From IMG/VR virus record IMGVR_UViG_3300037851_000141, positions 160,001 through 224,000 of that record: a DNA stretch of 64,000 nt, one strand, 5' to 3'. Source of the stretch: a virus. Taxonomy: Duplodnaviria > Caudoviricetes. The translations under genes were made by a program, and so were the position numbers. How positions within the stretch are numbered: the stretch's first letter is position 1; each line of letters opens with the position of its first letter. Shown here in pieces: positions 1-64,000 of this stretch. The notes below the pieces were generated by a model, which was not told where the DNA came from, searched no databases, and saw only the letters and a list, made by a program, of their open reading frames with translations.

Positions 1-1
1 G

Positions 2-478
2 TTCCAAATAGAAGACGCTAAACAACAAAATACTGAAGTCAAGCATGAGGCAATTACAGCAGTTAAAGAATACTTCCCACCAGAATTTTGTAATCGGTTT
101 GATAGTATAATCGCATTTAACCTATTGACAGAAAAAGATTTACGAAAAATTCTAACCTTACATCTTGATAAATTTCAACAACAAATAATACATACATCAA
201 CACCAATTAAACTCTCATATAAGAAGAAATTTTTAGATTTAGTTATTAAAGAGGGTACAAGTGTTCAACATGGAGCCAGACACTTAAGTAGAGCCATACA
301 GAACTTGGTTATTACCCCTATTTCTAAAATGATTGCCAGTGAACAACTTATTGGTGGGGATAACGTTATATTGACTGTAAATAGAAATAAACCTAAATTT
401 ATAAGAGAAGAACGTACAGATAAACAAATAGAAAATTGGATTAAGAAAAAAGGCAAAAAGAAGCACATCAAATCTTAA
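2..478 (+). CDS. ClpA/ClpB-type AAA+ chaperone, C-terminal part (runs off left edge)
   Basis: Frame open from nt 2; contains FPPEFCNRFDSIIAFNLL and GARHLSRAIQNLV, typical of Clp D2/D2-small domains. Confidence 0.85.
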   Translation, partial: FQIEDAKQQNTEVKHEAITAVKEYFPPEFCNRFDSIIAFNLLTEKDLRKILTLHLDKFQQQIIHTSTPIKLSYKKKFLDLVIKEGTSVQHGARHLSRAIQNLVITPISKMIASEQLIGGDNVILTVNRNKPKFIREERTDKQIENWIKKKGKKKHIKS

Positions 479-503
479 TATAAACATCATAATTTCTTAA
501 TCG

Positions 504-1274
504 TTGTATTGTATAAATCCTGGTATGAAAATCAAAACACTATTCCTATCCGACATACATCTTGGTACCAAATTTTGCCAAGCAAGAAAACTACTACAAT
601 TATTAAAATCATTAGAATCAGAAGATGGAAAACAATATAATGTAGAAAATTTATTCCTCATTGGTGATATTATTGACTTTGAGCATCTAAATAGAAAAAA
701 TGAATGGGCGCATGAACATTGGCAGGTTATTCAGAAATTCCTAAGAATGAGTAGAAAAGGCGTTAATGTAGTTTATATTTCCGGTAATCATGATTTGGCT
801 GTATCTTGGCTCAAAAATCAATCATATGGAAATATCATGTTCAAGGATTCTATGATTTATACAGTAAATAACGGTAGAAAATATCTCTTACTTCATGGAC
901 ATCAGTTTGACACTGCTATACACTCAATGCCTTGGTTATATTGGTTGGGTGATACGTCTTATACCATAGCTCTTTATATAAATTCAATTTTTAGTTCATG
1001 TAGATCGTTGTTTGGATATAAAAGTGAATGGTCTTTATCACATTGGCTTAAATCAAAAGTGAAACAAGTTGTCAAATATGCCTCTGATTATGAAAAATTA
1101 GTTGTAAAATATTGCGAGAAATACGGTTGCGAAGGTATTATATTGGGTCACATCCATATAGCAGCCAATCATAATATTGAAAACATACATTACTTAAATT
1201 GTGGTGCTTGGGTTGAAATGTGTACTGCCGTGGTTGAATATCACGATGGTACTATGGAACTTATCACCTTATAA
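504..1274 (+). CDS. LpxH-like calcineurin-family metallophosphoesterase
   Basis: SDIHLG, GDIID, GNHD, HGH, GHIH motifs. Confidence 0.85.
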   Translation: MYCINPGMKIKTLFLSDIHLGTKFCQARKLLQLLKSLESEDGKQYNVENLFLIGDIIDFEHLNRKNEWAHEHWQVIQKFLRMSRKGVNVVYISGNHDLAVSWLKNQSYGNIMFKDSMIYTVNNGRKYLLLHGHQFDTAIHSMPWLYWLGDTSYTIALYINSIFSSCRSLFGYKSEWSLSHWLKSKVKQVVKYASDYEKLVVKYCEKYGCEGIILGHIHIAANHNIENIHYLNCGAWVEMCTAVVEYHDGTMELITL

Positions 1275-1333
1275 AGTCCTTGATTTCTTATTTTATCTTT
1301 ATATAATATGGTCCAGAATTAAAAGGACAATAT

Positions 1334-2677
1334 ATGTTAACGAGTTTATTTGCTGGCGGTGCTATTATAGGTACATTGGTTGGTTTTTGGTCAACTATTA
1401 AAATGTATCTGATGAAAATATATAGTTTGTTTGTCGTGACTATTCATTTCAAGAACCCATTAGCAATAGAATCCGCACTTTATTATTTGTTTGAGCATAT
1501 GAAGGTATCAAAAATAAAGACACATTCTGTTGTTGGTCTGTGTTTGTATAAGCGATCAATTAACGCATATCGTTCCTTTTTATTCGATATGCCACCAACA
1601 GGCTCTCAAATTTATTGGCGCGGGTGGAAACCAGTATTAGTGAATGTTGATGATAAAGCTTTTTCAATATCTTTCATACGAGGATTTTTTAATTACACTA
1701 AACTATTAAAAGATATAGAAGATTATTATAATAAAGTTTCATATACAAAAGAAAAGATGAACAGATTTCATATACAGCAATGCTTTGGTTCATTAAAACG
1801 TAAAGATTCTGAATCAGAATATCCATCACCTCTTTCGTATAATGGCAATTCCGCCGAGGCCACGGTTCCTGTTGAAACTTCAACGAATAATGGTATGGAG
1901 AAGACAATATTAAATATTATTTTAGGTGGAGCAGGGTCAAATATTTCTCCGCTATTCCATGATAAATCTGATGTTGGTCAACGTATCATAAAGAATCCTA
2001 TAGATATGATGGCATTAAATTCCGATTCAATGGCTATGGTTGAAGATATTAAGCATTGGTATAACAGTGAGTCTTGGTATAAAGATCGGTTTATTCCATG
2101 GAAGAGAGGGTTTTTACTTCATGGCAATCCTGGCAATGGTAAATCAAGTTTGACAAGATTGCTTGGTATGGAATTTAATATGCCCATTTTTGCTTTTGAT
2201 TTATCTACGTTTACTAATGGGCAATTTATTAACGAATGGAAATGTCGAACGTCTAATTGGTCCCCTTGTATTATGTTATTAGAAGATATAGATTCAGTAT
2301 TCAATGGAAGAAAAAATGTTACCGGCTATGAAAATGCTTTGACTTTTGACTGCTTGCTTAATTGTATTGATGGAGTTGGGTCAAATGATGGTGTAATAAC
2401 TATCATAACAACCAATAAAATTGACACTATTGACGAAGCTATAGGAAAACCAAATGGCGATGGATTAACAACTCGCCCTGGTAGAATAGATCGTCTTGTT
2501 GAAATGACTCCACCTAATGAAGAAGGTCGTAGAAAGATTGCTAAAAGAATATTAAGAGATTATCCTGACCAGATTGAATCCGTTGTACATGTAAGTCATA
2601 ACGATAGTGGCGCTCAATTCCAAGAACGTTGTACTCGTCTGGCACTTGAGTTATATTGGAAAGACAAAAAGGATTGA
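1334..2677 (+). CDS. BCS1-like AAA ATPase with N-terminal membrane anchor
   Basis: Walker A GNPGNGKS, Walker B LLEDID, WKRGFLLHG, RPGRID; hydrophobic N-terminus. Confidence 0.85.
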   Translation: MLTSLFAGGAIIGTLVGFWSTIKMYLMKIYSLFVVTIHFKNPLAIESALYYLFEHMKVSKIKTHSVVGLCLYKRSINAYRSFLFDMPPTGSQIYWRGWKPVLVNVDDKAFSISFIRGFFNYTKLLKDIEDYYNKVSYTKEKMNRFHIQQCFGSLKRKDSESEYPSPLSYNGNSAEATVPVETSTNNGMEKTILNIILGGAGSNISPLFHDKSDVGQRIIKNPIDMMALNSDSMAMVEDIKHWYNSESWYKDRFIPWKRGFLLHGNPGNGKSSLTRLLGMEFNMPIFAFDLSTFTNGQFINEWKCRTSNWSPCIMLLEDIDSVFNGRKNVTGYENALTFDCLLNCIDGVGSNDGVITIITTNKIDTIDEAIGKPNGDGLTTRPGRIDRLVEMTPPNEEGRRKIAKRILRDYPDQIESVVHVSHNDSGAQFQERCTRLALELYWKDKKD

Positions 2678-2719
2678 CTTTCAAGTTTCTTCAAGTAAAA
2701 TACAACCAAGGAGACGAAC

Positions 2720-3259
2720 ATGGGCAGATACGGTGATTTAGATCAAACTGTGGCTGGTTCTGTCATGGTTGTAAAAATGCCAGATGGATCTACAGAATTG
2801 GTCGAACAAGTAGAAAACAATGGTAAAAAAGAGTGGATTTTCGTTAAAGATCGCATTCGTAAACAAAAAGAAAATGAAGATTTTGATGCCAGATTCGCTA
2901 AAACTGAAACTAAACCAGACGATGAAAATAAAGTCAAAACTGAACCTATTACTCGTAAGAAAATAGGAAAACTTCATGAATTTGACCCACAACCTAATCC
3001 GGCAGAGCATATAAATTCTGACCTCGGTGACACAACTAAACAATTAACGAAAACACAAAAACACCTATATGCTCACTTGATTGAAGTTCTTGGCGGACAT
3101 CCTGCTTCAATCTTACAAAATGGATTAAGTCAAAAAATATTGGATAGTCTAAAGAAGAATCCAGTGATTGTATCGACTGTTTTAGAAATCATAAAGGCTA
3201 TTGATCATCCAGCATGGAACTCGGTTGGAGATTTGTTGAAAGAGTTTAGAAATGCCTGA
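2720..3259 (+). CDS. hypothetical protein
   Basis: ORF with AGGAG RBS and upstream TTGACT..TAAAAT promoter. Confidence 0.75.
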   Translation: MGRYGDLDQTVAGSVMVVKMPDGSTELVEQVENNGKKEWIFVKDRIRKQKENEDFDARFAKTETKPDDENKVKTEPITRKKIGKLHEFDPQPNPAEHINSDLGDTTKQLTKTQKHLYAHLIEVLGGHPASILQNGLSQKILDSLKKNPVIVSTVLEIIKAIDHPAWNSVGDLLKEFRNA

Positions 3260-3593
3260 CTTTATCTGTCCACTATGCCAAAATACCCTTCAACATTATA
3301 AAATAAATAAGAATCTTGATCATTATGCCGATAGTAATTTTGGCGTAAATATATCATATGAAATGGTTTCTTGTTCAAGTTGTTTGTATAATGTTGAACT
3401 TAATGAAAATTGGACTGGAAAATATTTAATAATCGCTAAAGATGAACTTAAGTTACTTAAAGATAATGGTTGGACTTTGGTTGGCTTATATCCTCTGAAA
3501 ATAAGAAAAGAAATGCTTAATGTTGTTGGTGATTATGAAGTTTTAAGTGAAGTGACTAAAATAAAACAAATTCTGTACAGTAAAAAGACTTGA
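3252..3593 (+). CDS. hypothetical Zn-ribbon protein
   Basis: CPLC and CSSC pairs; overlaps previous stop. Confidence 0.65.
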   Translation: MPDFICPLCQNTLQHYKINKNLDHYADSNFGVNISYEMVSCSSCLYNVELNENWTGKYLIIAKDELKLLKDNGWTLVGLYPLKIRKEMLNVVGDYEVLSEVTKIKQILYSKKT

Positions 3594-3617
3594 CAATCAT
3601 TTTTTATTTTGTATAAT
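3590..3617 (+). promoter_or_regulatory. sigma70-type promoter
   Basis: TTGACA-N16-TATAAT. Confidence 0.75.
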
Positions 3618-3638
3618 CATCAGCAGATATGAAGAACT

Positions 3639-4670
3639 ATGTATATCAGTCTGAATCCTTGTCATTCTCAAGAGTTGATTGATGATGTTCTGGCAGTTAT
3701 TGGTGTAGAAGATTTATATGAATTCTATGCTAAATGGTCAGAATCACATAGGTATTTCCATAACTTAGATCATTTATATAGTATTGTAATGGCTGTACAT
3801 GATAAATATAAAAATGATGAACATACGTATGTAGTTTATATGTTGGCCGCGATGTTCCACGATATTGTATATGAACCAAATAGAACAGATAACGAAGTAA
3901 AGAGTGTAGAAGTATTTAATCATTATGTCAATCCATTAGACTTATCCAAGAAAACAATAGATGAAGTCTGTTCTTTGATCTTGGCAACTGCGGATATGAA
4001 TGATGATAACGATTTCAACCAGATGGATCGAAAAATCTTAACAGAAACCTCCATCAGCAAACTCATTGATTACGAACACAAAATCGCTAAAGAATATCAG
4101 TATTTAGATTATCCAACTTATAAGAAAAATCGTATTGAATTCTTAACAAAATGTCTGACTAAGTATCCTAATTTGGCTCCATTAATCGATTATGTACAGA
4201 ATAGAAAAATCTCTGTGGGGTGTTATTTCGGAACCTTCAATCCATTTCACGTAGGGCATTATAATATCTTAGAAAAAGCCAATAAGTTATTTGATAAAGT
4301 TGTTGTTGTTTTAGGGATGAATCCAGATAAATCATATGATCATACTATGAATACTCGGCTAACAACGCTCAAGAATACACTAAAATATTACGAAGTTGAT
4401 GATATGGGCGCTGGAACGCAAGTACATTATATGAATAACATGATTGCGTCTGGTATGTATTCATTGGTGACTGCGATAAAAGGACTAAGAAATGAACGGG
4501 ATTTGGTTGATGGCTTTGAATCAGAATATTGGTCAAAGAAACTCGGTAATTATAATGTTGTTTATCTATCATGTGATGAACAATATAAAAATGTTTCTTC
4601 AAGAGGAATCAATATGTTAAACCGATATGATGCTCGTAAGGCTGAACAGTTAATTTTTAAACCAAAATGA
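3639..4670 (+). CDS. HD-domain / cytidyltransferase-like (CoaD/NadD-type) fusion
   Basis: HNLDH..FHDIVY HD motif; GTFNPFHVGH HIGH motif; C-terminal SSR. Confidence 0.75.
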   Translation: MYISLNPCHSQELIDDVLAVIGVEDLYEFYAKWSESHRYFHNLDHLYSIVMAVHDKYKNDEHTYVVYMLAAMFHDIVYEPNRTDNEVKSVEVFNHYVNPLDLSKKTIDEVCSLILATADMNDDNDFNQMDRKILTETSISKLIDYEHKIAKEYQYLDYPTYKKNRIEFLTKCLTKYPNLAPLIDYVQNRKISVGCYFGTFNPFHVGHYNILEKANKLFDKVVVVLGMNPDKSYDHTMNTRLTTLKNTLKYYEVDDMGAGTQVHYMNNMIASGMYSLVTAIKGLRNERDLVDGFESEYWSKKLGNYNVVYLSCDEQYKNVSSRGINMLNRYDARKAEQLIFKPK

Positions 4671-4978
4671 ATTTAGTTGTCCACTGTAAGAAATCAGAAT
4701 ATGCGGTTTACATTGGTCGTCCGTCTATTTGGGGCAATCCGTTTGAAATTGGTAAAGACGGAACCAGAAAACAAGTAATAGAAAAATATGAAGAATATTT
4801 ATTAAACAATCCAAATCTTTTAATTAAACTTCCAGAATTGAAAAATAAGATTCTTGGTTGTTGGTGTTCGCCACTTGCTTGCCATGGTGATATTCTGGTA
4901 AAATACGCAAATCAAGATAAATTAGATGAATGGATAAAAGAAAGACTTGAAATAATTAAAATGTTTGATATAATGTAA
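4667..4978 (+). CDS. DUF4326-like protein
   Basis: VYIGRPSIWGNPF and LGCWCSPLACHGDIL. Confidence 0.8.
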   Translation: MNLVVHCKKSEYAVYIGRPSIWGNPFEIGKDGTRKQVIEKYEEYLLNNPNLLIKLPELKNKILGCWCSPLACHGDILVKYANQDKLDEWIKERLEIIKMFDIM

Positions 4979-5014
4979 TCATCTGGCCCGTAAGCCGGTA
5001 AAGGAGTTGTTCCT

Positions 5015-5458
5015 ATGTTGTCTTATAATCCATTACACAATTGTGTTCATTTAGCAATAGATAATGCCTTAAACAATTATGAACAACTTAAAACAAAGCT
5101 TAACTTTATAAATTCTCGTAAAGCTTTTGTACAAGAATTCCTTACTTATCATATTCGGTTTCCTCGTCAATCTGGACACACTTCTTCTATTAAAGAATGT
5201 GTCAATTATTATGAGGAAATTTGCCCATCTGCCATTTTTCTTCCTACTATTCATTTTATTCGTGGTTTTCAGAGAGATGTTCCAAAAGATTGCTTAGTTC
5301 TTTGTGCTAAGTCGATATATGATGATAATTTACATGGTATTCGCATTAACAGTATGTTTGTTGATTGCACCAGCTTGATATCAAATGCTCAAAAAGATAA
5401 GATAATTGAGCATGCTTGTAATCAGCCTGACTTAAAATTTCTTATGTTTTTAGAATAA
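5015..5458 (+). CDS. hypothetical protein (degenerate P-loop-like PRQSGHTS)
   Basis: ORF with AAGGAG RBS. Confidence 0.65.
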   Translation: MLSYNPLHNCVHLAIDNALNNYEQLKTKLNFINSRKAFVQEFLTYHIRFPRQSGHTSSIKECVNYYEEICPSAIFLPTIHFIRGFQRDVPKDCLVLCAKSIYDDNLHGIRINSMFVDCTSLISNAQKDKIIEHACNQPDLKFLMFLE

Positions 5459-5496
5459 TCTTCTTGATTTGTCTTATAGTTTAGGTATAATATCGC

Positions 5497-6333
5497 ATGC
5501 CATCCAACGAAGCTACACTTAAATTGATTGCTGGCATTCGTGCTAAACACGTTGAACCACAATCATCTTCTACAGCTTGTCCAATGAAAGTAGAAAAACG
5601 AATAGAAGAGTTTGAATTAGAAAAGATATTTAATCAAATTCAGAAAGAAAGTCCTGTTGTAATTGATGATCATTGTCATGCTGTTCTAAATGATAGTTGT
5701 TGTCCTAAACCGCCGAATATGAAATCTGGAGACGATCTTTATATGCCAGTATGTAAAGAAAGTGCTGGTGTAATTTATCCTCCACCATATCAACCTGTGG
5801 ATGTGACCGTTGATCATAATCCACGAACAAGAGAATTCTATATAACTGATCTTAAAACTGGTCAAAAAACAACTATTACGGAATCTGAGTTTAGATTATT
5901 GCCAAAATATCGAAATATTGTTAATGTTGATGTTGGTAGTATGTTGTCAAAAGCAGCAAACGAATATGTTTCTGATCATATAGCAAGACTTAAAAAAGCA
6001 GCCCAAGAATATAAAGATTCGGTTGAAGATATTAAACCAATACAACCAAACGAAGACGGAACGTTTAATATAGGGCAATCTGTAAACATTGGTTCACTTA
6101 TTTGTTATCTCACCGGCTTTCACGTAGGTAATTGTGAACATAAAGAAGTATACGGAATAACAGAACTATATCAAAGAATAAATAAAAAGTTGACACCAGA
6201 CTATATTTTAAGAACTGTTTATGGTGATATTTCTAAACTAAAAATAGACATTGAAAACTTTGATAATGATGATATGTGGATAAAAATAAAAGAAAAGTTT
6301 GGTGAAAAAATAAAACTAAGGAATGTAGAATGA
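5497..6333 (+). CDS. hypothetical protein
   Basis: Long ORF after sigma70-like promoter. Confidence 0.7.
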   Translation: MPSNEATLKLIAGIRAKHVEPQSSSTACPMKVEKRIEEFELEKIFNQIQKESPVVIDDHCHAVLNDSCCPKPPNMKSGDDLYMPVCKESAGVIYPPPYQPVDVTVDHNPRTREFYITDLKTGQKTTITESEFRLLPKYRNIVNVDVGSMLSKAANEYVSDHIARLKKAAQEYKDSVEDIKPIQPNEDGTFNIGQSVNIGSLICYLTGFHVGNCEHKEVYGITELYQRINKKLTPDYILRTVYGDISKLKIDIENFDNDDMWIKIKEKFGEKIKLRNVE

Positions 6334-7205
6334 ATCAAAATTATGTTTTATACGATTTTGACAACAATTTACAAAAAGTTCTTGATTCTGGTATGCCACT
6401 TAAAGATCGTACTGGCACCGGATGTAAATTTCTCCCAGGTATATTAAGCACAGTTGATATTTCACAAAGGATTCCTGTTCCAACTCGTAGAGCAACGGTT
6501 TGGAAGTCAATGCTTAAGGAATATTTATGGTTTATATCTGGTTCCCATAATATAAATGACCTTAATAAAATGGGATCTAAAGTTTGGGATTTTTGGAGAG
6601 ACGATAAATGGACAGAACAGAATGGGTTTGATGAAGGTTCTATTGGATATGGTTATGGATTCAATTTATGTCATTTTGGATCTGATATACATAATAAAGA
6701 AACTCCAGGGTTCAACCAACTGGATTATGTAATAAATGAACTTAAAAATAATAGAAACTCAAGGCGCATTCTTTTTATATTCTATAGACCAGATAAATCA
6801 GATTCTAAGTCAGTAAAATTGCCCCCTTGTCACGTTGTTTATCAATTTATTCCTGAACCAGACGCTACCGGGGAACTAAATCGTTTATCTTGTTGTGTGT
6901 TCCAGCGGTCATCAGATGCGTTTGTTGGAAACTTAAGTACAAATCTTCAAGGCGCAACCTTTTTAACTTATATGTTGTGTCAGCAAGTTAATATGATTCC
7001 AAGTAAACTTTATCATTTTTCTGCGCATTTTCACATTTATGATAACCATTTTGACTTTGTTAAGGAATATCTTGCTCGACCAGCCCCAAATTCTCCGATT
7101 CTTAAGTTAAATAAACGAGATTCTATTTACGATTATGTTGCCGATGATTTTGTGCTTGACGATTACAATCCTTTAGATAAAATGCGTTTGCCAATAGCAG
7201 TCTGA
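6330..7205 (+). CDS. thyA: thymidylate synthase (ThyA, bacterial type)
   Basis: DRTGTG, LPPCH catalytic Cys, QRSSD, HIYDNH. Confidence 0.95.
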   Translation: MNQNYVLYDFDNNLQKVLDSGMPLKDRTGTGCKFLPGILSTVDISQRIPVPTRRATVWKSMLKEYLWFISGSHNINDLNKMGSKVWDFWRDDKWTEQNGFDEGSIGYGYGFNLCHFGSDIHNKETPGFNQLDYVINELKNNRNSRRILFIFYRPDKSDSKSVKLPPCHVVYQFIPEPDATGELNRLSCCVFQRSSDAFVGNLSTNLQGATFLTYMLCQQVNMIPSKLYHFSAHFHIYDNHFDFVKEYLARPAPNSPILKLNKRDSIYDYVADDFVLDDYNPLDKMRLPIAV

Positions 7206-7214
7206 AGGGATTGT

Positions 7215-7853
7215 ATGTTCCATCGACATAAGCATGAACACTTTTTCACTTGTACCTTGGATGATATAGGTTGTCCAGAATTTCGTGTAAAAACTGAACA
7301 TGGTCCAAAATCATCTTCGTTTTATTATACAAGAGATGGTTACGGTGATAAAATTAGACCTTATCCAAAACACGTTCAAGTTGTTGTAAAGCGATGTTCG
7401 TGTGGTGATATTACATTACGTTGTTCAGATGGTTCTACAGATTTTTTAATAGACCATGATTATGCTGTTGCCAAAGTGTTACAATTAAAGAAAATAGCAG
7501 ATCAAAAAGAAGAAGAACGATTGTTGAATATTTGTAATCCTGACTATCTTAAAGTTAAAATGTTGGAAGAAGAACTAAAAAACAAAGATAAAATAATAAA
7601 TGAAAAATTGAATAAGATTGATGCTCTGGAAGAAAAAATAAAAGCAATCATCCAAGATAATCAAGCCAAATCAAAGATATTAACAGAAGTTCAAGAGCAT
7701 ATTCAAGCAGTAAAGAAAATCAAGATTAAAGATGAAAAAGTAAAAGAAATACTTAAAGACATTTTTTACGAAATTGATATGCTAAAAGCCACGAAAAATG
7801 AATCTCCAATTATCAAACCATCTTATGAAATGATTGATAAAATACTTGCTTGA
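7215..7853 (+). CDS. hypothetical coiled-coil protein
   Basis: ORF; K/E-rich heptad C-terminus. Confidence 0.7.
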   Translation: MFHRHKHEHFFTCTLDDIGCPEFRVKTEHGPKSSSFYYTRDGYGDKIRPYPKHVQVVVKRCSCGDITLRCSDGSTDFLIDHDYAVAKVLQLKKIADQKEEERLLNICNPDYLKVKMLEEELKNKDKIINEKLNKIDALEEKIKAIIQDNQAKSKILTEVQEHIQAVKKIKIKDEKVKEILKDIFYEIDMLKATKNESPIIKPSYEMIDKILA

Positions 7854-7901
7854 TTTCTGTTTTTTCTACGATATAATAATACAACAACAAAGGAGCCGTA
7901 T

Positions 7902-8126
7902 ATGTCTCAACGTCAAATCAAAAACCTTCGTAAATCATTACCATACAAAGGTCAACCAAAATATGTTCCAGGTCCAGTAATAAACGAAGAAACTAAAATT
8001 CAAGAAACTGTTTCTTTACAAGTTGGTCCAAATACTATTACCTATCCTAAAGTTTCTCCGATATTTAATGAAAAATTTAATCAAGAAGCATTCAAATTCT
8101 ATAAACAAGCAAAGAAAGATCGCTGA
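7902..8126 (+). CDS. hypothetical protein
   Basis: AAGGAG RBS, upstream promoter. Confidence 0.65.
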   Translation: MSQRQIKNLRKSLPYKGQPKYVPGPVINEETKIQETVSLQVGPNTITYPKVSPIFNEKFNQEAFKFYKQAKKDR

Positions 8127-8129
8127 ACA

Positions 8130-8327
8130 ATGCCACTTGAAGAATATTTTTGTTTTGTTTGTGATAAAAATGGGTTATGGTATAAAATTCCCGTCAGAGT
8201 AAAAAATACATTTGATGAGTTTAGTGAAAACAATAACCCACTCATTAAAGAGTTTAGTAAATATCGGTCAATGCACCCGTGTAATTATATGTTTAATGAT
8301 ATATTCGTCCTAAAGGAATCAAAATGA
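8130..8327 (+). CDS. hypothetical protein
   Basis: Fills operon gap; stop overlaps next start. Confidence 0.55.
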   Translation: MPLEEYFCFVCDKNGLWYKIPVRVKNTFDEFSENNNPLIKEFSKYRSMHPCNYMFNDIFVLKESK

Positions 8328-9220
8328 AAAATATCCCCGTACTCCATGTATCAGGAAACTCATTAGCTGAAGCATATGAGAAATCACTTCTGGAACTCTA
8401 TCATAATGGCTGTCGGTTTAAGACCCAATATGATAAACCCGGTGATCCTGAATCTGTTGATGCTACTATGAATATTACGATAAATGATCCTGAAGCAGAT
8501 CCGATGATTCATAAAGCATTCCCTGGTGGATTCTCTGATCTTAGGGAATATGTTTATGAATTGATGGGTGTTAAAGATCATTGGGTAAAATTTCATGATG
8601 ATTTGAATGACACTCGTTGGGAATATACATATAGTGGTCGTATTCGTCATTGGGGTCGATTGAAGTATCGTGGTGTTGATAATTCTGTTAATTGGCTTGG
8701 TGAAAATATTGATCAAACCAAGATTGTTATTGATAAACTAAGCAAGCAGCCATTTACTCGTCAAGCACAGATGATTACTTGGGATCCTCGTTTTGACACT
8801 AATTGTTATGACCCAGCATGTTTACAATCTTTATGGTATCGTATTCTTGAAGATGATGGTGTATATTATCTCAACTGTAATGTTCGCTTCCGCAGCAATG
8901 ACGCTTGGGGTGCGAATTTTATGAATAGTTTTGGTTTTATTCAGTTCAATAAAGAGGTTATAGCTAAAGGTGTTGCTGAAAAAACTGGTAAAGTTGTTAA
9001 GCTTGGTCGTATGAATTGGCAGGCTGATTCATTCCACATTTACGGTAAAGATATTGCTGACTTTGAACGTCGTCTACTTGAAAGAGTTAAAACTACCTCT
9101 TTTGATGAACGTGTATATAACTTCCAAGATGAAGAAATACAAATGATGTACCATGAATGTGAGAACGAATTGCTTGCTAAGTTTAAGTCCGTAGAAGAAA
9201 CATTCAAGGAATCAAAATGA
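8324..9220 (+). CDS. second, divergent thymidylate synthase-fold enzyme
   Basis: YTYSGR, TRQAQ, PACLQ (Cys), RSNDAWGANFMN, SFHIYG. Confidence 0.85.
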   Translation: MKNIPVLHVSGNSLAEAYEKSLLELYHNGCRFKTQYDKPGDPESVDATMNITINDPEADPMIHKAFPGGFSDLREYVYELMGVKDHWVKFHDDLNDTRWEYTYSGRIRHWGRLKYRGVDNSVNWLGENIDQTKIVIDKLSKQPFTRQAQMITWDPRFDTNCYDPACLQSLWYRILEDDGVYYLNCNVRFRSNDAWGANFMNSFGFIQFNKEVIAKGVAEKTGKVVKLGRMNWQADSFHIYGKDIADFERRLLERVKTTSFDERVYNFQDEEIQMMYHECENELLAKFKSVEETFKESK

Positions 9221-9465
9221 AAATCATAGAAACTATAAAAAGTCCAGACGATTGTAGCTATCCTTATTTTACTATAATTGAACGTACATATCAAGATGGT
9301 GCGGTTGATTATATGTATGAAGAATATTCCAGAGATGGTGTTGTTTCTAAAAGCGTAAATCCTTTTGGCAGTTATGATGCTGTTTTATCTTATGTCAAAA
9401 CTCTTATTAAGCCAAAACCAAATATCACAAACGCTAAAATAATATCCTACGTGATGAGTGACTAA
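9217..9465 (+). CDS. hypothetical protein
   Basis: Overlapping start/stop coupling. Confidence 0.6.
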   Translation: MKIIETIKSPDDCSYPYFTIIERTYQDGAVDYMYEEYSRDGVVSKSVNPFGSYDAVLSYVKTLIKPKPNITNAKIISYVMSD

Positions 9466-9688
9466 AATGGACCTAATAAGCAAATATCTTCCAATAGCCC
9501 TGGACATCGTACTTTGGTGTTCAGGGTTATATTTTCTACTATCTATTGGTGGATTTATCTCTGGCATTATAATAACTCTCATGATAATATACAGCATTAT
9601 AAATCTAAAGATAATAACCCACTACTTTAGGCATGTTTGGTTGATTGGTAGACATGTAATTCGAGAAATAAAAAAGTTTAGATTTTGA
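9458..9688 (+). CDS. small membrane protein
   Basis: Two hydrophobic segments. Confidence 0.55.
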   Translation: MTKMDLISKYLPIALDIVLWCSGLYFLLSIGGFISGIIITLMIIYSIINLKIITHYFRHVWLIGRHVIREIKKFRF

Positions 9689-9700
9689 TATAATATTCGG

Positions 9701-10231
9701 ATGATTACTTCACTTATCGTTGCTATGACTCCAAAGGGTATTATAGGTCGAAACGGCAGAATACCTTGGAAGTCATCTGAAGATATGAAATATTTTAAGG
9801 AAACTACAATGGGGTTTCCTGTTATTATGGGTCGAAATACTTGGGATTCGTTAAGGATAAAGCCATTACAAGGTAGATATAACGTTGTAATTACCAGAAA
9901 CACAGCATTGGTTGGTAAAATTGTTGAAGGTGAGAACGGCCCCTGGTTTCATGATTCATTAGAAGATGTGTTGGAAAAGTTCAGAGAAATGGATACGCCA
10001 GAGGTTTTTATTATTGGTGGCGCTCAAATATATGATGAAGCTATATCCAAAGACATTGTTGACCAAATGTACATCAATATAATGAAAAAAGATGTTGAGG
10101 GCGATGCTTGGTTCCCATACATAGAAAAAACATTGTGGCAAATTGAAAAATCCGGCACAGAGTTCAATGATTTTGATGCTTACTTATATGTCAGAAATCC
10201 CGAGCCAGAAGAAATCAGTCCTATAATATAA
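9701..10231 (+). CDS. folA: dihydrofolate reductase
   Basis: IGRNGRIPW..ED, VIMGRNTWDS, FIIGGAQIY, EGDAWFP. Confidence 0.95.
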   Translation: MITSLIVAMTPKGIIGRNGRIPWKSSEDMKYFKETTMGFPVIMGRNTWDSLRIKPLQGRYNVVITRNTALVGKIVEGENGPWFHDSLEDVLEKFREMDTPEVFIIGGAQIYDEAISKDIVDQMYINIMKKDVEGDAWFPYIEKTLWQIEKSGTEFNDFDAYLYVRNPEPEEISPII

Positions 10232-10259
10232 ATAAGGTTGATGACTGATACTACTCTGG

Positions 10260-10598
10260 TTGCTGGTTATGTCTGGTAGCGGCAAAGAAGACCTTTATCA
10301 TTGCCCTATCTGTAATCGTCTCCATCGTAAAGAATTCATGACTATCCATCATTTGTTTCCTGCTCTCGGCGCTAAACCTAAACTTGAGCCAATAATTTAT
10401 ATATGTAGAACCTGTCACGAAGTTATACATTATTGCCATACAAACGCAGAACTAAGACTATATTGGAATACATACGATAAACTCATAAAATCTCCAAAGA
10501 TACAAAATCTACTTGAAATATATAAATATAAACCGGATAACTGTGTGTTCAAGTTGAAAAAACTCAAGAATACACTAAAATCATTACAAGTAGCATAA
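10260..10598 (+). CDS. small HNH endonuclease-like protein
   Basis: CPIC..TIHHLFP..ICRTCHEVIH. Confidence 0.75.
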   Translation: MLVMSGSGKEDLYHCPICNRLHRKEFMTIHHLFPALGAKPKLEPIIYICRTCHEVIHYCHTNAELRLYWNTYDKLIKSPKIQNLLEIYKYKPDNCVFKLKKLKNTLKSLQVA

Positions 10599-10611
10599 AA
10601 AGGAATATAAA

Positions 10612-11196
10612 ATGGCTGATGATAAAAAAGAACCAGAATGGATGAGTTATAAAGATAAAATCCAATCTCTCCTAAAACGTGTAGAAAATGGCGAAGAAAT
10701 ATATAAAAAAGAGGAAGAAAATCCCCTACATCAAAAAATAAAAGCTGAAGGTGTTAAACCAGTCCTCGTCCAAATATTTACTGAAGGTATGATTGGCGAC
10801 TATACTATAACCGAAGAAGAAACTGAAGAATCCTTAAGAATACCCGATACTAACCTTTTTCGAGTAAAACTGTCATCCGGTGTTGAAGATCAGGCCAGCG
10901 ATTATTGGGCAGGTATATTAACAACACTTAAATCAAAATGGAAGGTTTATGATAATATTGATGGACTCGCTACCGTTCAATTTGGTACAACTGGAAGTCC
11001 ACACGAAAACCTTGCCCTGACTCTCGTTCGTGATGAAGATCGACATGATAAACTTGCTATATTGTTCCAATGGACTGATGCTGAAAAAACAACGTCAGAT
11101 GAAATAAAAGATATATTATCAAAAGTCGGTATGATTCCAGAAGATGGCTCAATAAAAGACCTTGATGATAAAGTTGTTATGGCTCCAATAAAATAA
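10612..11196 (+). CDS. hypothetical protein
   Basis: AAGGA RBS, long ORF. Confidence 0.7.
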   Translation: MADDKKEPEWMSYKDKIQSLLKRVENGEEIYKKEEENPLHQKIKAEGVKPVLVQIFTEGMIGDYTITEEETEESLRIPDTNLFRVKLSSGVEDQASDYWAGILTTLKSKWKVYDNIDGLATVQFGTTGSPHENLALTLVRDEDRHDKLAILFQWTDAEKTTSDEIKDILSKVGMIPEDGSIKDLDDKVVMAPIK

Positions 11197-11204
11197 TATA
11201 AATA
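11197..11204 (+). promoter_or_regulatory. T4-type late promoter
   Basis: TATAAATA upstream of putative virion gene. Confidence 0.6.
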
Positions 11205-11209
11205 ATAAT

Positions 11210-11659
11210 ATGTCATTTAAGTCATTTCTAAACGAACAACTTTTATTTGAGGATACGTTTGAGGAAATTAAACGTTTGGGTGAACCAAGTCAAAGAACTT
11301 TTTTAGATATAATGAAACGGTCCATAAGTGCTAAGGCTCGTAACGCATTACAAATATATATCCTCGCTCTTATTATTGGTATTCCTAAAGAAAAACTGTT
11401 AGCAACATCAACACTTAATGACTCTCCAGAAATAAAAAATATGGTAACTGCTGCTTTAACTTCTCCAGCAGGAATGGGTTATATGAAAGATTTCGCTGAA
11501 CAAGTTAGAAAAATAAATGGAATAGATGATAACCAAATTCCTGACTTCACTAATCCTGAAGTTGTAAATCTAATAAAAACATTGTCTGATAAATATGGAC
11601 AATCCCTTGATATAGAAAATATTAAAGATAAGATCAAGGAACCAAAAGCGGCCGTATAA
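11210..11659 (+). CDS. putative internal head protein
   Basis: N-terminus MSFKSFLNE resembles T4 capsid-targeting sequence; late promoter. Confidence 0.65.
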   Translation: MSFKSFLNEQLLFEDTFEEIKRLGEPSQRTFLDIMKRSISAKARNALQIYILALIIGIPKEKLLATSTLNDSPEIKNMVTAALTSPAGMGYMKDFAEQVRKINGIDDNQIPDFTNPEVVNLIKTLSDKYGQSLDIENIKDKIKEPKAAV

Positions 11660-11687
11660 AATAATGTGAAAATAATAGATGAACGAA

Positions 11688-11695
11688 TATAAATA
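11688..11695 (+). promoter_or_regulatory. T4-type late promoter
   Basis: TATAAATA followed by AGGAG RBS. Confidence 0.65.
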
Positions 11696-11723
11696 ATAAC
11701 AGGAATAACATAGGAGTATCCAA

Positions 11724-12668
11724 ATGAGCAAAAAGCAACCACAATATTTTGATGCCAACAAGAGAGAAGAACTTTTTGAGAAGAATCAAACTGTTGAACG
11801 CTCACTTAAAACAAGTTGGAAGACTATGTTAACTGAAAGTGCTAAAAAAGGTATAAAGGCTCCAACAGGCGCAGACCTTATGAAGAAACAAGGTGTAAAA
11901 AAGATGGACGAGGAAGATGTTAAGCCTGTTGATGACATTGATACTCCTCCTGTTACCGATGCTCCAGTTGACGCTCCAGTTGACGCTCCCGCTCCAGTTG
12001 ATGGCGAAGTTCCTCCCGGTGTAGACCCTGCTGGCGAACCTGCTCCCGCTCCAATTTCAACCGACACTCCAGAAATGGATCCTGCCGCTGATGCTGCTGC
12101 TCCAACTGTAGATCCTGAAGCTGTTGAAGAACTTAAGAAATTTGCCGCATCTAAACTCACATCATTGCCTGCTAATGGCGGAACTGCTGAATCCTCTGTT
12201 GATGAAACTAAAGGTGTATTCAAGCAAGAGATTCAAGATGAACAAAGTGGTAAAACTTTCGTTGTATTAGCGTTCTCTAAAGATGTATATCCTGGTTTAC
12301 ATGATATGGCCAATGCTATCGAACCAATTGACCAAGCTGTTCCAGGTGCCGAAGTAGCTCCAACTGATGTTCCTCCTGTTGATGGTGCTGCTCCCGCTCC
12401 AACTGATATGCCTGCTACTGACGCCCCAGCCGGTGATATGCCTCCTGTTGATGGTGCCGCTCCAGTTGATGCTCCAGCCCCAACGCCAACAGAAGAACCA
12501 GCACCAGTTGAAGAACCAAAAGAAGATGCTGAAATAAAAGAATCTGATAAAGAAGAATGTGAAGTAGAAGATTGTGATGAAAAGAAACTTGAAGAAGCCC
12601 GCGACCCAACCGTTGTAGGTAAAAAAGATTGGAAGTTGTTCTTCGAATCTCGCTACTCAAAGAAATGA
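11724..12668 (+). CDS. Pro/Ala/Asp-rich putative head/scaffold protein
   Basis: PVDAP/PVDGAAP repeats, LTE/LEE/IKES motifs, late promoter. Confidence 0.7.
   Translation: MSKKQPQYFDANKREELFEKNQTVERSLKTSWKTMLTESAKKGIKAPTGADLMKKQGVKKMDEEDVKPVDDIDTPPVTDAPVDAPVDAPAPVDGEVPPGVDPAGEPAPAPISTDTPEMDPAADAAAPTVDPEAVEELKKFAASKLTSLPANGGTAESSVDETKGVFKQEIQDEQSGKTFVVLAFSKDVYPGLHDMANAIEPIDQAVPGAEVAPTDVPPVDGAAPAPTDMPATDAPAGDMPPVDGAAPVDAPAPTPTEEPAPVEEPKEDAEIKESDKEECEVEDCDEKKLEEARDPTVVGKKDWKLFFESRYSKK
11957..12006 (+). repeat. short coding tandem repeat (GAYGCTCCAGTT units)
   Basis: gatgctccagttgacgctccagttgacgctcccgctccagttgatggc encoding DAPV repeats. Confidence 0.6.
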
Positions 12669-12692
12669 TTGCTCTTAAATAATAATATAAGT

Positions 12693-12722
12693 AAAGGGTT
12701 GGGCCAAAAGTCCAGCCCTTTA
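12693..12722 (+). terminator. intrinsic terminator
   Basis: AAAGGGTTGGGC-caaaa-GTCCAGCCCTTT then T-run. Confidence 0.75.
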
Positions 12723-12780
12723 TTTTTTATCTAATTTGTCAAGATAAAAAATATAAATACAATAGATTAGGAGTCTTACT

Positions 12781-13251
12781 ATGGATACCCCAGAAATTCA
12801 ACCAACCCCAGAAGCCAAAGTCGAATTAGATGAGGCAACACAAAAACGCATAGCTAAAGCTGAAGAACGTAGAACTGCTTTAGAAGATGAAATGAAACAA
12901 CTTGAAGAAGAAATCGGATATCTACAACAACTTGGCGAGAAAAAAGCTAAACTCGCTCAAGCAAGAGAACAATCCGCTCAACTTCGTGAAGAAATATCTC
13001 AATTAAAAGAAGCTAAAAAGAAACCAGAAGCCAAAGAAACCACAGAAGAAATACCAGAAGAAACTCCTGTAAATGATGAGCCAATGACTCTTAAAGGTCA
13101 TAAACCTGGAGATGCTGAAGAAGTCGAAACTGATAAAATTGAAGAAAAGAAAGCTAAACTCAATGAAGGCTTCCAACAATATCTTAAGAATCGTAAACCA
13201 TTAAACGAATCTCAAATTAAACCAATCGGCTACAGAGTATCAATGGGATGA
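12781..13251 (+). CDS. coiled-coil putative head protein
   Basis: TATAAATA at 12752-12759, AGGAG RBS, LNE motifs. Confidence 0.7.
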   Translation: MDTPEIQPTPEAKVELDEATQKRIAKAEERRTALEDEMKQLEEEIGYLQQLGEKKAKLAQAREQSAQLREEISQLKEAKKKPEAKETTEEIPEETPVNDEPMTLKGHKPGDAEEVETDKIEEKKAKLNEGFQQYLKNRKPLNESQIKPIGYRVSMG

Positions 13252-13257
13252 TTCAAT

Positions 13258-14799
13258 ATGTTTCTTAAAAAAGCTTGGCGACAAATAAAAGAATCTAAAT
13301 CTTCAAACCCAGAACTTGAATCAGCATCAATCTGGGAACAAGGTCATGGTTTTGTTAAATTATCAGATATTAATGAAACTGTAGAAAATTTGTTGAAACA
13401 AGCTAAAGATGCTATCAAACATGAACAAGATCCATCAGCATCTATTCAAGAAATCAGACATGAACAAGATCGTATATCTAAATATGTCAGACACGCTCAA
13501 GAACATGGTAAAGATACATTTCAACATCAAGAACTCCTAAGAACTATATCAGATAAAATAGCAGAAGTAACACAAAAACAATTAAATGAAAAAGAAATAA
13601 TCAAAGGTGGACTTGCTGATCATAAATCACTCCAAGATATAGCTAAAAAACATAACGTCAGCTTAGAAGAAATCACTAAAGAATATGAAATGGGACTAAA
13701 AGTAGAAAAAGAACACACCAACAGTAAAGCAAAAGCAGCAGAAATAGCTAAGGATCATCTCATGGAAAACCCAAAATACTATTCTAAACTAAAAGCAGCA
13801 AAAATAGATGAGGCTGCTCCACCACAACTTGCTTTTGGTGATGATGATGAATTTATAATCGAACCAGATAAAGTACAAGAATATGTTGATGAAGTTTCTG
13901 ACCTCCAACCAAATGAAGCAGTTGAATATTTAAGTCAAATGAAATCTAAAATTGAAAAAAACCTACCAAGACTTGAAACAAAATTAGCTCATTATAAAGG
14001 AAGTTATAATCCGGCAAATCCATCAGAAGGTGGTCAATTCTCAACTCTTATTAATACACTTATGAAAGCGGGCAAAAATCAAAAAGGAGCAACATCAAGT
14101 ATCGGTCAAGTTCACGCACCATTCCAAACTATAGATGATGCCGTTAATGCGTTTTTTATGACTGATGACGAAAGACTTGAAAAATTTATAAACTATCTTC
14201 AAGTTATATCTCAAGCTAAAATTACTGCCACAGATCCAACACTTAAATACGGTTCCAAAGAAAAAGGTGGACAAACTCTCGGATCTACTGCCCGGCGTCG
14301 TCCAATGAAAAGTCAACTTACCGGAGAGTTTGATCGTAAACCAGAAGATACTGAAGCCAAATCAAAAGGAATGAAACTTGGTCCATTCCAAAGATTCGAT
14401 ATCATGCACGGACCACTTTTCGGACCTAATATCCAAGATGAAAATGCTGGTTGGCACGCATTATCTCAAATAAACGATAAACTCAATAAAGGTGAAAATA
14501 TATCTATCGATGAGTTCAATAATGCCGCTAAATATTTCAACGGCTCTATCGGTAAATTATTAAGATTCGTTCTACTTCATGATACATCTGTTATAAATGA
14601 ACCAATAAATAAAATGATAACAAAATACCATGATCAGGTAATTACAGTAAATCAAATAAAAGAAGATATTGCTGCCATTAATAAAGCTATACAAACAGTT
14701 GCCCAAAAACCTGAAGAACAATTTACTGAATCTACCATGCGTAAAGGAAGACTCAATTGGAATCAGTTTAAAAAGGATAACTACTCAAAAAAAGCGTAA
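13258..14799 (+). CDS. putative virion protein with DUF5661-like segment
   Basis: EKEHT..AAEIAKDHLMENPKYYSKL; IKES/LNE motifs. Confidence 0.75.
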   Translation: MFLKKAWRQIKESKSSNPELESASIWEQGHGFVKLSDINETVENLLKQAKDAIKHEQDPSASIQEIRHEQDRISKYVRHAQEHGKDTFQHQELLRTISDKIAEVTQKQLNEKEIIKGGLADHKSLQDIAKKHNVSLEEITKEYEMGLKVEKEHTNSKAKAAEIAKDHLMENPKYYSKLKAAKIDEAAPPQLAFGDDDEFIIEPDKVQEYVDEVSDLQPNEAVEYLSQMKSKIEKNLPRLETKLAHYKGSYNPANPSEGGQFSTLINTLMKAGKNQKGATSSIGQVHAPFQTIDDAVNAFFMTDDERLEKFINYLQVISQAKITATDPTLKYGSKEKGGQTLGSTARRRPMKSQLTGEFDRKPEDTEAKSKGMKLGPFQRFDIMHGPLFGPNIQDENAGWHALSQINDKLNKGENISIDEFNNAAKYFNGSIGKLLRFVLLHDTSVINEPINKMITKYHDQVITVNQIKEDIAAINKAIQTVAQKPEEQFTESTMRKGRLNWNQFKKDNYSKKA

Positions 14800-14832
14800 A
14801 GCCCCTCTCTCCTAAAATAATAAAAGAGGGGC
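14787..14832 (+). other. putative -1 programmed ribosomal frameshift signal
   Basis: A_AAA_AAA heptamer (14787-14793), 7-nt spacer, 8-bp GCCCCTCT/AGAGGGGC hairpin; -1 frame open 14781-15527. Confidence 0.7.
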
Positions 14833-15527
14833 AAGAACTTATTAATGAAGATCACCCAATTATTGATTCGTTCCAAAAAATAATATCTAAATTAAAAAAA
14901 TCAAACGAATCAAAAGATAAAAATGGTATCCACAATGCCGTTGCTGGATTAGCTTTTATTGATGACGCCCTAAGAAAAAAATCACAAGGCATCACAGGCA
15001 TAACTCAAGCATTCCTCACTGATTGGCATACAGCTACAAAAATATTAGATGAATGGCTGATGTTTATGGAACCAGAATATCAAGACGTATATAAAGACCT
15101 CCTTCAGAAAAATGGCGGAAACTTAGATAATATATTCAACACCAAAATGAAAAATATAGAACAAGAAACTGAAGCAAAATTAGATAAACTTATACAAACT
15201 ATCGGCTCACATGTTTCAGAAATACTTTGGGAAATGGTTAGAGTTGAAATTGAAGATGATCCAGATATGCTTAAAACTCTATTTAAAGGTATGATGAAAT
15301 CCTTTACGTTCGAGTTCAAAGATGTTCCAGATAGAATCAATTTACATTATCTAAAATCACAATCAGATCAACAAGCCGATTCTCAAGAACTAATCTATAA
15401 TCTCGGTGTTATGCTCGGACAAAAAATGGATGAAACTGAAATAAAAAATGCCTACGATAATCTGTTTGGACAAAATGATAAAAGTAAACAGTTTATAACA
15501 AAAATGGGCTTAGTAAAAGCAAGATGA
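14793..15527 (+). CDS. frameshift extension of 13258 protein (ORF-track start 15060 is internal)
   Basis: Frame is open from 14781 with no ATG until 15060 and carries IKE/INE motifs. Confidence 0.65.
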   Translation, partial: SVKPLSPKIIKEGQELINEDHPIIDSFQKIISKLKKSNESKDKNGIHNAVAGLAFIDDALRKKSQGITGITQAFLTDWHTATKILDEWLMFMEPEYQDVYKDLLQKNGGNLDNIFNTKMKNIEQETEAKLDKLIQTIGSHVSEILWEMVRVEIEDDPDMLKTLFKGMMKSFTFEFKDVPDRINLHYLKSQSDQQADSQELIYNLGVMLGQKMDETEIKNAYDNLFGQNDKSKQFITKMGLVKAR

Positions 15528-15743
15528 AAAAAGTTCTTGCTTTTGTATAATGGCGTGATATAAATATGGACGTAACGAGAAAGGATACCCCTGTGGCCAA
15601 TCTAAGCATGGATAAGAACCTACTGTCGGATAGCCAGAATTGGAATCAACCCCAACTCTGCCATAATAGCAGTATGTCCTCATATCCACGCGCCTTTATT
15701 AAGGATATGAGTTAGCCCCAGGAGAGTCCAAGAGACACTTTCC

Positions 15744-15780
15744 AAACCCTGGGGTCAAAAACTCCAGGGTTTCTTGCTTT
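15744..15780 (+). terminator. intrinsic terminator with competing antiterminator
   Basis: AAACCCTGGGG/CTCCAGGGTTT 11 bp; CCCCAGG (15716-22) can alternatively pair with CCTGGGG (15748-54). Confidence 0.65.
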
Positions 15781-15797
15781 TACAAGTATATATCTGC

Positions 15798-15811
15798 GGC
15801 AACTGAGAGTT
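15798..15811 (+). promoter_or_regulatory. tRNA-operon leader motif GGCAACTGAGAGTT (copy 1)
   Basis: Exact 14-nt repeat also at 19007-19020, each 3-4 nt before first tRNA of a cluster. Confidence 0.6.
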
Positions 15812-15814
15812 CAT

Positions 15815-15903
15815 GGTAGGTTGGGTGAGAGGATAAACCAACGGTTTTGAAAACCGTCGAGCCTCCGAAAGAGGCTCCATCCGTTCGAATCGGATACCTA
15901 CCT
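15815..15903 (+). tRNA. tRNA-Ser(TGA)
   Basis: GGTAGGT/ACCTACC acceptor, ACGGT-TTTGAAA-ACCGT, long variable arm, TTCGAAT loop. Confidence 0.9.
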
Positions 15904-15908
15904 TATAT

Positions 15909-15998
15909 GGAAAAGTGCCAGAGAGGCTGATTGGCGCATCTTGGAAAGATGATGGTGATCCAAAAGATCACACGGGAGTTCGAATCTCCCCTTTTCCG
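15909..15998 (+). tRNA. tRNA-Ser(GGA)
   Basis: GGAAAAG/CTTTTCC, loop TTGGAAA, long variable arm, G73. Confidence 0.9.
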
Positions 15999-16004
15999 TA
16001 GTAT

Positions 16005-16090
16005 GGGGGTTTGCCAGAGTGGTCAATTGGGTCGCACTGTAAATGCGATGGCTCACGCCTTCAGTGGTTCGAATCCACTAGCTCCCACCA
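16005..16090 (+). tRNA. tRNA-Tyr(GTA)
   Basis: TCGCA-CTGTAAA-TGCGA, long variable arm, encoded CCA. Confidence 0.95.
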
Positions 16091-16094
16091 TATC

Positions 16095-16169
16095 CCCTTT
16101 GTAGCTCACAGGTAGAGCAGAGGATTGAAAATCCTCCAGTAGTCGGTTCGATTCCGACCAAGGGGACCA
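16095..16169 (+). tRNA. tRNA-Phe(GAA)
   Basis: GAGGA-TTGAAAA-TCCTC, encoded CCA. Confidence 0.95.
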
Positions 16170-16295
16170 CAGAAAAGCGGTAAGATTCTCACGAAACGGG
16201 AGAATCCATTGTTGCCCGGCGATGGGAGGGGGCCAGGGCGAAAAATTGGTTGACTTTCTTATTTTGTTCGTTATCATGATGTCAAAGGAAATTAT

Positions 16296-17102
16296 ATGGA
16301 GTCAGATAGCTTCGGTGATCGGATGAAATTGCTTGAACAGGCTGAAGCAGGAAGACAACTCATTCCGCTTCTTCCTATTATGATCCGTCTTGATGGTAAA
16401 GGATTTCATAATTGGACTAAAGGCTTGAATAGACCATATGATATTGGCCTGTCAACCCTTATGAAAGAGACAACACGTTTTCTGGTTGAAGAAACTAATG
16501 CTAAAATCGGATATACTCAATCAGATGAAATAAGTCTGATACTTTACTCCGATACATATGATTCTCAACCTTTTTTCAACGGCAAAATACAAAAACTAAA
16601 TTCTGTTATATGCTCCATGACAACCGCTTTCTTTAATCATAATGTTCAGAAATATCTACCAGAAAAAACAGGCAAGTTAGCTATTTTTGATTGTCGCATC
16701 TGGAATGTCCCTACGAAAACTGAAGCAACTAATACAATTCTTTGGAGAGAACAGGACGCATCTAAAAATTCAATCAGTATGGCAGCAAGACACTTTTTCT
16801 CACATAAACAACTCCAAAATAAAACTGGTTCAGAGATGCAAGAGATGATGTTTACTGAGAAAAATGTCAATTGGAATGATTATCCTGCTTTCTTTAAACG
16901 AGGCACTTTCATCCAACGTAAAAAGAAAATGGTAAAATTCTCTGCTGAAGAAATCAATAACCTTCCAGAAAAACACCAAGCAAGAACAAATCCAGACCTT
17001 GTAATTGAACGTACGGTTGTTGAAGAAATCAATATGCCAAAATTCTCAACAGTTAAAAATAGAAATGAAGTTGTCTTTGATGGTGCTGATCCTGTTGTCT
17101 AA
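16296..17102 (+). CDS. thg1: tRNA(His) guanylyltransferase Thg1-like protein
   Basis: IRLDGKGFH, GYTQSDEISL, FDCR, WREQDASKNSI. Confidence 0.92.
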   Translation: MESDSFGDRMKLLEQAEAGRQLIPLLPIMIRLDGKGFHNWTKGLNRPYDIGLSTLMKETTRFLVEETNAKIGYTQSDEISLILYSDTYDSQPFFNGKIQKLNSVICSMTTAFFNHNVQKYLPEKTGKLAIFDCRIWNVPTKTEATNTILWREQDASKNSISMAARHFFSHKQLQNKTGSEMQEMMFTEKNVNWNDYPAFFKRGTFIQRKKKMVKFSAEEINNLPEKHQARTNPDLVIERTVVEEINMPKFSTVKNRNEVVFDGADPVV

Positions 17103-17106
17103 CTAT

Positions 17107-17180
17107 ACCCTGGCAGATGGTGGGTACATCGGTCAGCCTCCAAAACTGACGCTTAAAAGGTTCGATTCCTTTCCAGGGTG
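17107..17180 (+). tRNA. tRNA-Trp(CCA), atypical 9-nt anticodon loop
   Basis: ACCCTGG/CCAGGGT, GTCAG-CCTCCAAAA-CTGAC, G73. Confidence 0.75.
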
Positions 17181-17190
17181 CTTTTCATAC

Positions 17191-17281
17191 GGAATGGTGA
17201 GTGAGAAGGATTAAACTAGCTGTTTACTAAACAGCCGAGCCTCCCAAAGAGGCTCCGTGGGTTCGAATCCCACCCATTCCA
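17191..17281 (+). tRNA. tRNA-Ser(ACT)
   Basis: GCTGT-TTACTAA-ACAGC; variable arm nearly identical to tRNA-Ser(TGA). Confidence 0.85.
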
Positions 17282-17294
17282 TATAAATAATCTC

Positions 17295-17322
17295 TTGACT
17301 TAGTAAATTATGTTATTATAAT
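17295..17322 (+). promoter_or_regulatory. sigma70-type promoter
   Basis: TTGACT-N16-TATAAT. Confidence 0.7.
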
Positions 17323-17330
17323 GTGGTCCT

Positions 17331-18230
17331 ATGATTAAACTTCATATTAGACCCAGCCAAACAGTAGAAACCCTTCAACAAGCCAACCATTATGTGATGG
17401 CATTGGATGGTTATGTACCTAGCGCACCATATCATTTAGCTGATTGTAAACTAATTAATTTCAATCATCATGAAAATGTGGATCGACTGTCTACAAGAGC
17501 TACATGTTCACAAGTTCTTATTTCTATTCGTCAAGGAATGATGGATCTATTTAGAATTAATGGAGAGATAACCCTTGATGTGTATGTAAACGATTGTGAT
17601 CAAGATGTTTGTCTTTCTTGGTTCCTTCTTAAGAATCATCATCTTGTTGAAAATTCTATGAATCCTCTTATCAATAGATTAGTTCATATTGAAGATATGA
17701 TGGATACTTGCGGTGGTACATATCCATTTCATCGTGATACTCCAGTCTTAAAAGAAATAGCTTGGATCTTTCAACCATATACTTTGTTTAGACTCACAGG
17801 CGGAATTGAACGTAAAAATGTAAATGAATATCAAAATGTAATTGATAATGTATGTCAACGAATCATGTTACATATTACCGGAAACTCACATTCTATTGAT
17901 CTTGATATAAACTATAATGTTGATTACAGATCAGCAACATGGTCATTAGTTGAAGAAAAAGGTCGTGATGATCGTATGGCATATTGGGATGATGGGATTA
18001 AAGCTTTTATAGCATACCGCAAAAGAGTTGATGGAAATTATACGTATACTGTCGGAAAAATGAGTCCATTCATTGATTTTAATATCAGTGGAATTCTATC
18101 AAAGCTTAATCAGTTAGAAGAAGGTTGGGGTGGCTCAAATACTATTGGGGGCAGTCCTAGAACTGTTGGAAGTAAAATTAATCCACAAGAAATAATTGTG
18201 ATAGTTAATAATATACTTTCGCATAAATAA
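17331..18230 (+). CDS. hypothetical protein, possibly DHH-like phosphoesterase
   Basis: NDCDQD, NHHE and C-terminal GWGG/GGS motifs. Confidence 0.6.
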   Translation: MIKLHIRPSQTVETLQQANHYVMALDGYVPSAPYHLADCKLINFNHHENVDRLSTRATCSQVLISIRQGMMDLFRINGEITLDVYVNDCDQDVCLSWFLLKNHHLVENSMNPLINRLVHIEDMMDTCGGTYPFHRDTPVLKEIAWIFQPYTLFRLTGGIERKNVNEYQNVIDNVCQRIMLHITGNSHSIDLDINYNVDYRSATWSLVEEKGRDDRMAYWDDGIKAFIAYRKRVDGNYTYTVGKMSPFIDFNISGILSKLNQLEEGWGGSNTIGGSPRTVGSKINPQEIIVIVNNILSHK

Positions 18231-18245
18231 TAACAAGGAAACCAA

Positions 18246-18695
18246 ATGACTGACCTAAAATCTGCCTATAAAGAAATGTCTAAACCACCAAGAATGATCC
18301 AAGTCGTACTATCAGATGAATCAAGAAATAAACTACTTAATTACCTAAACCCATTAAAATACTCCAATAAATCAGCTAAACCAGATCAATACTGCCACCA
18401 TATCACACTCGCCGTCAACCCCAATCAAAAACAACTCATATTCCTTAACTCACAAATACAAGAAAATCAAGAACTGAATATAACTTGCTTTCAACGGGCT
18501 TGGAGCGATTCTCTACAAATTGAGGCTGTCCTTGTAGAAATACCTTATCTGGAAGTACCCTGGCAAACTCTTCATATCACAACCTCAATGGAACACGATA
18601 AACCCGCCCTAAGCAACCAAATGATTAAATCAACAGATAAACAAACACAACAAATAAACTTGGAACTAAAAGGAACCGTAAAATACTATAAATAA
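18246..18695 (+). CDS. 2H phosphoesterase (tRNA-ligase cyclic phosphodiesterase-like)
   Basis: Two HxT motifs: HHITL and HITT. Confidence 0.7.
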   Translation: MTDLKSAYKEMSKPPRMIQVVLSDESRNKLLNYLNPLKYSNKSAKPDQYCHHITLAVNPNQKQLIFLNSQIQENQELNITCFQRAWSDSLQIEAVLVEIPYLEVPWQTLHITTSMEHDKPALSNQMIKSTDKQTQQINLELKGTVKYYK

Positions 18696-18709
18696 TAACG
18701 AGGTCAATT

Positions 18710-18946
18710 ATGAAACAAACTCTAAAAGAACAACTCGAAAATGCCTGGAATCAAGTTCAACAAACTAATGATCCAAGCCCTAAATACCTCGTCGGTGATA
18801 TCAAAGCAGGATTAAAAGCAGTTATAGAATTAATCCAAGAAGGTATAGATCAAAAACAATTGGCTAAAGTCGAAGGTACTATGAATAAATTGATCGAAAT
18901 AAGTAATAAACTGGATCAACTTGAAAAGAAAATAGGACTTGACTAA
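18710..18946 (+). CDS. hypothetical protein
   Basis: TATAAATA at 18687-18694, GAGG RBS. Confidence 0.65.
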   Translation: MKQTLKEQLENAWNQVQQTNDPSPKYLVGDIKAGLKAVIELIQEGIDQKQLAKVEGTMNKLIEISNKLDQLEKKIGLD

Positions 18947-18966
18947 TTTCAGAACTGTGGTAGAAT
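18939..18966 (+). promoter_or_regulatory. sigma70-type promoter of tRNA cluster
   Basis: TTGACT-N16-TAGAAT followed by AAGAGCGT/ACGCTCTT hairpin. Confidence 0.65.
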
Positions 18967-19006
18967 AAGAGCGTTGAAAACAATATCTTTGACGCTCTTA
19001 TATCTT

Positions 19007-19020
19007 GGCAACTGAGAGTT
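19007..19020 (+). promoter_or_regulatory. tRNA-operon leader motif GGCAACTGAGAGTT (copy 2)
   Basis: Identical to 15798-15811. Confidence 0.6.
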
Positions 19021-19024
19021 TTAT

Positions 19025-19095
19025 CAGGCCGTGGGATAGCGGTAGTCTACTAGTCTTGGGCACTAGGGGTGAGGGTTCAACTCCCTCCGGTCTGA
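19025..19095 (+). tRNA. tRNA-Pro(TGG)
   Basis: CAGGCCG/CGGTCTG, CTAGT-CTTGGGC-ACTAG. Confidence 0.88.
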
Positions 19096-19100
19096 TATTT

Positions 19101-19172
19101 GTTGCGGTGACTGAATGGCTAGGTGGCGGTTTGCAAAACCGTTCTATGTGGGTCCGAATCCCACCCGTAACT
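19101..19172 (+). tRNA. tRNA-Cys(GCA)
   Basis: GTTGCGG/CCGTAAC, loop TTGCAAA, U73. Confidence 0.88.
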
Positions 19173-19175
19173 TAT

Positions 19176-19322
19176 TAATATGTTGATAGTTGACTTAAGC
19201 AATGACAAGAGAAATTGCCGTGGAAACCTCAGACTATAGCTAAGTTAGAGGGAATAACATGCGACTGCGAGCCGGAACTCCAGAGTGGGAGAATGCCCCA
19301 ACCTTTTTTCTTCAACATATTA
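19176..19322 (+). ncRNA. unassigned 147-nt closed-stem RNA, copy A
   Basis: TAATATGTTGA/TCAACATATTA terminal stem; internal hairpins GCAAT/ATTGC, CCTC/GAGG, CTCC/GGAG. Confidence 0.55.
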
Positions 19323-19332
19323 TTTCTTTTCT

Positions 19333-19479
19333 AAATAGAACACTGATAGGTTGACGAATCGAAAGAAATATTAAAACCGTCAATCGTTAACTTTGTCATG
19401 ACATTGTTGGTGTGTAGAACGACTATCTAAGGGGTAGGTAAGGAGTATGACCTTGTAATATTTTTTCGGTGTTCTATTT
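19333..19479 (+). ncRNA. unassigned 147-nt closed-stem RNA, copy B
   Basis: AAATAGAACACTGA/TCGGTGTTCTATTT 14-bp terminal stem; hairpins TTGACG/CGTCAA, TCGTT/AACGA, TAAGG/CCTTG. Confidence 0.6.
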
Positions 19480-19482
19480 TAT

Positions 19483-19569
19483 GCCCGTATGGTGGAATTG
19501 GCAGACACACAAGACTTAGGATCTTGTGCCTTAACTGGCGTGTAGGTTCAAGTCCTACTACGGGTACCA
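19483..19569 (+). tRNA. tRNA-Leu(TAG)
   Basis: CAAGA-CTTAGGA-TCTTG, long variable arm, CCA. Confidence 0.95.
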
Positions 19570-19573
19570 ATAT

Positions 19574-19646
19574 GGGGACTTAGCTCATCTGGTAGAGCGT
19601 TTGCCTTGCACGCAAAAGGTGAGGGGTTCGACTCCCCTAGTCTCCA
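19574..19646 (+). tRNA. tRNA-Ala(TGC)
   Basis: GGGGACT/AGTCTCC with G3-U70, loop CTTGCAC. Confidence 0.95.
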
Positions 19647-19695
19647 TTATATAAATTGTTTGGACTTACCGAAATAGTATGATATAATAATATCT

Positions 19696-20337
19696 ATGAA
19701 AAATAAACTTTGTCTTAAATGTAAAAAAGAATTTCCACAAACCATAAGAATTGATGGGAAAAGACGCAATCTAAACAATAGAAAATATTGCTTAGACTGC
19801 TCTCCATTTGGTTCACATAATACAAGAGAACTACAAGATAATGTGTCCAGTATAAATTTATGTAAACGTTGTGGTCGTCATTTAAGATGTAAAAGGCGAA
19901 GATATTGTCAATGGTGTACACTTAAAAGAAAAAGAGATAGTATTTCGAAAAATGTTTATAATTTATTAGGTAATAGATGCTGGATTTGTAATGAATGTTC
20001 TACAAATGATGATTATACCAATTATCTTTTTTGTTTACATCACGTATATCCAGAATATAAAAAATATAAACTATCTAAAGATAATATGAGTAGACTTTCG
20101 CATTATCAATTAAAAGAAGAAATAAAAAAATGTGTTTGTTTATGTCATAATTGTCATAGTACGTTTCATTATACTGATTTGATAACACAAAATCAAATAA
20201 TTACAGTATATAATAATTTTTGGTTAAATATTGTTGATGATGATATGAATAAACTTTTTAAATTATATGACTATGAAAACATCAAAGATAAAAATCAAAA
20301 AGATTTATCATATCCAGAAATCGAATATTATATATAA
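19696..20337 (+). CDS. free-standing HNH homing endonuclease within tRNA cluster
   Basis: Multiple CxxC pairs; LHHVYP..CVCLCHNCHSTFH. Confidence 0.8.
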   Translation: MKNKLCLKCKKEFPQTIRIDGKRRNLNNRKYCLDCSPFGSHNTRELQDNVSSINLCKRCGRHLRCKRRRYCQWCTLKRKRDSISKNVYNLLGNRCWICNECSTNDDYTNYLFCLHHVYPEYKKYKLSKDNMSRLSHYQLKEEIKKCVCLCHNCHSTFHYTDLITQNQIITVYNNFWLNIVDDDMNKLFKLYDYENIKDKNQKDLSYPEIEYYI

Positions 20338-20343
20338 TTTCAT

Positions 20344-20427
20344 TCAACGGTGCCCCGAATGATAAGGGACTCGGCTGTTAACCGAGCGGGAGAAATCCCA
20401 TTGCTGGTTTGACTCCAGCCCGTTGAG
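20344..20427 (+). tRNA. tRNA-Asn(GTT) with long variable arm
   Basis: TCAACGG/CCGTTGA, G73, CTCGG-CTGTTAA-CCGAG, GGGA-GAAA-TCCC variable hairpin. Confidence 0.8.
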
Positions 20428-20432
20428 TTAAA

Positions 20433-20450
20433 AGTCCTTGCAAAAGGACT
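20433..20450 (+). terminator. hairpin (possible terminator or processing stem)
   Basis: AGTCCTT-GCAA-AAGGACT. Confidence 0.4.
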
Positions 20451-20457
20451 AAAAATC

Positions 20458-20586
20458 AAAGACTGAATGCCTGAAAGTTTACATTAGGATCTCTTGGTAG
20501 GTGGTTCAATTCCACCCAACCCGCCTCGCGTGGTTGTAGCTCACCGGCAGAGCAGGAGAGTTAACTTTCAACTTTTGTCAGTCTTT
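20458..20586 (+). ncRNA. YrlA-like Y RNA (circularly permuted tRNA mimic)
   Basis: Terminal stem AAAGACTGA/TCAGTCTTT; order T arm (GGTGG-TTCAATT-CCACC), looped acceptor (CAACC/GGTTG), D arm (GCTC-ACCGGCA-GAGC); Ro60 gene in window. Confidence 0.8.
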
Positions 20587-20590
20587 TTAT

Positions 20591-20662
20591 GTTGATGAAG
20601 CTAAATGGCGCAGCGAAGGTTTCATAAGCCTTTTCAAGTGGGTTCGATTCCCACCATCAACA
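20591..20662 (+). tRNA. tRNA-Met/Ile2(CAT)
   Basis: GTTGATG/CATCAAC, loop TTCATAA. Confidence 0.85.
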
Positions 20663-20685
20663 TTAAAACCATAGAAAGGTATATT

Positions 20686-20835
20686 ATGAAGATTCTCGCG
20701 TTTATGATATTTGTGTTGATGTTATGTGGATGTAGTAGTCGTCCAGGGATTATTGCTAATATGTCATCTGATGCTGGTATAAATTGGGATGATGGTGACG
20801 TTATTCCGATTTGTATTTGGTCGTGGACGTTTTAA
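20686..20835 (+). CDS. small lipoprotein
   Basis: MKILAFMIFVLMLCGC signal peptide with lipobox; AAAGG RBS (true start 20686). Confidence 0.6.
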   Translation: MKILAFMIFVLMLCGCSSRPGIIANMSSDAGINWDDGDVIPICIWSWTF

Positions 20836-20841
20836 TTTTAT

Positions 20842-20913
20842 GAGGGTTGTAGTCTAGTGGTAAAACGCTTCGTTGTGGCCGAAGATACTCGGGTTCGATT
20901 CCCGGCAGCCCTA
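20842..20913 (+). tRNA. tRNA-His(GTG), G-1 encoded, A73
   Basis: AGGGTTG/CAGCCCT, CTTCG-TTGTGGC-CGAAG. Confidence 0.88.
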
Positions 20914-20922
20914 TTTTTATAA

Positions 20923-20994
20923 CCTCCCATAGTTTAATGGTTAGAACGCAGTCCTGATACGGCTGATATCACTGTTCAAATCAGTGTGGGAGGA
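20923..20994 (+). tRNA. tRNA-Ile(GAT)
   Basis: CCTCCCA/TGGGAGG, loop CTGATAC. Confidence 0.9.
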
Positions 20995-21190
20995 CTTTTA
21001 TAATATTTATAGTAAAAATAAATGTATATATTATCGGTACTGATATTTTACTTAGTTTTATTTCTACATTATAATCAACCAAATATATAAAAATTTTATC
21101 GTTTTATTTATATAATTGACGACAGAAAATATTTATCAAAAACTTAACACTCATGATATAAATACATGTATAACCAGAAATGGAGATAAG

Positions 21191-21349
21191 ATGAAAGATA
21201 CCAAAGATAATGAAGTAAGAATAAGACTAACAAGTGAAGATAAAAACTTGATTGAAACTAATGCCAAGAACTTCGGATTTGTCTCAGTAAGTGAATACCT
21301 TAGATATATAGGTAAAAACTGTAAAGAAATCAAAATAAAAATCCAATGA
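21191..21349 (+). CDS. ribbon-helix-helix (MobC-like) small protein
   Basis: EVRIRLTSEDKNLIETNAKNFGFVSVSEYLRYIG; GGAG RBS. Confidence 0.7.
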   Translation: MKDTKDNEVRIRLTSEDKNLIETNAKNFGFVSVSEYLRYIGKNCKEIKIKIQ

Positions 21350-22956
21350 TAAAATCTTACTCGTTCTACTGCTCTGACCTTAATAAGAAAAAGACAGATT
21401 TACTCTTACAAAAAGCAGTAGAATTGAGAGATTTTAAGAATCAAATATCTAAAGAAGTTTGTTCTAACTTTAGTTATTTCAACGAGATAAGTAAATTTGA
21501 CTGGATAACTTATTTCAGAACTCAACTTCCAAATTGTAATAATCAAGATATAAGTAATGCTATTTCAGATGTTTATGATAGTTATGAAAATAAACGAAAT
21601 AAGTTTATACAAAATATCTCATTCAAAGTCCAAAAAGAAATAAAATATACTTATTACAAAAATAACGGTAAAACTTATAAAAAAGGTGATGTTCGAGATG
21701 CTGAAGTTATCCTTGGAAGTAATAAGTTTACTAAATGCCTTACCTACTTATGTAGATACTGGAATCCTAACTTTATATCCTGGCTTGAAGAAAATAAAGA
21801 CCTTGATGAAAAGAAAGCCCAACTTCGTAATGATGCTCTGTCTTTGTTTAAGAAATATCCTGAACGAATAACGGTTCTTATTATCTCTCATAGAACCTCA
21901 GTAATAAACGAACTTGTTGAACATCCAATAACGTTCAACTCACTTAGTTTCAGAAGTTGTAATGAACTAAGAACTAAAATACTTAATAGAAATAAGAATC
22001 TCCAGGCTATATTTGGTGCTATTATAACTCTTGGAGGACAGAAAACATCATCAGGCAAACTCCATATTCCTGTAAAATATAGTTACTCTCATCATGGAAA
22101 TATAGATGACTATGATAAATCACCAAACGCTAAAGGGGTCAAAACTATATCATATACAGTCTGCTTCTATAAAAATAAAATAAGATTTGTATTAGGTAAA
22201 ACTGTAGATGATGAACTTCCGATAACTGACAAGAACGAATATTATGGAATTGATCTAAACGTTAAACATAATCTCTTCTGTGATAAACATGGGCAAACTA
22301 TAGATTATGATAGACGTATATTTCAAGATTATGTTAACTTCCTCAAAACCTTAGACTCAAAACATCAATATAAAAAACAACATAATCTCAATCTGGAATT
22401 AAGTAAAAAAGACCAAGACAAGTATGACACTTGGACTTCTCGTATAAAAGATATGTTGAAACGTAAATCTAATCAATTAGTCAAACAAGCAATAACTCAA
22501 GGCAAAAATCACATTGTAATGGAAGACCTTGGACAATTCTGTAAGTCATTTTCAAGATCAGAAGACTTTGACGGTTTCAAGTATTCTAGACTCATAAAGA
22601 TGTTAAATCTATCTGACTTGAAAAACATTGTCAAGTCAATTGCGAATAAACACGGAATTCAAGTCTCATTTGTTCATTCTCATTATACTAGCCAAACTTG
22701 CTCAAAATGTGGATTCATCTCAAGAGAAAATCGTAAATCGCAAGAAACTTTCTCTTGTCTTGAATGTGGACATACTAATAATGCTGATTCCAATTCTGCT
22801 GAAAATATAGAAAATAGAATGTCTGTAGATGATCTACAGGTCAAACTTCTATTGTCAGATAATGGTTCATGCTATCCTAAGAAACTAGGGAAGGCAACTA
22901 TTATCTCTATATTACATGATTACTATTCTCAAAAAGAAATAAACAAATTAGAGTGA
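21346..22956 (+). CDS. tnpB: TnpB / Cas12f-like RNA-guided nuclease (536 aa)
   Basis: RuvC GIDLN, VMEDL, NADSNSA; zinc finger CSKC..CLEC; YTSQTC. Confidence 0.9.
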   Translation: MIKSYSFYCSDLNKKKTDLLLQKAVELRDFKNQISKEVCSNFSYFNEISKFDWITYFRTQLPNCNNQDISNAISDVYDSYENKRNKFIQNISFKVQKEIKYTYYKNNGKTYKKGDVRDAEVILGSNKFTKCLTYLCRYWNPNFISWLEENKDLDEKKAQLRNDALSLFKKYPERITVLIISHRTSVINELVEHPITFNSLSFRSCNELRTKILNRNKNLQAIFGAIITLGGQKTSSGKLHIPVKYSYSHHGNIDDYDKSPNAKGVKTISYTVCFYKNKIRFVLGKTVDDELPITDKNEYYGIDLNVKHNLFCDKHGQTIDYDRRIFQDYVNFLKTLDSKHQYKKQHNLNLELSKKDQDKYDTWTSRIKDMLKRKSNQLVKQAITQGKNHIVMEDLGQFCKSFSRSEDFDGFKYSRLIKMLNLSDLKNIVKSIANKHGIQVSFVHSHYTSQTCSKCGFISRENRKSQETFSCLECGHTNNADSNSAENIENRMSVDDLQVKLLLSDNGSCYPKKLGKATIISILHDYYSQKEINKLE

Positions 22957-23006
22957 TATTTTATCATTCTATGCTGTTTTTAGTAATCATCCAGCGTAAT
23001 TTATAG

Positions 23007-23123
23007 TACTCCTTAGTTCAATGGTAGAACATCGGCCTTGATCGCTATAGGAAGCAATGTAGTTCAAGTCTACAAGTGATCACCATGGAGCCGAGAATGC
23101 TGGTTCGAATCCAGCAGGAGTAA
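23007..23123 (+). tRNA. interrupted tRNA, best reconstructed as tRNA-Gln(TTG), with 46-nt mini-tRNA insert at 23040-23085
   Basis: TACTCCT/AGGAGTA, D arm GTTC/GAAC, TCGGC/GCCGA stem; CTT+TGGA after removal of insert. Confidence 0.75.
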
Positions 23124-23129
23124 TTTTAT

Positions 23130-23201
23130 ACCCCTAAAGTGAAGATACCGTCACGTTAGCTTGTCGCGCTAAAGGGGAGAGTGGAAGTCTCTCTAGGGGT
23201 G
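23130..23201 (+). tRNA. tRNA-Asp(GTC), atypical D and T loops
   Basis: ACCCCTA/TAGGGGT, G73, TTAGC-TTGTCGC-GCTAA, T loop TGGAAGT. Confidence 0.7.
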
Positions 23202-23251
23202 CTTGCTTTTTCATTTTTTTATGGTACAATAATAATCTACGGAAAGAGGAT

Positions 23252-23734
23252 ATGCCGAAGTTAAAGATAACCCAAGAATTGTTAAACACGATATTAGCTG
23301 AGAGAATAGCGAAGTTTAACAAAGTGTGTACATCTGAGAAACTGAAGAATATCATAAACACAATACCTATAGTCATTTACGTTGATAATCGTACAGCGAC
23401 ATATTTAGGTTATGCTGATACAGTTAAGCGTAGAAACAAGAAAGAGATGAAGCGATACAAGATAAATTCACGTAAGAGTAAGAGTTATTTTTTTGAGGAT
23501 GACAACGTTTATTTTCTTATTGGAGTATGTACGAAGTTATTTAATTCGTATAATTTTAAGAATAATAAGAGTAGGCGTATGGAATTAACTGATACTGTTG
23601 CTCATGAGTTAGGTCATATATTGGAGTTTTTTGTTCATGGATATGAGGAACGTGTTTGTATTTTTCATACGAAGACATGGAAGAGATTTGCTCGTTTATT
23701 TGGATGTAGGAATGTTCGTGCTGTACAAGAATAA
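23252..23734 (+). CDS. SprT-like zinc metalloprotease domain protein
   Basis: VAHELGHI..HTKTWKR. Confidence 0.7.
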   Translation: MPKLKITQELLNTILAERIAKFNKVCTSEKLKNIINTIPIVIYVDNRTATYLGYADTVKRRNKKEMKRYKINSRKSKSYFFEDDNVYFLIGVCTKLFNSYNFKNNKSRRMELTDTVAHELGHILEFFVHGYEERVCIFHTKTWKRFARLFGCRNVRAVQE

Positions 23735-23737
23735 TAT

Positions 23738-23811
23738 GCCCGCGTAGTTTAACAGAAGAACAAAAGGCTACGGACCTTTAGATAGTTTTAGGTGCAAATC
23801 CTCTCGCGGGT
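23738..23811 (+). tRNA. tRNA-Arg(ACG), weak T stem
   Basis: GCCCGCG/CGCGGGT, AAAGG-CTACGGA-CCTTT. Confidence 0.75.
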
Positions 23812-23821
23812 GCTTTTATTT

Positions 23822-23902
23822 GTCCAAGTGGTGAAATGGCAGACACAGCATCTTGAGGGGGTGCCGCCGCGAGGCATGAAGGTTCGACTCCTTTCTTGGA
23901 CA
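23822..23902 (+). tRNA. tRNA-Leu(GAG)
   Basis: GTCCAAG/CTTGGAC, loop TTGAGGG, variable arm. Confidence 0.88.
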
Positions 23903-23909
23903 TAAGTAT

Positions 23910-23993
23910 GGGGCTGTACGCAAACTGGAAAAGCGGCTTGTTTTCTTAGAATTCAAGTGTTTTTGAAGGTTCGATTCCTTTCCAGCCCCACCA
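23910..23993 (+). tRNA. atypical tRNA-Leu(TAG)-like gene with expanded anticodon arm
   Basis: GGGGCTG/CAGCCCC-A-CCA; CTTG-TTTTCTTAGAATT-CAAG; extra C in T stem. Confidence 0.55.
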
Positions 23994-24020
23994 ATAAAAA
24001 CTCTCAGTTGTCGTTATAAT

Positions 24021-24581
24021 ATGTTGATGGAATATCGTCAAATAATACGTCGGTTATATAAGTGGGTATTTTTTAAGAAGCACCACAAGTTATTTTTTCA
24101 CAATTGTTATCCTATTAATTGGTTTGAGTCTGATTTTATTTCAATAACTGGATCTGATTTTATACATGAGTTTGAGGTAAAGCGTACTGCTGCGGATTTT
24201 AGGAATGATTTTACAAAGGAAGTGAAGCATAGTTGGTTAGGTGGAAAGCGTGATATAGTTAAGTTAGATGAGCGGCATAAGCGTGGTTTGTTGAATGTTG
24301 AGAAGAATGATGATGATACGGTAAAGATTCAATACGAGTATGATTTATCTAAGTTTGAGGGGCCTAATTATTTTTGGTATGTTTGTCCTGTTGGAGTAAT
24401 AAAGATTGAGGATATTCCAAGTTATGCGGGTTTAATTGAGGTAAATGATAAGAATTTAGTGATGAATATAGTTAAAGAGGCACCAAGGCTACATAAGAAT
24501 AAGATTACAATTGAGCGTAAGCAGCAGTTATGGATGGGCATTATGTTTAAGTACTGGAAGGCTTATTATAAAGAAAAGTGA
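24021..24581 (+). CDS. MmcB-like PD-(D/E)XK protein
   Basis: ESDFIS..EFEVKRTAADF; FWYVCP; YAGLI. Confidence 0.7.
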   Translation: MLMEYRQIIRRLYKWVFFKKHHKLFFHNCYPINWFESDFISITGSDFIHEFEVKRTAADFRNDFTKEVKHSWLGGKRDIVKLDERHKRGLLNVEKNDDDTVKIQYEYDLSKFEGPNYFWYVCPVGVIKIEDIPSYAGLIEVNDKNLVMNIVKEAPRLHKNKITIERKQQLWMGIMFKYWKAYYKEK

Positions 24582-24642
24582 AATCTCTTGAATGGTGATT
24601 AGATGTTGGTATAATAGTGTGAGCCATTGAAAGGGAACCCTG

Positions 24643-25002
24643 ATGCCATATATACAGCAATGTGATCGTGAGAAGTTTGAGGTTGACATAAATTCTACTG
24701 ATTATGCTGTTGGATTGCGGACAAAGATGGAGAAGTGTGTAGCTGGAATAAATGATGTTGGAGAGTTGAATTATTTTATTACTTGTATTTGTCAGGAGTA
24801 TATTAAGAAGAATGGTTTGAGGTATAAGTATCTGAATGATGTTATAGGTGTATTGGAGTGTTTGAAGCTTGAGTTATATCGTAAAATTGGTGGACCGTAT
24901 GAGGACATTGCTATTGCTAAAAATGGTGATGTTCATATTCTTGATGATTTGATGAATAAAGCGGCTAAGTCTGTTCAACAAGATTATTCTAAAAAGGATT
25001 GA
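24643..25002 (+). CDS. conserved phage hypothetical protein
   Basis: MPYI..GELNYFIT..IGVLECLKLELYR..PYED. Confidence 0.75.
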   Translation: MPYIQQCDREKFEVDINSTDYAVGLRTKMEKCVAGINDVGELNYFITCICQEYIKKNGLRYKYLNDVIGVLECLKLELYRKIGGPYEDIAIAKNGDVHILDDLMNKAAKSVQQDYSKKD

Positions 25003-25006
25003 ATAA

Positions 25007-25525
25007 ATGGGATACCTAAAGAACAAAGTTGTATATTTATGTGGACCAATAACCAATGTATCTGATGATGGGACGACATGGAGAAACTATTTAACTCCTA
25101 TACTTGAGACTAAGTTTGGTATTATAGTAGACGATCCATGTAAGAAAACTATTGATGGTGTTGGTGAGATTGGGGCAGATAAACTGTACTTTAAGAAATT
25201 GATAAAAGAAAGGCAATTTGAGAGAGTTAAGAAGGAATTTTACAAGATTATACGTAAGGATTTGAAATCAGTAGACAAGTCAGATTTTTTGATTTTTTAT
25301 CATGAGCCTAAGATTGCTACTGTTGGAACATATCATGAGGTTGTAAATGCTGTAAATAGTAAAAAGCCAGTATTATTGATGTGTGAGGAACAGAATCTTG
25401 ATAATCTGAATCCTTGGTTATTGACATTGATAAAGAGTCAGTGGTTATTTACAAATTGGGATGACATGTTATTGTATTTAGAGCAGATAGATAATGAGCG
25501 GTTGGATACGAGTCATTGGTGGTGA
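25007..25525 (+). CDS. nucleoside 2-deoxyribosyltransferase-like protein
   Basis: VYLCGPI, DLKSVDKSD, GTYHE. Confidence 0.75.
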   Translation: MGYLKNKVVYLCGPITNVSDDGTTWRNYLTPILETKFGIIVDDPCKKTIDGVGEIGADKLYFKKLIKERQFERVKKEFYKIIRKDLKSVDKSDFLIFYHEPKIATVGTYHEVVNAVNSKKPVLLMCEEQNLDNLNPWLLTLIKSQWLFTNWDDMLLYLEQIDNERLDTSHWW

Positions 25526-25526
25526 T

Positions 25527-26297
25527 ATGGAGGATTTTCAAGATGACAAGATTATGCGAGAGTTAAAAAATACCTGGAAGAATCAAAAACCACATCTTAA
25601 AAATATAAGTATTGTTTTAGAAAATAGGACTATAGTTGAACGAGAAGGTGATGAGACTCGGCGTACAGTTGCTAATGATTTTTTACAATTGCTTAAAGAA
25701 AATATTAATAAAATAAAACCTGAAATAGTAAAAACAAAAACTGGAGTTGGGTTATTTTTAGATTATTCCAGTTTATTAAAAGAAAAGTTTGAGATTCTTT
25801 TTTATGTATTTGAGGACGGTAATGCTGATTTAGGATATTGGGATAATGATAAAAAGTTAATGTATGTAAATATATTGGATAACGTTGAATTTACTAATAT
25901 TATAAAAAATAAAAAGTATTTAATGTTATTTGATATTTATAGTTCTGTAATCTTTCATGAATTGATACATAGATTTGATCATATGAGATATTTAGGAAGA
26001 CATAAGCCATTGGAGACTGATGCTTATGTTAATACTTATGAAGAGTTTAATGCGTTTTATCAACAGTATGCTCGTTCAGTTGATATATTAGTTAGCAAGA
26101 TGAAAACAATTGATGAGTTTTATAAAAGATTTGGAATAAGTGCTGCTGGATTAATTGCTGATTTTTGGAAGATTGTTCCTAATGATATGAAAAAAGAAAT
26201 AAAGTCGAGTAATAAGTGGAACAATAAATGGAACAAGAGGTTATATCAGCTTTATTATGAAAAATTGAGTAAGTTTCAGAAAAATAGAAACTCCTAA
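25527..26297 (+). CDS. hypothetical protein with HExxH motif
   Basis: IFHELIHRFD..EEFNA. Confidence 0.65.
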   Translation: MEDFQDDKIMRELKNTWKNQKPHLKNISIVLENRTIVEREGDETRRTVANDFLQLLKENINKIKPEIVKTKTGVGLFLDYSSLLKEKFEILFYVFEDGNADLGYWDNDKKLMYVNILDNVEFTNIIKNKKYLMLFDIYSSVIFHELIHRFDHMRYLGRHKPLETDAYVNTYEEFNAFYQQYARSVDILVSKMKTIDEFYKRFGISAAGLIADFWKIVPNDMKKEIKSSNKWNNKWNKRLYQLYYEKLSKFQKNRNS

Positions 26298-26327
26298 CCT
26301 TTTTGTTTATTTAATTGTATCTTATTA

Positions 26328-26549
26328 TTAGTTATAGAAAATAAAGTCATAAAATACTCCACATTTAGGACATCCAATACCTTTCATATGAGACATTATT
26401 TGTTGATAAAATTTTCCATGTATAGGACAAATAATCTCCATTTTATCATTTACTGTTTTTATAATTTGAGTTATATCATATGTATATTTGTTTTTATGTA
26501 TTTTATTTGAGCGAGCCATTATTTCGTCAAACGATAAACGTTTTCCCAT
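26328..26549 (-). pseudogene. truncated DUF723-type zinc-ribbon endonuclease remnant
   Basis: Single HKNKYTY..CPIHG..CPKC repeat, homologous to repeats in 57633-59213. Confidence 0.65.
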
Positions 26550-26697
26550 TTGAAGAAACCTCCACTTTAGCGTTTAATATAATAAATCTTATATATTCGC
26601 TAACTGTGTTAAATTTTAATTGTTTTGTTTTTTCTTTGATTTGATTTAATTCACTTTCTGAAACTTTTATGTTTATTTGTTTATTTTTTATAATCAT
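26527..26697 (-). CDS. ribbon-helix-helix small protein (56 aa, not in ORF track)
   Basis: MIIKNKQINIKVSESELNQIKEKTKQLKFNTVSEYIRFIILNAK; AGGAG RBS; TATAAATA at 26727-34 (minus). Confidence 0.7.
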   Translation of the reverse strand: MIIKNKQINIKVSESELNQIKEKTKQLKFNTVSEYIRFIILNAKVEVSSNGKTFIV

Positions 26698-26747
26698 TGA
26701 TGACTCCTATTATATACTATATGGTATATTTATATCTAAAAAAGAAC

Positions 26748-26776
26748 CTCCAACATAAAAATATTGGAGGTTCTTA
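26748..26776 (-). terminator. intrinsic terminator
   Basis: AAGAACCTCCAA/TTGGAGGTTCTT inverted repeat with A-run on left. Confidence 0.65.
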
Positions 26777-26790
26777 ATCATATCAATCTA

Positions 26791-27018
26791 TCAAACTGAG
26801 AATGCCCAGAAATCGTTCTTGGGGATGTGATGTACTTGTCCGGTTACTTGGTTGACGGCGATGATCTTTTGACCTTGAGTAGCGCCAGTATCAACTTTTG
26901 ATTGAACTTTCAATACGCCGAAACCGACCATATTGCGAAGGTCATAGAAAAGGGTTCCGACAGTAGCAGCCGCGAACGTGAGATTGGGCTTGCCGGTGTA
27001 GATGTAGTTAGTAGCCAT
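26791..27018 (-). CDS. small hypothetical protein, likely highly expressed early gene
   Basis: GGAGG RBS, own promoter and terminator, GC-richer codons. Confidence 0.7.
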   Translation of the reverse strand: MATNYIYTGKPNLTFAAATVGTLFYDLRNMVGFGVLKVQSKVDTGATQGQKIIAVNQVTGQVHHIPKNDFWAFSV

Positions 27019-27147
27019 AGTGGCCTCCTTGTTGTTGTGTACGATATTTCTTTATCTGTACAATAGTATTTAGAAAGAGATTTTATTTTTTCTTGTTATA
27101 ATATACGAATAGGATTATTTTATTAGAAACTTTTATAAATAACTATT

Positions 27148-27807
27148 ATGTATAAAAAAGATATTTACGAACAGGCTATGATGTTAAAACGAAATGGACT
27201 AAAAACTATCCAAGTCCATAGTATTACAGGAGTTCCGATAAGTACATTGAAGGGTTGGTTTAGAAAAAATAGTAGAAAAGACCACCGGGAATATGCTGAT
27301 CCTTTACAGTTGTTGGAATCATTCAAGGACGAAAACAATAGAAACTTTTTATATGATATTTATTCTTATTTGTTGGGATTTTACCTTATTCGTGGGCATT
27401 TATATGAACATGGTGACACTTGGGAGTTAAGTTTTTTCATATCAGACCATTTATTTAAGAATTTCAACAATAAGTTTAAGTTTTTATTTGGTCGTGGTTT
27501 TTTCATCATTAAGAACAAGAAGCAGGCATTCTCTTTATATTCTAAGTATTTGGACAAGTTATTTCCTAAACCAAAAGAGTTAAAAGAATGGCAAACCCGC
27601 ATATTGAATATTACTGAGTTATTTAAGGGAATGGTACATACAGTTGACATAAAAGATGGTTATTTTAGGATTAGGTGTAATGATGATAACGCTTTAAGGG
27701 TATTTCAAGGGTGTTGTATTCAATTGGGTATTGCTTTTCAAAAAAATGGGAATATAATTGAAGTAACTGACCGGGAATCCTGGCTACGCATCAGAAGGAT
27801 TTACTAA
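27148..27807 (+). CDS. HTH plus degenerate LAGLIDADG-like protein
   Basis: N-terminal HTH (GVPISTLKGW); YSYLLGFYLIRG resembles LAGLIDADG helix. Confidence 0.55.
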   Translation: MYKKDIYEQAMMLKRNGLKTIQVHSITGVPISTLKGWFRKNSRKDHREYADPLQLLESFKDENNRNFLYDIYSYLLGFYLIRGHLYEHGDTWELSFFISDHLFKNFNNKFKFLFGRGFFIIKNKKQAFSLYSKYLDKLFPKPKELKEWQTRILNITELFKGMVHTVDIKDGYFRIRCNDDNALRVFQGCCIQLGIAFQKNGNIIEVTDRESWLRIRRIY

Positions 27808-28622
27808 TGGACAAAAAGATTATTAGTTATAGCAATTCTGAGATACAAGCTGCTATTTCAGATTTATTAACTAAAGTATCAGTGATTAAAGATAAGATCA
27901 AGAAAGTTGTTGGTATTGCTAATGGTGGGTTGTATATTAGTATTCCTATTGCTGAAAGTCTAGGCAAGGAACATTCTGAAATAAATATCAAATTCTATAA
28001 TAAATCTGGTGTTGCTCTTGATAAACCGATGATAGATGTTGTTGATACGAGTAAAATACAAACTCCGTTTTTATTGATAGATGATTTGATAGATAGTGGG
28101 AGAACCATAAATTATTTTATTGATAAGACTGGTTATATTCAAGGTAAACATTTTTATATTGGTTGTTTATTTTATGATGAAAAGAATGAGTTTAGAGTTG
28201 TTCCCGATTTTTATGTTTATCCGAAACCTGATGCTTGGGTTGAATTTCCTTGGGAGAAGGTGACAAGTTATACATCATCACAAATTTCATTGGCATTAGT
28301 TGAGCGAACTCCATATTTGACATTAGATAAACTTAAACAATTGAGAGAGATTTGTTTGAAGGCTAGTCGTGGACCATGGACATTTGATGAAGATGAAGAT
28401 TGTCAAAGGATATTTTCTACAAATCTTCATGAAATTGCTAAAGATGAATATATGATTGGGCATCCTTTACAACTTGCTAAATGTCCGAAAAGGAATAGTG
28501 GGTTTGCTGAATATTGGTTCACTGAAAATGACCTGAAGTTTTTGATTTCGGCTTCCAAGTACATGTTGCCGATGGTTGAAACTCTTATAAAAGTTGCTGA
28601 GGAAGAAAATAATGAAAGCTAG
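27807..28622 (+). CDS. type I phosphoribosyltransferase with extra C-terminal domain
   Basis: GIANGG, LLIDDLIDSGRT, WVEFPWE. Confidence 0.85.
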   Translation: MDKKIISYSNSEIQAAISDLLTKVSVIKDKIKKVVGIANGGLYISIPIAESLGKEHSEINIKFYNKSGVALDKPMIDVVDTSKIQTPFLLIDDLIDSGRTINYFIDKTGYIQGKHFYIGCLFYDEKNEFRVVPDFYVYPKPDAWVEFPWEKVTSYTSSQISLALVERTPYLTLDKLKQLREICLKASRGPWTFDEDEDCQRIFSTNLHEIAKDEYMIGHPLQLAKCPKRNSGFAEYWFTENDLKFLISASKYMLPMVETLIKVAEEENNES

Positions 28623-28977
28623 GAGATACCCATTTCGTAGTCGTAGGTTGCGTAAGAAATATCGTCAAAAAGAATTTGCTGAATATGGATTTGAGGTATC
28701 TGGAAGTTATTTTGGTGAGTGTAAGTGTTTGTGGTTTGTTAGAGACGAAGTTTTTATAAATTTAGCTGAAATGATTGAAAAAGCCGGGTTTTATTTTGGT
28801 GGTGGATATAATGATAATACTTGGGGTTTTACGTTTGGTAAGTATCGTGGTTCCATTACTTTAGAAGATAAAAATAAGATACTCGAAGAGATTAAAAAGA
28901 TGGAAGGTGCTGGTCTAAAAATTGAAAAAGTTAGTGATTTGATTGACCTTTGGTACGAAAATCGGGATCCAAAATAG
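28612..28977 (+). CDS. yggL: YggL-like (DUF469) ribosome-associated protein
   Basis: RSRRLRKK..EFAEYGFEV and C-terminal LIDLWY. Confidence 0.75.
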   Translation: MKARRYPFRSRRLRKKYRQKEFAEYGFEVSGSYFGECKCLWFVRDEVFINLAEMIEKAGFYFGGGYNDNTWGFTFGKYRGSITLEDKNKILEEIKKMEGAGLKIEKVSDLIDLWYENRDPK

Positions 28978-28980
28978 TTC

Positions 28981-29008
28981 TTGACTTTGATTTTTTGTCG
29001 GCTATAAT
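28981..29008 (+). promoter_or_regulatory. sigma70-type promoter of Ro60 gene
   Basis: TTGACT-N16-TATAAT. Confidence 0.8.
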
Positions 29009-29063
29009 GTTCGTCGCAAAAGCCAATAAACCCTTGTCCCTCCAAGAAAGGAAGGAATGTATC

Positions 29064-30695
29064 ATGGCTAACAAGAATCTTTTCCAATCATCTGCTGGTA
29101 TGGCTCCAATCACTGACGCTCTTAATGAGGCTGGTGGTGTAGCTTATAACCTCTCTGATAAAGCGGCCCTTGCTCAGATGGTGGTTACTGGTTGCTTTAA
29201 TCAGACTTTTTATGCTGATGCCAAAACTCAGCTTGATACTGTGTTGAAGCTGGCAAACAAGGTTCCAACCAAGTTTGTCGCTCAACTGGCGGTATATGCT
29301 CGCACTAATGCTTATATGAAGGATTCTCCTGCGGTTCTTGCTGCTGTGCTGGCAAGTCGTGATATGGGAATGCTGAAGTCTATTTTTGCCACTGTAATTG
29401 ATAATGGCAAGATGGTTCGCAACTTCTGCCAAATCCTTCGTTCTGGTGTTGTTGGTCGCAAGTCATTTGGAACTGCTGCTAAGAAACTGGTTCAAAACTG
29501 GCTGATTAACCGTAAGCCAGAGCAGTTGTTCCGTGATATTGTCGGCAACGATCCTTCTCTGTCAGATGTTATTAAGATGACTCACCCTCATCCAAAGAAC
29601 AAGACTCAAGAGTTTATGTTTGCCTATATCTGTGGTCGAGTCAACATTGAAGTCAAGGGTAATACTTTGACTGCTACCAAGGTGTATAATGGCAAGACTC
29701 AAACCATCAAGTCTGAGAATATTCCAGATATTGTCAGAGATTTTGAGATTTTCAAGGCGAAGAAACTTGCTGGAAAGAGTGCTGGTGAGACTCCAGATGT
29801 GCCTTTCCAAATGTTGTCTTCATTGAATATGGGTACTGCTGAGTGGACTGAAATGGCTCGCAATGGGTCTTGGACGTTTACTCGCATGAATCTGAACAAT
29901 TTCTTGAAGTATGATGTGTTCAAGGATAAAAAGATGGTTGATATGATTGCTGATCGACTTTCTTCATCAACCGAAGTGAAGAAGTCCAGAGTATTCCCAT
30001 ATCAGCTACTTACTGCGTTCAAGTCAGTATCTTCAGAAATGCCAACCAAGATCACCAACGCACTTCAAGATGCTATGGAGATTGCTGTTGGGAACATTCC
30101 TGATCTTGACGGTAAGAAAATCTATGTTTGTGTTGATACCAGTGGAAGCATGCAGAGTGCTGTAACTGGTGATCGTGGCGGTGGTACTACTGCGACAACT
30201 TGTGTTGATGTAGCTGGACTTGTAGCCTCTGCGATTCTGCGTAAAAATCAAGATACCAGCGTAATTCCATTTGATACTGACGTTCACTTGGTTTCTCTTA
30301 ATTCACGGGATAGTGTCATGACCAACGCACAAAAGTTGGCTCTGCGTGGGGGTGGTACTGATTGTTCTTGTGCGCTTCGGTATCTTAACAACATTGAGGC
30401 TAAAGGGGATGTCGTTATCTTTGTCTCTGATAATGAGAGTTGGGCTGATCGTGGATATGGTCGTGGAACCGGAACGCACAACGAATTCCTGAAATTCCGT
30501 AAGCGTAATCCAAATGCGGTTCTGATCAATATCGACATTCAGCCAAACACTTATACTCAAACCAAGGAATCACCTTATATCTTCAATATTGGCGGATTCT
30601 CTGATCAAGTATTTGAGATTATCGCTGCCATTGCCAAAGATAGACTCAATAAGGATTGGTTCGTGACTGAGATTGAAAAAGTTAAGATTGGCTGA
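29064..30695 (+). CDS. rsr: Ro60/Rsr TROVE-domain RNA-binding protein with vWA domain
   Basis: NEAGGVAY..LAQ..TG..NQTFY TROVE start; VDTSGSM, GGTDCS, SDNESW, GGFSD; AAGGAAGGA RBS before 29064. Confidence 0.93.
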   Translation: MANKNLFQSSAGMAPITDALNEAGGVAYNLSDKAALAQMVVTGCFNQTFYADAKTQLDTVLKLANKVPTKFVAQLAVYARTNAYMKDSPAVLAAVLASRDMGMLKSIFATVIDNGKMVRNFCQILRSGVVGRKSFGTAAKKLVQNWLINRKPEQLFRDIVGNDPSLSDVIKMTHPHPKNKTQEFMFAYICGRVNIEVKGNTLTATKVYNGKTQTIKSENIPDIVRDFEIFKAKKLAGKSAGETPDVPFQMLSSLNMGTAEWTEMARNGSWTFTRMNLNNFLKYDVFKDKKMVDMIADRLSSSTEVKKSRVFPYQLLTAFKSVSSEMPTKITNALQDAMEIAVGNIPDLDGKKIYVCVDTSGSMQSAVTGDRGGGTTATTCVDVAGLVASAILRKNQDTSVIPFDTDVHLVSLNSRDSVMTNAQKLALRGGGTDCSCALRYLNNIEAKGDVVIFVSDNESWADRGYGRGTGTHNEFLKFRKRNPNAVLINIDIQPNTYTQTKESPYIFNIGGFSDQVFEIIAAIAKDRLNKDWFVTEIEKVKIG

Positions 30696-30709
30696 AACAG
30701 TCAGATAAT

Positions 30710-30750
30710 AAAATCCCCTTGACAACTAAAAAGGTCAAGGGGATTTTTTC
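30710..30750 (+). terminator. intrinsic terminator
   Basis: AAAATCCCCTTGAC/GTCAAGGGGATTTT. Confidence 0.85.
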
Positions 30751-30785
30751 TTTTTCTGATATAATACAAACGCAACGGAATAATA

Positions 30786-30980
30786 ATGAGATATATAGTC
30801 GCTAAACCAACAACACAAGAAATAGCGGAATATGGATTTTATAGTTCGTATGATGATGCCGCTCGTCGTTGTGAAGTTCTTAATCATCGTGCTGGCGCTC
30901 CTGAACGTGAACCTTGGGTTGTATGCCAGCTTGTTAAAGTAAATCCAACAGATATAAAGAGGAACCAAGATGACATTTGA
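30786..30980 (+). CDS. hypothetical protein
   Basis: Short ORF coupled to next gene. Confidence 0.55.
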   Translation: MRYIVAKPTTQEIAEYGFYSSYDDAARRCEVLNHRAGAPEREPWVVCQLVKVNPTDIKRNQDDI

Positions 30981-31617
30981 CTTTACAGCTTTAGCAAAAA
31001 TGATTGAGCAAAACCAGTTGATGATTCAATTCTTATATTCTATTGCTCTTGAGCGGAAGGTAACAATTGATGATTATAATTCAGTAAAGCCTCAGAATCT
31101 TAGTAATGATTATGCGTTTGATATATTGGCAAAATGTATATCTGACTTGGAACAGAATTCTCAAATTGAATATTATAAAGTCATGTTAGGTTCCAAGGAT
31201 TTAACTGACTCGTTTTTCAATGATGTTCAAGGCTTTATTAAGAAGTTTGAAGACCTTACTGATGTTGAAATTGATGAAACTACTTCAGATGGTAAGATGT
31301 CAGAGATTGAAATGAAATTGATTGCGGATGGAATATCTTTGTCAAATACTATGTTGAGCCGAAGTTTATCATATATTGCTGATTTGATTCAACGGTTACA
31401 TGCTTCCACATTTAAGAAGATAATAATTACACTTCTTCGTAATGGAGTTGATATCAATAGGATAATACAGACAAAAGCTAATGAAAAAGATAAAGAATAT
31501 ATTAAACAAAAGATAAAAACTGAACTTGAAAAATTACCAGATGGTTTACAAAAAGAAAAAGTAAAAAACTACCTTTGTAAGAGATTTGACATTGATCCAA
31601 CTGAACTTGAGGCTTGA
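30970..31617 (+). CDS. hypothetical protein
   Basis: GAGG RBS, long ORF. Confidence 0.7.
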   Translation: MTFDFTALAKMIEQNQLMIQFLYSIALERKVTIDDYNSVKPQNLSNDYAFDILAKCISDLEQNSQIEYYKVMLGSKDLTDSFFNDVQGFIKKFEDLTDVEIDETTSDGKMSEIEMKLIADGISLSNTMLSRSLSYIADLIQRLHASTFKKIIITLLRNGVDINRIIQTKANEKDKEYIKQKIKTELEKLPDGLQKEKVKNYLCKRFDIDPTELEA

Positions 31618-31664
31618 CATTCTAAAAATTGATGTAGAATGATGGCGTTAGAAAGGGGTGGATT

Positions 31665-32456
31665 ATGCCTCTTCAAGAAGTACGCGCCAAGCATTTTAGC
31701 AACGGATCGGTATATGCTCTTAAAACCGATTCTGGACACCCTATTGAAACAACTGATACTTTTCTTCCGTTCTACACAAAGAATGCGAAAGATCAACATA
31801 CTAACGTTCTAACGGATTATAATTTAGGTGATCGTAGTGAACGTTGGATGGTTGGTGTTTCTGTAAGTTCAAGCTGTCTAGTTCGTTGTAAGTTTTGTGC
31901 TACTGGTAAGTTAAAAGGATTCCGTAATTTGGCTGCGGATGAAATTGTTGACCAAGTTGAATTTGTATTGGCCAAGAATCCAGAATATAAGTTTAGTAAT
32001 GCGAACGAACATAAAATCAACTATACAAGAATGGGTGAACCGTTTCTTAATATTGAAGCTGTTCGTAAAGCGATTGAGATAATTGATCAACGATATCCAA
32101 ATACTCACCATTATGTCAGCACTATCGGAATTGCTGGTGCTGATTATTCGTGGATCAAAGATAACATCACTTTACAACTGAGTTTACATAGCCTTGATGA
32201 CGCTCGTAGAAATGACCTAATTCCATATAAGAACAAAGTTAGTGTTGAAGAGTTAGGCAAGATCAGAACCAAGAGTCATTTGAAGACTACAATCAATCTG
32301 ACTCTCGTTGATGAAGCAGATTTTGATATTGATATTATTAAGAAATATTTTGATCCAGAGTATTTCTTTATCAAGTTATCGCCTATTAACAAAAACGACA
32401 TTTCAATTGCTAATGGGCTTGGTGACGGTATAATCAAAGCAACAAACCTGAAGTAA
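31665..32456 (+). CDS. RlmN/Cfr-like radical SAM enzyme, N-terminal part
   Basis: CLVRCKFC, MGEP, STIG, LSLH; lacks AACGQL C-terminus. Confidence 0.85.
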   Translation: MPLQEVRAKHFSNGSVYALKTDSGHPIETTDTFLPFYTKNAKDQHTNVLTDYNLGDRSERWMVGVSVSSSCLVRCKFCATGKLKGFRNLAADEIVDQVEFVLAKNPEYKFSNANEHKINYTRMGEPFLNIEAVRKAIEIIDQRYPNTHHYVSTIGIAGADYSWIKDNITLQLSLHSLDDARRNDLIPYKNKVSVEELGKIRTKSHLKTTINLTLVDEADFDIDIIKKYFDPEYFFIKLSPINKNDISIANGLGDGIIKATNLK

Positions 32457-32466
32457 GGAGCCTACC

Positions 32467-32604
32467 ATGGACACTCAAACCATCCAAGAACAACTCACTC
32501 AAGCCGGCTATGATAATGCGATTGCCTGTGCTACTGAAGCTGAAATCAATGCTAAAGCGGCTTGCGGGCAATTGGCTATCATTACCGAGGCTGATGCGCA
32601 ATAA
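32467..32604 (+). CDS. 45-aa peptide carrying the RlmN-type AACGQL catalytic-Cys motif (not in ORF track)
   Basis: MDTQTIQEQLTQAGYDNAIACATEAEINAKAACGQLAIITEADAQ; AAGGAG RBS. Confidence 0.75.
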   Translation: MDTQTIQEQLTQAGYDNAIACATEAEINAKAACGQLAIITEADAQ

Positions 32605-32608
32605 AATA

Positions 32609-32616
32609 TATAAATA
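32609..32616 (+). promoter_or_regulatory. T4-type late promoter
   Basis: TATAAATA upstream of CCA enzyme. Confidence 0.6.
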
Positions 32617-32638
32617 GTGGGTATAAGGTAAAACAATT

Positions 32639-33979
32639 ATGCCCACTTTTTCGATAAAACACATTCTGGATGAAGCATTTGGTCGTACTGTTGATGACTT
32701 AAATGCTAAACTTGTTCAATTAGCTAAAACCTGGGGTGGTAAAGTATATATTGTTGGTGGTGCCGTTCGTGATGAATTGATGGGCATTAAACCTAAAGAT
32801 ATTGATTACCTTGTCACTAAAATTGAATCATCTGATCTTGCTAAAAAACTACAAAATATTCTTCCTGGTGCCAAGGTAAATGAAGTAGGTAAATCTTTTG
32901 GTATCATAAAACTTGTTGTTGGTGATGATGAATATGATTTTGCTATTCCAAGAGCCGATGTTGATAGAGATAATGTAAAAACTGATCCAAATATCCCGGT
33001 TGAACAAGATTTATTGAGAAGAGACATAACAATAAATTCTATGGCTAAGGATGTTGAAACTGGAGAAATAATATCTGCTTTTGGTGAAGATGGCGTTGCT
33101 GATGTTAAGAATAAGATAATAAAAGCAACAGGCGACCCAAAACAGAGATTTAAGGAAGATCCGTTAAGGATGTTAAGGTGTATACAATTTTCTGCTCGTT
33201 TTGGATTTGATATTGAACCAAACACATTTAAAGCAATTCAAGAACTTAAAGATGATTTCAATCAATTATCAGTAGAACGATTTAGAGACGAATTCTATAA
33301 AGGTTGGACTAAAGGTAATAAAGACACCACGAAATTCTTACAACTATTAGTGGATACTGGTGTAGGTAATCTCTTATTTGGTTCAGATTTTAAGCCTATT
33401 GCCATTGATATAAAGAATAAAGATCCAGAGTCAGCATTCAATGCGCAATATATAGCAATGTTCCTTAATGGCGGCGACCCAACCAGATTAAGCAACTTTA
33501 ACTATGATCATGATTTGATTTTTGTTGCTCGACTCTTAAAATCTTTTATTGATAATGGTATTGATTGGAATGAATTGAAAAAGTTATATAAACATGGAGA
33601 TTTATTCCCAATTATTGCTGAAGCTTTTTATCTTATTGATCCTAAATTGGGTGATAAACTAAAGAGTATGTTATCAAAACCTCTTATACAACGGTTAAAT
33701 AAATCTCGTTGGAATATATGGGAGTTGCCGATTCAAGGTGGAGAAATACTTGAAATAATGGGTGGTAAAATACAAAATAAATCAATACCAGTTGTTATAC
33801 AGAAACTCATAAAAGCCTATCAAAATGGAGAAATAGCAATAAATCCAGATAATGAAGATGAATCTAAAGAACTTGCTAAAAAATATATATCAACTGTACT
33901 GGTAAACGATAAAGATATAAAAGAATCAGATCGTCTTGGTATATTTGAATCAAGAATCTTCAACATTTTCAACCGATAA
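32639..33979 (+). CDS. cca: class II tRNA nucleotidyltransferase (CCA-adding enzyme)
   Basis: VGGAVRD, DIDY, RRDITINSMA, EDPLRMLR..F..RF, ER. Confidence 0.92.
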   Translation: MPTFSIKHILDEAFGRTVDDLNAKLVQLAKTWGGKVYIVGGAVRDELMGIKPKDIDYLVTKIESSDLAKKLQNILPGAKVNEVGKSFGIIKLVVGDDEYDFAIPRADVDRDNVKTDPNIPVEQDLLRRDITINSMAKDVETGEIISAFGEDGVADVKNKIIKATGDPKQRFKEDPLRMLRCIQFSARFGFDIEPNTFKAIQELKDDFNQLSVERFRDEFYKGWTKGNKDTTKFLQLLVDTGVGNLLFGSDFKPIAIDIKNKDPESAFNAQYIAMFLNGGDPTRLSNFNYDHDLIFVARLLKSFIDNGIDWNELKKLYKHGDLFPIIAEAFYLIDPKLGDKLKSMLSKPLIQRLNKSRWNIWELPIQGGEILEIMGGKIQNKSIPVVIQKLIKAYQNGEIAINPDNEDESKELAKKYISTVLVNDKDIKESDRLGIFESRIFNIFNR

Positions 33980-34012
33980 AAGAATATAAATACAATACGA
34001 GGAACTTATATT

Positions 34013-34747
34013 ATGGCTAAACTATCTCATCTCCTTGAATCATTCTTTAAGTCAGACACAACATCATTTGAGAAACATAAAAAAAGTCAAGAAGACGTTG
34101 AACGTATCCAATCATATGTTCAAGGATTAAAGAACTTCTACCTTGCCCTAAATGGTAAAAAGATAGAAGTTATTAAAGAGTCATTCGCATCTCTACTTCC
34201 TATATTTGAGTCATATAAGTCTGATAAACTGTTTGCTATTGAAAAAGATATTGCTGTTAAACTCAATGATGCTAAAGATGAAACTGTTATTGCTGATATT
34301 ATGAAGATGTTTGGTCAAATAAAAGAGGTATTAGTTGAAAATAAGGCTCCAGAAGCAGTTATCAATGAGATTTCTGTTGACACCACTGGAACACCCGATA
34401 GAATAGAATCACCAAAAGACATACCAGCAGAACCCGCCAAAACTATAACTCCAGAAACTCCGGTTGTAGCTGATGGAACAGCCGAACCTACACCAGAACA
34501 AAAACAATCAGCAATTGAGGATGGTTTTAATGAGGGTCGAAAGTGGTATCGTGAAAACTTTGATAAGCCAGAAGCTAATGCCAAATCTCACGTTAACCAA
34601 CTTGCCGAAACTGTACATGCTGAACGGCCTTATAAGTGGGTTACGAACTATATGTCTGGATTTAATCAAGGTTGTAAGTTCGAAGAAACCATCCAACGTG
34701 ATCTTAATCCAGATAAGTTTCCAAAAGAAGATGCTCAACAAGCCTAA
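34013..34747 (+). CDS. putative internal head protein
   Basis: TATAAATA 33985-92; LLES, IKES, LVE, INE motifs. Confidence 0.65.
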   Translation: MAKLSHLLESFFKSDTTSFEKHKKSQEDVERIQSYVQGLKNFYLALNGKKIEVIKESFASLLPIFESYKSDKLFAIEKDIAVKLNDAKDETVIADIMKMFGQIKEVLVENKAPEAVINEISVDTTGTPDRIESPKDIPAEPAKTITPETPVVADGTAEPTPEQKQSAIEDGFNEGRKWYRENFDKPEANAKSHVNQLAETVHAERPYKWVTNYMSGFNQGCKFEETIQRDLNPDKFPKEDAQQA

Positions 34748-34988
34748 ACCTCTTGAAAATGTTGCCGTCCATCATATAATTTATTTGTATGTTCCATTTA
34801 AGTTATTTAATGTCAAAATTCCATTTATAAAAAAGAAACAAAGATTTTTCTTATGTACAACTTACACTGGATTAAAGCTAATGGATGATAATGCTTATAT
34901 TGTCTCCGACCCACATATATTAAATTTGCCAGAAATCGCAGCATTATGGCAAAAATATAAGAATCATTATTTGTTCTTGAATCAATAA
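34731..34988 (+). CDS. hypothetical protein
   Basis: 3' part of ORF-track 34473-34988; fills gap. Confidence 0.4.
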   Translation: MLNKPKPLENVAVHHIIYLYVPFKLFNVKIPFIKKKQRFFLCTTYTGLKLMDDNAYIVSDPHILNLPEIAALWQKYKNHYLFLNQ

Positions 34989-35037
34989 AAAACCATGTTA
35001 TAATATCAACCTCAACAAAAGGAGTTAATTCTCTCAT

Positions 35038-35565
35038 ATGGTCCCTTTTCAACAACCTGATCAAAAACAGGCTATGATTAATGAACGAATCTCAGCCAGA
35101 GAAGTCTTATTAATCTCTTCAACCGGCGAGAAGCTTGGAATAATAAATACCAAGGAAGCACTACAAAAAGCAAAAAATGATGGTTTAGATTTGGTTCTTG
35201 TAGCCGAAACATCTAAGCCACCAGTTTGTAAAATAATGGATTATAACAAACTTATTTACGAACAAAAGAAACGCGAAAAGAAAAATGAATCACATGGTAA
35301 AGTCGAGATAAAAGAACTCCGTTTCGGCATCTGTATTCAAGACCATGATCTACAAATTAAGGCTAAACAAGCAAAAGAATTCTTGGAAAAGGGTTGGAGA
35401 GTCAAGTTATCAGTTCAATTCTCTGGTCGCGAAAAACAACATCCCGAATTAGGTATTGATGTCCTAAATCGTTTTATCAAGTTTGTTGGCGAAGATAAAT
35501 CAAAATTCGAGAACCAACCAAGACTTGAGGGACGATACATGAATACATACTTGCTCAAAAAATAA
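35038..35565 (+). CDS. infC: translation initiation factor IF-3
   Basis: INERI, GLDLVLVA..PPVCKIMDY, IKELRF, HDLQIK, GRE, P.LEGR. Confidence 0.95.
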   Translation: MVPFQQPDQKQAMINERISAREVLLISSTGEKLGIINTKEALQKAKNDGLDLVLVAETSKPPVCKIMDYNKLIYEQKKREKKNESHGKVEIKELRFGICIQDHDLQIKAKQAKEFLEKGWRVKLSVQFSGREKQHPELGIDVLNRFIKFVGEDKSKFENQPRLEGRYMNTYLLKK

Positions 35566-35593
35566 TATAAATAAGGTAATATAGGAGCAAGTT

Positions 35594-36100
35594 ATGACAT
35601 TCAAAGACACATTAAAGAAAAAATTGGAAGAAACTGTTGGTTATGGTGTTCAATTCCCCGGTCAAATGCCTATACAAATGATAGATTTCCCTTCCCAACA
35701 ACCAGAAGTAAATGGAATTGAACCAAAAATAACCTCTGGTGAAACAACTCCATTTGGACAACCAAGACAAGATAAGGCTATGGAAGTAAATCAACCACAA
35801 GCTGATACCGCTGTCATTGATGAAGTTGGAAATCTCTTGCTCACTATTGGTTTTATCCTTAACAATGCTGGCTTAATTTCAGATCGTTTTAATGCTGGTG
35901 AAATTCTTGATTTTGTTAACCATAATTTCGAACAACCTATGGCTCCAACTGAACAAAATCCTCTAAGTCCTGTAAATGGTGGATGTTGTGGCGGCGCGCA
36001 TAGTTGTGGATCAGAATGTTCTTGCGTTTCTCAAAATCCTGGTTATACTTATCTTCAGGAGAAACGCAAACTATTTGAGTCAAGGCACCGACCCAAATAA
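35594..36100 (+). CDS. putative internal head protein
   Basis: TATAAATA 35566-73; MTFK..LEE leader; LFES C-terminus. Confidence 0.65.
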   Translation: MTFKDTLKKKLEETVGYGVQFPGQMPIQMIDFPSQQPEVNGIEPKITSGETTPFGQPRQDKAMEVNQPQADTAVIDEVGNLLLTIGFILNNAGLISDRFNAGEILDFVNHNFEQPMAPTEQNPLSPVNGGCCGGAHSCGSECSCVSQNPGYTYLQEKRKLFESRHRPK

Positions 36101-36123
36101 GTAATAGATAAGGCCAAAGACTT

Positions 36124-36825
36124 ATGAATAACATTAAACAACAATCTTCTGATATTATTTTAGAAGGCTATTGGAAATATGGTTGGGTTATTCCAGTTAG
36201 TCTTTTTGTTTTTTGTATTATCTTTATGATTTTACGTAGAATTGATACTGATACTGATCAACGTATTTTATCCCAAACAATTATAGCTGCCGCACCTTCG
36301 CAAGACGATAAACAGTTGATGGTGCGGTTTGAAGATATTGATATTAAACCTGAAGATAAACAAGTAATAATGAACGATCCACCAGTTTTTATCAATTATG
36401 GTGGTAAAATATATAAAGAACTTGAAAATGGACTATATGAAGATAAAGATGGTGGATTGTGGCGAAAAATAAAGGTTTCTACCACAGCATATACTTGGAT
36501 TGATGATGGATTTGATTCAAGTATTGGTGCGGGCGATGGGGTCACTTCTATTGGTAAATGCGCAATTAAAACCTATGGAATTGCCGCTGATCCTAAAGCA
36601 ATTCCCTATGGGTCAACTGTTCATGTAGCTGGTTATGGCGTTTACAAGGTTGATGATACTGGTGGAGCTATGCGAAAATCATATAAAAAAGGTGAAATAC
36701 GTCTTGACCTTAGAATTCCTCAAAAAGCTTCAAATGGTCAATGGAGAAGTATATCAACCTGTCGTAATATAGCTAAAAGACATGGATATCAGCAAGACCG
36801 AGAAGTTCTGTTGAAAATTCGTTAA
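36124..36825 (+). CDS. membrane-anchored 3D-domain (MltA-like) protein
   Basis: TM helix; IAADP..IPYGS..DDTGGA..RLDL. Confidence 0.8.
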   Translation: MNNIKQQSSDIILEGYWKYGWVIPVSLFVFCIIFMILRRIDTDTDQRILSQTIIAAAPSQDDKQLMVRFEDIDIKPEDKQVIMNDPPVFINYGGKIYKELENGLYEDKDGGLWRKIKVSTTAYTWIDDGFDSSIGAGDGVTSIGKCAIKTYGIAADPKAIPYGSTVHVAGYGVYKVDDTGGAMRKSYKKGEIRLDLRIPQKASNGQWRSISTCRNIAKRHGYQQDREVLLKIR

Positions 36826-36930
36826 GACAAGATATAATTACTATTAGTTAATTTACATCATGAAGCATATCCGCCTTGGTGACTTTAATTCCCGTTGGCT
36901 AGTCATCCCAACTAAAAGAAAGGAAGGAAC

Positions 36931-37722
36931 ATGGACATGCACTTTCAATCCGTAGTCGTAACTCTCGTTGGAGCCGACAATAAACCCTTTAGGGAATATG
37001 ATCCACACCAAGTAGAAAATGGCAGACGTTGTAATCTGATTATGCCATTTGATACTGAATATAAGGTTTTCGTTAAGAATCTCGCAGACCGTAGAATTAA
37101 ACTTGATATTGAAGTTGATGGAACTAATGTATCAGGTAAAGGTCTTATTATTGGTTCTAAAGAAAATGCCTATATTGAACGATTTGTTGATGCGGCTCGT
37201 AAATTCAAGTTTGTAAAGGCTCAAGGTGCTGGCGCAAACCCAAATGTAGCCGATCCAACAAGTCCTGAAAATGGTATAGTGAAAATCCGAGTAGCCAAAG
37301 AGAAACAAGCTACATTAAATTGGAATTATTATTACAATCAGCCTTCAATATGGACTTCCCCAATAAATCCATATCCACTAAATCCAGAAATTATTTGTTA
37401 TGGGTCACAGTCAAATCCGACAGGAACACCAATATCATGTTCATATAAAGGTGGTGCTGGAGATAATATAAAACGAGGGTTCAGCACCAAATCAATGAGT
37501 TTTAGTAGTTTGGCATCTGCTGAGACACAACCAAAGACTGATGTTGGTGCTACTGTAGAAGGTAATAATAGTGGTCAATCTTTCGGCACAACTTACTGGA
37601 ATGGTGATGACGGAGATTCAATGGTATTTACGTTTTATGTTCGTGGCGTCGAGAATGGAATAACACCAGAAGAACAACGTCAATATGAAGAATACCTGCG
37701 TCTCAAAGAAAAATTTGGTTGA
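36931..37722 (+). CDS. conserved hypothetical protein
   Basis: AAGGAAGGA RBS, long ORF. Confidence 0.75.
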   Translation: MDMHFQSVVVTLVGADNKPFREYDPHQVENGRRCNLIMPFDTEYKVFVKNLADRRIKLDIEVDGTNVSGKGLIIGSKENAYIERFVDAARKFKFVKAQGAGANPNVADPTSPENGIVKIRVAKEKQATLNWNYYYNQPSIWTSPINPYPLNPEIICYGSQSNPTGTPISCSYKGGAGDNIKRGFSTKSMSFSSLASAETQPKTDVGATVEGNNSGQSFGTTYWNGDDGDSMVFTFYVRGVENGITPEEQRQYEEYLRLKEKFG

Positions 37723-37746
37723 CAAATAGAAAAATGTTGGTAAAAT
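37719..37746 (+). promoter_or_regulatory. sigma70-type promoter of tRNA
   Basis: TTGACA-N16-TAAAAT followed by 11-bp leader hairpin AGGGGCGTATC/GGTACGCCTCT. Confidence 0.7.
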
Positions 37747-37790
37747 AGGGGCGTATCAGATATAAATCACTTGGTACGCCTCTTTTACAT

Positions 37791-37907
37791 GCTGGTTTAG
37801 CTCAGGGGTAGAGCAGTTGTTTTGCTGGAATATAGGAAAGCAAGACGGTTCGAGTCCGTCATTCTGGAATAAACAACAGGTCGGGGGTTCAAATCCCTCA
37901 ACCAGCA
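37791..37907 (+). tRNA. interrupted tRNA, best reconstructed as tRNA-Thr(TGT), with 45-nt mini-tRNA insert at 37825-37869
   Basis: GCTGGTT/AACCAGC, GCTC/GAGC D arm, GTTGT/ACAAC stem, AGGTC variable loop; TTTG+TAA after removal. Confidence 0.8.
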
Positions 37908-37921
37908 TTATAAATAATACT

Positions 37922-38260
37922 ATGAACATAAACCATATCTTTGACAACTTTATAGAAACTGGAAAAATGAGTGTTGATGATGCTAAATTGTTTCTTGACC
38001 AAATCTTAGAGTTCACCAAAGGTCAAGAATTTACAAGTGTCATTGATGTTTATTCTTTTTTAGTTGAACATGGTTTGGTTGAAGATAAACTAAAATTCCA
38101 TGAGCCAACTAAAAGAATGTATCTTGATTCGTCTAAAGCACATAAGGTAATAAGATTCTTTAAGTCATTGGATCTTATTGAATATACAGACGAAGATTTT
38201 GAGGACTTCAAGAAAAAAGTACTTGACTCTGAAACATCTCTTGGTAAAATACTACCATGA
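37922..38260 (+). CDS. hypothetical late protein
   Basis: TATAAATA 37909-16; ORF-track start 37817 overlaps tRNA and is rejected. Confidence 0.65.
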   Translation: MNINHIFDNFIETGKMSVDDAKLFLDQILEFTKGQEFTSVIDVYSFLVEHGLVEDKLKFHEPTKRMYLDSSKAHKVIRFFKSLDLIEYTDEDFEDFKKKVLDSETSLGKILP

Positions 38261-38351
38261 GACATAAACATGAGTCAAATCATCTTTTATCTATCTGAGT
38301 GCGGACCCTAAACAGGTCGTTGGCACACGAATTGACAAGTATATATCGTAC

Positions 38352-38426
38352 TGCGGGATGGTGTAACGGTTAGCATAGCGGCCTCATAAGCCGCAGATTT
38401 AGGTTCAAATCCTGATCCCGCCACCA
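38352..38426 (+). tRNA. tRNA-Met(CAT), initiator-like
   Basis: 1:72 T-C mismatch, GCGGC-CTCATAA-GCCGC, CCA. Confidence 0.85.
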
Positions 38427-38428
38427 AT

Positions 38429-38490
38429 AATCCGAATGCTGATAAGATTACATATCATTAAAAACCAATCTTATCAAATTTTGTCGGATT
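38429..38490 (+). ncRNA. short Y-RNA-like RNA 2
   Basis: AATCCGA/TCGGATT, ATGC/AATTTTG internal loop, TGATAAGATT/AATCTTATCA. Confidence 0.7.
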
Positions 38491-38503
38491 TTATTTCTGA
38501 GTT

Positions 38504-38575
38504 AATACCGAATGCTTGTTGAGAGTACATTTCCTTGTAAGAAACCAACCCCTCTCAACCACTTTTGTCGGTATT
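38504..38575 (+). ncRNA. short Y-RNA-like RNA 3
   Basis: AATACCGA/TCGGTATT, GTTGAGAG/CTCTCAAC, loop TACAT-TTC-CTTGTAA-GAA. Confidence 0.7.
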
Positions 38576-38583
38576 TTTCTTTA

Positions 38584-38693
38584 TGAGGGTTCGAATTCAA
38601 GTTGCTGGTGGAATTCCCACGACCTACCTACCAGTAGTAAAGAGCTTGATAGTAGAATAGCTAAGCGCGGCCAGTCGTGACCTCAAAACTGGC
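38584..38693 (+). ncRNA. unassigned structured, possibly pseudoknotted RNA
   Basis: TGAGG/CCTCA, TCAAG/CTTGA, 10-bp TTGCTGGTGG/CTACCAGTAG, GCCAGT/ACTGGC. Confidence 0.4.
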
Positions 38694-38698
38694 GTTAC

Positions 38699-38776
38699 GC
38701 TCTCATCGTCTAGCCCGGTTAGGACATTTGGTTTTCATCCAAAAAACGTGGAGTTCAAATCTCCCTGAGAGTACCA
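38699..38776 (+). tRNA. tRNA-Glu(TTC)
   Basis: GCTCTCA/TGAGAGT, TTTGG-TTTTCAT-CCAAA, CCA. Confidence 0.88.
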
Positions 38777-38778
38777 AT

Positions 38779-38841
38779 GAAGCGAATGCAGATAAGATTA
38801 CATTCTGGAAAAAATAAAATCTTATCAAATTTTGTCGCTTC
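38779..38841 (+). ncRNA. short Y-RNA-like RNA 4
   Basis: GAAGCGA/TCGCTTC, GATAAGATT/AATCTTATC, AATTTTGTC. Confidence 0.7.
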
Positions 38842-38847
38842 TTATAT

Positions 38848-38953
38848 GCTGCGTTGACAGATCGGTTATGTGCTAGCCTTCCCGAGAAAAGGAGCCTAAA
38901 GCTTTAATTCTCGACCAAAGCTAGAAAGGCGGGTTCGATTCCCGCACGCGGCT
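38848..38953 (+). tRNA. interrupted tRNA, best reconstructed as tRNA-Gly(TCC), with 35-nt minihelix-ACCA insert at 38883-38917
   Basis: GCTGCGT/ACGCGGC, U73, CTAGC/GCTAG stem; CTTCC+AA after removal. Confidence 0.75.
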
Positions 38954-39026
38954 TAGATAGTTTAGTGTGGTGTTTTTTGAGAAATAAGAACGATTGGCTG
39001 GTCGGAAGCTACCAAGAGTTAGTGAT

Positions 39027-40343
39027 TTAGTTATCAACTGTTATCACTTTGGTTGTTGGGTCAAGATGGACTCTAAGCTCATCTCCGTCCAGAGTATAGA
39101 AACCAGTTTCCTTCCAGTAGAAACCCTTCCTATTTAACTCTAACTTACGTAATTTGGGAGGTATGTCGGGTAAGGTCTGTTCGTGGTTGCACGACGCATT
39201 ATAGTCTGCGTCGTCAGAAAAGCCACAACCTCGACAGATGTAAATCTTACCCTTCCTATTACTCTTACGTACCAATCCGCAACAACTACACCGTTGACTT
39301 CTGTAAGTACAAGACTGTAAAGTGAAGTGGACCCCAGCCTCTTCACAGCGGCTACTTACTTTGTCTCTGATGAGTGTGTTTGTCCAGTGGGACATCTTAC
39401 GACTCGTTCTACGACCATAGTTTATGTTATTTATCTCTTCCAACTTTAGATGCTTGATGTTCATTAAGTTTAGTTGGTTGACTGACCAATTAATGAAGTT
39501 CTCACGGTGAGATTGGGCTTTAAGGAAGGCTCGACTTCCTTTACGTTTGGCACTCAATTTATCTATAATAGAATCTAATGAGTGTCCATGAGAGTCTGTC
39601 TTTGGTGTTGTTTGTCTGTCCGACAACGATATTATTGTCAATTTACCTTGGTCAGCACCAACATCAACACCTTTGGTCTTAGGTGGAACATCTTTTTCCC
39701 ACCGTAGATTTACGAAGTTGGTTCCGATGAGGAACGAGTTGAGCATCTTCCAATCAGCATATTTTGAGTTATGTTTGTGGAATCTTATAGGTAGTTTGAT
39801 ATGACCATATTCATCACCGATACATTTGAGTCTGAGGACTCCGTTGAAATATGATGTATTTTGGGTTGGTTCCCAATCTATACATTTGCTTGATAATTCT
39901 GGGTTGATATTACTAAGATCAGGCTTTAGAGCCTGGAATTTCTGTAGATTTTGATATAGTCTCTCATTATAAACTCCTTCATCACAGAGTTTATTGAATA
40001 CCCATAATCTTCGTCTACGGACTTCCGTAGTTGCTGATATACATCCAGCAACCTGAGTTACCAGAGAGGATAATGCTCGGGCTGATAGTGGAGTTTGAAT
40101 ACCAAACAATTTGTAATCTATGAAACTTGGAGTTTCAAGGTTATCATCTTTGATAGAGAACTGATGCTCTGTAGATACTCCAGTTTCTTTATTTGTAGTA
40201 GTCCACTTGTATCCATGTTCCCAAATAAGGTCAACTATGAGTTGCCCAACTCTACGATACTCGGCAATAAACTTGTTCAACTTGTCAAGTTTATTCTTAT
40301 TTGTATCTTTAAGAGAATGAGAAGTTGACCGTATAGTAGTCAT
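39027..40343 (-). CDS. tnpB: TnpB RNA-guided nuclease (438 aa)
   Basis: RuvC GADQG, LEEIN, DADYNAS; YRSQRCSCC..CRGC. Confidence 0.88.
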   Translation of the reverse strand: MTTIRSTSHSLKDTNKNKLDKLNKFIAEYRRVGQLIVDLIWEHGYKWTTTNKETGVSTEHQFSIKDDNLETPSFIDYKLFGIQTPLSARALSSLVTQVAGCISATTEVRRRRLWVFNKLCDEGVYNERLYQNLQKFQALKPDLSNINPELSSKCIDWEPTQNTSYFNGVLRLKCIGDEYGHIKLPIRFHKHNSKYADWKMLNSFLIGTNFVNLRWEKDVPPKTKGVDVGADQGKLTIISLSDRQTTPKTDSHGHSLDSIIDKLSAKRKGSRAFLKAQSHRENFINWSVNQLNLMNIKHLKLEEINNINYGRRTSRKMSHWTNTLIRDKVSSRCEEAGVHFTLQSCTYRSQRCSCCGLVRKSNRKGKIYICRGCGFSDDADYNASCNHEQTLPDIPPKLRKLELNRKGFYWKETGFYTLDGDELRVHLDPTTKVITVDN

Positions 40344-40519
40344 AGTTTGATAATTATGTCCTTGACATTAAGAGTAACATAGCGTATAAATTCAGAGGTA
40401 GAATGGAATCCAAATTTAACAGCATTTTGTTCGATAAGTTCTTTTTCATGTTTAGAGACACGGAATCCGTAGTTTATCTCTTTATCTTTAGGTTTTTTAG
40501 TTTGGGGTTTATTTGTCAT
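40340..40519 (-). CDS. ribbon-helix-helix small protein
   Basis: FRVSKHEKELIEQNAVKFGFHSTSEFIRY, homologous to 21191-21349. Confidence 0.7.
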   Translation of the reverse strand: MTNKPQTKKPKDKEINYGFRVSKHEKELIEQNAVKFGFHSTSEFIRYVTLNVKDIIIKL

Positions 40520-40678
40520 TAGTAATCCTTTCTTACTTGTATTTATATATCTATTATACAATGTTTGCTAACTTTTTTCTCTTGATTTTATATTTGAGTT
40601 AGGTATAATTTTATTTAGATGATAACAAACTTATACATTTCACATGAAATGACTTTAGACTATACTAAACTGTCGTAT

Positions 40679-40754
40679 GGGCGCTTCAGTATAATGGCTA
40701 GTACATCTGTTTTACACGCAGAAGATGGGGGTTCGATTCCCTCAGCGCCCACCA
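40679..40754 (+). tRNA. tRNA-Val(TAC)
   Basis: GGGCGCT/AGCGCCC, loop TTTACAC, CCA. Confidence 0.9.
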
Positions 40755-40757
40755 AAT

Positions 40758-40797
40758 AAAATCCACTAAATCTTAACTGGTTTGGTGGATTTTTTGT
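40758..40797 (+). terminator. intrinsic terminator
   Basis: AAAATCCACTAAA/TTTGGTGGATTTT. Confidence 0.7.
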
Positions 40798-40827
40798 TTG
40801 TATTCTTATATATTTTGATTATAATGA

Positions 40828-41319
40828 TTGACCACAAAAAGGAATCAAATGGAAGAATCAGATTACGAAAATGACAAATATAATGACTTGCTGGAGAATT
40901 ACGTAATACCAAGATTAAATGTAATTATAAGTACCCTGATACAAGAGAATCCTGGTAAAAATCATCAAGAACTTATGACAGAAGCACTAAAGCTGGTGTT
41001 TACTGATGATATAAAGGAAAAGTTTTTAGAATTGGGAATTGATACTGATACTTGTAAACTTGATGTATCATTCTTTTTTATTAGTGATGATTCGGTTCGT
41101 GGTAATATTATTGAATCATTATCTGAAGCTACGGATGATACAGAGCGGCTTTCAGTTATAGATAAATATATGGCTGAAACCGATCATTATAAACTTATGG
41201 ATGCTACTGTTGATAATGTATCTATTGATGCTGTAGAACTTAAGCCAAGACTATCAATAGATGACGTTGAACCTATTTCGGAGGAAGACTTTAGAAAGGC
41301 ATTTGAAAATGGAAATTGA
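40828..41319 (+). CDS. acidic hypothetical protein
   Basis: Long ORF, coupled to macrodomain gene. Confidence 0.65.
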   Translation: MTTKRNQMEESDYENDKYNDLLENYVIPRLNVIISTLIQENPGKNHQELMTEALKLVFTDDIKEKFLELGIDTDTCKLDVSFFFISDDSVRGNIIESLSEATDDTERLSVIDKYMAETDHYKLMDATVDNVSIDAVELKPRLSIDDVEPISEEDFRKAFENGN

Positions 41320-41848
41320 ATATATACATGGTGATTTGTTTGATAACTTAGAAGATATAAACTATCCTGTTGTAATCCCGCATTGCTGTAACGACGTTTG
41401 TGCTTGGGGTGCGGGATTTGTTACTGCTATATCTAATAAATGGGCTGAACCAGAGATTGAATATAAGAAATGGCATTATAATAAGACTGTAAATAGGTTT
41501 AATAAGAATCGTCCATTTTGTCTTGGTGAGGTTGATTATGTACAAGTTAGGAAGAGTCCATTTATTTTTGTTGCTAATATGATAGGTCAGCGCGGCGTGG
41601 TTAGCTCGAATAATCATAAACCAATCAGATATCTATCATTAGCTAATTGTATGAATGATGTTGCTCACACCGTAAATGGATTAAACAACTATTTTCGAAA
41701 CAAATATCCAGATAATCATAAACCAATTCAGATATATGCTCCTAAATTTGGTGCTGGTTTGGCCCAAGGTAATTGGAGTTTTATTGAAGAGTTGATAACT
41801 GAGATTTGGGTTGATCGTGGTATTCAAGTTAAAGTTTTCGTAATATAG
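41309..41848 (+). CDS. macrodomain (Poa1p/phage-type ADP-ribose processing) protein
   Basis: GDLF, HCCNDVCAWGAGF, APKFGAGLAQGNW. Confidence 0.85.
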   Translation: MEIEYIHGDLFDNLEDINYPVVIPHCCNDVCAWGAGFVTAISNKWAEPEIEYKKWHYNKTVNRFNKNRPFCLGEVDYVQVRKSPFIFVANMIGQRGVVSSNNHKPIRYLSLANCMNDVAHTVNGLNNYFRNKYPDNHKPIQIYAPKFGAGLAQGNWSFIEELITEIWVDRGIQVKVFVI

Positions 41849-41857
41849 AAAGACATT

Positions 41858-43357
41858 ATGACCTCTCAACAAATTGACCAAAAGACCAAGATTCTAAATG
41901 AAGTTTTTGGATATGAAACATTTAGAAAAGGTCAGGAAGAGATTATTGATGCTGTAATGGATGATAATAATAAAGGTGTATTGGTTGTTATGCCTACTGG
42001 CGGTGGTAAAAGTATAACATTCCAAATACCGGCGTTGATGATGAAGAATATGACTTTGGTTATTAGCCCATTGATTTCTCTAATGAAAGACCAAGTTGAC
42101 ACATTAGAGAAAAAAGGCGTCAACGTAGCCTATTATAATTCCAGCATGACGGAGAAACAAAAGAAAGAAACCATCAATAGCATACAGCTTGGAATTGTCA
42201 ATCTGTTATATGTTGCTCCAGAGAGATTTGATGATGAAAACTTTATGCTATTGGTTGAAAGTGTTGGTGTTGATTTAATAGCAATCGATGAGGCACATTG
42301 TATCTCATTCTACGGACACGATTTCCGACCATCATATCTTAGGATTCGTGAAGTTATTGAAAGATTGCGGCCTCGCCAAGTTATTGCTGTTACTGCGACT
42401 GCTCCACCCAAAGTACAAACAGATATATGCGAAAAGTTGGGTATTCCGAAGGCTAAAAAGTTTATTCGTGGTATATATCGTGATAACCTTATTATAAAGA
42501 TAAACATTTTAGATAGTGGCGGTAATTATAGGGTAAACAAGATTATAAGCAAGTTAAAGTCTTATCATGAAAATGGGATAAAGACTGGAATTGTTTATGT
42601 TGCTACACGAAAAGCAGCAGAAGGTATGCACGCCCTTTTAAAATCCAGAGGTATCGAATCTGTCGTATATCATGCTGGTTTGGAGGATAAAGAACGAACC
42701 AAAGTACAAGAAGAATGGTTCAAGAAAGGTGGTACTGTTATAGCTACTATCGCTTTCGGTATGGGAGTTGATAAAGCTGATGTAAGATTTGTTATACACG
42801 CAAATATGTCTGGAAGTATTGAAGCGTGGTCGCAGGAGTGCGGTCGTTGTGGTCGGGACGGTGAACCAGCAGTTTGTACATCATTTATTAGTCGTGGCGA
42901 AGATTATAGAACGCATATGTATTTTATTGATCTTAGTAATCCTCCGAGTGAACGAGTAAGAAAGTTTTGGTATGCTTTAAATGAGTTTGCCAGAAATAAG
43001 AAACCAAATGAAGATGAAGTTATATTGGATATGACTCAGAAAGATATGGAAGAGGCATTTGATTTTGAGAATGGAATGGTTAGTGGATGTATTGGGGTAT
43101 TAAAGAGATATCAGTTGGTTAAGACTCTTGGGCGTGGTAAATACATGGTCAAGACGTATGAAGATCCAGACCGCGCCCGTATTAACTATGCTGATATTGA
43201 TAAAAAGCGTCAAGATAAGATTGATAAGTTAAATGAGACATTGGAGTTTATGTATAATGACTCTGAGTGTAGGTTTAAGCAGATTGGTAAATATTTTGGT
43301 ATAGATGATGATATTCGTTGTAAAAAATGTGACGTATGCTTAGGGGAGGTTGAATGA
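41858..43357 (+). CDS. recQ: RecQ-family DNA helicase
   Basis: MPTGGGKS, DEAHCIS..GHDFRPSY, TATA, AFGMGVDK, QECGRCGRDG, C-terminal Zn Cys. Confidence 0.95.
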   Translation: MTSQQIDQKTKILNEVFGYETFRKGQEEIIDAVMDDNNKGVLVVMPTGGGKSITFQIPALMMKNMTLVISPLISLMKDQVDTLEKKGVNVAYYNSSMTEKQKKETINSIQLGIVNLLYVAPERFDDENFMLLVESVGVDLIAIDEAHCISFYGHDFRPSYLRIREVIERLRPRQVIAVTATAPPKVQTDICEKLGIPKAKKFIRGIYRDNLIIKINILDSGGNYRVNKIISKLKSYHENGIKTGIVYVATRKAAEGMHALLKSRGIESVVYHAGLEDKERTKVQEEWFKKGGTVIATIAFGMGVDKADVRFVIHANMSGSIEAWSQECGRCGRDGEPAVCTSFISRGEDYRTHMYFIDLSNPPSERVRKFWYALNEFARNKKPNEDEVILDMTQKDMEEAFDFENGMVSGCIGVLKRYQLVKTLGRGKYMVKTYEDPDRARINYADIDKKRQDKIDKLNETLEFMYNDSECRFKQIGKYFGIDDDIRCKKCDVCLGEVE

Positions 43358-43542
43358 ACAAGGTTATTATAATATTATTTTTTGGATTTCTTGGTTGGTT
43401 CTTTTATCAGGCATCGTTATTACAAGCATCTTTAGGGTTGAATGTTATATTTATTCTATATGCTGTTTACATTTTTACGTCGGTTATATATGAGAACTAT
43501 ATAAATAAGGATGAGGAATCAGATAATGGATCTAAAGAATAA
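43354..43542 (+). CDS. small membrane protein
   Basis: Two hydrophobic segments. Confidence 0.55.
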   Translation: MNKVIIILFFGFLGWFFYQASLLQASLGLNVIFILYAVYIFTSVIYENYINKDEESDNGSKE

Positions 43543-44278
43543 GATTAAGGAATTGTTTATTGAATCGATGACTGGTGCCGATCCTTTTAGTAATTCTGGT
43601 GGTGGCGGGAAGAATGGTACTGTTGTAAACATGGGTGATAAAGATTCTGCTAATAGAAGAGATGATACGAGAAGAAAAAGAGTTGAACGAGAAAGAGCAA
43701 AAAGATTAAAAGGCAAGAAATCCGGTAAAACTGTTAAGAATGAAGAACCAATAGATCCAAGATCACTTCTATTAGGTGAATTCCGCTTTACATTAAAAGA
43801 ATCATTTATAAACAAGCTTATTGAATATGTTGTAACCAGAAAAACGTCAATTTTGCGTGATGCTCTTGATTTGATGGAAGAATATCCTCAATTAAAGAAA
43901 CACATTATAGAAGAGAGTAAAAAGGCCCTTCCTGAGCGTGGATTTTCTGTTTATGTATGTCGAGAGAGTACATTAAACGAAGAAATAGGGAGTGCCGGGG
44001 AGAGAACTGGAAATGGCCCTCATCGTTGGTATTTATCTGAAATGTCTGCTGTATCGCATAAGGGTGGTTTAGAATCTTATTATGTTATGGAAGCTAAGGT
44101 TAATCCATCACATACATTGTTATATGTTCCAGCATTTACTAAAGATATGGAAAAATTGATATTAAGTGGTAAAATAGATGAGCCGAATGATAATGTCCTT
44201 AGATTGGCGAGAAAAATGGGCGAAATAGTACTCGTTCCAGAAGTCAACCAAGGACAAATCATAAGACTTTGCCAATAA
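43526..44278 (+). CDS. putative virion protein
   Basis: TATAAATA 43500-07; FIES, LKES, LNEE motifs. Confidence 0.65.
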   Translation: MDLKNKIKELFIESMTGADPFSNSGGGGKNGTVVNMGDKDSANRRDDTRRKRVERERAKRLKGKKSGKTVKNEEPIDPRSLLLGEFRFTLKESFINKLIEYVVTRKTSILRDALDLMEEYPQLKKHIIEESKKALPERGFSVYVCRESTLNEEIGSAGERTGNGPHRWYLSEMSAVSHKGGLESYYVMEAKVNPSHTLLYVPAFTKDMEKLILSGKIDEPNDNVLRLARKMGEIVLVPEVNQGQIIRLCQ

Positions 44279-44289
44279 AGGACTTAGAT

Positions 44290-44718
44290 ATGTCAGAAGA
44301 AGTTAAGAAACAATCAAATCCAACTCCACCAGATGACTTAAAGTTGCGCGGATTAGATGCTTTAATGTCTGCGTCTCAAGGTTGGAAACAAATAGTATCT
44401 GGTAAGAAAGAAACTCGTCAAGAACGTATTATAAAAGAGAATCAAGAACTTTCTGCTGCTATTAAATCTGGTAAGAATCCAAATGAAGTACATGGTTATC
44501 GTCCTGGAGATGAAGAAACATATTCTGAAGTACCATCATCTCGTCAATTGAAAGAAAGCTATAAACAATCAGCAGCCAATAGAAAAGTATTTAACGGAAC
44601 TGCTGATCAGGTTGCTCTAAAAATGGTTGTGTTGTTTGAAAAAGAATCAAGAGTAAAGATTCTTAAAGTCGAGCAATCAGGATATAATACATTCAAGATA
44701 ACATATGAAGTTGGTTGA
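44290..44718 (+). CDS. putative virion protein
   Basis: IKE/LKES/LFE motifs. Confidence 0.6.
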   Translation: MSEEVKKQSNPTPPDDLKLRGLDALMSASQGWKQIVSGKKETRQERIIKENQELSAAIKSGKNPNEVHGYRPGDEETYSEVPSSRQLKESYKQSAANRKVFNGTADQVALKMVVLFEKESRVKILKVEQSGYNTFKITYEVG

Positions 44719-44722
44719 TTGA

Positions 44723-47710
44723 CTATAAATGTTCTGGTCGTTTATCTACAACATTATCAACTTGTTTCATATTTGATTTGACATCCCTTGCAGCTTGTTT
44801 TATCCCTGTTGATGGGAAGCTACCGTTTCTGCCAGTAGATTGCCAAGCAGCATCTAATCCAGCCGAAGCTAATTTAGATAATGTGTCAAATATTCCAGAA
44901 CCAGTATATCCGGCAACTTTTTTCAATCTGTTTAAGGCATTTTTAGCCGCAACTTTAAGATTAACAGAGCCACCAACGATTGTAGCTGGCGTTTTTCTCT
45001 TAACCATAGATTTTGTAGCAGGGTCAAATTTATAGTAATGTTTCATATTTGCTATATGTTTTTTTCTAATCATTTCAGAGTTAAAGTCATTACCAACTGG
45101 CCAAGATTCAATTATATCTGGGTTGAATCTGGCCGCCGCTAATGTTTCTATTGAATTTTGTAGATTCTTTTTCTGTTTATATGTAAGTATATCCCAATCG
45201 GCATTCTGATATTTTTCAATGTTTTCTCTGACATTTCTGAAATATTTTTTAACTGCTTCATCTTGGATTTTATCTTCACGTTGGTCTTGTTTTTTGTCTT
45301 CTGTTCCACTATATCCCCAACCACGATCATCTCTCCATTCAATATCGGCTGAGTTTAACTTATCTTCAATTGTTGCTGATGATTTCTTTGGTCTTAATTT
45401 TTCATTTTGAGATGGATTGCCAGCGAATGAAAGATATTCAAGTCCATTTTTAGAATTTAGAGCGGCAATAAGGCTACGACCAATGAATGTTTTTAAGTCA
45501 TCGCCAGTTATTGATTTAACTGCTTTAGGTACTTGTCCTTCTTTATCTGACCAGTATGGATTTTTCCCAATTTTATATAATTTATAACCAGCTTTGGATA
45601 ATTTATCTTCAACTGACGTATCATCCATAATCATATTTGATGTTGAAGGGTATGAATTTGATGCTAATGGATCTTCTTTTAAGTCAAGTTCTTGTTTTTG
45701 AGTCTTATCTACGCCAGCTACAACTTTATCTTGTTCTTCCATTTTTTGTTTATCGTTTAATAGTTGATGGGCTTTAAGTACCATTCTTCCATTTAATATA
45801 CCAACATCGGACAAGTCAAGTTTCTTATTTTCTGTAAGTTTTCTTGCCTCGTTAAGTTGTTCTTTTGGTTGAGCTACATATTCCCATTTTCCCAAATCAT
45901 CATCGTATGAAAATCCTGTTGTTTCCATAGCAGTTGATATCTGTTCAGGTCCAACAATAGGATCACCAACATCATCAGTCTTTATATAATCAAGATTTCC
46001 AAGAGCAGCAAGATAAGAACGACCAGTTAATGACATTTTGTTTTCATTTTTTGTATATAGTTGTTCGGGTATGGTCATGCTTTGATTGAGCCATACATTT
46101 TTATCTGAATACCAGTCATAAAGAAGGTTATTCATTTGTTCTAATACGTTTTCGGACGACATTACTGGAATCCATAGTGATTTTTCTTCGTCCAAGTTAA
46201 ACTTATTAGCCTCTTTTATATTATGAGCTAAAGCAAGAATGAATCTGGCTTGATAATCTTTTATTTTTTCAGTATCTTGTGGGTTTGATAGTGGGACGGT
46301 GATATATCCTAATCCATCTCCTGTTGCTGTGGTATTTCCAGTAGTTCTTATTGGTGTTGATTCTGGATCATTAGAAATAGCAGGTTTTGGTAATGAAGAG
46401 TCGCCATCAATTGATCTTTGGGTTTCAATTGGTGGTAATTCTGGTTTTTTTTCGGCATCTTGATTATCAGTTCCACCACCGCCACCACCAGCATTATCAT
46501 CTTTCTTTTTAGATACTTTAATCCATTTCTTAGATTCATCATCATATGTATATCCAAACTTATACATCATTTTTTCAATACCATAACGGTCAATTATATA
46601 CGCTTTACCACCGGGTTCTTTTTCAAGTGCTTTTTTTTGTTGGTGTTTGGATGCTAATACTTCTCTTGCTATTTGTATTTTAGAATAACGCTTCCATTTT
46701 TCAAGAAGGTTTGTATATTTTTCTGGAAGATCAAGATCGGCCATGTTATTATCAGTTTCATTGAAGAAATTTATAGCATGTGATGATATTGATATTCTTT
46801 CTTCTTTTGTCATTTCATCTGGATTATACCCCAATTTAGTTAAAGCTCTATTACATGCTTCATAACAATCAGAATATGTAAGGAATCTTGTTCGTCCGAT
46901 TGATTCTTTTAGTTCTTGAGTTTCATTTTCATTTTTTTCTTTTTTAGCTATTTTTATAATAATGTCTTCAAGTTCTTCTTCTGACATTGAATTTAGATCA
47001 TCGATATCATACCCATTATCTTCAAGAGTCCGAGCAAGATCACCCATAGGTCCACCCCATAGGTCTTCTTTAGCTTGTTGATATTTATTACGTTCTATGT
47101 CTTTCTGACGATATTCCCCATCTTGAGTCATCTGAACAGTCCAAGGTTTATAATTACTTACTTTTGGAGCAACCATAACAATAGCAGGATCACCATTTTT
47201 ACTTCCTATTTGAGCAACGCCATCACCCGTAGAAAGGTTATTTGGTACAGCGCCATAAACTCTTGTACCTTGGCGACTCTTACCACCAAGCATGCCATCG
47301 CCTAATCCACCATATCCTGGAGTTGATCCGCCACCAGTTGAGCCTCTACCAGCAACACTATATGCTAATCTTGAACCAGAGTTTGGACCATACCCAGCAG
47401 TAGAAAGCATAAACATATCAACATATTCTGATAACAATTCCATATTATCATTTTGGTGTTTATCGAATATAGAGTTGATTGCTGTATTTTTTTCTTCTTC
47501 AGTTAATTCGCCATAAACCGGGTGATTATATACGAAATGCTTTATTTTCTTCCAAGTATCATTTTCTTCCAAGTGAGAATTTGGAGTATTTGCGTAGACT
47601 GCTTTCATTTGTTCTTTAGCATCAGTTTCGGTGGCATGTGTACCTAAAACCTTACCAGAAACGGTTTCAACAGCCCATTTACCGTCTTTTTTTACGATTT
47701 TGTATGGCAT
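44723..47710 (-). CDS. large (995 aa) putative internal virion protein
   Basis: TATAAATA (minus) 47736-43, GGAG RBS; LEE/LKES/LNE/LTE motifs; repeated G-Y/F-x-Y-DD..KW units. Confidence 0.8.
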   Translation of the reverse strand: MPYKIVKKDGKWAVETVSGKVLGTHATETDAKEQMKAVYANTPNSHLEENDTWKKIKHFVYNHPVYGELTEEEKNTAINSIFDKHQNDNMELLSEYVDMFMLSTAGYGPNSGSRLAYSVAGRGSTGGGSTPGYGGLGDGMLGGKSRQGTRVYGAVPNNLSTGDGVAQIGSKNGDPAIVMVAPKVSNYKPWTVQMTQDGEYRQKDIERNKYQQAKEDLWGGPMGDLARTLEDNGYDIDDLNSMSEEELEDIIIKIAKKEKNENETQELKESIGRTRFLTYSDCYEACNRALTKLGYNPDEMTKEERISISSHAINFFNETDNNMADLDLPEKYTNLLEKWKRYSKIQIAREVLASKHQQKKALEKEPGGKAYIIDRYGIEKMMYKFGYTYDDESKKWIKVSKKKDDNAGGGGGGTDNQDAEKKPELPPIETQRSIDGDSSLPKPAISNDPESTPIRTTGNTTATGDGLGYITVPLSNPQDTEKIKDYQARFILALAHNIKEANKFNLDEEKSLWIPVMSSENVLEQMNNLLYDWYSDKNVWLNQSMTIPEQLYTKNENKMSLTGRSYLAALGNLDYIKTDDVGDPIVGPEQISTAMETTGFSYDDDLGKWEYVAQPKEQLNEARKLTENKKLDLSDVGILNGRMVLKAHQLLNDKQKMEEQDKVVAGVDKTQKQELDLKEDPLASNSYPSTSNMIMDDTSVEDKLSKAGYKLYKIGKNPYWSDKEGQVPKAVKSITGDDLKTFIGRSLIAALNSKNGLEYLSFAGNPSQNEKLRPKKSSATIEDKLNSADIEWRDDRGWGYSGTEDKKQDQREDKIQDEAVKKYFRNVRENIEKYQNADWDILTYKQKKNLQNSIETLAAARFNPDIIESWPVGNDFNSEMIRKKHIANMKHYYKFDPATKSMVKRKTPATIVGGSVNLKVAAKNALNRLKKVAGYTGSGIFDTLSKLASAGLDAAWQSTGRNGSFPSTGIKQAARDVKSNMKQVDNVVDKRPEHL

Positions 47711-47755
47711 CGAATATACTCCCTAAATCAAACAGTATTTATATATATTTTAGGG

Positions 47756-48040
47756 TTAACGAACAAGACGATCTAATAAATGTCCTAAATAGTTATCTTC
47801 TTCGGCTTTGTTTAGTAGGTCAATTACTGCTTTAATCCTATCTCGTTCAATTTCATCCATTTGATAAAATTTCATATTATCACCGAATTCCATTTGATAA
47901 TCTTCAAGTTCATCAGTATCATGACAGAATATAATTTCTCCGTCATTCTCAATCGCATACTTACAATTTATTGATTCTTCTAATGCTTCAACATCATGTA
48001 TTAGTAATAAATCAAGAGGTAAGCGTAGGTATGATTCCAT
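47756..48040 (-). CDS. hypothetical protein
   Basis: Likely start MESYLR after AAGGG RBS. Confidence 0.55.
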   Translation of the reverse strand: MESYLRLPLDLLLIHDVEALEESINCKYAIENDGEIIFCHDTDELEDYQMEFGDNMKFYQMDEIERDRIKAVIDLLNKAEEDNYLGHLLDRLVR

Positions 48041-48056
48041 CTTATTCCCTTGCTTG

Positions 48057-48782
48057 TTATTTATCACTTCCTTCAAGGAGGATTGCTTGTTTTTCTTTTT
48101 CTTGCTTTTGTTTTTGGGTGTTAATGTAATCATCTGTTATATCTTTCGTTAGGGTTATATCTATTTCGTAGACACCAGTTGGCCATTTAAGTTCCGTTAG
48201 ATTGAAGCTTACTTTTTGATTATCTACTATTAATTGTCCAGACATTTTTTCTGATAGTTGTCGGCGTCTAATTTCGTTGATTAAGAGTTTTAATGGAACT
48301 TCTTTAATCATATCTGTCATTGTCATAATAGGTTGTTCTTTTTTATCGGCATATTTTACTTGTTCAATTTTTCTATTTAAGATTTCATCTGGTACTTTTG
48401 GAGAATCTGTTGGTTTATTTTCTTTAGCTTTTTCAAGTCTTTCTTTTATTTTTGCTTTTCGTTCTAACATTGATTGATTTTCTTCTTCTTTTTTAAGGAT
48501 TGCTTCATTAGATGATATTTTTGGTTCTTCAATTTTCACAGTTGGTGCTGCCGCCTGAACCGACTCGTATATATCCTTAAATCTCTTAGTAAATTCATCA
48601 ATTGATATTTGTTTTTCATATACAACTGGTTTTTCAAGAAGAAACACTATATCGTTTTTATCGGTATCGGATATTGGTTCTACATAATCTACATAAATAT
48701 GGTCAGATTTATCATCAGGTTTTTTATCTCTATATACATCAATTATCTTAAATTGTTTGGCTATATATGGTTTGATGTTCAT
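48057..48782 (-). CDS. hypothetical protein
   Basis: Long ORF. Confidence 0.7.
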   Translation of the reverse strand: MNIKPYIAKQFKIIDVYRDKKPDDKSDHIYVDYVEPISDTDKNDIVFLLEKPVVYEKQISIDEFTKRFKDIYESVQAAAPTVKIEEPKISSNEAILKKEEENQSMLERKAKIKERLEKAKENKPTDSPKVPDEILNRKIEQVKYADKKEQPIMTMTDMIKEVPLKLLINEIRRRQLSEKMSGQLIVDNQKVSFNLTELKWPTGVYEIDITLTKDITDDYINTQKQKQEKEKQAILLEGSDK

Positions 48783-48997
48783 TCGTCAATCCCCCAACGT
48801 ATATAATGGTTGTTTTTATATAATACTAATGTTATACCAACAAAGTCAAGCCATTCTGTATTATTTTGTAATAGCTTGAGTAAGGCTTTTTCTTTTATCT
48901 GAATGAATGTATGTCCAGATAAGGTTCTTTTATTTATTTGAGTCGTGAGTTTAAGAATCTGCTCATGACCAAAAAATTCTTCTCTGCCAAGTTTCAT
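48779..48997 (-). CDS. hypothetical protein
   Basis: Operon-coupled ORF. Confidence 0.55.
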   Translation of the reverse strand: MKLGREEFFGHEQILKLTTQINKRTLSGHTFIQIKEKALLKLLQNNTEWLDFVGITLVLYKNNHYIRWGIDE

Positions 48998-49004
48998 TCC
49001 TATA

Positions 49005-49964
49005 TTATAACTGAAGTTCTAAAATTTTATCTACATAAGTTTGACATATCTTCTCAAGGTTTTCCATGTCTGTATAACCCAATCCACCAGCATGAGAGTG
49101 ACCACCACCACGAACATTAGAATTCATTACAAACTCTTCATTTATTTTACCGATATGGAAGTCTGGGGTTGTTATTTTCTTATTTGCTCTGATACTCACT
49201 CTTTTTAGTCGAGCATTAGCAAGAATCGCAACTTGATAACCCTTATTAACAAGCAAATAATCAGCGAGTTCATTTATTTCATCGGATTCGTCCTTCAATA
49301 TTACGAATGCCACCTTATTCTTATTTATGGGATCATCAGCTAAAAGGTCAGTTTCCTGTAAATTCTTTATATCGGATTTTATTTTACTCCATTTATCTTT
49401 TAGGAACGTTTTTTCATATTCAGTAAACCCATTGAAACCATTTTTATAACGTTCAATGAATTTCTCACCCCAATAATGATAAAATAGGAAGTTAAGATTT
49501 TTAGCCACTTTATTAGGCAGTTTATTTCTCCAGTTGTCGTAATCGTCAGCTATACGTGCCAAAGTTTCGACTTCTTTATTTTCATATCCATTCTTTTTCA
49601 TAAGTTCCTGGTAACATAATGTAGCACCGCATAATTTACCGGAAGTATCAACAATACAGTTTTTATATTGAGATAAGTGAGTTGCGGTGTCATGATGGTC
49701 AAAAAGCATTAGATTATCGGGAAAATCTTTAGCAACGTGTTCTTGAACTGAAATATCTGCTATTATTATTTCTTGGAATATGTTATTATTTAAGATTTGT
49801 TCAGTATATAGATCGACGTTGGTGTAAGTTTTAAATCCCACAGCATATTGGATATTTTTGCCGTATTTGTTAAGAAGATAATTGATTATTACGATTGCTG
49901 AACACCCACCGTCAAGGTCTTGGTGTGTGATGATCTTAAATGGTTTATATTTTGATGATGCCAT
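49005..49964 (-). CDS. DHH/DHHA1-family phosphoesterase (NrnB-like)
   Basis: THQDLDG, ADIS, FDHH, GGGHSHAGG. Confidence 0.88.
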   Translation of the reverse strand: MASSKYKPFKIITHQDLDGGCSAIVIINYLLNKYGKNIQYAVGFKTYTNVDLYTEQILNNNIFQEIIIADISVQEHVAKDFPDNLMLFDHHDTATHLSQYKNCIVDTSGKLCGATLCYQELMKKNGYENKEVETLARIADDYDNWRNKLPNKVAKNLNFLFYHYWGEKFIERYKNGFNGFTEYEKTFLKDKWSKIKSDIKNLQETDLLADDPINKNKVAFVILKDESDEINELADYLLVNKGYQVAILANARLKRVSIRANKKITTPDFHIGKINEEFVMNSNVRGGGHSHAGGLGYTDMENLEKICQTYVDKILELQL

Positions 49965-50000
49965 TGAAAAATTCCTTGACCTATTATATCAAGGAAGATT

Positions 50001-50306
50001 TCAATTACAAGTATTTTTAGCTTCCACGCACTTATTACATGGAAGTAAGGTAGCGCCACAGCCAGTACGATCTGTAGCTATTGCCATTGGTCTTCCATTC
50101 ATTAGCCCACGATATCCACCACATGGACCTTGAATAATTGGGGTGACTCCGTGTGGGGTGTCTCCAGTATATTGTGGACAAGCATGTAAATCGCCTATTC
50201 TTGCTACCGGAACACCGCAAACTGTCGCAATAGGATCGCCAGTTATAACGACTCCACCATGATCAGACATACAGCCTACAGTTATTATTGTATTTCCACC
50301 AGCCAT
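50001..50306 (-). CDS. PAAR-domain tail spike tip protein
   Basis: DHGG, PVARIGDLHACP, HG, PMAIATDRTGCGA. Confidence 0.88.
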   Translation of the reverse strand: MAGGNTIITVGCMSDHGGVVITGDPIATVCGVPVARIGDLHACPQYTGDTPHGVTPIIQGPCGGYRGLMNGRPMAIATDRTGCGATLLPCNKCVEAKNTCN

Positions 50307-50917
50307 TATTTATTTTCCTTTAATATATCTTCAATGCTTGGTCCAGTATCGTCTTTTTTATCTTCTTCAACCACAATAGGAAGATTATCCCAACCACCTT
50401 CATATACGTGTTTTTCAAGTCCAGACACAGCTTGATTTATTTCTTCTATTGCGTCTTTAAGTATTCCTTGTCGTCTTTCAACTGTTGATTTTACATATTC
50501 TTTTAGTTCTGTTATTTCTTTAGCTAAATTGGCAACCGGATTATCGCCCAATAAATTTTCTATTTCTGTTATTTTTTTAGCCACACGTTCAAGTTCTTCT
50601 TGTTCAACGGCTGGAGTTGATTCTAATATTTCTATAACTTTAGATTCAATAGTTTCTGGCAATCTTTGTATTTTGTCATTAAGTATAAGTATTGCTTTTT
50701 CAAGTTTACGAAAATCATTCTTCTCAGCAATTTCAACTTTTTTTGGTTCTTCTTTTTTAGGTTGAAATGTTGGATTATCGTTTACAGGTTCGAAAAAGTC
50801 ATATACTGTTCCTAAGTCACGCTCTGAGTAAAATACCTGTCCTGGAGGAACATTAATTCTTTTACCATTTACAGTTATTTGTTTATAGAACTTTGATTTG
50901 TTTTTATAATTTGGCAT
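50306..50917 (-). CDS. hypothetical coiled-coil protein
   Basis: Long ORF. Confidence 0.7.
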   Translation of the reverse strand: MPNYKNKSKFYKQITVNGKRINVPPGQVFYSERDLGTVYDFFEPVNDNPTFQPKKEEPKKVEIAEKNDFRKLEKAILILNDKIQRLPETIESKVIEILESTPAVEQEELERVAKKITEIENLLGDNPVANLAKEITELKEYVKSTVERRQGILKDAIEEINQAVSGLEKHVYEGGWDNLPIVVEEDKKDDTGPSIEDILKENK

Positions 50918-50924
50918 AGAATCC

Positions 50925-51686
50925 TTAGAACGAATAACTATATGTACTATTATTTATAAATTCTGTTGTTCTTCTCATTGATTCTGGTACACCCATATCA
51001 CTCCAATAACCAGTAAGTTGAGTAGATATCATATTCCCGATCTTGGCATAATGGTCGTTTATATGTGATATCTCAAGTTCTCCACGATCACTAACTTTAC
51101 ATTCTTCAGCTAACTTATAAACATCTGGTGTGTAAAAATATAAACCCGTGACAGCCAAATCACTCTCTGAGTTCTTTGGCTTTTCTACGATTTTTATAAC
51201 TTTGCCATCTTGGTCTACTGTAGCACAACCAAAACGAGTAATTTCTGAACCAACTGATTTTAAGAATACCTGTGCCTGTTTATCTCCATTCTTAAAATTG
51301 TTTACCTCTTTAGCGAATGATTCCTCGTAAAAATTATCACCCAATATAACTGCGAATTTTTGCTCTCCAGTATAGTTTTTACATAACTTAAGTGCGCTTG
51401 CGATTCCTATTGGTTTCTTTGGGTCGTGCATGGTCTGAATCTTATATGTAAAGTCTGCTCCAAAATTAGAACCATCACCAAGAGTTTCAACAATCAAACC
51501 AGCAGCTTCATCGGATGTTATTATGAGTATATCTTTTATTCCAGATTTTACCAGTGTATGAATGGGATAATAAATCATCGGAGTTGCACCCTGATGAGAA
51601 TACACAGATAAAAGATGTTTGTTGATAACGTTAGTTGCGGGTTTACAGCGAGTACCAAATCCACCAGCAAGTATAATTCCGCGCAT
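50925..51686 (-). CDS. rmlA: glucose-1-phosphate thymidylyltransferase-like sugar nucleotidyltransferase
   Basis: GIILAGGFGTR, KHLL, LGDN, EKP, RGELEI, WSDMG. Confidence 0.88.
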   Translation of the reverse strand: MRGIILAGGFGTRCKPATNVINKHLLSVYSHQGATPMIYYPIHTLVKSGIKDILIITSDEAAGLIVETLGDGSNFGADFTYKIQTMHDPKKPIGIASALKLCKNYTGEQKFAVILGDNFYEESFAKEVNNFKNGDKQAQVFLKSVGSEITRFGCATVDQDGKVIKIVEKPKNSESDLAVTGLYFYTPDVYKLAEECKVSDRGELEISHINDHYAKIGNMISTQLTGYWSDMGVPESMRRTTEFINNSTYSYSF

Positions 51687-51729
51687 AATAAATTCCTTTT
51701 GGTTGGAATCTATTATAACATCATTTATA

Positions 51730-51990
51730 TTATTTTTGTTTAATCTTGAATCTATTGCGGAACATTATAGCCAATCCACAATCGACCCAAGATTTAGCTG
51801 TTTCATTAAATCCAACATCATAACCGGCTTTTTGCGAGAGATAATACTTGTGGACATTCATCCATTCAATTTGTATTTTATTATATTCAGATAACGTTAA
51901 TTCAACTCGTTCAACAGTTTCATTCTTACAGATACATTTTTTACATTCACAATCTTGGTTAGTCTTAGTATCATCTTCAACCATGAACAT
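51730..51990 (-). CDS. DUF4032-like protein
   Basis: HKYYLSQKAGYDVG..A..W. Confidence 0.6.
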   Translation of the reverse strand: MFMVEDDTKTNQDCECKKCICKNETVERVELTLSEYNKIQIEWMNVHKYYLSQKAGYDVGFNETAKSWVDCGLAIMFRNRFKIKQK

Positions 51991-52032
51991 ATTTATATTT
52001 TAGAACGAAGAAATAAGAAATCAAGAAAAAAC

Positions 52033-52063
52033 TAAAGGCGACCAAATTAATGATCGCCTTTAG
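52033..52063 (-). terminator. terminator hairpin
   Basis: TAAAGGCGA/TCGCCTTTA. Confidence 0.6.
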
Positions 52064-52099
52064 CTGTGCTGTGTTTTCTCGACCTAAGTTTTTTATTTA

Positions 52100-52375
52100 T
52101 CAGCGTTTACGTGCGTCGGACTTATCACCCTTACCGACATTCTTATAGCCTTGTCCAGTTCCGGTTTCTTGGAATGGATGATTACGGTCGGCAGTTTGAA
52201 TGCCTTTACCAGCAGTACGGGCATCAGTCTTATCGCCTGAACCAACGTTTGAGTAGCCTTCATTGGTGCGAGGATGAGTACGGCAGCAATCCTTCTTCTT
52301 ATAGAAAGTTTCTTTGCGTTCTTCACCTAGACTTCCGAATGGTTTAGTGAAAGATGGGGTTTCTTTGGCTTTCAT
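52100..52375 (-). CDS. small basic protein with internal repeat
   Basis: GGAG RBS before 52375; GYSNVGSGDKTDAR / GYKNVGKGDKSDAR. Confidence 0.6.
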   Translation of the reverse strand: MKAKETPSFTKPFGSLGEERKETFYKKKDCCRTHPRTNEGYSNVGSGDKTDARTAGKGIQTADRNHPFQETGTGQGYKNVGKGDKSDARKR

Positions 52376-52376
52376 A

Positions 52377-53084
52377 TTATATCTCCTGATTGAGAGTAAT
52401 TTCATCATTATTTATATCAGCTTCATCACTTATTTTACAATCTTTTTTTATTCGCAATACTCGTAAATGTGTTTCAGGATTTTTACCATGAGTCTGAATC
52501 CAACCCTGTAACCAACGAATATATAGCTTTTTCTGTTCTGCTTCAAACTCTTTATGATTCTCAGTTTTACAAGACCAATTATACATTAATTCATCTTGAT
52601 CTAATTTAATAGGGAATTGTCCAAAAGCATGTGTATATTTTTGTTTATCTTCAATCAAACACATTGCTGAAATAAATGCCCATGCTGCTCTATCCATATC
52701 AGTATATCTATCAACTTTTACAATAGCTTCTCTAAATTGCGCCCAAGAATCCAAATAGTTTATATAATATTTTTCACCACTTAGCCCAACTCCACGAACA
52801 ACATGAGTGCCACCACCAGGAATTAGATATCTACCGTCTTCCTTCCAAATTATAGGTTCACCAGCTTCGTTTATTGGTACTATTGGATAATCAAAGTTAG
52901 GAATATAAACCCCAATATGTATTTCAATAATGGGATCTTCTGGATTATTTTCGTATTTAGGTTTTCCATGAAGTAAACATTCTATTTGCTCCAGACACAC
53001 TTTTTTACGTGAATCTGAATCAAAAGTAAATGTTCCATCTTCTATTCGATCAAGAGCATAACGAGCTAATGTCCGTGGTTTCAT
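52377..53084 (-). CDS. hypothetical protein
   Basis: Long ORF. Confidence 0.7.
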   Translation of the reverse strand: MKPRTLARYALDRIEDGTFTFDSDSRKKVCLEQIECLLHGKPKYENNPEDPIIEIHIGVYIPNFDYPIVPINEAGEPIIWKEDGRYLIPGGGTHVVRGVGLSGEKYYINYLDSWAQFREAIVKVDRYTDMDRAAWAFISAMCLIEDKQKYTHAFGQFPIKLDQDELMYNWSCKTENHKEFEAEQKKLYIRWLQGWIQTHGKNPETHLRVLRIKKDCKISDEADINNDEITLNQEI

Positions 53085-53115
53085 AAACTATATTATACCA
53101 CGAACAAAAAAAATA

Positions 53116-53325
53116 TTACGCTCGATTCTCAAGTTCTCGAATATAAGTGATGTACCAAGTCATTGACCAACGAGGTTCTTCACAGCTATAGTCTGCGGTT
53201 TCTCTCGCTCCAGCAATTAACTGACGAGCAAGTTTCTTATCCGTCTTATATTTATCTTTGATTTTCTTAATGAGTTTTTCAGTTTCCAAACCCATTTTTT
53301 CAAGTACGTGAGCCATGATAGTCAT
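53116..53325 (-). CDS. hypothetical protein
   Basis: GGAAGGA RBS. Confidence 0.6.
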   Translation of the reverse strand: MTIMAHVLEKMGLETEKLIKKIKDKYKTDKKLARQLIAGARETADYSCEEPRWSMTWYITYIRELENRA

Positions 53326-53529
53326 CCTTCCAAAGTTGAATATAACCTTTTTGGTGAGACTACATTATATATACCATTTTTTATTTAGCAAGAACTTTTT
53401 TATTTGGCACGAAATTTTCTGATGAATCTTACATAGTTTAGAACATATTACTGAAAAGTTTATATAAAAATGATAATTTCAGTAAATCTAAACAAATTTG
53501 ACATCTATTTAAGAAAGGAGTATGTCAAA

Positions 53530-53898
53530 ATGCTATACTTAACCCCTTATCGTTCTCTTTTTGACCGTCTTTTGGATGAATTCTGGACCGAAGACGTTTA
53601 TTCTAAGCGAGTTAATGGAGAATTATTGGTGTACGTCAACGATCAGCTTGTTAAACGCACCTTAAAAGATGGTACAGTTGAATGGTACAAATCTGGTCGT
53701 TTACATAATGAGTCTGGTCCTGCTGTTCAATCAAAAGCTGGCGATGAATACTGGCTTAATGGTCGGCAAGTTTCTAAAGATGAAGTTGAAAAATATAAAC
53801 AGAAACTTGAGGACGAAAAGAAGATTGATTATAAACTTAGTCTGACAAAAGCAGAACGAGAAAAGATTGAATCTGCTTTAGGTCGTAAATTAGAATAG
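53530..53898 (+). CDS. hypothetical protein with WY..G.LH...GPA repeat unit
   Basis: AAGGAG RBS; EWYKSGRLHNESGPAV. Confidence 0.65.
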   Translation: MLYLTPYRSLFDRLLDEFWTEDVYSKRVNGELLVYVNDQLVKRTLKDGTVEWYKSGRLHNESGPAVQSKAGDEYWLNGRQVSKDEVEKYKQKLEDEKKIDYKLSLTKAEREKIESALGRKLE

Positions 53899-53906
53899 TC
53901 AAAAGA

Positions 53907-53940
53907 AATGGGGTGAGAACTAAAAGCCTCACCCCATTTT
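53907..53940. terminator. bidirectional terminator
   Basis: AAATGGGGTGAG/CTCACCCCATTT between convergent genes. Confidence 0.75.
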
Positions 53941-54196
53941 ACTTAGGTTTAGTTTCTGATATCTGACCTAAAATAAGTGCCGCATTTATTTGTCTCATAT
54001 CCACTTCATATCCAAATTTGGCACATAATGCTTTTCTTAGGTCTTCCATTTGATTTTGTTTGCTAAATCCCATATATACCGTTGTATCCAATTGGTAAAA
54101 TTCGTTGTCATCAAGATAAACTGGACGATAATTTCCATCTGGTCTTTGTTGTTCTGGTCCTATACGGAATTTTAGCATATTTGATATCCTTTTCAA
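53939..54196 (-). CDS. hypothetical protein
   Basis: ORF with AAGGA RBS. Confidence 0.55.
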   Translation of the reverse strand: MKRISNMLKFRIGPEQQRPDGNYRPVYLDDNEFYQLDTTVYMGFSKQNQMEDLRKALCAKFGYEVDMRQINAALILGQISETKPK

Positions 54197-54216
54197 TATT
54201 ATATCAGATTATTATA

Positions 54217-55878
54217 TTATTTACTTGCGATTGGTAAATATCTAAACGCAACTTCCAGAGCCAATGTATAGTAGCAATGATTTAGGATTCTTGAAGTATC
54301 TCCACCATGAAATGATTGTTTCTCAAAAGGCCAAGAACCATCTAAACAGTCTGCGGTCTTGAATTGAGTATCGATGACCCACTTGACATAACCAGTTTCT
54401 TCATCAGCCCACTTCTTCCAATGTTCTCCGTTATACATGAATGCCGATAATGATGCGTAATATAGGGCATAACTGTTGGTCTTATATTTACCACCAACAA
54501 GCCAACGTTCAGTCATATCATTCATCATAGTGTCAAGTAATATGTCTCCCTGTTTATAGCTAAGAAATACCGCACATAATGAACCTACGAAACTAAGGTG
54601 GTCTTTAGAGACTTTACCATCAACTGACCAAGTATAAGGGAATACAGATTTACCATATGGATCAAGTTTCTCATAACCAGGATTAGCAGCCTTCCAAGCC
54701 TTCTCAACCCAAACTTTTGTACCATCAAGAGCGCCTTTAGTGTCAATTCCTGCGGCTTTTGCTGACTTCAAACAAAGACAATTCCAGCCTGAGACACTTG
54801 AATCCATGCGATTAGGGTTAGCATTTACATAATCCCAAGCAAGACCAGCATAAGCTTGATCCGCAGCATTTGGGTCTTTTACTTGTCTACTGATAATGAT
54901 ATTGACTGCTTTTTCTAATGGCTCTTTTAGTTCTGGGTCATTTGTCATTCCATATGCTTCTGCGAGTGCCATTGTACAAATTGGATGTTCGTAATTTCTA
55001 TTTCCAATAAGTCCATCTGGCTTTTGTACAGCTAATAACCAACTGATACCAGTTTTTATGGAATTGCGATATCTACTCATTTGTTTATGTGTATATCCAG
55101 CCCCAAGGAAACACAATAATGAATATCCTGTCATAGCTTCATCGGCACCATTTACATTTTTTCCAGGTTCGCATTGATTGCCATCTTTACAGTTTGTGAA
55201 ATAGTTGTCAGAATCCCAACTTCCATTTTCAGATTGATGTTTTTGTAACCAACGTAGCGCAGCATCTATAGCACTTGTAGCTCCAGACGCATTCTTTGGG
55301 CCATATTTACTTCTCATTTTTGTCTTATCACCACCGGGTTTGCGCCATCCCCAAGCACCAGATCCGCCTCCACCCACACCCATAACCATAGCAAACCCTT
55401 GCCCACCAGCCTCGCTAAATGCTTTGGCTTCTTCTCTTCCATTTACTGAATTATCATCGGTTACATCTTCTCTTTCCATAGTATCATCGATTGCCATGTC
55501 TGGAACAATAACAGTCATTTCATCTTTTATATTCTTGTCATGTTCAACATTAGATATTTTTGGACGCTCAACCAATGCTCTTTCTTCAGTTTTATCAGGA
55601 GGAGGCGGTGGAATATCAATTTGTACTACTTGAATGGGCGGTTTGTCTTCAATCATTTGTTTGGCAAAATATACCATTGAAACAAGTAAAATCATTATGG
55701 CGTGTAAAGACAAAGAAATGCCCCAACCCGCGATGCCTCTTGCTTTTGATTCAGTATCATTTTCATCAAGATACTCGTTTATTTCATCAAATTCTTCTTT
55801 GACTTCATCTTTATTTTCGGTGTTTATAAGTGCCATAACCCTCTCCTTTAAGTCTGGTTGTGAATACGGTGCCTTCAT
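54217..55878 (-). CDS. membrane-anchored prenyltransferase/squalene-oxidase-repeat protein
   Basis: TM WGISLSLHAIMILL, Pro-rich linker, ALRWLQKHQSENGSW, WLLAVQKPDG QW-like repeats. Confidence 0.8.
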   Translation of the reverse strand: MKAPYSQPDLKERVMALINTENKDEVKEEFDEINEYLDENDTESKARGIAGWGISLSLHAIMILLVSMVYFAKQMIEDKPPIQVVQIDIPPPPPDKTEERALVERPKISNVEHDKNIKDEMTVIVPDMAIDDTMEREDVTDDNSVNGREEAKAFSEAGGQGFAMVMGVGGGGSGAWGWRKPGGDKTKMRSKYGPKNASGATSAIDAALRWLQKHQSENGSWDSDNYFTNCKDGNQCEPGKNVNGADEAMTGYSLLCFLGAGYTHKQMSRYRNSIKTGISWLLAVQKPDGLIGNRNYEHPICTMALAEAYGMTNDPELKEPLEKAVNIIISRQVKDPNAADQAYAGLAWDYVNANPNRMDSSVSGWNCLCLKSAKAAGIDTKGALDGTKVWVEKAWKAANPGYEKLDPYGKSVFPYTWSVDGKVSKDHLSFVGSLCAVFLSYKQGDILLDTMMNDMTERWLVGGKYKTNSYALYYASLSAFMYNGEHWKKWADEETGYVKWVIDTQFKTADCLDGSWPFEKQSFHGGDTSRILNHCYYTLALEVAFRYLPIASK

Positions 55879-56090
55879 AAAAGGATAAACGACATAAATA
55901 AGAATAGGTTCATCTTATTTTTAGGAGACGACTATGGATTGGCGAAAACTGATATCCGAAGAAAATAAAAAAGGAATAAAAGAAATAAAAATTGAAAATG
56001 GAAAAATTACTTTATATGTAGATCCAGCTTTTCTTCAACCAGTTAGAAGTAGTTTAAGAATGTTATATGAACAAATTAATATTAAACCAT

Positions 56091-56573
56091 TCATTCGTAT
56101 AGATATTTGTTAAGCGAGAATCTATCCTTAATCATATTACAAACAACATCATCGTCAATCTGTGTTATTTCTGGGATTAGTTTGGCGTATTCATCCCATA
56201 TATCTTTATGTTGTAGATTATCATAAGCTTTATTATATACAACACGGGTAATTCCAGCATTTATAATCAAACCAAGACACGAATGACACGGTTGATGGGT
56301 AATATAAATCGTACATCCACTGGTATCAAAAGGACAGTTAATTATTGAGTTAGGCTCTGCATGGATGACCCTTAAGTACTTGGCAGGCCGCTCCCATTTT
56401 TCTTTAGTTTCTTCTGTACCTTTAGGAAATCCGTTATATCCAGTACTTATTTGTCTACCATTTGGATGAACTATAACACACCCGACTTTAGTTGTTGGAT
56501 CTTTACTTAAATCATATGCCGTCATCCAAGCAAGACGAAGGTAATGTGTATCAATTGTTTTTTGATTAGGCAT
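56091..56573 (-). CDS. dCMP deaminase
   Basis: SKDP.TKVG, GYNG, HAE, PCHSC. Confidence 0.92.
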   Translation of the reverse strand: MPNQKTIDTHYLRLAWMTAYDLSKDPTTKVGCVIVHPNGRQISTGYNGFPKGTEETKEKWERPAKYLRVIHAEPNSIINCPFDTSGCTIYITHQPCHSCLGLIINAGITRVVYNKAYDNLQHKDIWDEYAKLIPEITQIDDDVVCNMIKDRFSLNKYLYE

Positions 56574-56877
56574 TTTCAGTTCCAGTTTGATTGTCAGAAT
56601 TATTATCTTCTTTACTTTTAACTATTGCTTCGTATTTTTTCTTGATATCAGCTTTAAGATCATCAGTCATCTCAACATTATCAATGAGCCAGTCTATTCC
56701 CGATTCTATAAAATGATCTAACGTGAATGCTGTTAAGTAATGAATTCTATCTTTTGTATTATAGTCAACGATAAATCCAAACCAATCAAATCTGGCTTTT
56801 TGGAATGGAACTATGAGATAATGTCCATATTTGAATGCTTTTTTCTGATTAGTTGGTTCTGCGTTGAATAATGTCAT
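56566..56877 (-). CDS. hypothetical protein
   Basis: Operon-coupled ORF. Confidence 0.6.
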   Translation of the reverse strand: MTLFNAEPTNQKKAFKYGHYLIVPFQKARFDWFGFIVDYNTKDRIHYLTAFTLDHFIESGIDWLIDNVEMTDDLKADIKKKYEAIVKSKEDNNSDNQTGTENA

Positions 56878-57368
56878 GTTCTTAGTTTGTTAATCCTATT
56901 TTGTACTTTGCGACGATCAAAGTTAGATAGACGATCAATAAATAGCATACCATCTAAATGATCGATTTCATGTTGACAAATAATAGCAAATAATCCATCA
57001 ACATCAATTTCTTTTTGTTCGCCAGTTATCGTTTGGTACTTTAATGTAAACTTGCTAAATCTTTTATTAAGACAAGAAACATCAGGAATTGATAAACAAC
57101 TCTCAGGATACATAATAATATCTTTTGGGTTTTCTATAACTGGATTGAAAAATACTTGGTCATATTTCTGTAATTCTGGTTTTGTTGATGGTGCTAATAC
57201 AAAGAATCTTTTCTGAATGTCTATCTGTGGGGCAGCTAAAGCAAACCCACATAGTTCTTGACAATATTTCTTCATTTCTTCGCATAATGGAATAAGATCA
57301 GGTGTGAAATCAATTACTGGTTCACTCTTTAGATATAATTTTAGGTTGGGATATTTTAGTAGATTCAT
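56874..57368 (-). CDS. def: peptide deformylase
   Basis: LAAPQI, ESCLS, QHEIDHLDG. Confidence 0.92.
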   Translation of the reverse strand: MNLLKYPNLKLYLKSEPVIDFTPDLIPLCEEMKKYCQELCGFALAAPQIDIQKRFFVLAPSTKPELQKYDQVFFNPVIENPKDIIMYPESCLSIPDVSCLNKRFSKFTLKYQTITGEQKEIDVDGLFAIICQHEIDHLDGMLFIDRLSNFDRRKVQNRINKLRT

Positions 57369-57450
57369 TTACATTATTATACCAGCCTATGATAAAATTT
57401 CAACAAGAATGTTATAATGAACGTATAAATAACTTACATAAGGAGTTATC

Positions 57451-57636
57451 ATGATTGAACTAAATAATAAAAAGTACTATACAACTAAAGAAGTATCTCA
57501 GAAATTGGGGCTACATTTTAGGACTATTCAAGGTTGGGTAAGTGCTGGTAAATTGATTCCACTAAAATTCGGACCTAAAAAATTCTATTACGATGAAGAA
57601 TCAATTGAAAAATGTTTAAGAGGAGAAAATAAGTGA
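57451..57636 (+). CDS. excisionase/MerR-like HTH protein
   Basis: YTTKEVSQKLGLHFRTIQGW; TATAAATA 57424-31, AGGAG RBS. Confidence 0.75.
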   Translation: MIELNNKKYYTTKEVSQKLGLHFRTIQGWVSAGKLIPLKFGPKKFYYDEESIEKCLRGENK

Positions 57637-59213
57637 AGATTATTGACAATGTTGAATATTATATACAAAATGACATTCCTAAATATTTTGATATATGCTT
57701 AGATGCTATTAGGAGTAGAATTCGAGATAAAAAATTATTGCCAAGTATCATCGTTGGTCGTAAAAATATGTATTCTAAAAATGATATAGAAACTTGCTTA
57801 AAAAATTATCCACTTATTTCTCTATGGACAACCGAGAAAGTAAAAGATATAGTTAGTAAAAAACATCCAAATATAAAGTTTCAAGAAAATTATGAATATA
57901 CGAAATTAGAAGATAAAATTTCTGTTACATGTTCTAAACATGGTTCTGTTCTAACAACAGTTTATAGATTATCCACTAAAGAATTTGGGTGTCCTGAATG
58001 TGGAAAAGAGGTTGGAAATAAACGAATGATGGAAACAATATCAATTTTAGTTGATGAGTTTATTGAATTAGCCAGAGAAAAACATGGCGATAAATTCCAA
58101 TATAATAAAGAAACATATTCCGGTTTATCTTATCCTATGGAAATAATTTGTCCTATTCATGGCTTGTTGAAAATAAAACCATCATCACATCTAAAAAAGT
58201 ATGGATGTAAATCGTGTTCCGGTGAAAATAATGTTAAAATAATGAATAAAGATAAAAGGTTAACACAAGAAACGTTTATCAATAGATGTAAACTTGCTCA
58301 TAATTGTTTTTATACCTATGAAAAAACTGTTTTTACAACTACGATCAATAAAGTGGTTATAACATGTCCAATACACGGGGATTTTATCCAAATATCATCA
58401 CATCATTTAAATGGGGTTGGTTGTCCACAATGCGCTTATAAGAATGTTAGCGATCAAAGAAGAAAAAGCCAAGAAGATTTTATTAAAGAATGTTTATTAA
58501 CTCATGGTAATAAATACGATTATAGTAAAGTCGTATATAAAGGTATTGATGAAAATGTTATAATAATATGTCCTCTTCACGGAGAATATCAACAAACTCC
58601 ATATAATCATCTTAAAAGCCATGGATGTCCAACCTGTGGATTCATAGTAGCAAAAAATGCTCAACGATCAAATGTTGAAGAATTTATAAAAAATGCCAGA
58701 TTAGTTCATGGTAAGAAATACGATTATAGTAAAGTTGTATATATAAATTGTGATACTAAAGTAGAAATAATTTGTAATAAACATAAAAAATCTTTTTTCC
58801 AATCACCATATTCACATCTTAAAGGAAATGGATGTCCAAGATGTTATAATAGAATATCAGCAATAGAAGAGATGTGGTTAGATCATTTACAAATACCAAA
58901 CGATAAAGAACATCGACAGGTAAGAATTCCATTATGTACTGGTAAATATATAATTGCTGATGGTTATATTCCAGAGACAAATACTGTATATCAATTTAAC
59001 GGCGATTATTTCCATGGTAATCCAAAATATTACAAACCAGAGAGATTTAATGTTGTTTGTAATAAAACCTACGGAGAATTATATAAAATTACATTAGAAA
59101 AAGAAGATATTATAAGAAAATCTGGATATAATTTAATTGTAATGTGGGAGCGGGATTATAGATTACAACTAAAATCAATTAATGGCAACAATCCTCGTAT
59201 TCATAAACGCTGA
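57633..59213 (+). CDS. DUF723-repeat homing-endonuclease-like protein
   Basis: Five HG.KY.Y..CP.HG..H..G.GCP.C repeats, C-terminal ADGY..QFNGDYFHG nuclease domain; inserted against the flanking orientation. Confidence 0.8.
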   Translation: MKIIDNVEYYIQNDIPKYFDICLDAIRSRIRDKKLLPSIIVGRKNMYSKNDIETCLKNYPLISLWTTEKVKDIVSKKHPNIKFQENYEYTKLEDKISVTCSKHGSVLTTVYRLSTKEFGCPECGKEVGNKRMMETISILVDEFIELAREKHGDKFQYNKETYSGLSYPMEIICPIHGLLKIKPSSHLKKYGCKSCSGENNVKIMNKDKRLTQETFINRCKLAHNCFYTYEKTVFTTTINKVVITCPIHGDFIQISSHHLNGVGCPQCAYKNVSDQRRKSQEDFIKECLLTHGNKYDYSKVVYKGIDENVIIICPLHGEYQQTPYNHLKSHGCPTCGFIVAKNAQRSNVEEFIKNARLVHGKKYDYSKVVYINCDTKVEIICNKHKKSFFQSPYSHLKGNGCPRCYNRISAIEEMWLDHLQIPNDKEHRQVRIPLCTGKYIIADGYIPETNTVYQFNGDYFHGNPKYYKPERFNVVCNKTYGELYKITLEKEDIIRKSGYNLIVMWERDYRLQLKSINGNNPRIHKR

Positions 59214-60134
59214 TAAATCAGTCCCGCCGGCATATGATATACCAGATTGAATACTTTGTTTGAGTTCAATCAAGAAGTCTTCCATATCACCATTGTAATC
59301 CATGATGACTTTTTTGCCTTCTACGTGTATCCTTTTTCCTTTTTTAGCTTGTTCCGACGCATTACCAAAATATACACACTTTTTATGACCATCTATTTCA
59401 ATTATTTCAGAACCACTTTGATTGTATCCGCAAAATAATGATCCAACCATTACCATTGTGGCTCCACATGCTAATGCTTTATTTATGTCACCAATCTCTC
59501 TAATTCCACCATCAGCTATAACAGGTTTTTTGGCTGTACTAACACACTCCAATAAACATGAAACTGTTGGTCGAGTAAAACCAGTCATAACCTTTGTCGT
59601 GCAAGCTTTCCCAGGGCCAATATGAACCCTACAGCAATCCGCGCCCCATTCCTCAATTTCTTGAACGGAATTTTTACACGCCATATTTCCAACAATCAAA
59701 AACGAATTTGGAAGATTAGTTTTTATAAAATCAATCATTATTTTTGTTTTTTCGGACCAAGCATGAGCGACATCAATTGTAATATAATCTGGATCTAATT
59801 TTTCTTCTTTTATTCTTTTTATTTGATCTTTTGATTCTTGATTTACGCCAACACTAATTGAGGTAAACAATTCAAGAGATTTCATTTTACGAAGAAACGA
59901 TACTTGATCATGATCGAATCGGTGCATTACGTAAAAGATATTTTTCTTAGCCAAAAACTCACAGGTATATTCATTTATAACTGCTGGCATGTTGGCTGGC
60001 ATTACCGGAACATCAAATTTTCTTCCACCGAAAACTACACTTGTATCACATTCACTTCTACTATTTACTACGCATTTATTAGGTACAAGATAAACGTCAC
60101 TATAGTTATATTCTCTGGTAATTTGACGGGTCAT
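59175..60134 (-). CDS. guaC: GMP reductase
   Basis: PANM, MHRF, IDVAH, GPGKACTT, IADGGIR, VEGK. Confidence 0.92.
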   Translation of the reverse strand: MTRQITREYNYSDVYLVPNKCVVNSRSECDTSVVFGGRKFDVPVMPANMPAVINEYTCEFLAKKNIFYVMHRFDHDQVSFLRKMKSLELFTSISVGVNQESKDQIKRIKEEKLDPDYITIDVAHAWSEKTKIMIDFIKTNLPNSFLIVGNMACKNSVQEIEEWGADCCRVHIGPGKACTTKVMTGFTRPTVSCLLECVSTAKKPVIADGGIREIGDINKALACGATMVMVGSLFCGYNQSGSEIIEIDGHKKCVYFGNASEQAKKGKRIHVEGKKVIMDYNGDMEDFLIELKQSIQSGISYAGGTDLSAFMNTRIVAIN

Positions 60135-60529
60135 GATTTCTCCTTGCTTCGGTAGATTATTTTTTCTTGTTGTGGGTCATATACCATCTCAAATGAACCT
60201 TCTTCACAGAGATGATTAAGGACTTTGGTTACAATTTCATTGGTCAACTTAATAACAAATTCTTCATAACCAGAATAAGATATTATGAATTCTCCATCAT
60301 CATTTTTGGGGAAGAAGCAGTTTATAAATTGGTTAAACTCAGTTAAATCATATATATTGAATACTTGTTCATCTTCGTATGTATCGACAATATTTGGTTT
60401 AATGTCAATATCAACACCCATTTCATTTACTTTTTCATATAGAATCTTAATTGACCAGCGTATGGATTTAGCAGCAAACTCTGGTATGTTCTGCTTTGGT
60501 AATAAAAAGTATTCTTGTTCGTCGTTCAT
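60131..60529 (-). CDS. hypothetical protein
   Basis: Operon-coupled ORF. Confidence 0.65.
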   Translation of the reverse strand: MNDEQEYFLLPKQNIPEFAAKSIRWSIKILYEKVNEMGVDIDIKPNIVDTYEDEQVFNIYDLTEFNQFINCFFPKNDDGEFIISYSGYEEFVIKLTNEIVTKVLNHLCEEGSFEMVYDPQQEKIIYRSKEKS

Positions 60530-60562
60530 GCGAGAACAATTATACCAACTTTTAGTCAGACT

Positions 60563-61147
60563 TCAATCTAAAATTCCGAATCCCAATTTATCTTTGGTTA
60601 ACTCAGATTTTTTCTCAAATATATGTTTATGTGATTGATCTGAAACAACATGTATATTTAGTTTAACTTTTATTCTATGGATACGTTGGTTGAATTTAGG
60701 TATAGATGAACCTTGGTATCCTTCATAAAGAGTTATATGTGGTTTATATGTTGGATAATCACTTGGAGAATAATTTCCGACATTTGTTAACCAAGAATTG
60801 ACCTTATTGAACCAGTTATGTATCTCATCAGAGTCGAGGGCGAAGACAAGGCATTTATCATCACCAAGGATCTTAAAATTTGATGTAAATGCTGTAATTT
60901 CAGGTAGTTGTATTGTATTTAGCCATTCGAGGAATAAGTCTGGCGTTTGTCCAAGTTGTAATCTGACATAGCGTATAGTTGCGTGGAAGTCATCTTTAGG
61001 TTGTGGTTTAGCTTCCTTAAATTGTTCTGGATACATTTCTTTTAAGGTTTCTTGTACTTCTTCCAAACAAGCCGAGAATTCTGGATAAACCATATAGCAG
61101 AAATTTCGTTTAGTTTCTTCATTAATAAGATATTGTTTGAAGGTCAT
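60563..61147 (-). CDS. 2H phosphoesterase (T4 57B/Acb1-like fold)
   Basis: FHATI and PHITL motifs; MTFKQYLINE leader. Confidence 0.78.
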   Translation of the reverse strand: MTFKQYLINEETKRNFCYMVYPEFSACLEEVQETLKEMYPEQFKEAKPQPKDDFHATIRYVRLQLGQTPDLFLEWLNTIQLPEITAFTSNFKILGDDKCLVFALDSDEIHNWFNKVNSWLTNVGNYSPSDYPTYKPHITLYEGYQGSSIPKFNQRIHRIKVKLNIHVVSDQSHKHIFEKKSELTKDKLGFGILD

Positions 61148-62106
61148 ATAGAATCATCCGAGAAAATATTGTACAGTTTTTTATTTAGTTTTTCGTAGAT
61201 AAACTCTTCTTCCAGTTCATAGTTTATATCTAATGCTTTAAGTGCTATTTCAACTTCAGAGAGACATTCATTTCTTCCACCGCCACATAGTTTAACGTGC
61301 CCTGATACCATATTTTTTAACTTAAACATTAAATCAGGTAAATTGATATTGTCATCAGCAAATTCTAAAAGTTCTCTTAAATGAGGTTTATCGTATTCTT
61401 TTACAAAATTATCCCACATTTTTGATTCTGTTATATCTCGACTATCATATATTTTATTTTTATACATGAATTTCACCAATAGAACAATATCATCTACATC
61501 AATCCCAGAATCCATACAATATCTAAAGAAAGCATAACCTTTATCGAAGAATGTTATATTATCTAAGTAATCTGCGTTTAATCCTTTTTCAATATACCAA
61601 TTCATTAATTCGGTTTCTTCAATCATATCCAAAGTTTCTTTACCATTATATAAGACAACTATATTAGTATTTGATTCAAGTTCTTCGTTTATTTTATTCA
61701 TAAGGTCATATACGTCAAATGATATGTATTTTTTATATTCTGGTTGGATATCTACTAAAATGTGGGTATAAGATTGTTTTTCATTTATTTCGGTATTAAA
61801 TATTTCTACTATTTTATTGGTGAGGATTCGTTTTCTTTCTACATTTTGAGTTGCTTCGTCAAAAAGTATATCCCAGATTGGTTTACCTTTGACATCGGTA
61901 TTCATTAGATATTCGCCGGGGTTTGATGCTGGCCTAATATCTTTTGTTTCATCCATATATGCTTTGATGACCGTATAATCTTCCCCGTTATAAATGGCAG
62001 ACGTTTCGGCATGTTCAAGTGCGAAACGTTCAGATGGGGTTACATAGTCATCTTTACGGAATATTGGTTCAGTATTTTTCGGTAAAGCCCTGTAAATAGT
62101 TTTCAT
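61144..62106 (-). CDS. hypothetical protein, C-terminal isochorismatase-like fold
   Basis: LVDIQPEY and LCGGGRNECL. Confidence 0.6.
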   Translation of the reverse strand: MKTIYRALPKNTEPIFRKDDYVTPSERFALEHAETSAIYNGEDYTVIKAYMDETKDIRPASNPGEYLMNTDVKGKPIWDILFDEATQNVERKRILTNKIVEIFNTEINEKQSYTHILVDIQPEYKKYISFDVYDLMNKINEELESNTNIVVLYNGKETLDMIEETELMNWYIEKGLNADYLDNITFFDKGYAFFRYCMDSGIDVDDIVLLVKFMYKNKIYDSRDITESKMWDNFVKEYDKPHLRELLEFADDNINLPDLMFKLKNMVSGHVKLCGGGRNECLSEVEIALKALDINYELEEEFIYEKLNKKLYNIFSDDSI

Positions 62107-62744
62107 TTTTTATCTGGAAACTCTGGTTCATTTTTCTTTTCTGGCTTGACGAATTTATGTTCTTTGCGGAGTTGTTCTACGGTTTTTTCGGCACCAGTTT
62201 TCTTACTTGCGTCTGGTGTGTCTTTTGCTGCTCTCTTGAATTCTTTACCACTGACTTCAGATATTTTATCCATTACGTCTCTGAGATTTGTAAGAGCGGC
62301 TTTATCTTCATCCGCCAGTTTTTCTTTATTTGGAGAGTTTGTACCTACTGCGCCAAGGAACCAAAATGGAACATCATCTTGTATTTTTTCCCATTCAGCT
62401 TTTACTTTTTTCATATCTGGAGATTTAGAATCAAGTTCAGCTTGGATCACATCAATGGCATCAGTAAATGTTGATTTTAGTCCGTGTTTATGAGCTAGAC
62501 GCTTTAAAGCAACCCAATCAATAGCATTTTCTAAGATTGATTCGTCTTCGGTGTCAAGAGCGCCCAGGAGAGCCTTTATATGTTGACGATATTTCTCCAT
62601 AGGATGTCCACCTGGAGTTTCTGACCCTTTACCATTTTTGTCAGTTTCCCAATCGTGCATGCGAGCGGGGGTTGGTTGCTTATTTTCTGGAAGATTCTTT
62701 GTAAATCCGAACTTCTCATTTAAGATTTCTTCGATTTTTGACAT
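62103..62744 (-). CDS. putative internal head protein
   Basis: TATAAATA (minus) 62767-74, AGGAG RBS, ILNE leader. Confidence 0.65.
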   Translation of the reverse strand: MSKIEEILNEKFGFTKNLPENKQPTPARMHDWETDKNGKGSETPGGHPMEKYRQHIKALLGALDTEDESILENAIDWVALKRLAHKHGLKSTFTDAIDVIQAELDSKSPDMKKVKAEWEKIQDDVPFWFLGAVGTNSPNKEKLADEDKAALTNLRDVMDKISEVSGKEFKRAAKDTPDASKKTGAEKTVEQLRKEHKFVKPEKKNEPEFPDKK

Positions 62745-62790
62745 ATGATAACTCCTGGGCTAATTGTATTTATATATTTAGGATAACAAA

Positions 62791-62823
62791 ATGACCCAAG
62801 AGATTTTATCCTCCTGGGTCATT
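62791..62823 (-). terminator. terminator hairpin
   Basis: AATGACCCA/TGGGTCATT. Confidence 0.6.
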
Positions 62824-62845
62824 AAGTGGATATAAACTTAAGTTA

Positions 62846-63517
62846 TTATGCTTGGTAGATTACGATCTTATCAGTAAACACAGCATAACGAACATTTTTA
62901 GTGAGATTAGCTTGGGTCAGGGTCATCTTACGGACTCGGCAACCCTTTGAAGCCTTCATTTGGATAACATCTGGTTGGGTGCTGACGGTGATGCTATTTG
63001 GATGAATCTTGACGAAAACAGTCTTATCAAGCAAGTTAGATGAGATAAGGACTGCCAGAGGAATTTCAATTGCGCCATCTGACCGGATTTTCGCTGGAAC
63101 ATCAAGTTGTGCGCCAGGGATGCCAGTAGAATACGGTTGAGTATCCACATTTGATTGCTGGTGCGGCTGTGGTGCTTGTTGAGGCTTGGTAGCAACCTTA
63201 TTTCGTTGAGTATAGTTATCTGGATTGAAGCCGATTGGGTGATAGAGACGAGCATGAGCCGGTCCGCTATTAGTCACCACTTCTATATCAGTGTGAGTCC
63301 AGTCACCAAGAAGATTATTGACTGAAGCATTGAAAATAGGCTTGGCTACCTCATGAACGTCCCGATGGCGAACAAAGGGACCACCATCATTCTTCACCTT
63401 TTCAGATATATCAAGAATAGTAAAAGGTTCATCAGACTGTATTGAATCGACAAATGCTTCCATTACTCGTTCAATGAGTTCTGATACAGTATGGGTTTGG
63501 GTTGCTTGGTTGGTCAT
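62846..63517 (-). CDS. hypothetical protein
   Basis: Long ORF with host-like codon usage. Confidence 0.7.
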   Translation of the reverse strand: MTNQATQTHTVSELIERVMEAFVDSIQSDEPFTILDISEKVKNDGGPFVRHRDVHEVAKPIFNASVNNLLGDWTHTDIEVVTNSGPAHARLYHPIGFNPDNYTQRNKVATKPQQAPQPHQQSNVDTQPYSTGIPGAQLDVPAKIRSDGAIEIPLAVLISSNLLDKTVFVKIHPNSITVSTQPDVIQMKASKGCRVRKMTLTQANLTKNVRYAVFTDKIVIYQA

Positions 63518-63590
63518 ATGACACCTGTGCTTTCTATGTGCTGGTGTTGTTGGGTTTATTGTACCCAGGGTTTGATGATTGTCAAGAACA

Positions 63591-64000
63591 TTATCTTTCG
63601 AGTTCTACTAAGTATTTGATAGAAACTTGTTCAACAGTTGGGAAGATAAATTCGTTGTTGTATAAGCCCTTACCTTCCTTGGCGAAAACCGAATCAAATC
63701 CTTTTTCGCGGCATTTATCTGCTTCATATCCACTACCCCAATATACTTCTTGTTGTTTGCCTGCTTTTACATTACATACAAGCAAGAAACAGTTATCAGT
63801 ATGAATCATGTTTGGGAACGGATACAAAGAGTAGTTGAGAGATTTTGTTGAGTTTGATGCCGCGTAAATACCAAACCCAAACGCCAAACCAGACCGGGGA
63901 GCTTCTTTAGGTGCGATTAATAGTCCACGCTTAAAAATGCCCAAAAAATTACTGTTTCTACTGCCATGAAATAGTTCAAGTTCATTTTTGATTGAACATG
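63591..64000 (-). CDS. PARP-like ADP-ribosyltransferase catalytic domain (runs off right edge)
   Basis: Frame continues upstream of ORF-track start: LFHGSRNSNFLGIFKRGLLIAPKEAP..FGFGIYAA..KSLNY..YNNEFIF (H-Y-E triad). Confidence 0.85.
   Translation of the reverse strand, partial: CSIKNELELFHGSRNSNFLGIFKRGLLIAPKEAPRSGLAFGFGIYAASNSTKSLNYSLYPFPNMIHTDNCFLLVCNVKAGKQQEVYWGSGYEADKCREKGFDSVFAKEGKGLYNNEFIFPTVEQVSIKYLVELER

What the first reader, a model, noticed from the sequence alone, without database searches (positions are those of the whole stretch)
20458..20586. YrlA-type Y RNA: circularly permuted tRNA mimic embedded in the tRNA cluster
Seen: 9-bp terminal stem, then GAATGC, a second stem (GAAAGTTTAC/GTTAACTTTC), an anticodon-stem equivalent (TCTCTT/AGGAGA), and tRNA arms in permuted order: T arm, acceptor closed by a CCTCG loop, D arm. 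Established: bacterial YrlA RNAs have this permuted tRNA module, bind Ro60/Rsr through a stem with a GNCGAAN(0-1)G-like motif, and occur with Ro60 in some phages. Here the RNA lies ~8.5 kb from the Ro60 gene and would be missed by tRNA callers.
Basis: partly seen in the sequence, partly recalled or inferred. Interest (0 to 1): 0.7.

Follow-up and report, generated by a model that had tools for sequence, protein, structure and literature searches.

The report
Phage YrlA-type Y RNA in tRNA array
A 332-kb freshwater jumbo phage carries, between two of its tRNA genes, a small RNA built like a tRNA turned inside out on a long stem: a divergent member of the known YrlA class of Y RNAs, most likely the partner of the Ro60 RNA-surveillance protein that the phage encodes 8.5 kb away.

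Summary
Rfam's YrlA model (RF02553) matches it end to end at 47.6 bits (E 7e-10 locally, 2e-8 over 8.3 kb). That is below the curated cut-off of 69 bits, but 27 bits above the best tandem-tRNA junction in the same array. ARAGORN and the Rfam tRNA model do not call it. After de-permutation in silico, ARAGORN calls a 72-nt cloverleaf.

Full-length relatives occur in other Ro60-encoding phages, including cultured Myxococcus phage Mx1, and beside a bacterial Ro60 gene, where Rfam scores 71.2 bits. Across 20 copies, 91% of cells pair and 35 of 40 pairs show compensatory changes.

In this phage clade the RNA usually lies inside the tRNA array, 5-16 kb from Ro60 and often flush against tRNAs. This suggests release by tRNA-processing enzymes. 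The same genome holds three short Y RNAs (38427-38843) that share the conserved stem module but lack the tRNA part.

Binding to Ro60, expression and processing are inferred, not shown.

Verdict: a real, new member of a known kind. Phage YrlAs have been published since 2014, and this scan has noted similar phage arrays in other genomes.

The parts
20458..20586 (+). The whole YrlA-type Y RNA as delimited by its terminal stem. The covariance-model match is 20456-20590.
   Evidence: Rfam RF02553 covers 20460-20587 at 47.6 bits, model positions 1-114 of 114. My own models R1 and R2 also match it.
20458..20466 (+). 5' strand of the 9-bp terminal stem. It pairs with 20578-20586.
   Evidence: Read directly. 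Helix 1 is 91-93% paired, and 7 of its 9 pairs show double changes.
20462..20471 (+). ACUGAAUGCC, the counterpart of the GNCGAAN0-1G / CGAA Ro60-contact motif. GAAUGC is nearly invariant in the family.
   Evidence: Alignments A5 and A6. The motif definition comes from PMC4201824. The C-to-U change is matched by G-to-A at 20580 (column pair 9/249: CG 9, GC 5, UA 5).
20472..20482 (+). 5' strand of stem 2, pairing with 20560-20570. It ends in the conserved UUACAU (20479-20484), the YUAY element.
   Evidence: Helix 2 is 95% paired and all 8 pairs show double changes. YUAY is described in PMC4201824.
20490..20499 (+). UCUCUU, one strand of the anticodon-stem equivalent (partner AGGAGA, 20554-20559), followed by GGUA, the variable-loop equivalent.
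   Evidence: Helix 4 is only 69% paired overall, and the three inner pairs covary well.
20500..20516 (+). T-arm mimic: a 5-bp stem with loop UUCAAUU (U54 U55 C56 A57 A58; G53-C61 is kept).
   Evidence: Helix 5 is 98% paired.
20517..20536 (+). Closed acceptor-stem mimic: 5 bp, a bulged U, then 3 bp with a CUC loop.
   Evidence: Helix 6 is 97% paired, with variable length and sequence across relatives.
20537..20553 (+). UA (the U8/A9 equivalents) followed by the D-arm mimic GCUC / ACCGGCA / GAGC (A14, G18 G19, A21).
   Evidence: Helix 7 is 99% paired.
20571..20586 (+). 3' internal-loop strand ACUUUUG, containing the conserved UUUUGUC (20573-20579), and the 3' strand of the terminal stem.
20590..20663 (+). 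tRNA-Met(CAU), starting 3-4 nt after the terminal stem. Its RNase P site would set the 3' end of the Y RNA; this is an inference.
   Evidence: The same flush arrangement is seen in L001 and L034.
20343..20428 (+). Upstream neighbour: an atypical 86-nt tRNA-like gene (ARAGORN calls it Asn-GUU with a long variable arm). A 7-bp GCAA hairpin follows at 20433-20450.
   Evidence: The Rfam tRNA model does not match it even at E up to 10.
29064..30695 (+). Ro60/Rsr homologue (TROVE + vWA), the presumed protein partner. The gene caller's start is 29007.
   Evidence: Pfam vWA_Ro60 and TROVE. PDB 2nvo (Rsr), E 6e-14. About 8,000 homologues, many named 60 kDa SS-A/Ro. PHROG 850, RNA-binding protein.
38427..38492 (+). 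Short Y RNA 1 (YrlB-like). It has the same terminal stem / CGAAUGC / stem 2 / UUACAU / UUUUGUC module without a tRNA-like domain, and directly follows tRNA-Met 38352-38426.
   Evidence: Own genome scan, sequence, fold z-score -3.8, R2 score 36.3 bits.
38503..38576 (+). Short Y RNA 2 (YrlB-like).
   Evidence: z-score -4.0; 29.9 bits.
38777..38843 (+). Short Y RNA 3 (YrlB-like), directly following tRNA-Glu 38699-38776.
   Evidence: z-score -3.3; 40.9 bits.

Best explanation
The stretch is a gene for a roughly 130-nt phage Y RNA of the YrlA class.

Shown:
- The RNA can fold into a long bipartite stem: a 9-bp terminal stem, an AUGCC/ACUUUUG internal loop, and an 11-position second stem.
- That stem carries a circularly permuted tRNA look-alike: T arm, closed acceptor hairpin, UA, D arm, all closed by a short anticodon-stem equivalent.
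- The fold is conserved with compensatory changes in Ro60-encoding phages and beside a bacterial Ro60 gene.

Inferred:
1. The RNA is transcribed with the tRNA array. I found no + strand terminator in 18900-21400. It would be released by RNase P cutting at the 5' end of the flush downstream tRNA-Met and by 3' processing of the upstream tRNA-like gene.
2. The conserved GAAUGC/UUUUGUC stem module binds the phage Ro60 ring (29064-30695).
3. The L-shaped tRNA-like module, whose elbow nucleotides are kept, recruits a tRNA-binding effector or a host exoribonuclease. Known Y RNAs tether PNPase, and this phage has no PNPase/RNase PH domain of its own. The RNP would thus gate or retarget Ro60 for surveillance or decay of structured RNAs during infection.
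4. The three short Y RNAs carrying the same stem module would compete for, or alternately load, the same Ro60.
For: Covariance-model evidence:
- Rfam YrlA matches full length at 47.6 bits, E 7.3e-10 in 301 nt and 2e-8 in 8.3 kb. The match is on the + strand only.
- The null class, tandem-tRNA junctions, scores at most 20 bits on Rfam YrlA. On R2 such junctions give only core-limited partial matches.
- De-permuting the sequence and adding a borrowed anticodon loop makes ARAGORN call a 72-nt tRNA. The native order gives none.

Comparative evidence:
- On 15 copies, 91.4% of cells pair and 36 of 42 pairs show double changes. On 20 copies the figures are 90.9% and 35 of 40. In both, 0 of 500 shuffles reach the observed values, and slid controls pair at about 40%.
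- Model R2, trained on phage copies only, finds untrained full-length copies: L034:855-1004 (86.6 bits), L032:4440-4573 (86.4 bits) and Myxococcus phage Mx1 45165-45300 (75.5 bits).
- The L032 copy lies 430 nt upstream of a bacterial Ro60 gene and reaches Rfam's cut-off, 71.2 against 69 bits.

Co-occurrence with Ro60:
- Ro60 is present in the window's genome, L001, L034, L032, Mx1, and 4 of the 5 IMG/VR records hit by the pattern search. The fifth is a 36%-complete fragment.
- In this clade the RNA lies 5.4 kb (L001), 8.5 kb (window), 9.0 kb (L034), 11.6 kb (Mx1) and 16.2 kb (L007) upstream of Ro60 on the same strand.
- It sits flush against tRNAs on both sides in L001 and L034.

Other:
- A groundwater contig variant differs at 6 places in the RNA. 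All lie in loops or preserve pairing (G-C to G.U; G.U to A-U).
- Published work on the class: Ro60 binding, tRNA-type modifications, an L-shaped crystal structure and PNPase tethering (PMC4201824, 10.1101/312249, PMC12135203).
Against: - The Rfam score is below the curated gathering score (47.6 against 69 bits).
- The motif is ACUGAAUG rather than GNCGAAN0-1G.
- Positions 15:48 read C:A, not a Levitt-type pair, and the last variable-loop base is a purine.
- The RNA lies 8.5 kb from Ro60, outside the 4-kb criterion of Chen et al.
- The outer pairs of the anticodon-stem equivalent are poorly supported (helix 4, 69% paired). An alternative weak V hairpin (AUUAGG/CUUGGU) appears in the MFE fold.
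- Alignments A5 and A6 were fitted to the model, which inflates the pairing counts.
- I have no direct evidence for transcript ends or Ro60 binding.
Confidence: 0.88

Rival explanations
1. It is a chance or decayed tandem-tRNA junction or tRNA pseudogene pair: the T arm of one tRNA followed by the D arm of the next. Chen et al. warned about this false-positive class.
For: - It lies inside a tRNA array.
- Such junctions do hit YrlA-type models. R2 scores 38.4 bits at the Mx1 tRNA-Lys/tRNA-Asn junction and 20-22 bits at two junctions in the window. R1 gave 33 bits at L014.
Against: - With R2, junction hits cover only the core (model positions about 29-101); the full-span L014 hit came from the single-sequence R1. 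On Rfam YrlA the junction scores 20 bits, against 47.6 full length here.
- There is no anticodon arm, second acceptor strand or CCA on either side.
- T and D arms are separated only by a closed 20-nt hairpin.
- The flanking stems carry the GAAUGC/UUACAU/UUUUGUC module, which is shared with three tRNA-free hairpins 18 kb away and with relatives in other genomes, and which covaries.
Confidence: 0.02
2. It is a circularly permuted tRNA gene, as in Cyanidioschyzon. In that case the long stem is excised, the ends are ligated, and the acceptor loop is opened to give a working tRNA.
For: - The layout is formally that of a permuted pre-tRNA, as noted in 10.1101/312249.
- The de-permuted sequence passes ARAGORN.
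- The phage encodes an RNA ligase, a CCA-adding enzyme and a Thg1-like enzyme.
- M. smegmatis YrlA is cut by RNase P and receives CCA (PMC4201824).
Against: - The native RNA has no anticodon loop. The stem beyond the anticodon-stem equivalent is the conserved Y RNA module, also found on RNAs that have no tRNA part.
- No bulge-helix-bulge motif or splicing endonuclease was identified.
- The acceptor mimic has a bulge and varies from about 5 to more than 10 bp among relatives.
- It co-occurs with Ro60.
Confidence: 0.03
3. It is a genuine YrlA-like RNA that does not work through the phage Ro60. For example, it could act as a decoy or sponge for host tRNA-binding enzymes or tRNA-targeting defence nucleases, or merely as a processing punctuation mark in the array.
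For: - It is uncoupled from Ro60 by 8.5 kb here, by 5-16 kb in relatives, and by about 83 kb on the opposite strand in L021's record.
- Some Ro60-encoding relatives showed only short forms, or nothing, within 10 kb (L002, L003, L033).
- The tRNA elbow nucleotides are conserved.
Against: - The most conserved non-tRNA sequence is the stem module that corresponds to the published Ro60 contact region.
- Every sufficiently complete record carrying the RNA also carries Ro60.
- There is no anticodon loop, so it cannot be bait for anticodon nucleases.
Confidence: 0.07

Closest known systems
YrlA (Rfam RF02553). Bacterial and mycobacteriophage Y RNA-like A: Salmonella Typhimurium and M. smegmatis YrlA (Chen et al. 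2014, PMC4201824); crystal structure of the tRNA-like domain (Wang et al. 2018, 10.1101/312249, PDB 6cu1).
   Same: - Terminal 5'/3' stem with a GAAUG-containing motif.
- YUAY element (UUAC).
- Permuted order T arm, closed acceptor stem, UA, D arm.
- Conserved elbow nucleotides.
- Same strand and same genome as a Ro60 gene.
- Full-length covariance-model match.
   Different: - The score is below the Rfam gathering cut-off.
- ACUGAAUG replaces GNCGAANG.
- Positions 15:48 read C:A.
- It lies 8.5 kb from Ro60, not within 4 kb.
- It is embedded in, and flush with, a tRNA array rather than in an rsr-yrl(-rtcBA) operon.
- The phage has no RtcB.
YrlB of Salmonella and M. smegmatis, and Yrl1/Yrl2 of Thermus phage phiLo (PMC12135203).
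   Same: They share the Ro60-binding stem with a CGAA-type motif. The three short hairpins at 38427-38843 are the phage's counterparts of these. phiLo shows that a phage Ro60 binds phage-encoded Y RNAs and host PNPase.
   Different: The RNA of this finding additionally carries the tRNA-like module. The phiLo Ro60 is only 24% identical to this one.
Deinococcus radiodurans Yrn1 with Rsr and PNPase (the RYPER complex).
   Same: A modular Y RNA. The stem binds Ro60 and the distal module tethers an effector. It has a T-loop-like element.
   Different: Yrn1 has a different arm order, lacks a full D arm, and is thought to have evolved independently (PMC4201824).
Circularly permuted tRNA genes (Cyanidioschyzon merolae; Soma et al. 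2007, as cited in 10.1101/312249).
   Same: A closed acceptor stem, and 5'/3' ends that pair beyond the anticodon stem.
   Different: Those are processed into real tRNAs with anticodon loops. Here no anticodon loop exists and the stem is a conserved protein-binding module.

Membership tests
YrlA (RF02553) | Match to the curated covariance model at or above the gathering score (69 bits). | tested here: not met
   The score is 47.6 bits, full length, E 7.3e-10 locally and 2e-8 over 8.3 kb. Other phage copies score 33-59 bits. A homologous bacterial copy, L032:4444-4570, scores 71.2 bits. This is an operational threshold rather than a structural feature.
YrlA (RF02553) | tRNA-like module in the permuted order T arm, closed acceptor stem, D arm, enclosed by a stem formed from the flanks. 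| tested here: met
   Direct reading, Rfam alignment, ARAGORN on the de-permuted sequence, covariation of helices 5-7 at 97-99% paired.
YrlA (RF02553) | Conserved tRNA tertiary-interaction nucleotides: the UA linker, A14, G18G19, A21, U54U55C56, A58, G53-C61. | tested here: met
   All are present at 20537-20553 and 20500-20516. The list of conserved features comes from 10.1101/312249.
YrlA (RF02553) | A Levitt-type 15:48 pair (G:C or A:U), with a pyrimidine at the last variable-loop position. | tested here: not met
   The window has C15 (20544) and A48 (20499). In alignment A6, read by eye, 11 of the 14 copies in which both positions could be read have G:C or A:U. The groundwater variant has U at 20544, giving U:A.
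YrlA (RF02553) | GNCGAAN0-1G motif near the 5' end, within the Ro60-binding stem. | tested here: inconclusive
   The window has ACUGAAUG, so GAAUG is kept while positions 1 and 3 differ. The C-to-U change is compensated across the helix (column pair 9/249). The three short Y RNAs have CGAAUG.
YrlA (RF02553) | Encoded near a Ro60 orthologue on the same strand. Chen et al. used 4 kb or less as a high-confidence filter. | tested here: inconclusive
   Same genome and same strand, but 8.5 kb away. Clade relatives lie 5.4-16.2 kb away, while other phages (L006, L017) and the bacterium L032 lie within 0.1-1.5 kb.
YrlA (RF02553) | Bound by Ro60/Rsr in vivo, and carrying tRNA-type modifications (pseudouridine 55, dihydrouridine). 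| not testable with these tools
   This needs RIP or EMSA plus CMC or alkali primer extension. No RNA run holding the stretch was listed.
Canonical tRNA (RF00005) | A contiguous cloverleaf with an anticodon loop and free acceptor ends. | tested here: not met
   There is no ARAGORN or Rfam tRNA call on the native sequence.

The most novel reading that the evidence does not exclude
In this clade of large phages the Y RNA genes have moved from the Ro60 operon into the tRNA array. There they would be matured by RNase P and tRNA 3'-processing as 'honorary tRNAs', producing one tRNA-mimicking and several short Y RNAs in step with the phage tRNAs. The Ro60-Y RNP would then act as a phage-run quality-control or protection device for the phage tRNA pool, working with the neighbouring Thg1-like and CCA-adding enzymes and with host PNPase, for example during host attack on tRNAs. 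The array location would also be living support for the proposed birth of YrlA from tandem tRNA transcripts.
Probability: 0.2. Interest if true: 0.6.

Novelty: new member of a known kind. Interest (0 to 1): 0.38.

Why it matters
- **Annotation gap.** Rfam's curated threshold and the usual 'within 4 kb of Ro60' rule both miss Y RNAs in large phages. All 12 phage copies I scored with Rfam fell below the cut-off, at 30-59 bits.
- **Full partner set.** This phage's Ro60 now has a candidate set of RNA partners: one YrlA-type and three YrlB-type RNAs.
- **Maturation route.** Y RNA genes sitting flush against tRNA genes suggest a simple, testable maturation route through tRNA-processing enzymes. This also bears on the hypothesis that YrlA arose from dimeric tRNA transcripts.
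- **A cultured test system.** The same unannotated RNA lies in the tRNA array of Myxococcus phage Mx1, so the Ro60 partnership and its role in infection can be tested at the bench.
- **Limits.** The RNA class, its tRNA mimicry and its presence in phages are published, so this extends known work and is not a new principle.

Tried and rejected
- blastn of 20300-20700 against GenBank phages found no match.
- Back-translated Ro60 peptides in IMG/VR and an exact 22-mer of the T arm and acceptor gave no close relatives there. Relatives came instead from the protein search and a degenerate RNA pattern. 19 of the 25 pattern hits were tandem tRNAs or other non-Y sequences and were discarded by eye.
- The genome search with RF02553 on the own genome returned nothing at E <= 0.001, although cmscan finds the site. 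I treat this as a limit of that tool's first-look filter, not as evidence.
- MFE folding: the z-scores are similar on both strands and the MFE fold lacks the D arm. I did not use it as evidence.
- The MAFFT plus RNAalifold alignment (A2) recovered only the terminal, T and D stems. It was replaced by model-based alignments.
- Expression: no RNA holder was listed for 19000-22000, so I could make no statement on transcription.
- Laying contigs: the X4 contig matches 20372-20559 with 19 differences and then carries 528 other letters before resuming at 20589. Some of its acceptor-stem changes are not compensated. It is a single contig at depth 4.4 and could not be fetched, so it is left unexplained.
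- L033, a Ro60-encoding relative, had no Y RNA hit within 10 kb. The records behind L002, L003, L033 and L034 are not held, so I could not search them whole.
- No RtcB and no RNase PH/PNPase domain was found in the phage genome. An rsr-yrl-rtcBA type operon and a phage-encoded PNPase partner are therefore rejected.
- A literature search for a reported anti-defence role of phage Ro60 found nothing usable.
- Complex prediction was not used, because it scores protein-protein pairs only.

Full report
**Observation.** The window is bases 160001-224000 of a 331,849-bp IMG/VR virus record, 92% complete by CheckV. Its only near-identical holder is a freshwater metagenome.
- a 9-bp terminal stem (20458-20466 with 20578-20586);
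- GAAUGC at 20465-20470;
- a second stem (20472-20482 with 20560-20570, one U.U mismatch);
- UCUCUU/AGGAGA (20490-20495 with 20554-20559);
- a T arm at 20500-20516 with loop UUCAAUU;
- a closed acceptor-like hairpin at 20517-20536;
- UA at 20537-20538;
- a D arm at 20539-20553.

ARAGORN finds 20 tRNAs in the window but nothing here. The Rfam tRNA model also finds nothing here.

**Statistical test.** At gathering thresholds Rfam reports only tRNAs. With E-value thresholds, the YrlA model RF02553 matches 20460-20587 on the + strand over its whole length (positions 1-114). The score is 47.6 bits, with no non-canonical pair flagged. E is 7.3e-10 in 301 nt and 2e-8 in 8.3 kb.

Chen et al. (PMC4201824) warn that tandem tRNAs can mimic YrlA. 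In this same array the best such junction (tRNA-Leu/tRNA-Ala, 19511-19632) scores 20 bits, E 1.9.

I rearranged the sequence to acceptor-5', D arm, stem, a borrowed anticodon loop, stem, variable loop, T arm, acceptor-3'. ARAGORN then calls a 72-nt cloverleaf, while the native order gives none. MFE folding was uninformative, with similar z-scores on both strands.

**Protein partner and context.** The ORF at 29064-30695 (+) is a full-length Ro60/Rsr homologue:
- Pfam vWA_Ro60 and TROVE;
- PDB Rsr 2nvo at E 6e-14 and phiLo Ro60 at E 3e-11;
- thousands of homologues, many named 60 kDa SS-A/Ro.

Around it lie a Thg1-like enzyme, an HNH endonuclease, two TnpB-like genes, a phosphoribosyltransferase, YggL, a radical-SAM protein, a CCA-adding-type nucleotidyltransferase and IF3. 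The phage has no RtcB and no RNase PH/PNPase domain. It has one RNA ligase elsewhere in the genome.

**Relatives.** Close DNA relatives are absent from GenBank phages and IMG/VR. Ro60 homologues of 49-73% identity lie on syntenic contigs of large phages (DUF6899, PRTase, Ro60, CCA enzyme, IF3).
- L001 carries a YrlA hit flush between two tRNAs, 5.4 kb upstream of Ro60.
- A degenerate pattern (TGAATG ... T loop ... GTAGCNCA) found 25 IMG/VR loci. By eye, six were YrlA-like and the rest were tandem tRNAs or other non-Y sequences.
- Rfam scores the six and their extra copies at 30-59 bits, all below the cut-off and mostly in tRNA-rich stretches.
- Four of these five records encode Ro60. The fifth is a 36%-complete fragment.

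**Structure conservation.** I built model R1 from the window sequence with the structure above and aligned its hits.
- On 15 copies, 91.4% of cells pair, against 57% in shuffles and about 40% when partners are slid. 36 of 42 pairs show double changes, and 0 of 500 shuffles reach these values.
- R2, built from these 15 phage copies, found untrained full-length copies. L034:855-1004 scores 86.6 bits, lies flush between two tRNAs and is 9 kb upstream of Ro60. L032:4440-4573, in a 5.4-Mb bacterial contig, scores 86.4 bits and lies 430 nt upstream of Ro60, after a tRNA array. Rfam scores the L032 copy at 71.2 bits, above its cut-off.
- In cultured Myxococcus phage Mx1, R2 finds a 75.5-bit copy at 45165-45300. 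It lies in an unannotated gap of the tRNA array, 11.6 kb upstream of the TROVE gene.
- On 20 copies the counts hold: 90.9% of cells pair and 35 of 40 pairs show double changes.

One caveat applies: these alignments are fitted to the model, which inflates the pairing counts. The anticodon-stem equivalent is the weakest helix (69% paired), and only its three inner pairs covary cleanly.

The conserved primary sequence is (C/U)GAAUGC, UUACAU (the YUAY of Chen et al.), the T and D arms, and UUUUGUC.

**Deviations of this copy.**
- The motif reads ACUGAAUG, not GNCGAANG. The C-to-U change is matched by G-to-A on the partner strand, and 5 of 20 copies have the U-A version.
- Positions 15:48 are C:A. 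Most relatives have G:C or A:U.
- A groundwater contig variant has U at position 15. Its other five differences lie in loops or preserve pairing.

**Other Y RNAs in the genome.** A script over the whole genome looked for GAATG ... TTGTC flanked by complementary bases. It found the long RNA and three short hairpins at window 38427-38492, 38503-38576 and 38777-38843.
- The first directly follows tRNA-Met and the third directly follows tRNA-Glu.
- Each has CGAAUGC, UUACAU and UUUUGUC but no tRNA module.
- Fold z-scores are -3.3 to -4.0.
- No Rfam family matches them. R2 scores them at 30-41 bits.
- Similar short forms occur in L001, L002, L003/L004, L021 and L034.

I had found them independently before reading it. 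The genome holds exactly one long form.

**Mechanism.** What is shown is a conserved fold, a family link to YrlA, and co-occurrence with Ro60. The following steps are inferred from the literature on the class and from the gene layout:
- co-transcription with the array, since no + strand terminator was found in 18900-21400;
- release by RNase P at the flush downstream tRNA-Met and by 3' processing of the upstream tRNA-like gene;
- binding of the stem module by the phage Ro60;
- recruitment of a tRNA-binding factor or host exoribonuclease by the tRNA-like elbow;
- competition from the short forms for the same Ro60.

**Novelty.** YrlA RNAs, their tRNA mimicry and their presence in 22 phages were published in 2014. 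Iyer et al. 2021 note TROVE proteins 'with a tRNA-like partner' in some jumbo phages. A phage Ro60-Y RNA-PNPase complex was described in 2025. This scan has also repeatedly noted Y-RNA-like elements in phage tRNA arrays of other genomes.

This is therefore a new, divergent member of a known kind. The modestly new points are:
- systematic sub-threshold Rfam scores for phage copies;
- displacement 5-16 kb from Ro60 into tRNA arrays;
- flush tRNA neighbours;
- a cultured phage (Mx1) in which all of this can be tested.

Noticed in passing
window 38427-38492, 38503-38576, 38777-38843 (+): Three short Y RNA-like hairpins (YrlB-like). They share the CGAAUGC / UUACAU / UUUUGUC stem module of the long RNA, two of them sit directly after tRNAs, and no Rfam family matches them.
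   Followed up: yes
window 20343-20428 (+): ARAGORN calls an 86-nt tRNA-Asn(GUU) with a 3-bp D stem, no GG in the D loop, a long variable arm and T loop UUUGACU. The Rfam tRNA model does not match it even at E up to 10. It is an atypical or non-canonical tRNA-like gene just upstream of the Y RNA, followed by a 7-bp GCAA hairpin at 20433-20450.
   Followed up: partly
window 23007-23123 and 37791-37907 (+): Rfam tRNA matches of 117 nt (59.3 and 58.4 bits). These are tRNA genes interrupted by inserts of about 45 nt. ARAGORN reads 37792-37868 as tRNA-Ser instead. Earlier notes of this scan treat them as tRNA-shaped mini-introns.
   Followed up: no
window 23910-23990 (+): An Rfam tRNA hit (34.7 bits) that ARAGORN does not list.
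   Followed up: no
window 21346-22956 (+) and 39027-40343 (-): Two TnpB / Cas12f-like (OrfB_IS605 + TNB domain) genes inside the tRNA / RNA-metabolism island. An HNH endonuclease gene at 19696-20337 lies directly upstream of the tRNA-like gene.
   Followed up: no
window 20687-20835 (+): A small ORF starting MKILAFMIFVLMLCGCSS..., which looks like a lipoprotein signal with a lipobox. It sits between tRNA-Met and tRNA-His, so mRNA and tRNAs appear interleaved in one transcription unit.
   Followed up: no
L039 (Myxococcus phage Mx1 OR576727.2) 2518-2631, record 45517-45630: A second Y-like RNA with the stem module and T arm but no D arm. It overlaps an annotated 40-aa 'hypothetical protein' CDS (45524-45646) directly after tRNA-Ile, so that CDS is probably a misannotation.
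   Followed up: partly
L032 124-4047 (5.4-Mb bacterial contig): A dense array of at least 14 tRNA genes directly upstream of a canonical YrlA and Ro60 gene, with further Y-like hits at 206-349, 4575-4657 and 7587-7695. The 'tRNA array + Y RNAs + Ro60' arrangement therefore also exists on a bacterial chromosome, possibly in a prophage or island.
   Followed up: partly
window 20559/20589, contig of run X4: An aquatic-metagenome relative matches up to 20559, then carries 528 unrelated letters before resuming at the tRNA-Met. This could be an insertion or rearrangement inside the 3' part of the Y RNA gene in that relative. It rests on a single low-depth contig.
   Followed up: no
window 38577-38698 (+): A 122-nt ORF-free spacer between short Y RNA 2 and tRNA-Glu, containing a GGGUUCGAAUUC T-loop-like string. 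Its fold is not better than shuffles (z-score -0.35), and I could not assign it.
   Followed up: partly

Follow-up and report, generated by a model that had tools for sequence, protein, structure and literature searches.

tRNA-shaped mini-inserts in the anticodon loops of phage tRNA genes and a possible route for their removal

To our knowledge, bacteria and phages are thought to remove tRNA introns solely by group I self-splicing. In archaea and eukaryotes, short introns in or near the anticodon loop are removed by proteins at a bulge-helix-bulge (BHB) motif and the halves are ligated; the endonuclease family concerned (tRNA_int_endo) is, as far as we know, absent from bacteria. The Rnl1 ligase of phage T4 closes nicks in the anticodon loops of tRNAs, and together with Pnkp it repairs tRNA-Lys cut by an anticodon nuclease. 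An embedded mimic of the tRNA top half can also direct the enzymes that process tRNA ends, as in the mascRNA of MALAT1, mitochondrial 'tRNA punctuation' and synthetic minihelices. The closest described elements are the 'enigmatic' introns in the anticodon loops of tRNAs Tyr, Phe, Thr and Gly of Lak megaphages, which are short and ORF-less, belong to no Rfam family and have intron-less alleles (Devoto et al. 2019; PMC6784885). In that paper the Thr intron is already reported to 'encode a possible tRNA', and no splicing mechanism is put forward (PMC6784885).

The DNA studied here belongs to a 332-kb (331,849-bp) freshwater phage genome. A stretch of 64,000 nt, called the window, was analysed as a whole; its coordinates are distinct from those of the genome, and positions below refer to the window, plus strand, unless the genome is named. 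Four tRNA genes in the genome are interrupted in the anticodon loop by inserts of 35-48 nt. Three of them lie in the window, namely tRNA-Gln(UUG) at 23007..23123, split 34/35 by a 46-nt insert (A; exons 23007-23039 and 23086-23123), tRNA-Thr(UGU) at 37791..37907, split 35/36 by a 45-nt insert (B; exons 37791-37824 and 37870-37907), and tRNA-Gly(UCC) at 38848..38953, split 36/37 by a 35-nt insert (C; exons 38848-38882 and 38918-38953). The fourth, tRNA-Arg(UCU), lies outside the window (genome 275593-275714), has an A1-C72 mismatch and carries a 48-nt insert of the same design (D). The Gln and Thr loci score 59.3 and 58.4 bits with the Rfam tRNA model, positions 1-71 being covered end to end in both; the Gly locus is under the Rfam gathering score, yet it forms a clean cloverleaf. 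The original prediction described three cloverleaves with inserts of these lengths, and ARAGORN with introns allowed gave an intron-bearing call at all three loci. It had also proposed running tRNA tools on exon-joined sequences; after excision in silico, ARAGORN in ordinary mode called Gln(ttg), Thr(tgt) and Gly(tcc). A default ARAGORN call of tRNA-Ser(gct) at 37792-37868 was rejected as an artefact which fuses the 5' half of B with the T arm of the insert. About 45 nt upstream of tRNA-Thr there is a predicted near-consensus sigma-70-type promoter (37719..37746; TTGACA-16-TG-TAAAAT), a consensus match only, with 11 of 12 hexamer positions and an extended -10 TG.

The interrupted genes are the sole Gln, Thr, Gly and Arg(UCU) tRNAs of the genome. 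ARAGORN found no second Gln, Thr or Gly tRNA gene in the window, as had been stated before, nor in the whole 331,849-bp genome; the ordinary tRNA genes of the window number 19 and not about 21. The codons read by the interrupted tRNAs are in heavy use, CAA making up 81% of Gln codons and AGA being the most used Arg codon in a genome of 35% GC. U34 is present in all five interrupted tRNAs when the group I-bearing tRNA-Lys is included (Fisher p = 0.007).

In inserts A, B and D an acceptor-like stem of 7 bp is stacked on a T arm; an ATAGGAA linker joins the two, the helices are perfect (7 bp + 5 bp) and the T loop follows the consensus TTCRANT. Insert C is a plain hairpin. In insert A (23040..23085), the stem pairs 23040-23046 with 23075-23081, the linker ATAGGAAGCAA (23047-23057) leads into a T arm with the loop TTCAAGT (23058-23074), and ACCA follows at 23082-23085; the MFE structure of the isolated insert is this same minihelix. 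Insert B (37825..37869) has a stem with two G-U pairs (37825-37831/37861-37867), the linker ATAGGAAAGCAA, which the free-standing copy L129 has in identical form, a T arm with the loop TTCGAGT (37844-37860) and then the tail AA, without CCA; its probable 3' boundary is set solely by the requirement for a 7-nt loop. An ATAGGAA(A)GCAA linker and a perfect 5-bp T arm had been recognised as common to A and B, and both were recovered, the stems now being corrected from 6 to 7 bp. Insert C (38883..38917) has a 6-bp stem, CGAGAA/TTCTCG, a 2x2 internal loop and an inner hairpin of 5 bp, lacks a T loop and ends in ACCA (38914-38917). Its fold has an MFE of -11.5 kcal/mol (z = -4.2 against shuffles), and its stack of about 13 layers (11 bp plus the 2x2 internal loop) comes near to the 12-bp acceptor/T stack of tRNA. 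The A plus CCA ends noticed earlier in two inserts are those of A and C; in A, C and D the NCCA end lies exactly where excision gives a 7-nt loop. The design of the inserts cannot reasonably be put down to chance. With a strict descriptor that demands a 7/7 stem, a 5/5 T arm and a TTCRANT loop, 3 matches were obtained where 0.06 per genome would be expected, each of them in an anticodon loop. These data support the inserts as real, discrete and structured elements.

In X2, a related groundwater phage run, the tRNA-Gln at the syntenic site is intron-less and reads CTT|TGGA, with about 96% identity downstream; this allele fixes the boundaries of insert A. An X2 contig also spans the tRNA-Thr locus, and there insert B is present. 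L162 has an intron-less tRNA-Thr at the syntenic position, and the corresponding gene in its cluster is an intron-less tRNA-Gly(UCC). The boundaries and isotypes proposed at first thus hold, the junction of A being matched in X2 and the Thr and Gly readings in L162. The comparison of relatives with and without the insert, also proposed at first, revealed in addition that the tRNA-Gln of phage G003 has a homologous insert, shifted by one nucleotide in the 3' direction (CTTT|..GCCA|GGA versus CTT|..ACCA|TGGA); in spite of the shift, its removal gives the CTTTGGA loop again. The '+1 to CCA' rule therefore tracks the insert's own ends and not a fixed site in the tRNA. NCCA stands exactly at the 7-nt-loop boundary in five (A, C and D, and L167 Gln and Asn) of the six minimal introns counted, B being the sixth; the chance of this is about 6e-9. 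The L167 homologue of insert A differs by 3 compensatory pair changes. Among 14 modules compared, 167 of 168 helix cells are paired, 3-5 pair types occur at 11 of 12 positions, and the T loop is closed by an invariant G-C. Other phages have free-standing copies of the module that are not part of a tRNA (L115, L129, L144 and L165), which means that the module has an independent existence; three of these four (L115, L129 and L144) do not encode CCA.

In our own reading of Table S6 of PMC6784885, each Lak intron contains an acceptor-like stem of 7 bp, stacked directly on a T arm whose loop is of the TTCGAAT type. They are therefore like A, B and D, as ORF-less anticodon-loop inserts with an acceptor-stem/T-arm module, C having only a hairpin of equivalent length. 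They differ in size, being 79-114 nt against 35-48 nt here, and in both ends. Lak introns open with an ARTAAA-loop hairpin and an A-rich spacer, whereas the present inserts open at stem +1; Lak introns stop 1-3 nt past the stem, at about the discriminator and without CCA, whereas NCCA (A, C and D) or AA (B) is found here. Locus L011 of phage G002 has a 5' hairpin with an ARTAAA loop and an A-rich spacer ahead of its tRNA-like module, and this links the Lak form with the minimal form. The claim of an unprecedented class has to be withdrawn, since the same module was published in 2019 (PMC6784885); as judged from the sequences, the minimal inserts are a kind not wholly new.

The same genome carries a true group I intron of 227 nt in tRNA-Lys(UUU) (RF00028, 49.1 bits, E = 8e-11), which serves as a positive control for the model. 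The mini-inserts share its location in the anticodon loop, but they are shorter by a factor of 5-6, group I introns typically reaching at least 200 nt; they lack a P3-P8 core and do not match RF00028, a permissive cmscan of 22900-23200 finding the host tRNA alone; hence they cannot be self-splicing group I ribozymes. With BHB introns they would have in common the protein-dependent removal of a short intron and ligation of the halves. Unlike BHB introns, they are inserted at 34|35, 35|36 and 36|37 and not at the canonical 37|38, and the ends expected are 3'-OH/5'-P instead of cyclic phosphate/5'-OH. The MFE folds, taken alone, give a cloverleaf plus minihelix with no 3-4-3 bulge-helix-bulge motif. 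No Sen-type endonuclease (tRNA_int_endo, PF01974) was matched in the 332-kb phage genome, while all four archaeal control genomes were. The original view that the inserts are neither group I nor archaeal-type agrees with these results.

The anatomy of the inserts suggests that ordinary tRNA-trimming enzymes and a phage RNA ligase may remove them. We consider the chances about even that they are phage-specific tRNA-shaped mini-introns, excised by enzymes acting on tRNA ends, with the halves sealed by a phage ligase. Each insert would correspond to a tRNA top half, from its own +1 to its own 3' (N)CCA, with C as a hairpin of similar length. Acceptor/T-arm minihelices are cleaved by bacterial RNase P, which pairs with 3' RCCA, and the cuts made by RNase P or RNase Z have 3'-OH and 5'-P termini. 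The precursor would fold as the host cloverleaf with the minihelix atop the anticodon loop, and host RNase P would cleave at the minihelix +1, giving a 5' exon with 3'-OH. An RNase Z/BN-type endonuclease would then cut right after CCA, giving a 3' exon with 5'-phosphate. The resulting anticodon-loop nick, bridged by the acceptor and anticodon stems, would be sealed by phage Rnl1 (or Rnl2); end healing would not be required before sealing, and the spliced tRNAs would presumably be put to use. This mechanism is coherent, and the three substrate features for RNase P and a 3'-end nuclease (12-bp coaxial stack, T loop and single-stranded 3' NCCA) are all present in A and D; B has no CCA, and C has ACCA without a T loop. 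It speaks against the pathway that the 3' cut of insert B, with its AA tail, is not accounted for. In addition, many RNase Z enzymes are inhibited by CCA as an anti-determinant, and we know of cleavage after CCA only for some, such as Thermotoga RNase Z and E. coli RNase BN. In Lak and G002 introns 26-31 nt of hairpin and spacer lie between the 5' exon and the tRNA-like +1, so that the 5' splice site of these introns cannot be set by RNase P alone. The mascRNA, punctuation and minihelix modules have the same 12-bp acceptor/T stack, T loop and 3' CCA-type end, but they separate transcripts, whereas here the flanks would be rejoined; we know of no RNase P/RNase Z-cut tRNA-like module inside another tRNA with rejoined flanks. 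As in T4, a phage ligase would seal an anticodon-loop break. T4 repairs damage by the host, whereas here the break would be programmed by the intron, and with RNase P and RNase Z as the cutting enzymes no healing would be needed.

Two ligases of kinds that act on 3'-OH/5'-P ends are encoded by the phage, Rnl1 and a complete T4-type Rnl2. Together with a P-loop polynucleotide-kinase-like ORF (genome 312290-312718) they answer the proposed search for RtcB, Rnl1, Rnl2 and Pnkp, except that RtcB was not found in the phage genome. This genome also lacks an RNase Z-like protein and an RNase P RNA, and a LigT-type domain was not found. The window had been described as rich in RNA end-healing genes, with two 2H phosphoesterases; this was overstated, as one of the two ORFs, which has the double HxT motif, is the anti-CBASS enzyme Acb1 and the other double-HxT ORF has no profile support. 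Rnl1 and Rnl2 are also present in G003, the other phage with minimal CCA-type introns, and a clear RNA ligase was not found in G002. The intron-less relative G001 encodes RNA ligases too, so ligase presence is not specific. Taken as a whole, the original prediction stands on the structured inserts, their boundaries, the isotypes and the ligases, and falls on the unprecedented class and the end-healing context.

It could also be that the inserts are real introns removed in another way, by an unrecognised phage endonuclease or a host RNase E, RNase III or toxin-type nuclease recognising the minihelix, with sealing after end healing or by a host RtcB-type ligase. This is unlikely, though the hairpin-bearing Lak and G002 introns need a 5' cut beyond RNase P at +1, G002 has no clear Rnl ligase, insert B has no CCA, the kinase-like ORF could heal 5'-OH ends, and many window ORFs have no family match. 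No candidate nuclease was found, the phage lacks RtcB, LigT and the Sen endonuclease, and the simplest reading of the +1-to-CCA span, seen in five of the six minimal introns, is a match to tRNA end processing. That the four loci are decaying pseudogenes, inactivated by selfish or accidental insertions, is very unlikely. The intron-less tRNA-Gln of a close relative makes the insert look dispensable, CCA was lost from B or never there, the Arg host has its mismatch and the C locus is under the Rfam threshold; on the other side, stems and loops are kept in all four tRNA bodies, the insert helices show covariation and not decay, insert B is kept in the X2 relative, inserts of this design are seen again in unrelated phages and in other tRNAs, and the genome has no second source of these isoacceptors.

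The free-standing copies would fit a further scheme, in which the precursors are cut and not rejoined and the mini-tRNA, perhaps with the tRNA halves, is the functional product, which might serve to decoy or soak up host nucleases that target tRNAs, or enzymes that bind them. This seems improbable to us, because the phage would lack Gln, Thr, Gly and Arg(UCU) tRNAs despite perfect cloverleaves, restorable 7-nt loops and heavy use of the affected codons, and a free-standing gene would serve without the loss of a tRNA. Equally doubtful is the idea that the mini-tRNA is an RNA-level mobile element. The excised RNA would have mature ends, 5'-phosphate at +1 and CCA-3'OH, and the phage repair ligase would resplice it into any nicked anticodon loop, such as one cut by a host anticodon nuclease; from time to time a copy would become fixed in DNA. 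This would explain CCA in intronic copies against its lack in three of four free-standing genes, the varying insertion points (34|35, 35|36 and 36|37, even between homologous tRNA-Gln inserts) and U34 in all five interrupted tRNAs, U34 tRNAs being the class favoured by known anticodon nucleases. If so, the unspliced precursor would have no recognisable anticodon loop and would be shielded from such nucleases. An IS200/IS605-TnpB end or omega-RNA was considered as a source and rejected: the 3' flanks of the two neighbouring tnpB genes are unlike one another and unlike the inserts, the two TnpB proteins are just 29% identical over the TNB domain, inserts B and D have no TnpB neighbour, and the X2 relative has no depth over either tnpB 3' region.

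If the inserts are mini-introns removed by tRNA-end enzymes and a ligase, benefits to the phage might include hidden anticodons, timing and decoys. This genome is a convenient one for a test, as it has four minimal introns differing in T arm and CCA, both ligases, an intron-less allele in a relative and a group I intron as internal control. Removal by RNase P, a 3'-end nuclease and Rnl would add a third route to tRNA splicing, one that works with borrowed enzymes. Phage RNA ligases would thereby have a natural role besides the repair of damage, and the 'enigmatic' Lak megaphage introns of 2019 would be explained.

The source record is a single 331,849-bp contig of an IMG/VR virus from a freshwater metagenome; it has 34.9% GC, is estimated to be 92% complete and contains the window as its bases 160001-224000. 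A search of RNA-seq runs found none that contains this phage. ARAGORN in its ordinary mode reported 20 tRNA genes within the window, and with introns allowed it reported 26 genome-wide, five of which have an interrupted anticodon loop. Three of these bear out the original prediction: tRNA-Gln(UUG) at 23007-23123 (locus A, 46-nt insert), tRNA-Thr(UGU) at 37791-37907 (locus B, 45-nt insert) and tRNA-Gly(UCC) at 38848-38953 (locus C, 35-nt insert). The Rfam tRNA model matched A and B end to end with 59.3 and 58.4 bits, and C, below the Rfam threshold, forms a clean cloverleaf. A fourth insert, of 48 nt, was found in tRNA-Arg(UCU) at genome positions 275593-275714 (locus D; L130:594-714), which is split at 36|37 and matched the tRNA model end to end with 48.8 bits. 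The fifth gene, tRNA-Lys(UUU) on the minus strand (genome 316550-316852; L131:611-829), has its anticodon loop interrupted by a compact group I intron of 227 nt, which scored 49.1 bits against RF00028 (E = 8e-11) and so fell slightly short of the gathering score, 50. A single phage contains two kinds of tRNA intron, the mini-inserts and a group I intron. For the mini-inserts themselves both the group I reading and the archaeal bulge-helix-bulge (BHB) reading were rejected, as had been expected, and no Sen endonuclease was found in the phage.

Removal of each insert from its first stem nucleotide (+1) through its tail gives the loops CTT|TGGA (A), TTTG|TAA (B), CTTCC|AA (C) and CTTCT|AA (D), and ordinary-mode ARAGORN reads the insert-free sequences as Gln(ttg), Thr(tgt), Gly(tcc) and Arg(tct), in agreement with the isotypes and 7-nt loops proposed for A, B and C. 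The 'tRNA-Ser(gct)' called by default at 37792-37868 is an artefact, in which the 5' half of B is joined to the T arm of its insert. A near-consensus promoter lies 45 nt upstream of B. The host tRNA of insert D has an A1-C72 mismatch atop its acceptor stem; a Thg1-like 3'-5' polymerase, for which the phage has a gene at 16296-17102, could repair defects of this type.

Inserts A, B and D follow a common plan, with a 7-bp stem, a linker of 11-13 nt that includes ATAGGAA, and a 5-bp T arm with the loop TTCRANT. The 3' strand of the stem follows the T arm without a gap, in the manner of the acceptor and T stems of a tRNA. Insert A has the tail ACCA, D has TCCA and B has AA; the module of D (L130:630-677) has the stem GCGGAGA/TCTCTGC, the T loop TTCGAAT and the end T-CCA. 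In insert C a 2x2 internal loop connects the 6-bp stem to a 5-bp hairpin, and the tail is ACCA. The ACCA ends of A and C, like the linker and T arm common to A and B, are as first described. The minimum-energy structure of every isolated insert is the described shape (z from -1.1 to -4.2), and a strict descriptor found three copies in the whole genome against 0.06 expected, all three within anticodon loops. Since MAFFT alignments placed length differences within stems, the modules were compared with a descriptor written in Python and a pair table registered by hand instead of a covariance model. Across 14 modules, relatives included, pairing is kept in 167 of the 168 helix cells, with 3-5 pair types at 11 of the 12 positions, and the pair closing the T loop is G-C in every module. 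The insert observation is real and robust. A G3-U70 wobble is present in the acceptor-like stem of inserts B (37825-37869) and D, and in that orientation it occurs in these two of the 14 modules. For alanyl-tRNA synthetase, G3-U70 is the principal identity element of a minihelix; its presence in B and D may be due to chance.

Orthologous tRNAs with and without the insert were both found. A relative in the groundwater run X2 shares about 96% identity on the downstream side of locus A, and its contig runs from window position 23039 directly into TGGAGCCGG..., rejoining the window at 23125. The syntenic site is an uninterrupted tRNA-Gln(UUG), and the junction CTT|TGGA matches the predicted one exactly; another X2 contig, which spans locus B, retains that insert. 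The more distant metagenome contig L162, whose neighbouring protein is 45% identical, keeps the order ORF, tRNA-Thr, ORF, Met, Glu, (one additional Met), Gly(UCC), and because its Thr and Gly tRNAs are intron-less in this conserved order, it supports the isotype calls at B and C. G003, a 113-kb phage fragment (loci L167 and L168), was found by a pattern scan for modules ending in CCA. Its tRNA-Gln(UUG) has a homologous 46-nt insert with the linker ATAGGAAACAA and the T loop of A; it ends in GCCA, and three of its pairs have changed in a compensatory way. The split, CTTT|...|GGA, is one bond 3' of the site in A, and CTTTGGA is still restored. A second insert of 45 nt in the same cluster, taken from +1 through A-CCA, leaves an Asn(GUU) loop on a class I body. 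When the four inserts A-D are taken together with these two, five of the six minimal introns are a tRNA-like unit running from +1 to CCA, for which the chance expectation is about 6e-9.

Free-standing copies of the module occur in L115, L129, L144 and L165, and the linker of L129 is identical to that of B. No inserts were present in the six ordinary tRNAs of G001, a relative whose Thg1-like protein is 55% identical, and a CCA-enzyme query for relatives found none. BLAST of GenBank phages with the tRNA regions and the L011 intron returned ordinary tRNA matches only, and none of 43 pattern matches in bacterial genomes has the module structure. In a generic IMG/VR scan the matches listed were mostly chance, and narrower patterns were then used. 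Two IMG/VR contigs that came up as chance pattern matches (L098 and L121) carry a tRNA with an 8-nt anticodon loop and a 4-base anticodon, called tRNA-??? (cgca) by ARAGORN; in a relative (L029) the anticodon loop is deleted.

A longer form of the intron was found in G002, a phage of 345 kb with 42 tRNAs, which has three introns of about 80 nt built of a hairpin plus a mini-tRNA. They interrupt a tRNA-Leu(UAA)-like gene (L011:6371-6536) and two tRNA-Thr(UGU) genes of the same build (L160:1501-1656 and 2503-2655). The Leu intron has a module with the ATAGGAA linker and the end ...ACC(A), and 31 extra nucleotides before the module form a CAG-AGTAAA-CTG hairpin. 'Enigmatic' introns were reported in the Tyr, Phe, Thr and Gly tRNAs of Lak megaphages, where the authors noted that a tRNA might be encoded within the Thr intron, the others had no Rfam match and no mechanism was put forward (Devoto et al. 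2019, PMC6784885). On re-reading, the introns of Lak Table S6 open at the 5' end with a hairpin that has an ARTAAA loop, continue through an A-rich spacer into a 7-bp stem stacked on a T arm, and close with 1-3 nt. With the 1-nt boundary offset inferred from intron-less alleles in that study (Devoto et al. 2019, PMC6784885), the Lak loops become CTTGT|AA, CTTCC|AA and CTGAA|AA, and the ends of the Thr, Gly and Phe introns fall at an RNase Z-type site, immediately 3' of the discriminator in the tRNA-like part; the end of the Tyr intron lies two nucleotides past the stem. The Lak introns have a hairpin and an A-rich spacer before the stem, whereas the present inserts begin with the stem. Since the G002 Leu intron combines a hairpin of the Lak Phe type with the ATAGGAA linker, the present inserts and the Lak introns are one family, of which the present inserts are the minimal form. 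The motif (C/T)TA(N)CAG is common to the 5' ends of the G002 and Lak introns and may be a second recognition element.

The rule that the insert extends from +1 to CCA survives a shift of the insertion bond, which suggests that the enzymes processing tRNA ends recognise the insert itself. Cleavage by RNase P at +1 would give the 5' exon a 3'-OH, a second cut, by an endonuclease acting just behind CCA, would give the 3' exon a 5'-phosphate, and an Rnl-type phage ligase would then seal the nicked anticodon loop. Such a nicked loop is what Rnl1-type ligases classically act on, and CCA blocks many RNase Z enzymes. This candidate route is chemically coherent and unproven, and we give it about an even chance. 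Among the minus-strand genes of the phage are an Rnl1-type ligase at genome 301931-303142 and a complete T4-type Rnl2 at 283572-284579, and a P-loop kinase-like ORF is also present. A search of its genome found no RtcB, Sen endonuclease, RNase Z-like protein, RNase P RNA, LigT or reverse transcriptase. Both ligases occur in G003 as well, but the intron-less G001 has Rnl1, Rnl2 and RtcB and no clear RNA ligase was found in G002, so the co-occurrence of introns and ligases is at best suggestive.

Excision by some other nuclease is unlikely by comparison; it would suit insert B, which has no CCA, and the hairpin-bearing Lak and G002 introns, whose 5' cut requires an additional activity, but the +1-to-CCA match of the minimal introns points to tRNA end-processing. 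It is rather improbable that the precursors are cut and the products never rejoined, and slightly less probable still that the interrupted loci are pseudogenes. The interrupted Gln, Thr, Gly and Arg(UCU) genes are the sole genes for those isoacceptors genome-wide, so the lack of intact Gln, Thr and Gly tRNAs first noted for the window extends to the rest of the genome, and the codons they read are heavily used: CAA makes up 81% of Gln codons, AGA, the most frequent codon for Arg, 42% of Arg codons, ACA 36% of those for Thr and GGA 31% of those for Gly. Retro-insertion by a phage enzyme is weakened as an origin by the lack of a reverse transcriptase.

The RNA end-healing context proposed for the window stood in part. 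The Thg1-like protein, a TROVE+vWA Ro60 homologue (28950-30695) and a CCA-adding-type nucleotidyltransferase (32639-33979) were confirmed; the two 2H phosphoesterases were not. One, on the minus strand at 60563-61147 (194 aa), is an Acb1 anti-CBASS 2H phosphodiesterase (PF23474, 37 bits, cut-off 27), a counter-defence gene and not an RNA-healing enzyme. The other HxT..HxT candidate, 18246-18695, has no family support, and PF13563 and PF02834 gave no match in the whole genome at E <= 0.01. A YrlA-type Y-RNA-like element lies on the plus strand at 20460-20587, between tRNA-Asn and tRNA-Met; it matched RF02553 over its full length (47.6 bits, E = 1e-9) without reaching the gathering score of 69. 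The Ro60 homologue is encoded in the same phage. The adjacent plus-strand tRNA-Asn(GUU) at 20343-20428 (Rfam 43.2 bits over 20344-20427) has 86 nt, which is unusually long for class I, and a similar 86-nt tRNA-Asn occurs in L016, from a 164-kb IMG/VR contig. Two distantly related TnpB/Cas12f-like genes, at 21346-22956 (+) and 39027-40343 (-), 29% identical over the TNB domain, have 3' ends 50-75 nt from the intron-bearing tRNAs A and C respectively. A link to the inserts was rejected: the flanks have no sequence in common, neither B nor D lies next to a TnpB gene, and X2 lacks those regions, with no depth over either tnpB 3' region. The adjacency is treated as coincidence or separate IS activity.

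U34 is present in every one of the five interrupted tRNAs but in 6 of the 21 uninterrupted ones (p = 0.007), a bias that is compatible with a link to anticodon nucleases and is not proof of one. No paper proposing a mechanism for such introns was found in the literature after Devoto et al. 2019, in line with the original prediction, which knew of no described mechanism of this type; the intron class is not new, the Lak introns having been published in 2019. The inserts are a minimal, CCA-ended variant of this published, unexplained kind of phage tRNA intron.

Follow-up and report, generated by a model that had tools for sequence, protein, structure and literature searches.

The gene at positions 23007-23123 of the stretch of DNA analysed (64,000 nucleotides, hereafter the window) is read as a functional tRNA-Gln(UUG) gene split between anticodon bases 34 and 35 by an intervening sequence of 46 nt, with a probability of roughly one half. 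The gene comes from a 332-kb freshwater jumbo phage genome that is 92% complete. The intervening sequence has the outline of a tRNA reduced to its acceptor stem and T arm, closed by its own CCA, and it lies nested within the anticodon loop of the tRNA that it interrupts. The narrower statement that positions 23040-23085 bound a real, removable intervening sequence can be made with more assurance, as probably true, in the absence of any RNA evidence.

The interrupted tRNA-Gln gene and its exon junction

The Rfam tRNA family RF00005 matches the gene with 59.3 bits (gathering threshold 29 bits) over model positions 1-71, a score that ranks sixth among the 19 tRNAs of the window, and its alignment puts a 49-nt local insertion within the anticodon loop. 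The minimum-energy structure computed by RNAfold for the whole gene is a nested cloverleaf and minihelix of -38.7 kcal/mol (z -3.9), a value reached by none of 200 shuffles. The insert alone also folds as described in Table 1, at -10.9 kcal/mol (z -2.25; 6 of 200 shuffles), and thermodynamics by itself is only modest support for this fold. What places the insert beyond chance is the existence of paralogues and homologues, their covariation, and an intron-less allele that joins 23039 to 23086.

The original prediction, made from the letters of the DNA alone, laid out 23040-23085 as a stem, a GG-containing linker, a T arm, a discriminator A and a CCA, and the letters are exactly so. It described the 7+5 bp of pairing as perfect: the 7-bp stem and the 5-bp T arm are both present, the perfection is not, as one pair is G.U (G5.U68). 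A mini-tRNA with its own CCA end remains a fair structural description, while the likeness drawn with the tRNA-like domain of tmRNA and with mascRNA holds only as an analogy, since neither ARAGORN nor Rfam calls a tmRNA at the insert.

Table 1. Coordinates of the interrupted tRNA genes of the window and of their inserts, with the parts of the tRNA-Gln insert.
Feature	Position	Strand	Content or pairing	Basis
tRNA-Gln(UUG) 5' exon	23007..23039	+	acceptor 5' strand, D arm, anticodon-stem 5' strand, loop C32 U33 U34	Rfam 59.3 bits; X2 intron-less allele
Mini-tRNA insert, 46 nt	23040..23085	+		sequence, minimum-energy fold, covariance model, covariation, absence from X2 allele
Insert acceptor 5' strand	23040-23046		GATCGCT; pairs with 23075-23081	
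Insert linker, replaces D arm	23047-23057		ATAGGAAGCAA (AUAGGAAGCAA); contains GG	
Insert T stem 5' strand	23058-23062		TGTAG; pairs with 23070-23074	
Insert T loop	23063-23069		TTCAAGT (UUCAAGU)	
Insert T stem 3' strand	23070-23074		CTACA	
Insert acceptor 3' strand	23075-23081		AGTGATC	
Insert discriminator, then CCA	23082, 23083-23085		A, then CCA	
tRNA-Gln(UUG) 3' exon	23086..23123	+	U35 G36 G37 A38, anticodon-stem 3' strand, variable loop, T arm, acceptor 3' strand, A73	Rfam alignment; X2 allele comparison
tRNA-Thr(UGU) with 45-nt mini-tRNA insert	37791..37907; insert 37825-37869	+		Rfam 58.4 bits with insertion
tRNA-Gly(UCC) with 35-nt insert	38848..38953; insert 38883-38917	+		ARAGORN with introns; fold

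The intron-less allele is found on a syntenic contig of run X2, a groundwater metagenome, where the tRNA-Gln lacks the insert and the position of the joint is unambiguous. It reads TACGCTG / TAGTTCAATGGTAGAAC / A / TCGGC / CTTTGGA / GCCGG / ... / CAGCGTA / A, with an acceptor stem of 7 perfect base pairs (UACGCUG/CAGCGUA) and the loop CUUUGGA, that of Gln(UUG). Over 23014-23039 it matches at 25 of 26 positions and then continues straight into the 3' exon, and the flank downstream of it shares 97% identity with 23125-23260. This allele and its matching flank therefore bear out both the proposed junction and the reading as Gln(UUG), with CTT|TGGA left after removal and TTG as anticodon. The accompanying calculation that shifted 46-nt windows would yield the anticodons ATG, TGG or TGA was right in its arithmetic. 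Pro(tgg) i(35,46), a +1 shift called by ARAGORN in intron mode, is refuted by the same uninterrupted allele.

After splicing, the tRNA-Gln would share 70-76% identity with tRNA-Gln genes of phages that lack an insert. Within a set of 118 uninterrupted phage tRNAs that share its D loop and CUUUGGA loop, the pair U1-A72, also present here, occurs in 106 and A73 in 23. The reservation that A73 is not the usual Gln discriminator was thus correct as to frequency (23/118); it does not mark an oddity, A73 being, as far as these gene sequences tell, a normal minority state among phage tRNA-Gln. Searches for further relatives came back empty: near and distant BLAST of the tRNA-Gln locus against 50,697 GenBank phages gave no match, and in IMG/VR no relative was reached either through the downstream 160-aa protein or through a perfect match to 20 nt of the 5' exon.

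The difference between such close relatives, one with the insert and the X2 allele without it, would also be compatible with a selfish or accidental insertion, of a mobile mini-tRNA element or of TnpB-linked debris, that inactivated the tRNA gene, nothing being spliced. Several observations fit such a reading: a TnpB-like ORF ends 50 nt upstream of tRNA-Gln and another ends 74 nt from tRNA-Gly, the 3' part of the upstream TnpB gene finds no match in X2, and 12 nt left over from the 3' end of an older tRNA-Gln are located 7 nt ahead of the gene; moreover, there are no expression data. Inactivation is nevertheless very improbable, as flawless cloverleaves are kept in four independently interrupted genes, differences in the stems relative to homologues are compensatory, covariation in the inserts points to selection on RNA structure, and an otherwise near-complete phage tRNA set would lose Gln, Thr and Gly.

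Paralogues, homologues and the reach of the insert family

At least three more tRNAs of this genome are interrupted alike, those for Thr, Gly and Arg(UCU), the last outside the window. The linker of the tRNA-Thr insert is AUAGGAAAGCAA, as in the tRNA-Gln insert, and its T arm is GACGG/UUCGAGU/CCGUC; it is also present in relatives from runs X2 and X5. The covariance model R1 scores 58.9 bits on it and 54 bits on the tRNA-Gln insert, and recovered a third genomic copy that was absent from its seed (20.4 bits). A weak hit of the model at 11605-11643 (20.9 bits), within coding sequence and without a T loop, was taken as chance. The tRNA-Gly insert is a plain 6+5-bp hairpin devoid of a T loop and ending in ACCA. 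The Arg-tRNA insert carries G3.U70, the alanine identity pair of tmRNA; pair 3-70 of the tRNA-Gln insert is U-A.

Phage L079 possesses uninterrupted counterparts of two of these genes. The spliced tRNA-Thr is identical to the L079 tRNA-Thr(UGU) at 57 of 72 positions, with the loop UUUGUAA in both, which disfavours a reading of the Thr paralogue as Ile(UAU); the spliced tRNA-Gly is identical to the L079 tRNA-Gly(UCC) at 55 of 72, an unusual D arm and the loop CUUCCAA being common to both. Suppressor or Trp identities (UCA, CCA) for the two 'CUUC...CCAAA' tRNAs were rejected, as the Gly reading equals that of the uninterrupted homologue and the phage uses the standard genetic code, ORF lengths barely differing under codes 4 and 15. 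Automatic annotation fares poorly with these genes. With default settings tRNA-Gln escapes ARAGORN altogether and the Thr gene is wrongly reported as Ser(gct); in intron mode, the program calls Pro, Ile, SeC and Trp for the Gln, Thr, Gly and Arg genes. In this latter mode, the four interrupted genes and tRNA-Lys appear as the genome's only copies of their isoacceptors. The tRNA-Lys(UUU) gene harbours a group I intron (RF00028, 49.1 bits, E 3e-11).

The homologous insert in the tRNA-Gln of phage L079/L088, GAUUGUU...AACAGUC GCCA, is located one base further 3' (CUUU|...|GGA), and its removal leaves CUUUGGA, the same mature loop as in the gene studied here. As the loop is the same despite the shift, excision appears, from these sequence comparisons, to be set by the ends of the mini-tRNA itself. 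In the present genome, taking out the insert from its first helix base to the end of NCCA gives back the loop CUUCCAA in tRNA-Gly and CUUCUAA in tRNA-Arg. Of six nested inserts examined, five have an NCCA end; in four of them the preceding base is U. The tRNA-Thr insert also starts at the first helix base, and it terminates in AA, without NCCA: its 3' boundary, fixed only by the homologue loop UUUGUAA, lies two bases past the stem instead of four as elsewhere. The 3' cut thus cannot follow one simple rule in every copy.

Restoration of the exact 7-nt loop of uninterrupted homologues, even where the site has moved by one base, is a placement that would not be needed by a processing cassette, that is, a gene from which the 46-nt CCA-ended mini-tRNA, and perhaps the tRNA halves, are released as functional products without the exons being rejoined. 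The exons are moreover under strong tRNA-type constraint, and the interrupted Gln, Thr, Gly and Arg(UCU) genes have no substitute in the genome. Once released, the mini-tRNA might serve as a decoy against nucleases that target tRNAs, or be taken up, as substrate or sponge, by the CCA-adding enzyme, Ro60 or a synthetase. Genes for Ro60/TROVE, for a CCA-adding enzyme and for a Thg1-like enzyme lie in the window, the release of a tRNA-like RNA has a precedent in mascRNA, and free-standing minihelices in other phages may have a role of their own. Even so, release without rejoining is given little credence, only slightly more than inactivation.

Selection on the structure of the insert is best seen in an alignment of 12 sequences, in which 97.1% of the cells are paired and both sides change in 11 of the 12 pairs; its covariation score is reached by none of 500 shuffles, and in slid controls 35-42% pair. 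The set has a selection bias, since those sequences that came from other phages had been filtered beforehand for pairing. Within this limit, the covariation supports the fold of the insert and would indicate selection on RNA structure. A lack of compensatory changes in the insert stems, which would have refuted the original prediction, is not what this pre-filtered set displays.

Minihelix homologues with the linker AUAGGAAA also occur outside tRNAs in other phages, some of them with a terminator on one side and a ribosome-binding site on the other, and some in twos; an Rfam search with these free-standing homologues returned no family. In L004/G006, a freshwater jumbo phage, the tRNA-Leu intron is composite, its tRNA-like part coming after a hairpin and an A-rich spacer. 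The mini-tRNA inserts are members of one family, read here as gained and lost in the anticodon loops of phage tRNAs. They may have spread at the RNA level, by ligation of a free mini-tRNA into nuclease-broken anticodon loops and later fixation in DNA, because the insert spans a mature 5' end to CCA and its homologues sit at slightly differing anticodon positions.

A possible route of removal

RNase P cleaves acceptor/T-arm minihelices, makes use of an RCCA contact and prefers U at position -1. The tRNA-Gln insert meets these substrate features: it has a 7-bp acceptor stem (GAUCGCU/AGUGAUC) and a 5-bp T stem (UGUAG/CUACA), a T loop UUCAAGU that fits the 7-nt form UUCRANY, ACCA at 23082-23085 and U at -1 (23039). 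The phage encodes two RNA ligases, an Rnl1-like protein of 403 aa (PF09511, 54.5 bits; PDB 2c5u and 5tt6, E about 1e-9) and an Rnl2-like protein of 335 aa (PDB 2hvq, E 3e-35). Neither RtcB nor the EndA family PF01974, whose controls ring in 4 archaea, was found in the 92%-complete genome, and a search of the phage for a PNK3P phosphatase was also negative. The absence of the three fits 3'-OH/5'-phosphate ends. An RNase Z-like gene was sought in the phage as well, and none was found.

The route of removal considered most likely is protein-dependent and borrows from ordinary tRNA end-processing. The acceptor/T-arm stack and the RCCA would be read by RNase P, which would cut 5' of G23040 and leave the 5' exon with a 3'-OH. 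An endonuclease would then cut right after the CCA, at A23085|U23086, leaving a 5'-phosphate on the 3' exon; RNase E or an RNase Z of the Thermotoga type, which act in this way on some tRNA precursors, are candidates. The outer cloverleaf would keep the exon halves together, and the T4 Rnl1-like ligase of the phage, or the Rnl2-like one, would seal the nick in the anticodon loop. With no RNA run listed that holds this sequence, the cutting, the enzymes, the end chemistry and the ligation are all inferred, and this sequence of events is put somewhat short of an even chance.

RNase Z is blocked by CCA in many bacteria, where the 3' end is matured by exonucleases that would degrade the 3' exon, a point against the route. 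Precedents for a cut right after CCA do exist: RNase E performs it on E. coli proK, proL and proM (PMC5291269), and the T. maritima RNase Z does likewise, according to a work cited in PMC7479834. The association with ligases is suggestive but rests on a very small set, in which Rnl1 and Rnl2 both occur in two lineages with nested inserts, L079/L088 among the carriers, and two records with free-standing copies only have none. It is not universal, as the composite-intron lineage G006 (94% complete) has neither Rnl1 nor RtcB, only a sub-threshold ligase-domain hit of 19.4 bits. Furthermore, in the composite introns of Lak phages and G006 a 5' hairpin and a spacer come first, so that there RNase P would cut elsewhere than at the 5' splice site.

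These last observations leave room for the insert being removed and the exons rejoined by another route: a dedicated, as yet unrecognised phage endonuclease that senses the shape of the mini-tRNA, autocatalysis, or cyclic-phosphate ends joined by a host RtcB. The variable distance between helix and 3' boundary (AA in Thr, NCCA otherwise), the extra 5' modules of the composite Lak-type introns, the want of a clear Rnl1 or RtcB in G006, and the lack of family assignment for most ORFs of the window all agree with it. A plain minihelix of 46 nt and 12 base pairs, however, leaves little space for the core of a ribozyme, none of the ribozyme families of Rfam is matched at E up to 1, and the phage has no RtcB of its own. 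The insert also unites every feature read by RNase P, the 7+5-bp stack, the T loop, the RCCA and the U at -1, which is hard to explain without this enzyme. Rejoining by such another route is judged unlikely.

Known systems and what the insert would mean

To our knowledge, introns of bacterial-type tRNAs are thought to be self-splicing group I introns, rarely group II. Those of group I, as in cyanobacterial and plastid tRNA-Leu(UAA), share with the insert their place in a bacterial-type anticodon loop. They exceed 200 nt and are built around a P1-P9 core; over 22950-23200, Rfam at E up to 1 matches the tRNA family alone, so that the insert does not qualify as group I, whereas the tRNA-Lys intron of this genome, the positive control, scores 49.1 bits. 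With 46 nt and no such core, the insert cannot be autocatalytic in the group I manner.

Protein-dependent tRNA splicing is, as far as we know, regarded as an archaeal and eukaryal trait served by a dedicated endonuclease. The bulge-helix-bulge introns of these organisms are comparable in being short, in their anticodon-loop location and in the cut-and-ligate logic. They are cut by the EndA/Sen endonuclease at two 3-nt bulges flanking a 4-bp helix and joined by RtcB or Trl1. At the junctions of the insert neither the minimum-energy nor the centroid fold displays this motif, an internal loop of 3 x 8 nt leading instead to the 7-bp minihelix stem. The positions differ as well (37/38 against 34/35 here), and the phage ligases need 3'-OH/5'-phosphate and not cyclic-phosphate ends.

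The proposed sealing of a broken anticodon loop in a folded tRNA by Rnl1 resembles the repair performed by phage T4. In T4, the loop is broken by the host defence nuclease PrrC, and Pnkp heals the ends before Rnl1 acts; here the break would be programmed by the encoded insert and the ends would be ligatable already. The tRNA-like domain of tmRNA, mascRNA and the model minihelices of RNase P have in common with the insert the acceptor/T-arm stack, the D and anticodon arms that are reduced or missing, and the CCA end. The insert differs in being nested in the anticodon of another tRNA, and has no tmRNA reading frame or pseudoknots.

The closest published case is that of the 'enigmatic' tRNA introns of Lak megaphages (Devoto et al. 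2019, Nat Microbiol, PMC6784885, Fig. 4, Table S6). These are also small anticodon-loop inserts in tRNAs of very large phages, with a tRNA-like acceptor/T-arm unit in their 3' part: the Tyr intron contains AAUUGG-UUCGAAU-CCAAUU, and the Thr intron gives a full tRNA hit (PMC6784885). The junction is fixed in both cases by presence and absence between related phages, as with the X2 allele, and neither has a known mechanism. The Lak introns are longer, 79-114 nt, with a 5' hairpin, an A-rich spacer and CA/CUA-type tails (PMC6784885), whereas the present insert, the minimal form, is the minihelix only, from its +1 base to the CCA. It has no such hairpin and spacer, the acceptor-like stem opening the insert from its very first nucleotide. 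Lak phages are found in the gut and use genetic code 15; the phage studied here is of freshwater origin and its code is standard.

The layout of the gene suggests, without proof, excision by trimming enzymes and rejoining by a phage ligase. We know of no description so far of a splicing route that combines RNase P-type trimming with a phage ligase, and the claim that mini-tRNAs excised by RNase P and a CCA-end endonuclease, with an Rnl1-type ligase completing the splicing, are a third mechanistic class of tRNA introns remains tentative, well under even odds. Standard tRNA finders miss or mis-assign interrupted genes, which distorts phage tRNA repertoires and the genetic codes inferred from them. 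If removal does proceed through RNase P, a 3' endonuclease and Rnl1, it would be a new splicing route assembled wholly from enzymes of tRNA maturation and RNA repair, it would give phage RNA ligases a physiological role beyond counter-defence, and the megaphage introns found enigmatic in 2019 would be explained.

A probable intervening sequence in tRNA-Gln(UUG)

The gene at 23007-23123 is recovered by the Rfam tRNA model over its full length (59.3 bits), and 49 nt of the anticodon loop are left unaligned as an insertion. The 46-nt insert, a mini-tRNA, lies at 23040-23085 and reads GATCGCT / ATAGGAAGCAA / TGTAG-TTCAAGT-CTACA / AGTGATC / A / CCA, which is exactly the sequence and layout of the original prediction. 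The "perfect" 7+5 bp claimed there is slightly generous: all seven acceptor-like pairs are present, one of them being a G.U. RNAfold predicts an outer cloverleaf enclosing the minihelix, and its minimum-energy and centroid structures agree on this (z -3.9); folded alone, the insert adopts the same structure with a modest thermodynamic distinction (z -2.25). The insert fails the membership tests for group I introns, bulge-helix-bulge introns and tmRNA.

ARAGORN makes no call for this gene by default and, when introns are allowed, reports a Pro(tgg) whose intron is displaced by one base, so that the boundary needed independent evidence; public contigs were therefore compared with the window. One groundwater-metagenome contig of 4,041 nt (X2) matches 23125-24873, with 4 of 136 bases differing over 23125-23260, and carries at the same place an uninterrupted tRNA that shares 25 of the 26 bases of 23014-23039. 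TACGCTG precedes this match and TGGAGCCGG...CAGCGTAA follows it directly; the allele forms a perfect cloverleaf with U1-A72, A73 and the anticodon loop CUUUGGA. This places the junction at 23039|23086, without positional ambiguity, and identifies the gene as a tRNA-Gln(UUG), boundaries and identity both being those first proposed. The acceptor and T stem differences between the two alleles are fully compensatory, an observation that speaks against the rival reading of a dead tRNA gene struck by a selfish element.

A pattern scan of IMG/VR yielded at least 119 phage tRNAs that are uninterrupted and combine this D loop with the loop CUUUGGA. The acceptor stem is clean in 118 of them; U1-A72 occurs in 106 of these 118 and A73 in 23, and the spliced product of the present gene is 70-76% identical to the nearest uninterrupted phage tRNA-Gln. 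Neither G37 nor A73 is thus unusual in a phage tRNA-Gln; A73, which the original prediction had noted as not the usual Gln discriminator, is a normal minority state there. We put at about 0.75-0.8 the probability that the tRNA-Gln is functional and that its intervening sequence is real, removable and bounded as given here, cutting of the insert not having been shown.

Related inserts in this genome and in other phages

Three further tRNAs of the genome (Thr, Arg and Gly) are interrupted in the same manner (Table). Removal from the first helix base leaves 7-nt loops: UUUGUAA (Thr), CUUCUAA (Arg UCU) and CUUCCAA (Gly). The Thr and Gly loops were checked against uninterrupted homologues in L079, a fragment of another phage; these have the same loops and are identical at 57/72 (Thr) and 55/72 (Gly) positions over the whole tRNA, and an unusual D arm is common to both Gly genes. 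For Gln, Thr, Gly and Arg(UCU), the genome has no tRNA gene besides the interrupted one (ARAGORN, introns allowed); when all interrupted genes are counted, Asp alone is missing from the tRNA set. The default ARAGORN call of Ser(gct) at 37792-37868 is an artefact in which the Thr 5' exon is paired with the T arm of its insert, and the intron-mode calls of Pro, Ile, SeC and Trp are actually Gln, Thr, Gly and Arg(UCU). The tRNA-Lys(UUU) gene harbors a 227-nt conventional group I intron (RF00028, 49.1 bits, E 3e-11; gathering score 50), so that a self-splicing tRNA intron of the conventional type and four mini-inserts occur side by side in a single genome.

A degenerate pattern on the linker and T loop retrieved 91 IMG/VR loci, 6 of which pass a stem filter. 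In L079 and L088, two fragments of one phage type, the tRNA-Gln contains a clearly homologous 46-nt insert located one base further 3' (CUUU|GAUUGUU...AACAGUC-GCCA|GGA), whose removal from the +1 base to CCA gives the same mature loop CUUUGGA. This site-shifted insert is the strongest argument, albeit one drawn from sequence, that excision may be set by the mini-tRNA ends and not by exon position. A second insert of this nested kind occurs in the L079/L088 phage, and the same removal rule turns an ARAGORN "Tyr" into a class I Asn(GUU).

In other phages, minihelix homologues that share the T arm and the AUAGGAAA(A/G)(U)CA linker also occur outside tRNAs, all of those tabulated lying on the minus strand of their records; no Rfam family matches them. 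A terminator-like hairpin and a ribosome-binding site flank two of them, and in two phages a conserved non-coding block contains a pair of copies separated by about 310-340 nt. Such copies count in favour of the rival possibility that the tRNA gene is a release cassette for the mini-tRNA; the exact loop that removal restores counts against it.

Seven aligned sequences have 96.4% of their cells paired and two-sided changes at 10 of the 12 pairs; the covariation score was reached by none of 500 shuffles, and slid controls pair at 33-44%. The covariance model built from the seven recovered the third genomic copy, absent from the seed (20.4 bits), and in 12 model-aligned sequences 97.1% of cells are paired, with 11/12 pairs changed on both sides. 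The other-phage sequences were chosen for pairing and the 12-sequence alignment was fitted to the model; the three copies of this genome were not so chosen.

The closest published case is that of the "enigmatic" tRNA introns of Lak megaphages (Devoto et al. 2019, PMC6784885). That study located the junction by comparing alleles with and without the intron, noted that one Thr intron "may encode a tRNA" and proposed no mechanism; no later paper explaining these introns was found in full-text literature searches. Compared with these, the present insert is a minimal form, a minihelix only, running from the +1 base to CCA. The Lak architecture is shared by a 79-nt composite intron in a jumbo phage (G006, 344,746-bp record L004), where the interrupted gene is of the tRNA-Leu type and has a long variable arm. 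The intron opens with the hairpin CAGAGUAAACUG on its 5' side, continues with an A-rich spacer and then forms a minihelix whose linker is UAUAGGAA. In sequence the hairpin is very similar to the beginning of the Lak A1 tRNA-Phe intron (Table S6, PMC6784885), a likeness that would tie freshwater to gut megaphage introns.

Locus setting

The IMG/VR virus record, of freshwater metagenome origin, is 331,849 bp long, 92% complete, has 34.9% G+C and uses the standard genetic code; the window covers its bases 160001-224000. ARAGORN finds tRNA genes densely clustered in the window, and the adjacency of two TnpB ORFs to interrupted tRNAs may be a coincidence in so dense a cluster. A 12-nt run upstream of the tRNA-Gln looks like the remnant of an older or second tRNA-Gln gene beside the TnpB element, judging from its sequence; no matching 5' part was found upstream of TnpB. 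The X2 relative has no match to 22334-23000. Directly downstream of the tRNA-Gln, 23125-23260 is 97% identical between the phage and this relative despite the diverged acceptor and T stems, and its fold is not distinctive (z -0.6).

The Ro60 homologue, the CCA-adding enzyme (PolyA_pol head domain, E 5e-23) and the IF3 homologue lie between interrupted tRNAs, an RNA quality-control and tRNA-maturation neighbourhood. The interrupted tRNA-Arg(UCU) (L095:194-314) has an A1*C72 acceptor mismatch and its mini-tRNA insert a G3.U70; 5' ends of the A1*C72 type are of the kind repaired by Thg1-like enzymes.

Table. Features of the phage genome and homologous minihelices (window positions unless stated)
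Feature	Position	Strand	Details
tRNA-Thr	37791-37907		insert 37825-37869, 45 nt; same AUAGGAAAGCAA linker, T arm GACGG/UUCGAGU/CCGUC
tRNA-Gly	38848-38953		insert 38883-38917, 35 nt; plain 6+5-bp hairpin, no T loop, ACCA end
tRNA-Arg(UCU)	genome 275593-275714, outside window		48-nt insert GCGGAGA...UUGGG-UUCGAAU-CCCAA-UCUCUGC-UCCA
tRNA-Lys(UUU)	L229:211-429; genome 316550-316852, outside window	-	
Thg1-like 3'-5' nucleotidyltransferase	16296-17102	+	PF04446, E 8e-31; within tRNA cluster
TnpB/Cas12f-like ORF	21346-22956	+	PF07282, E 1e-16; end 50 nt upstream of interrupted tRNA-Gln
12-nt run CATCCAGCGTAA	22988-22999		7 nt upstream of tRNA-Gln; identical to 3' end of uninterrupted X2-type tRNA-Gln
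Ro60/TROVE-plus-vWA protein	28950-30695	+	
CCA-adding enzyme	32639-33979	+	
Translation initiation factor IF3 homologue	35038-35565	+	
TnpB/Cas12f-like ORF	39027-40343	-	PF07282, E 4e-11; end 74 nt from interrupted tRNA-Gly, opposite strand
Free-standing minihelices	L052:1784-1830; L064:4537-4583		
Free-standing minihelices	L098:1161-1207 and 1501-1547; L097:1501-1547 and 1810-1856		paired copies

A possible route of excision and ligation

The insert possesses the features by which bacterial RNase P recognizes a substrate: acceptor and T arm stacked over 12 bp, a T loop, RCCA at the 3' end and a U at -1. RNase P would cut at the insert 5' end, leaving a 5' exon with a 3'-OH, and a cut right after CCA would leave a 3' exon with a 5'-phosphate. 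Such a cut is made by RNase E on E. coli proK, proL and proM (PMC5291269) and, as cited in PMC7479834, by Thermotoga RNase Z. The product would be a folded tRNA nicked in its anticodon loop, with 3'-OH and 5'-P, for Rnl-type sealing. Such a nick is the substrate of T4 RNA ligase 1. The phage encodes homologues of Rnl1 (403 aa; PF09511 54.5 bits; PDB 2c5u and 5tt6, E about 1e-9) and Rnl2 (335 aa; PDB 2hvq, E 3e-35), together with one small AAA_33 kinase-like ORF; no RtcB, EndA-type endonuclease, RNase Z-like metallo-beta-lactamase or PNK3P phosphatase was found in the 92% complete genome. Both ligases also occur in L079/L088 and neither in two records with free-standing copies only, which fits the model in a tiny sample.

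Several observations leave room for the rival view that the insert is excised by another route. CCA is absent from the Thr paralogue, whose 3' boundary is inferred to lie two bases past the stem, not four. The composite introns of Lak and G006 start upstream of the tRNA-like unit, hence their 5' splice site cannot be an RNase P cut at +1. The G006 genome (94% complete) lacks both Rnl1 and RtcB, a counter-example to the ligase link, and CCA blocks RNase Z in many bacteria, which counts against the route. Because of these points and because no RNA run containing the sequence was listed, our estimate for the intervening sequence goes no higher, and the specific route from RNase P through a post-CCA cut to Rnl sealing remains plausible but unproven, at somewhat less than even odds, no cutting or joining step having been shown. 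The original observation is confirmed and its interpretation supported. The element is a kind of tRNA intron, and its route, if it holds, would represent a new class of splicing.
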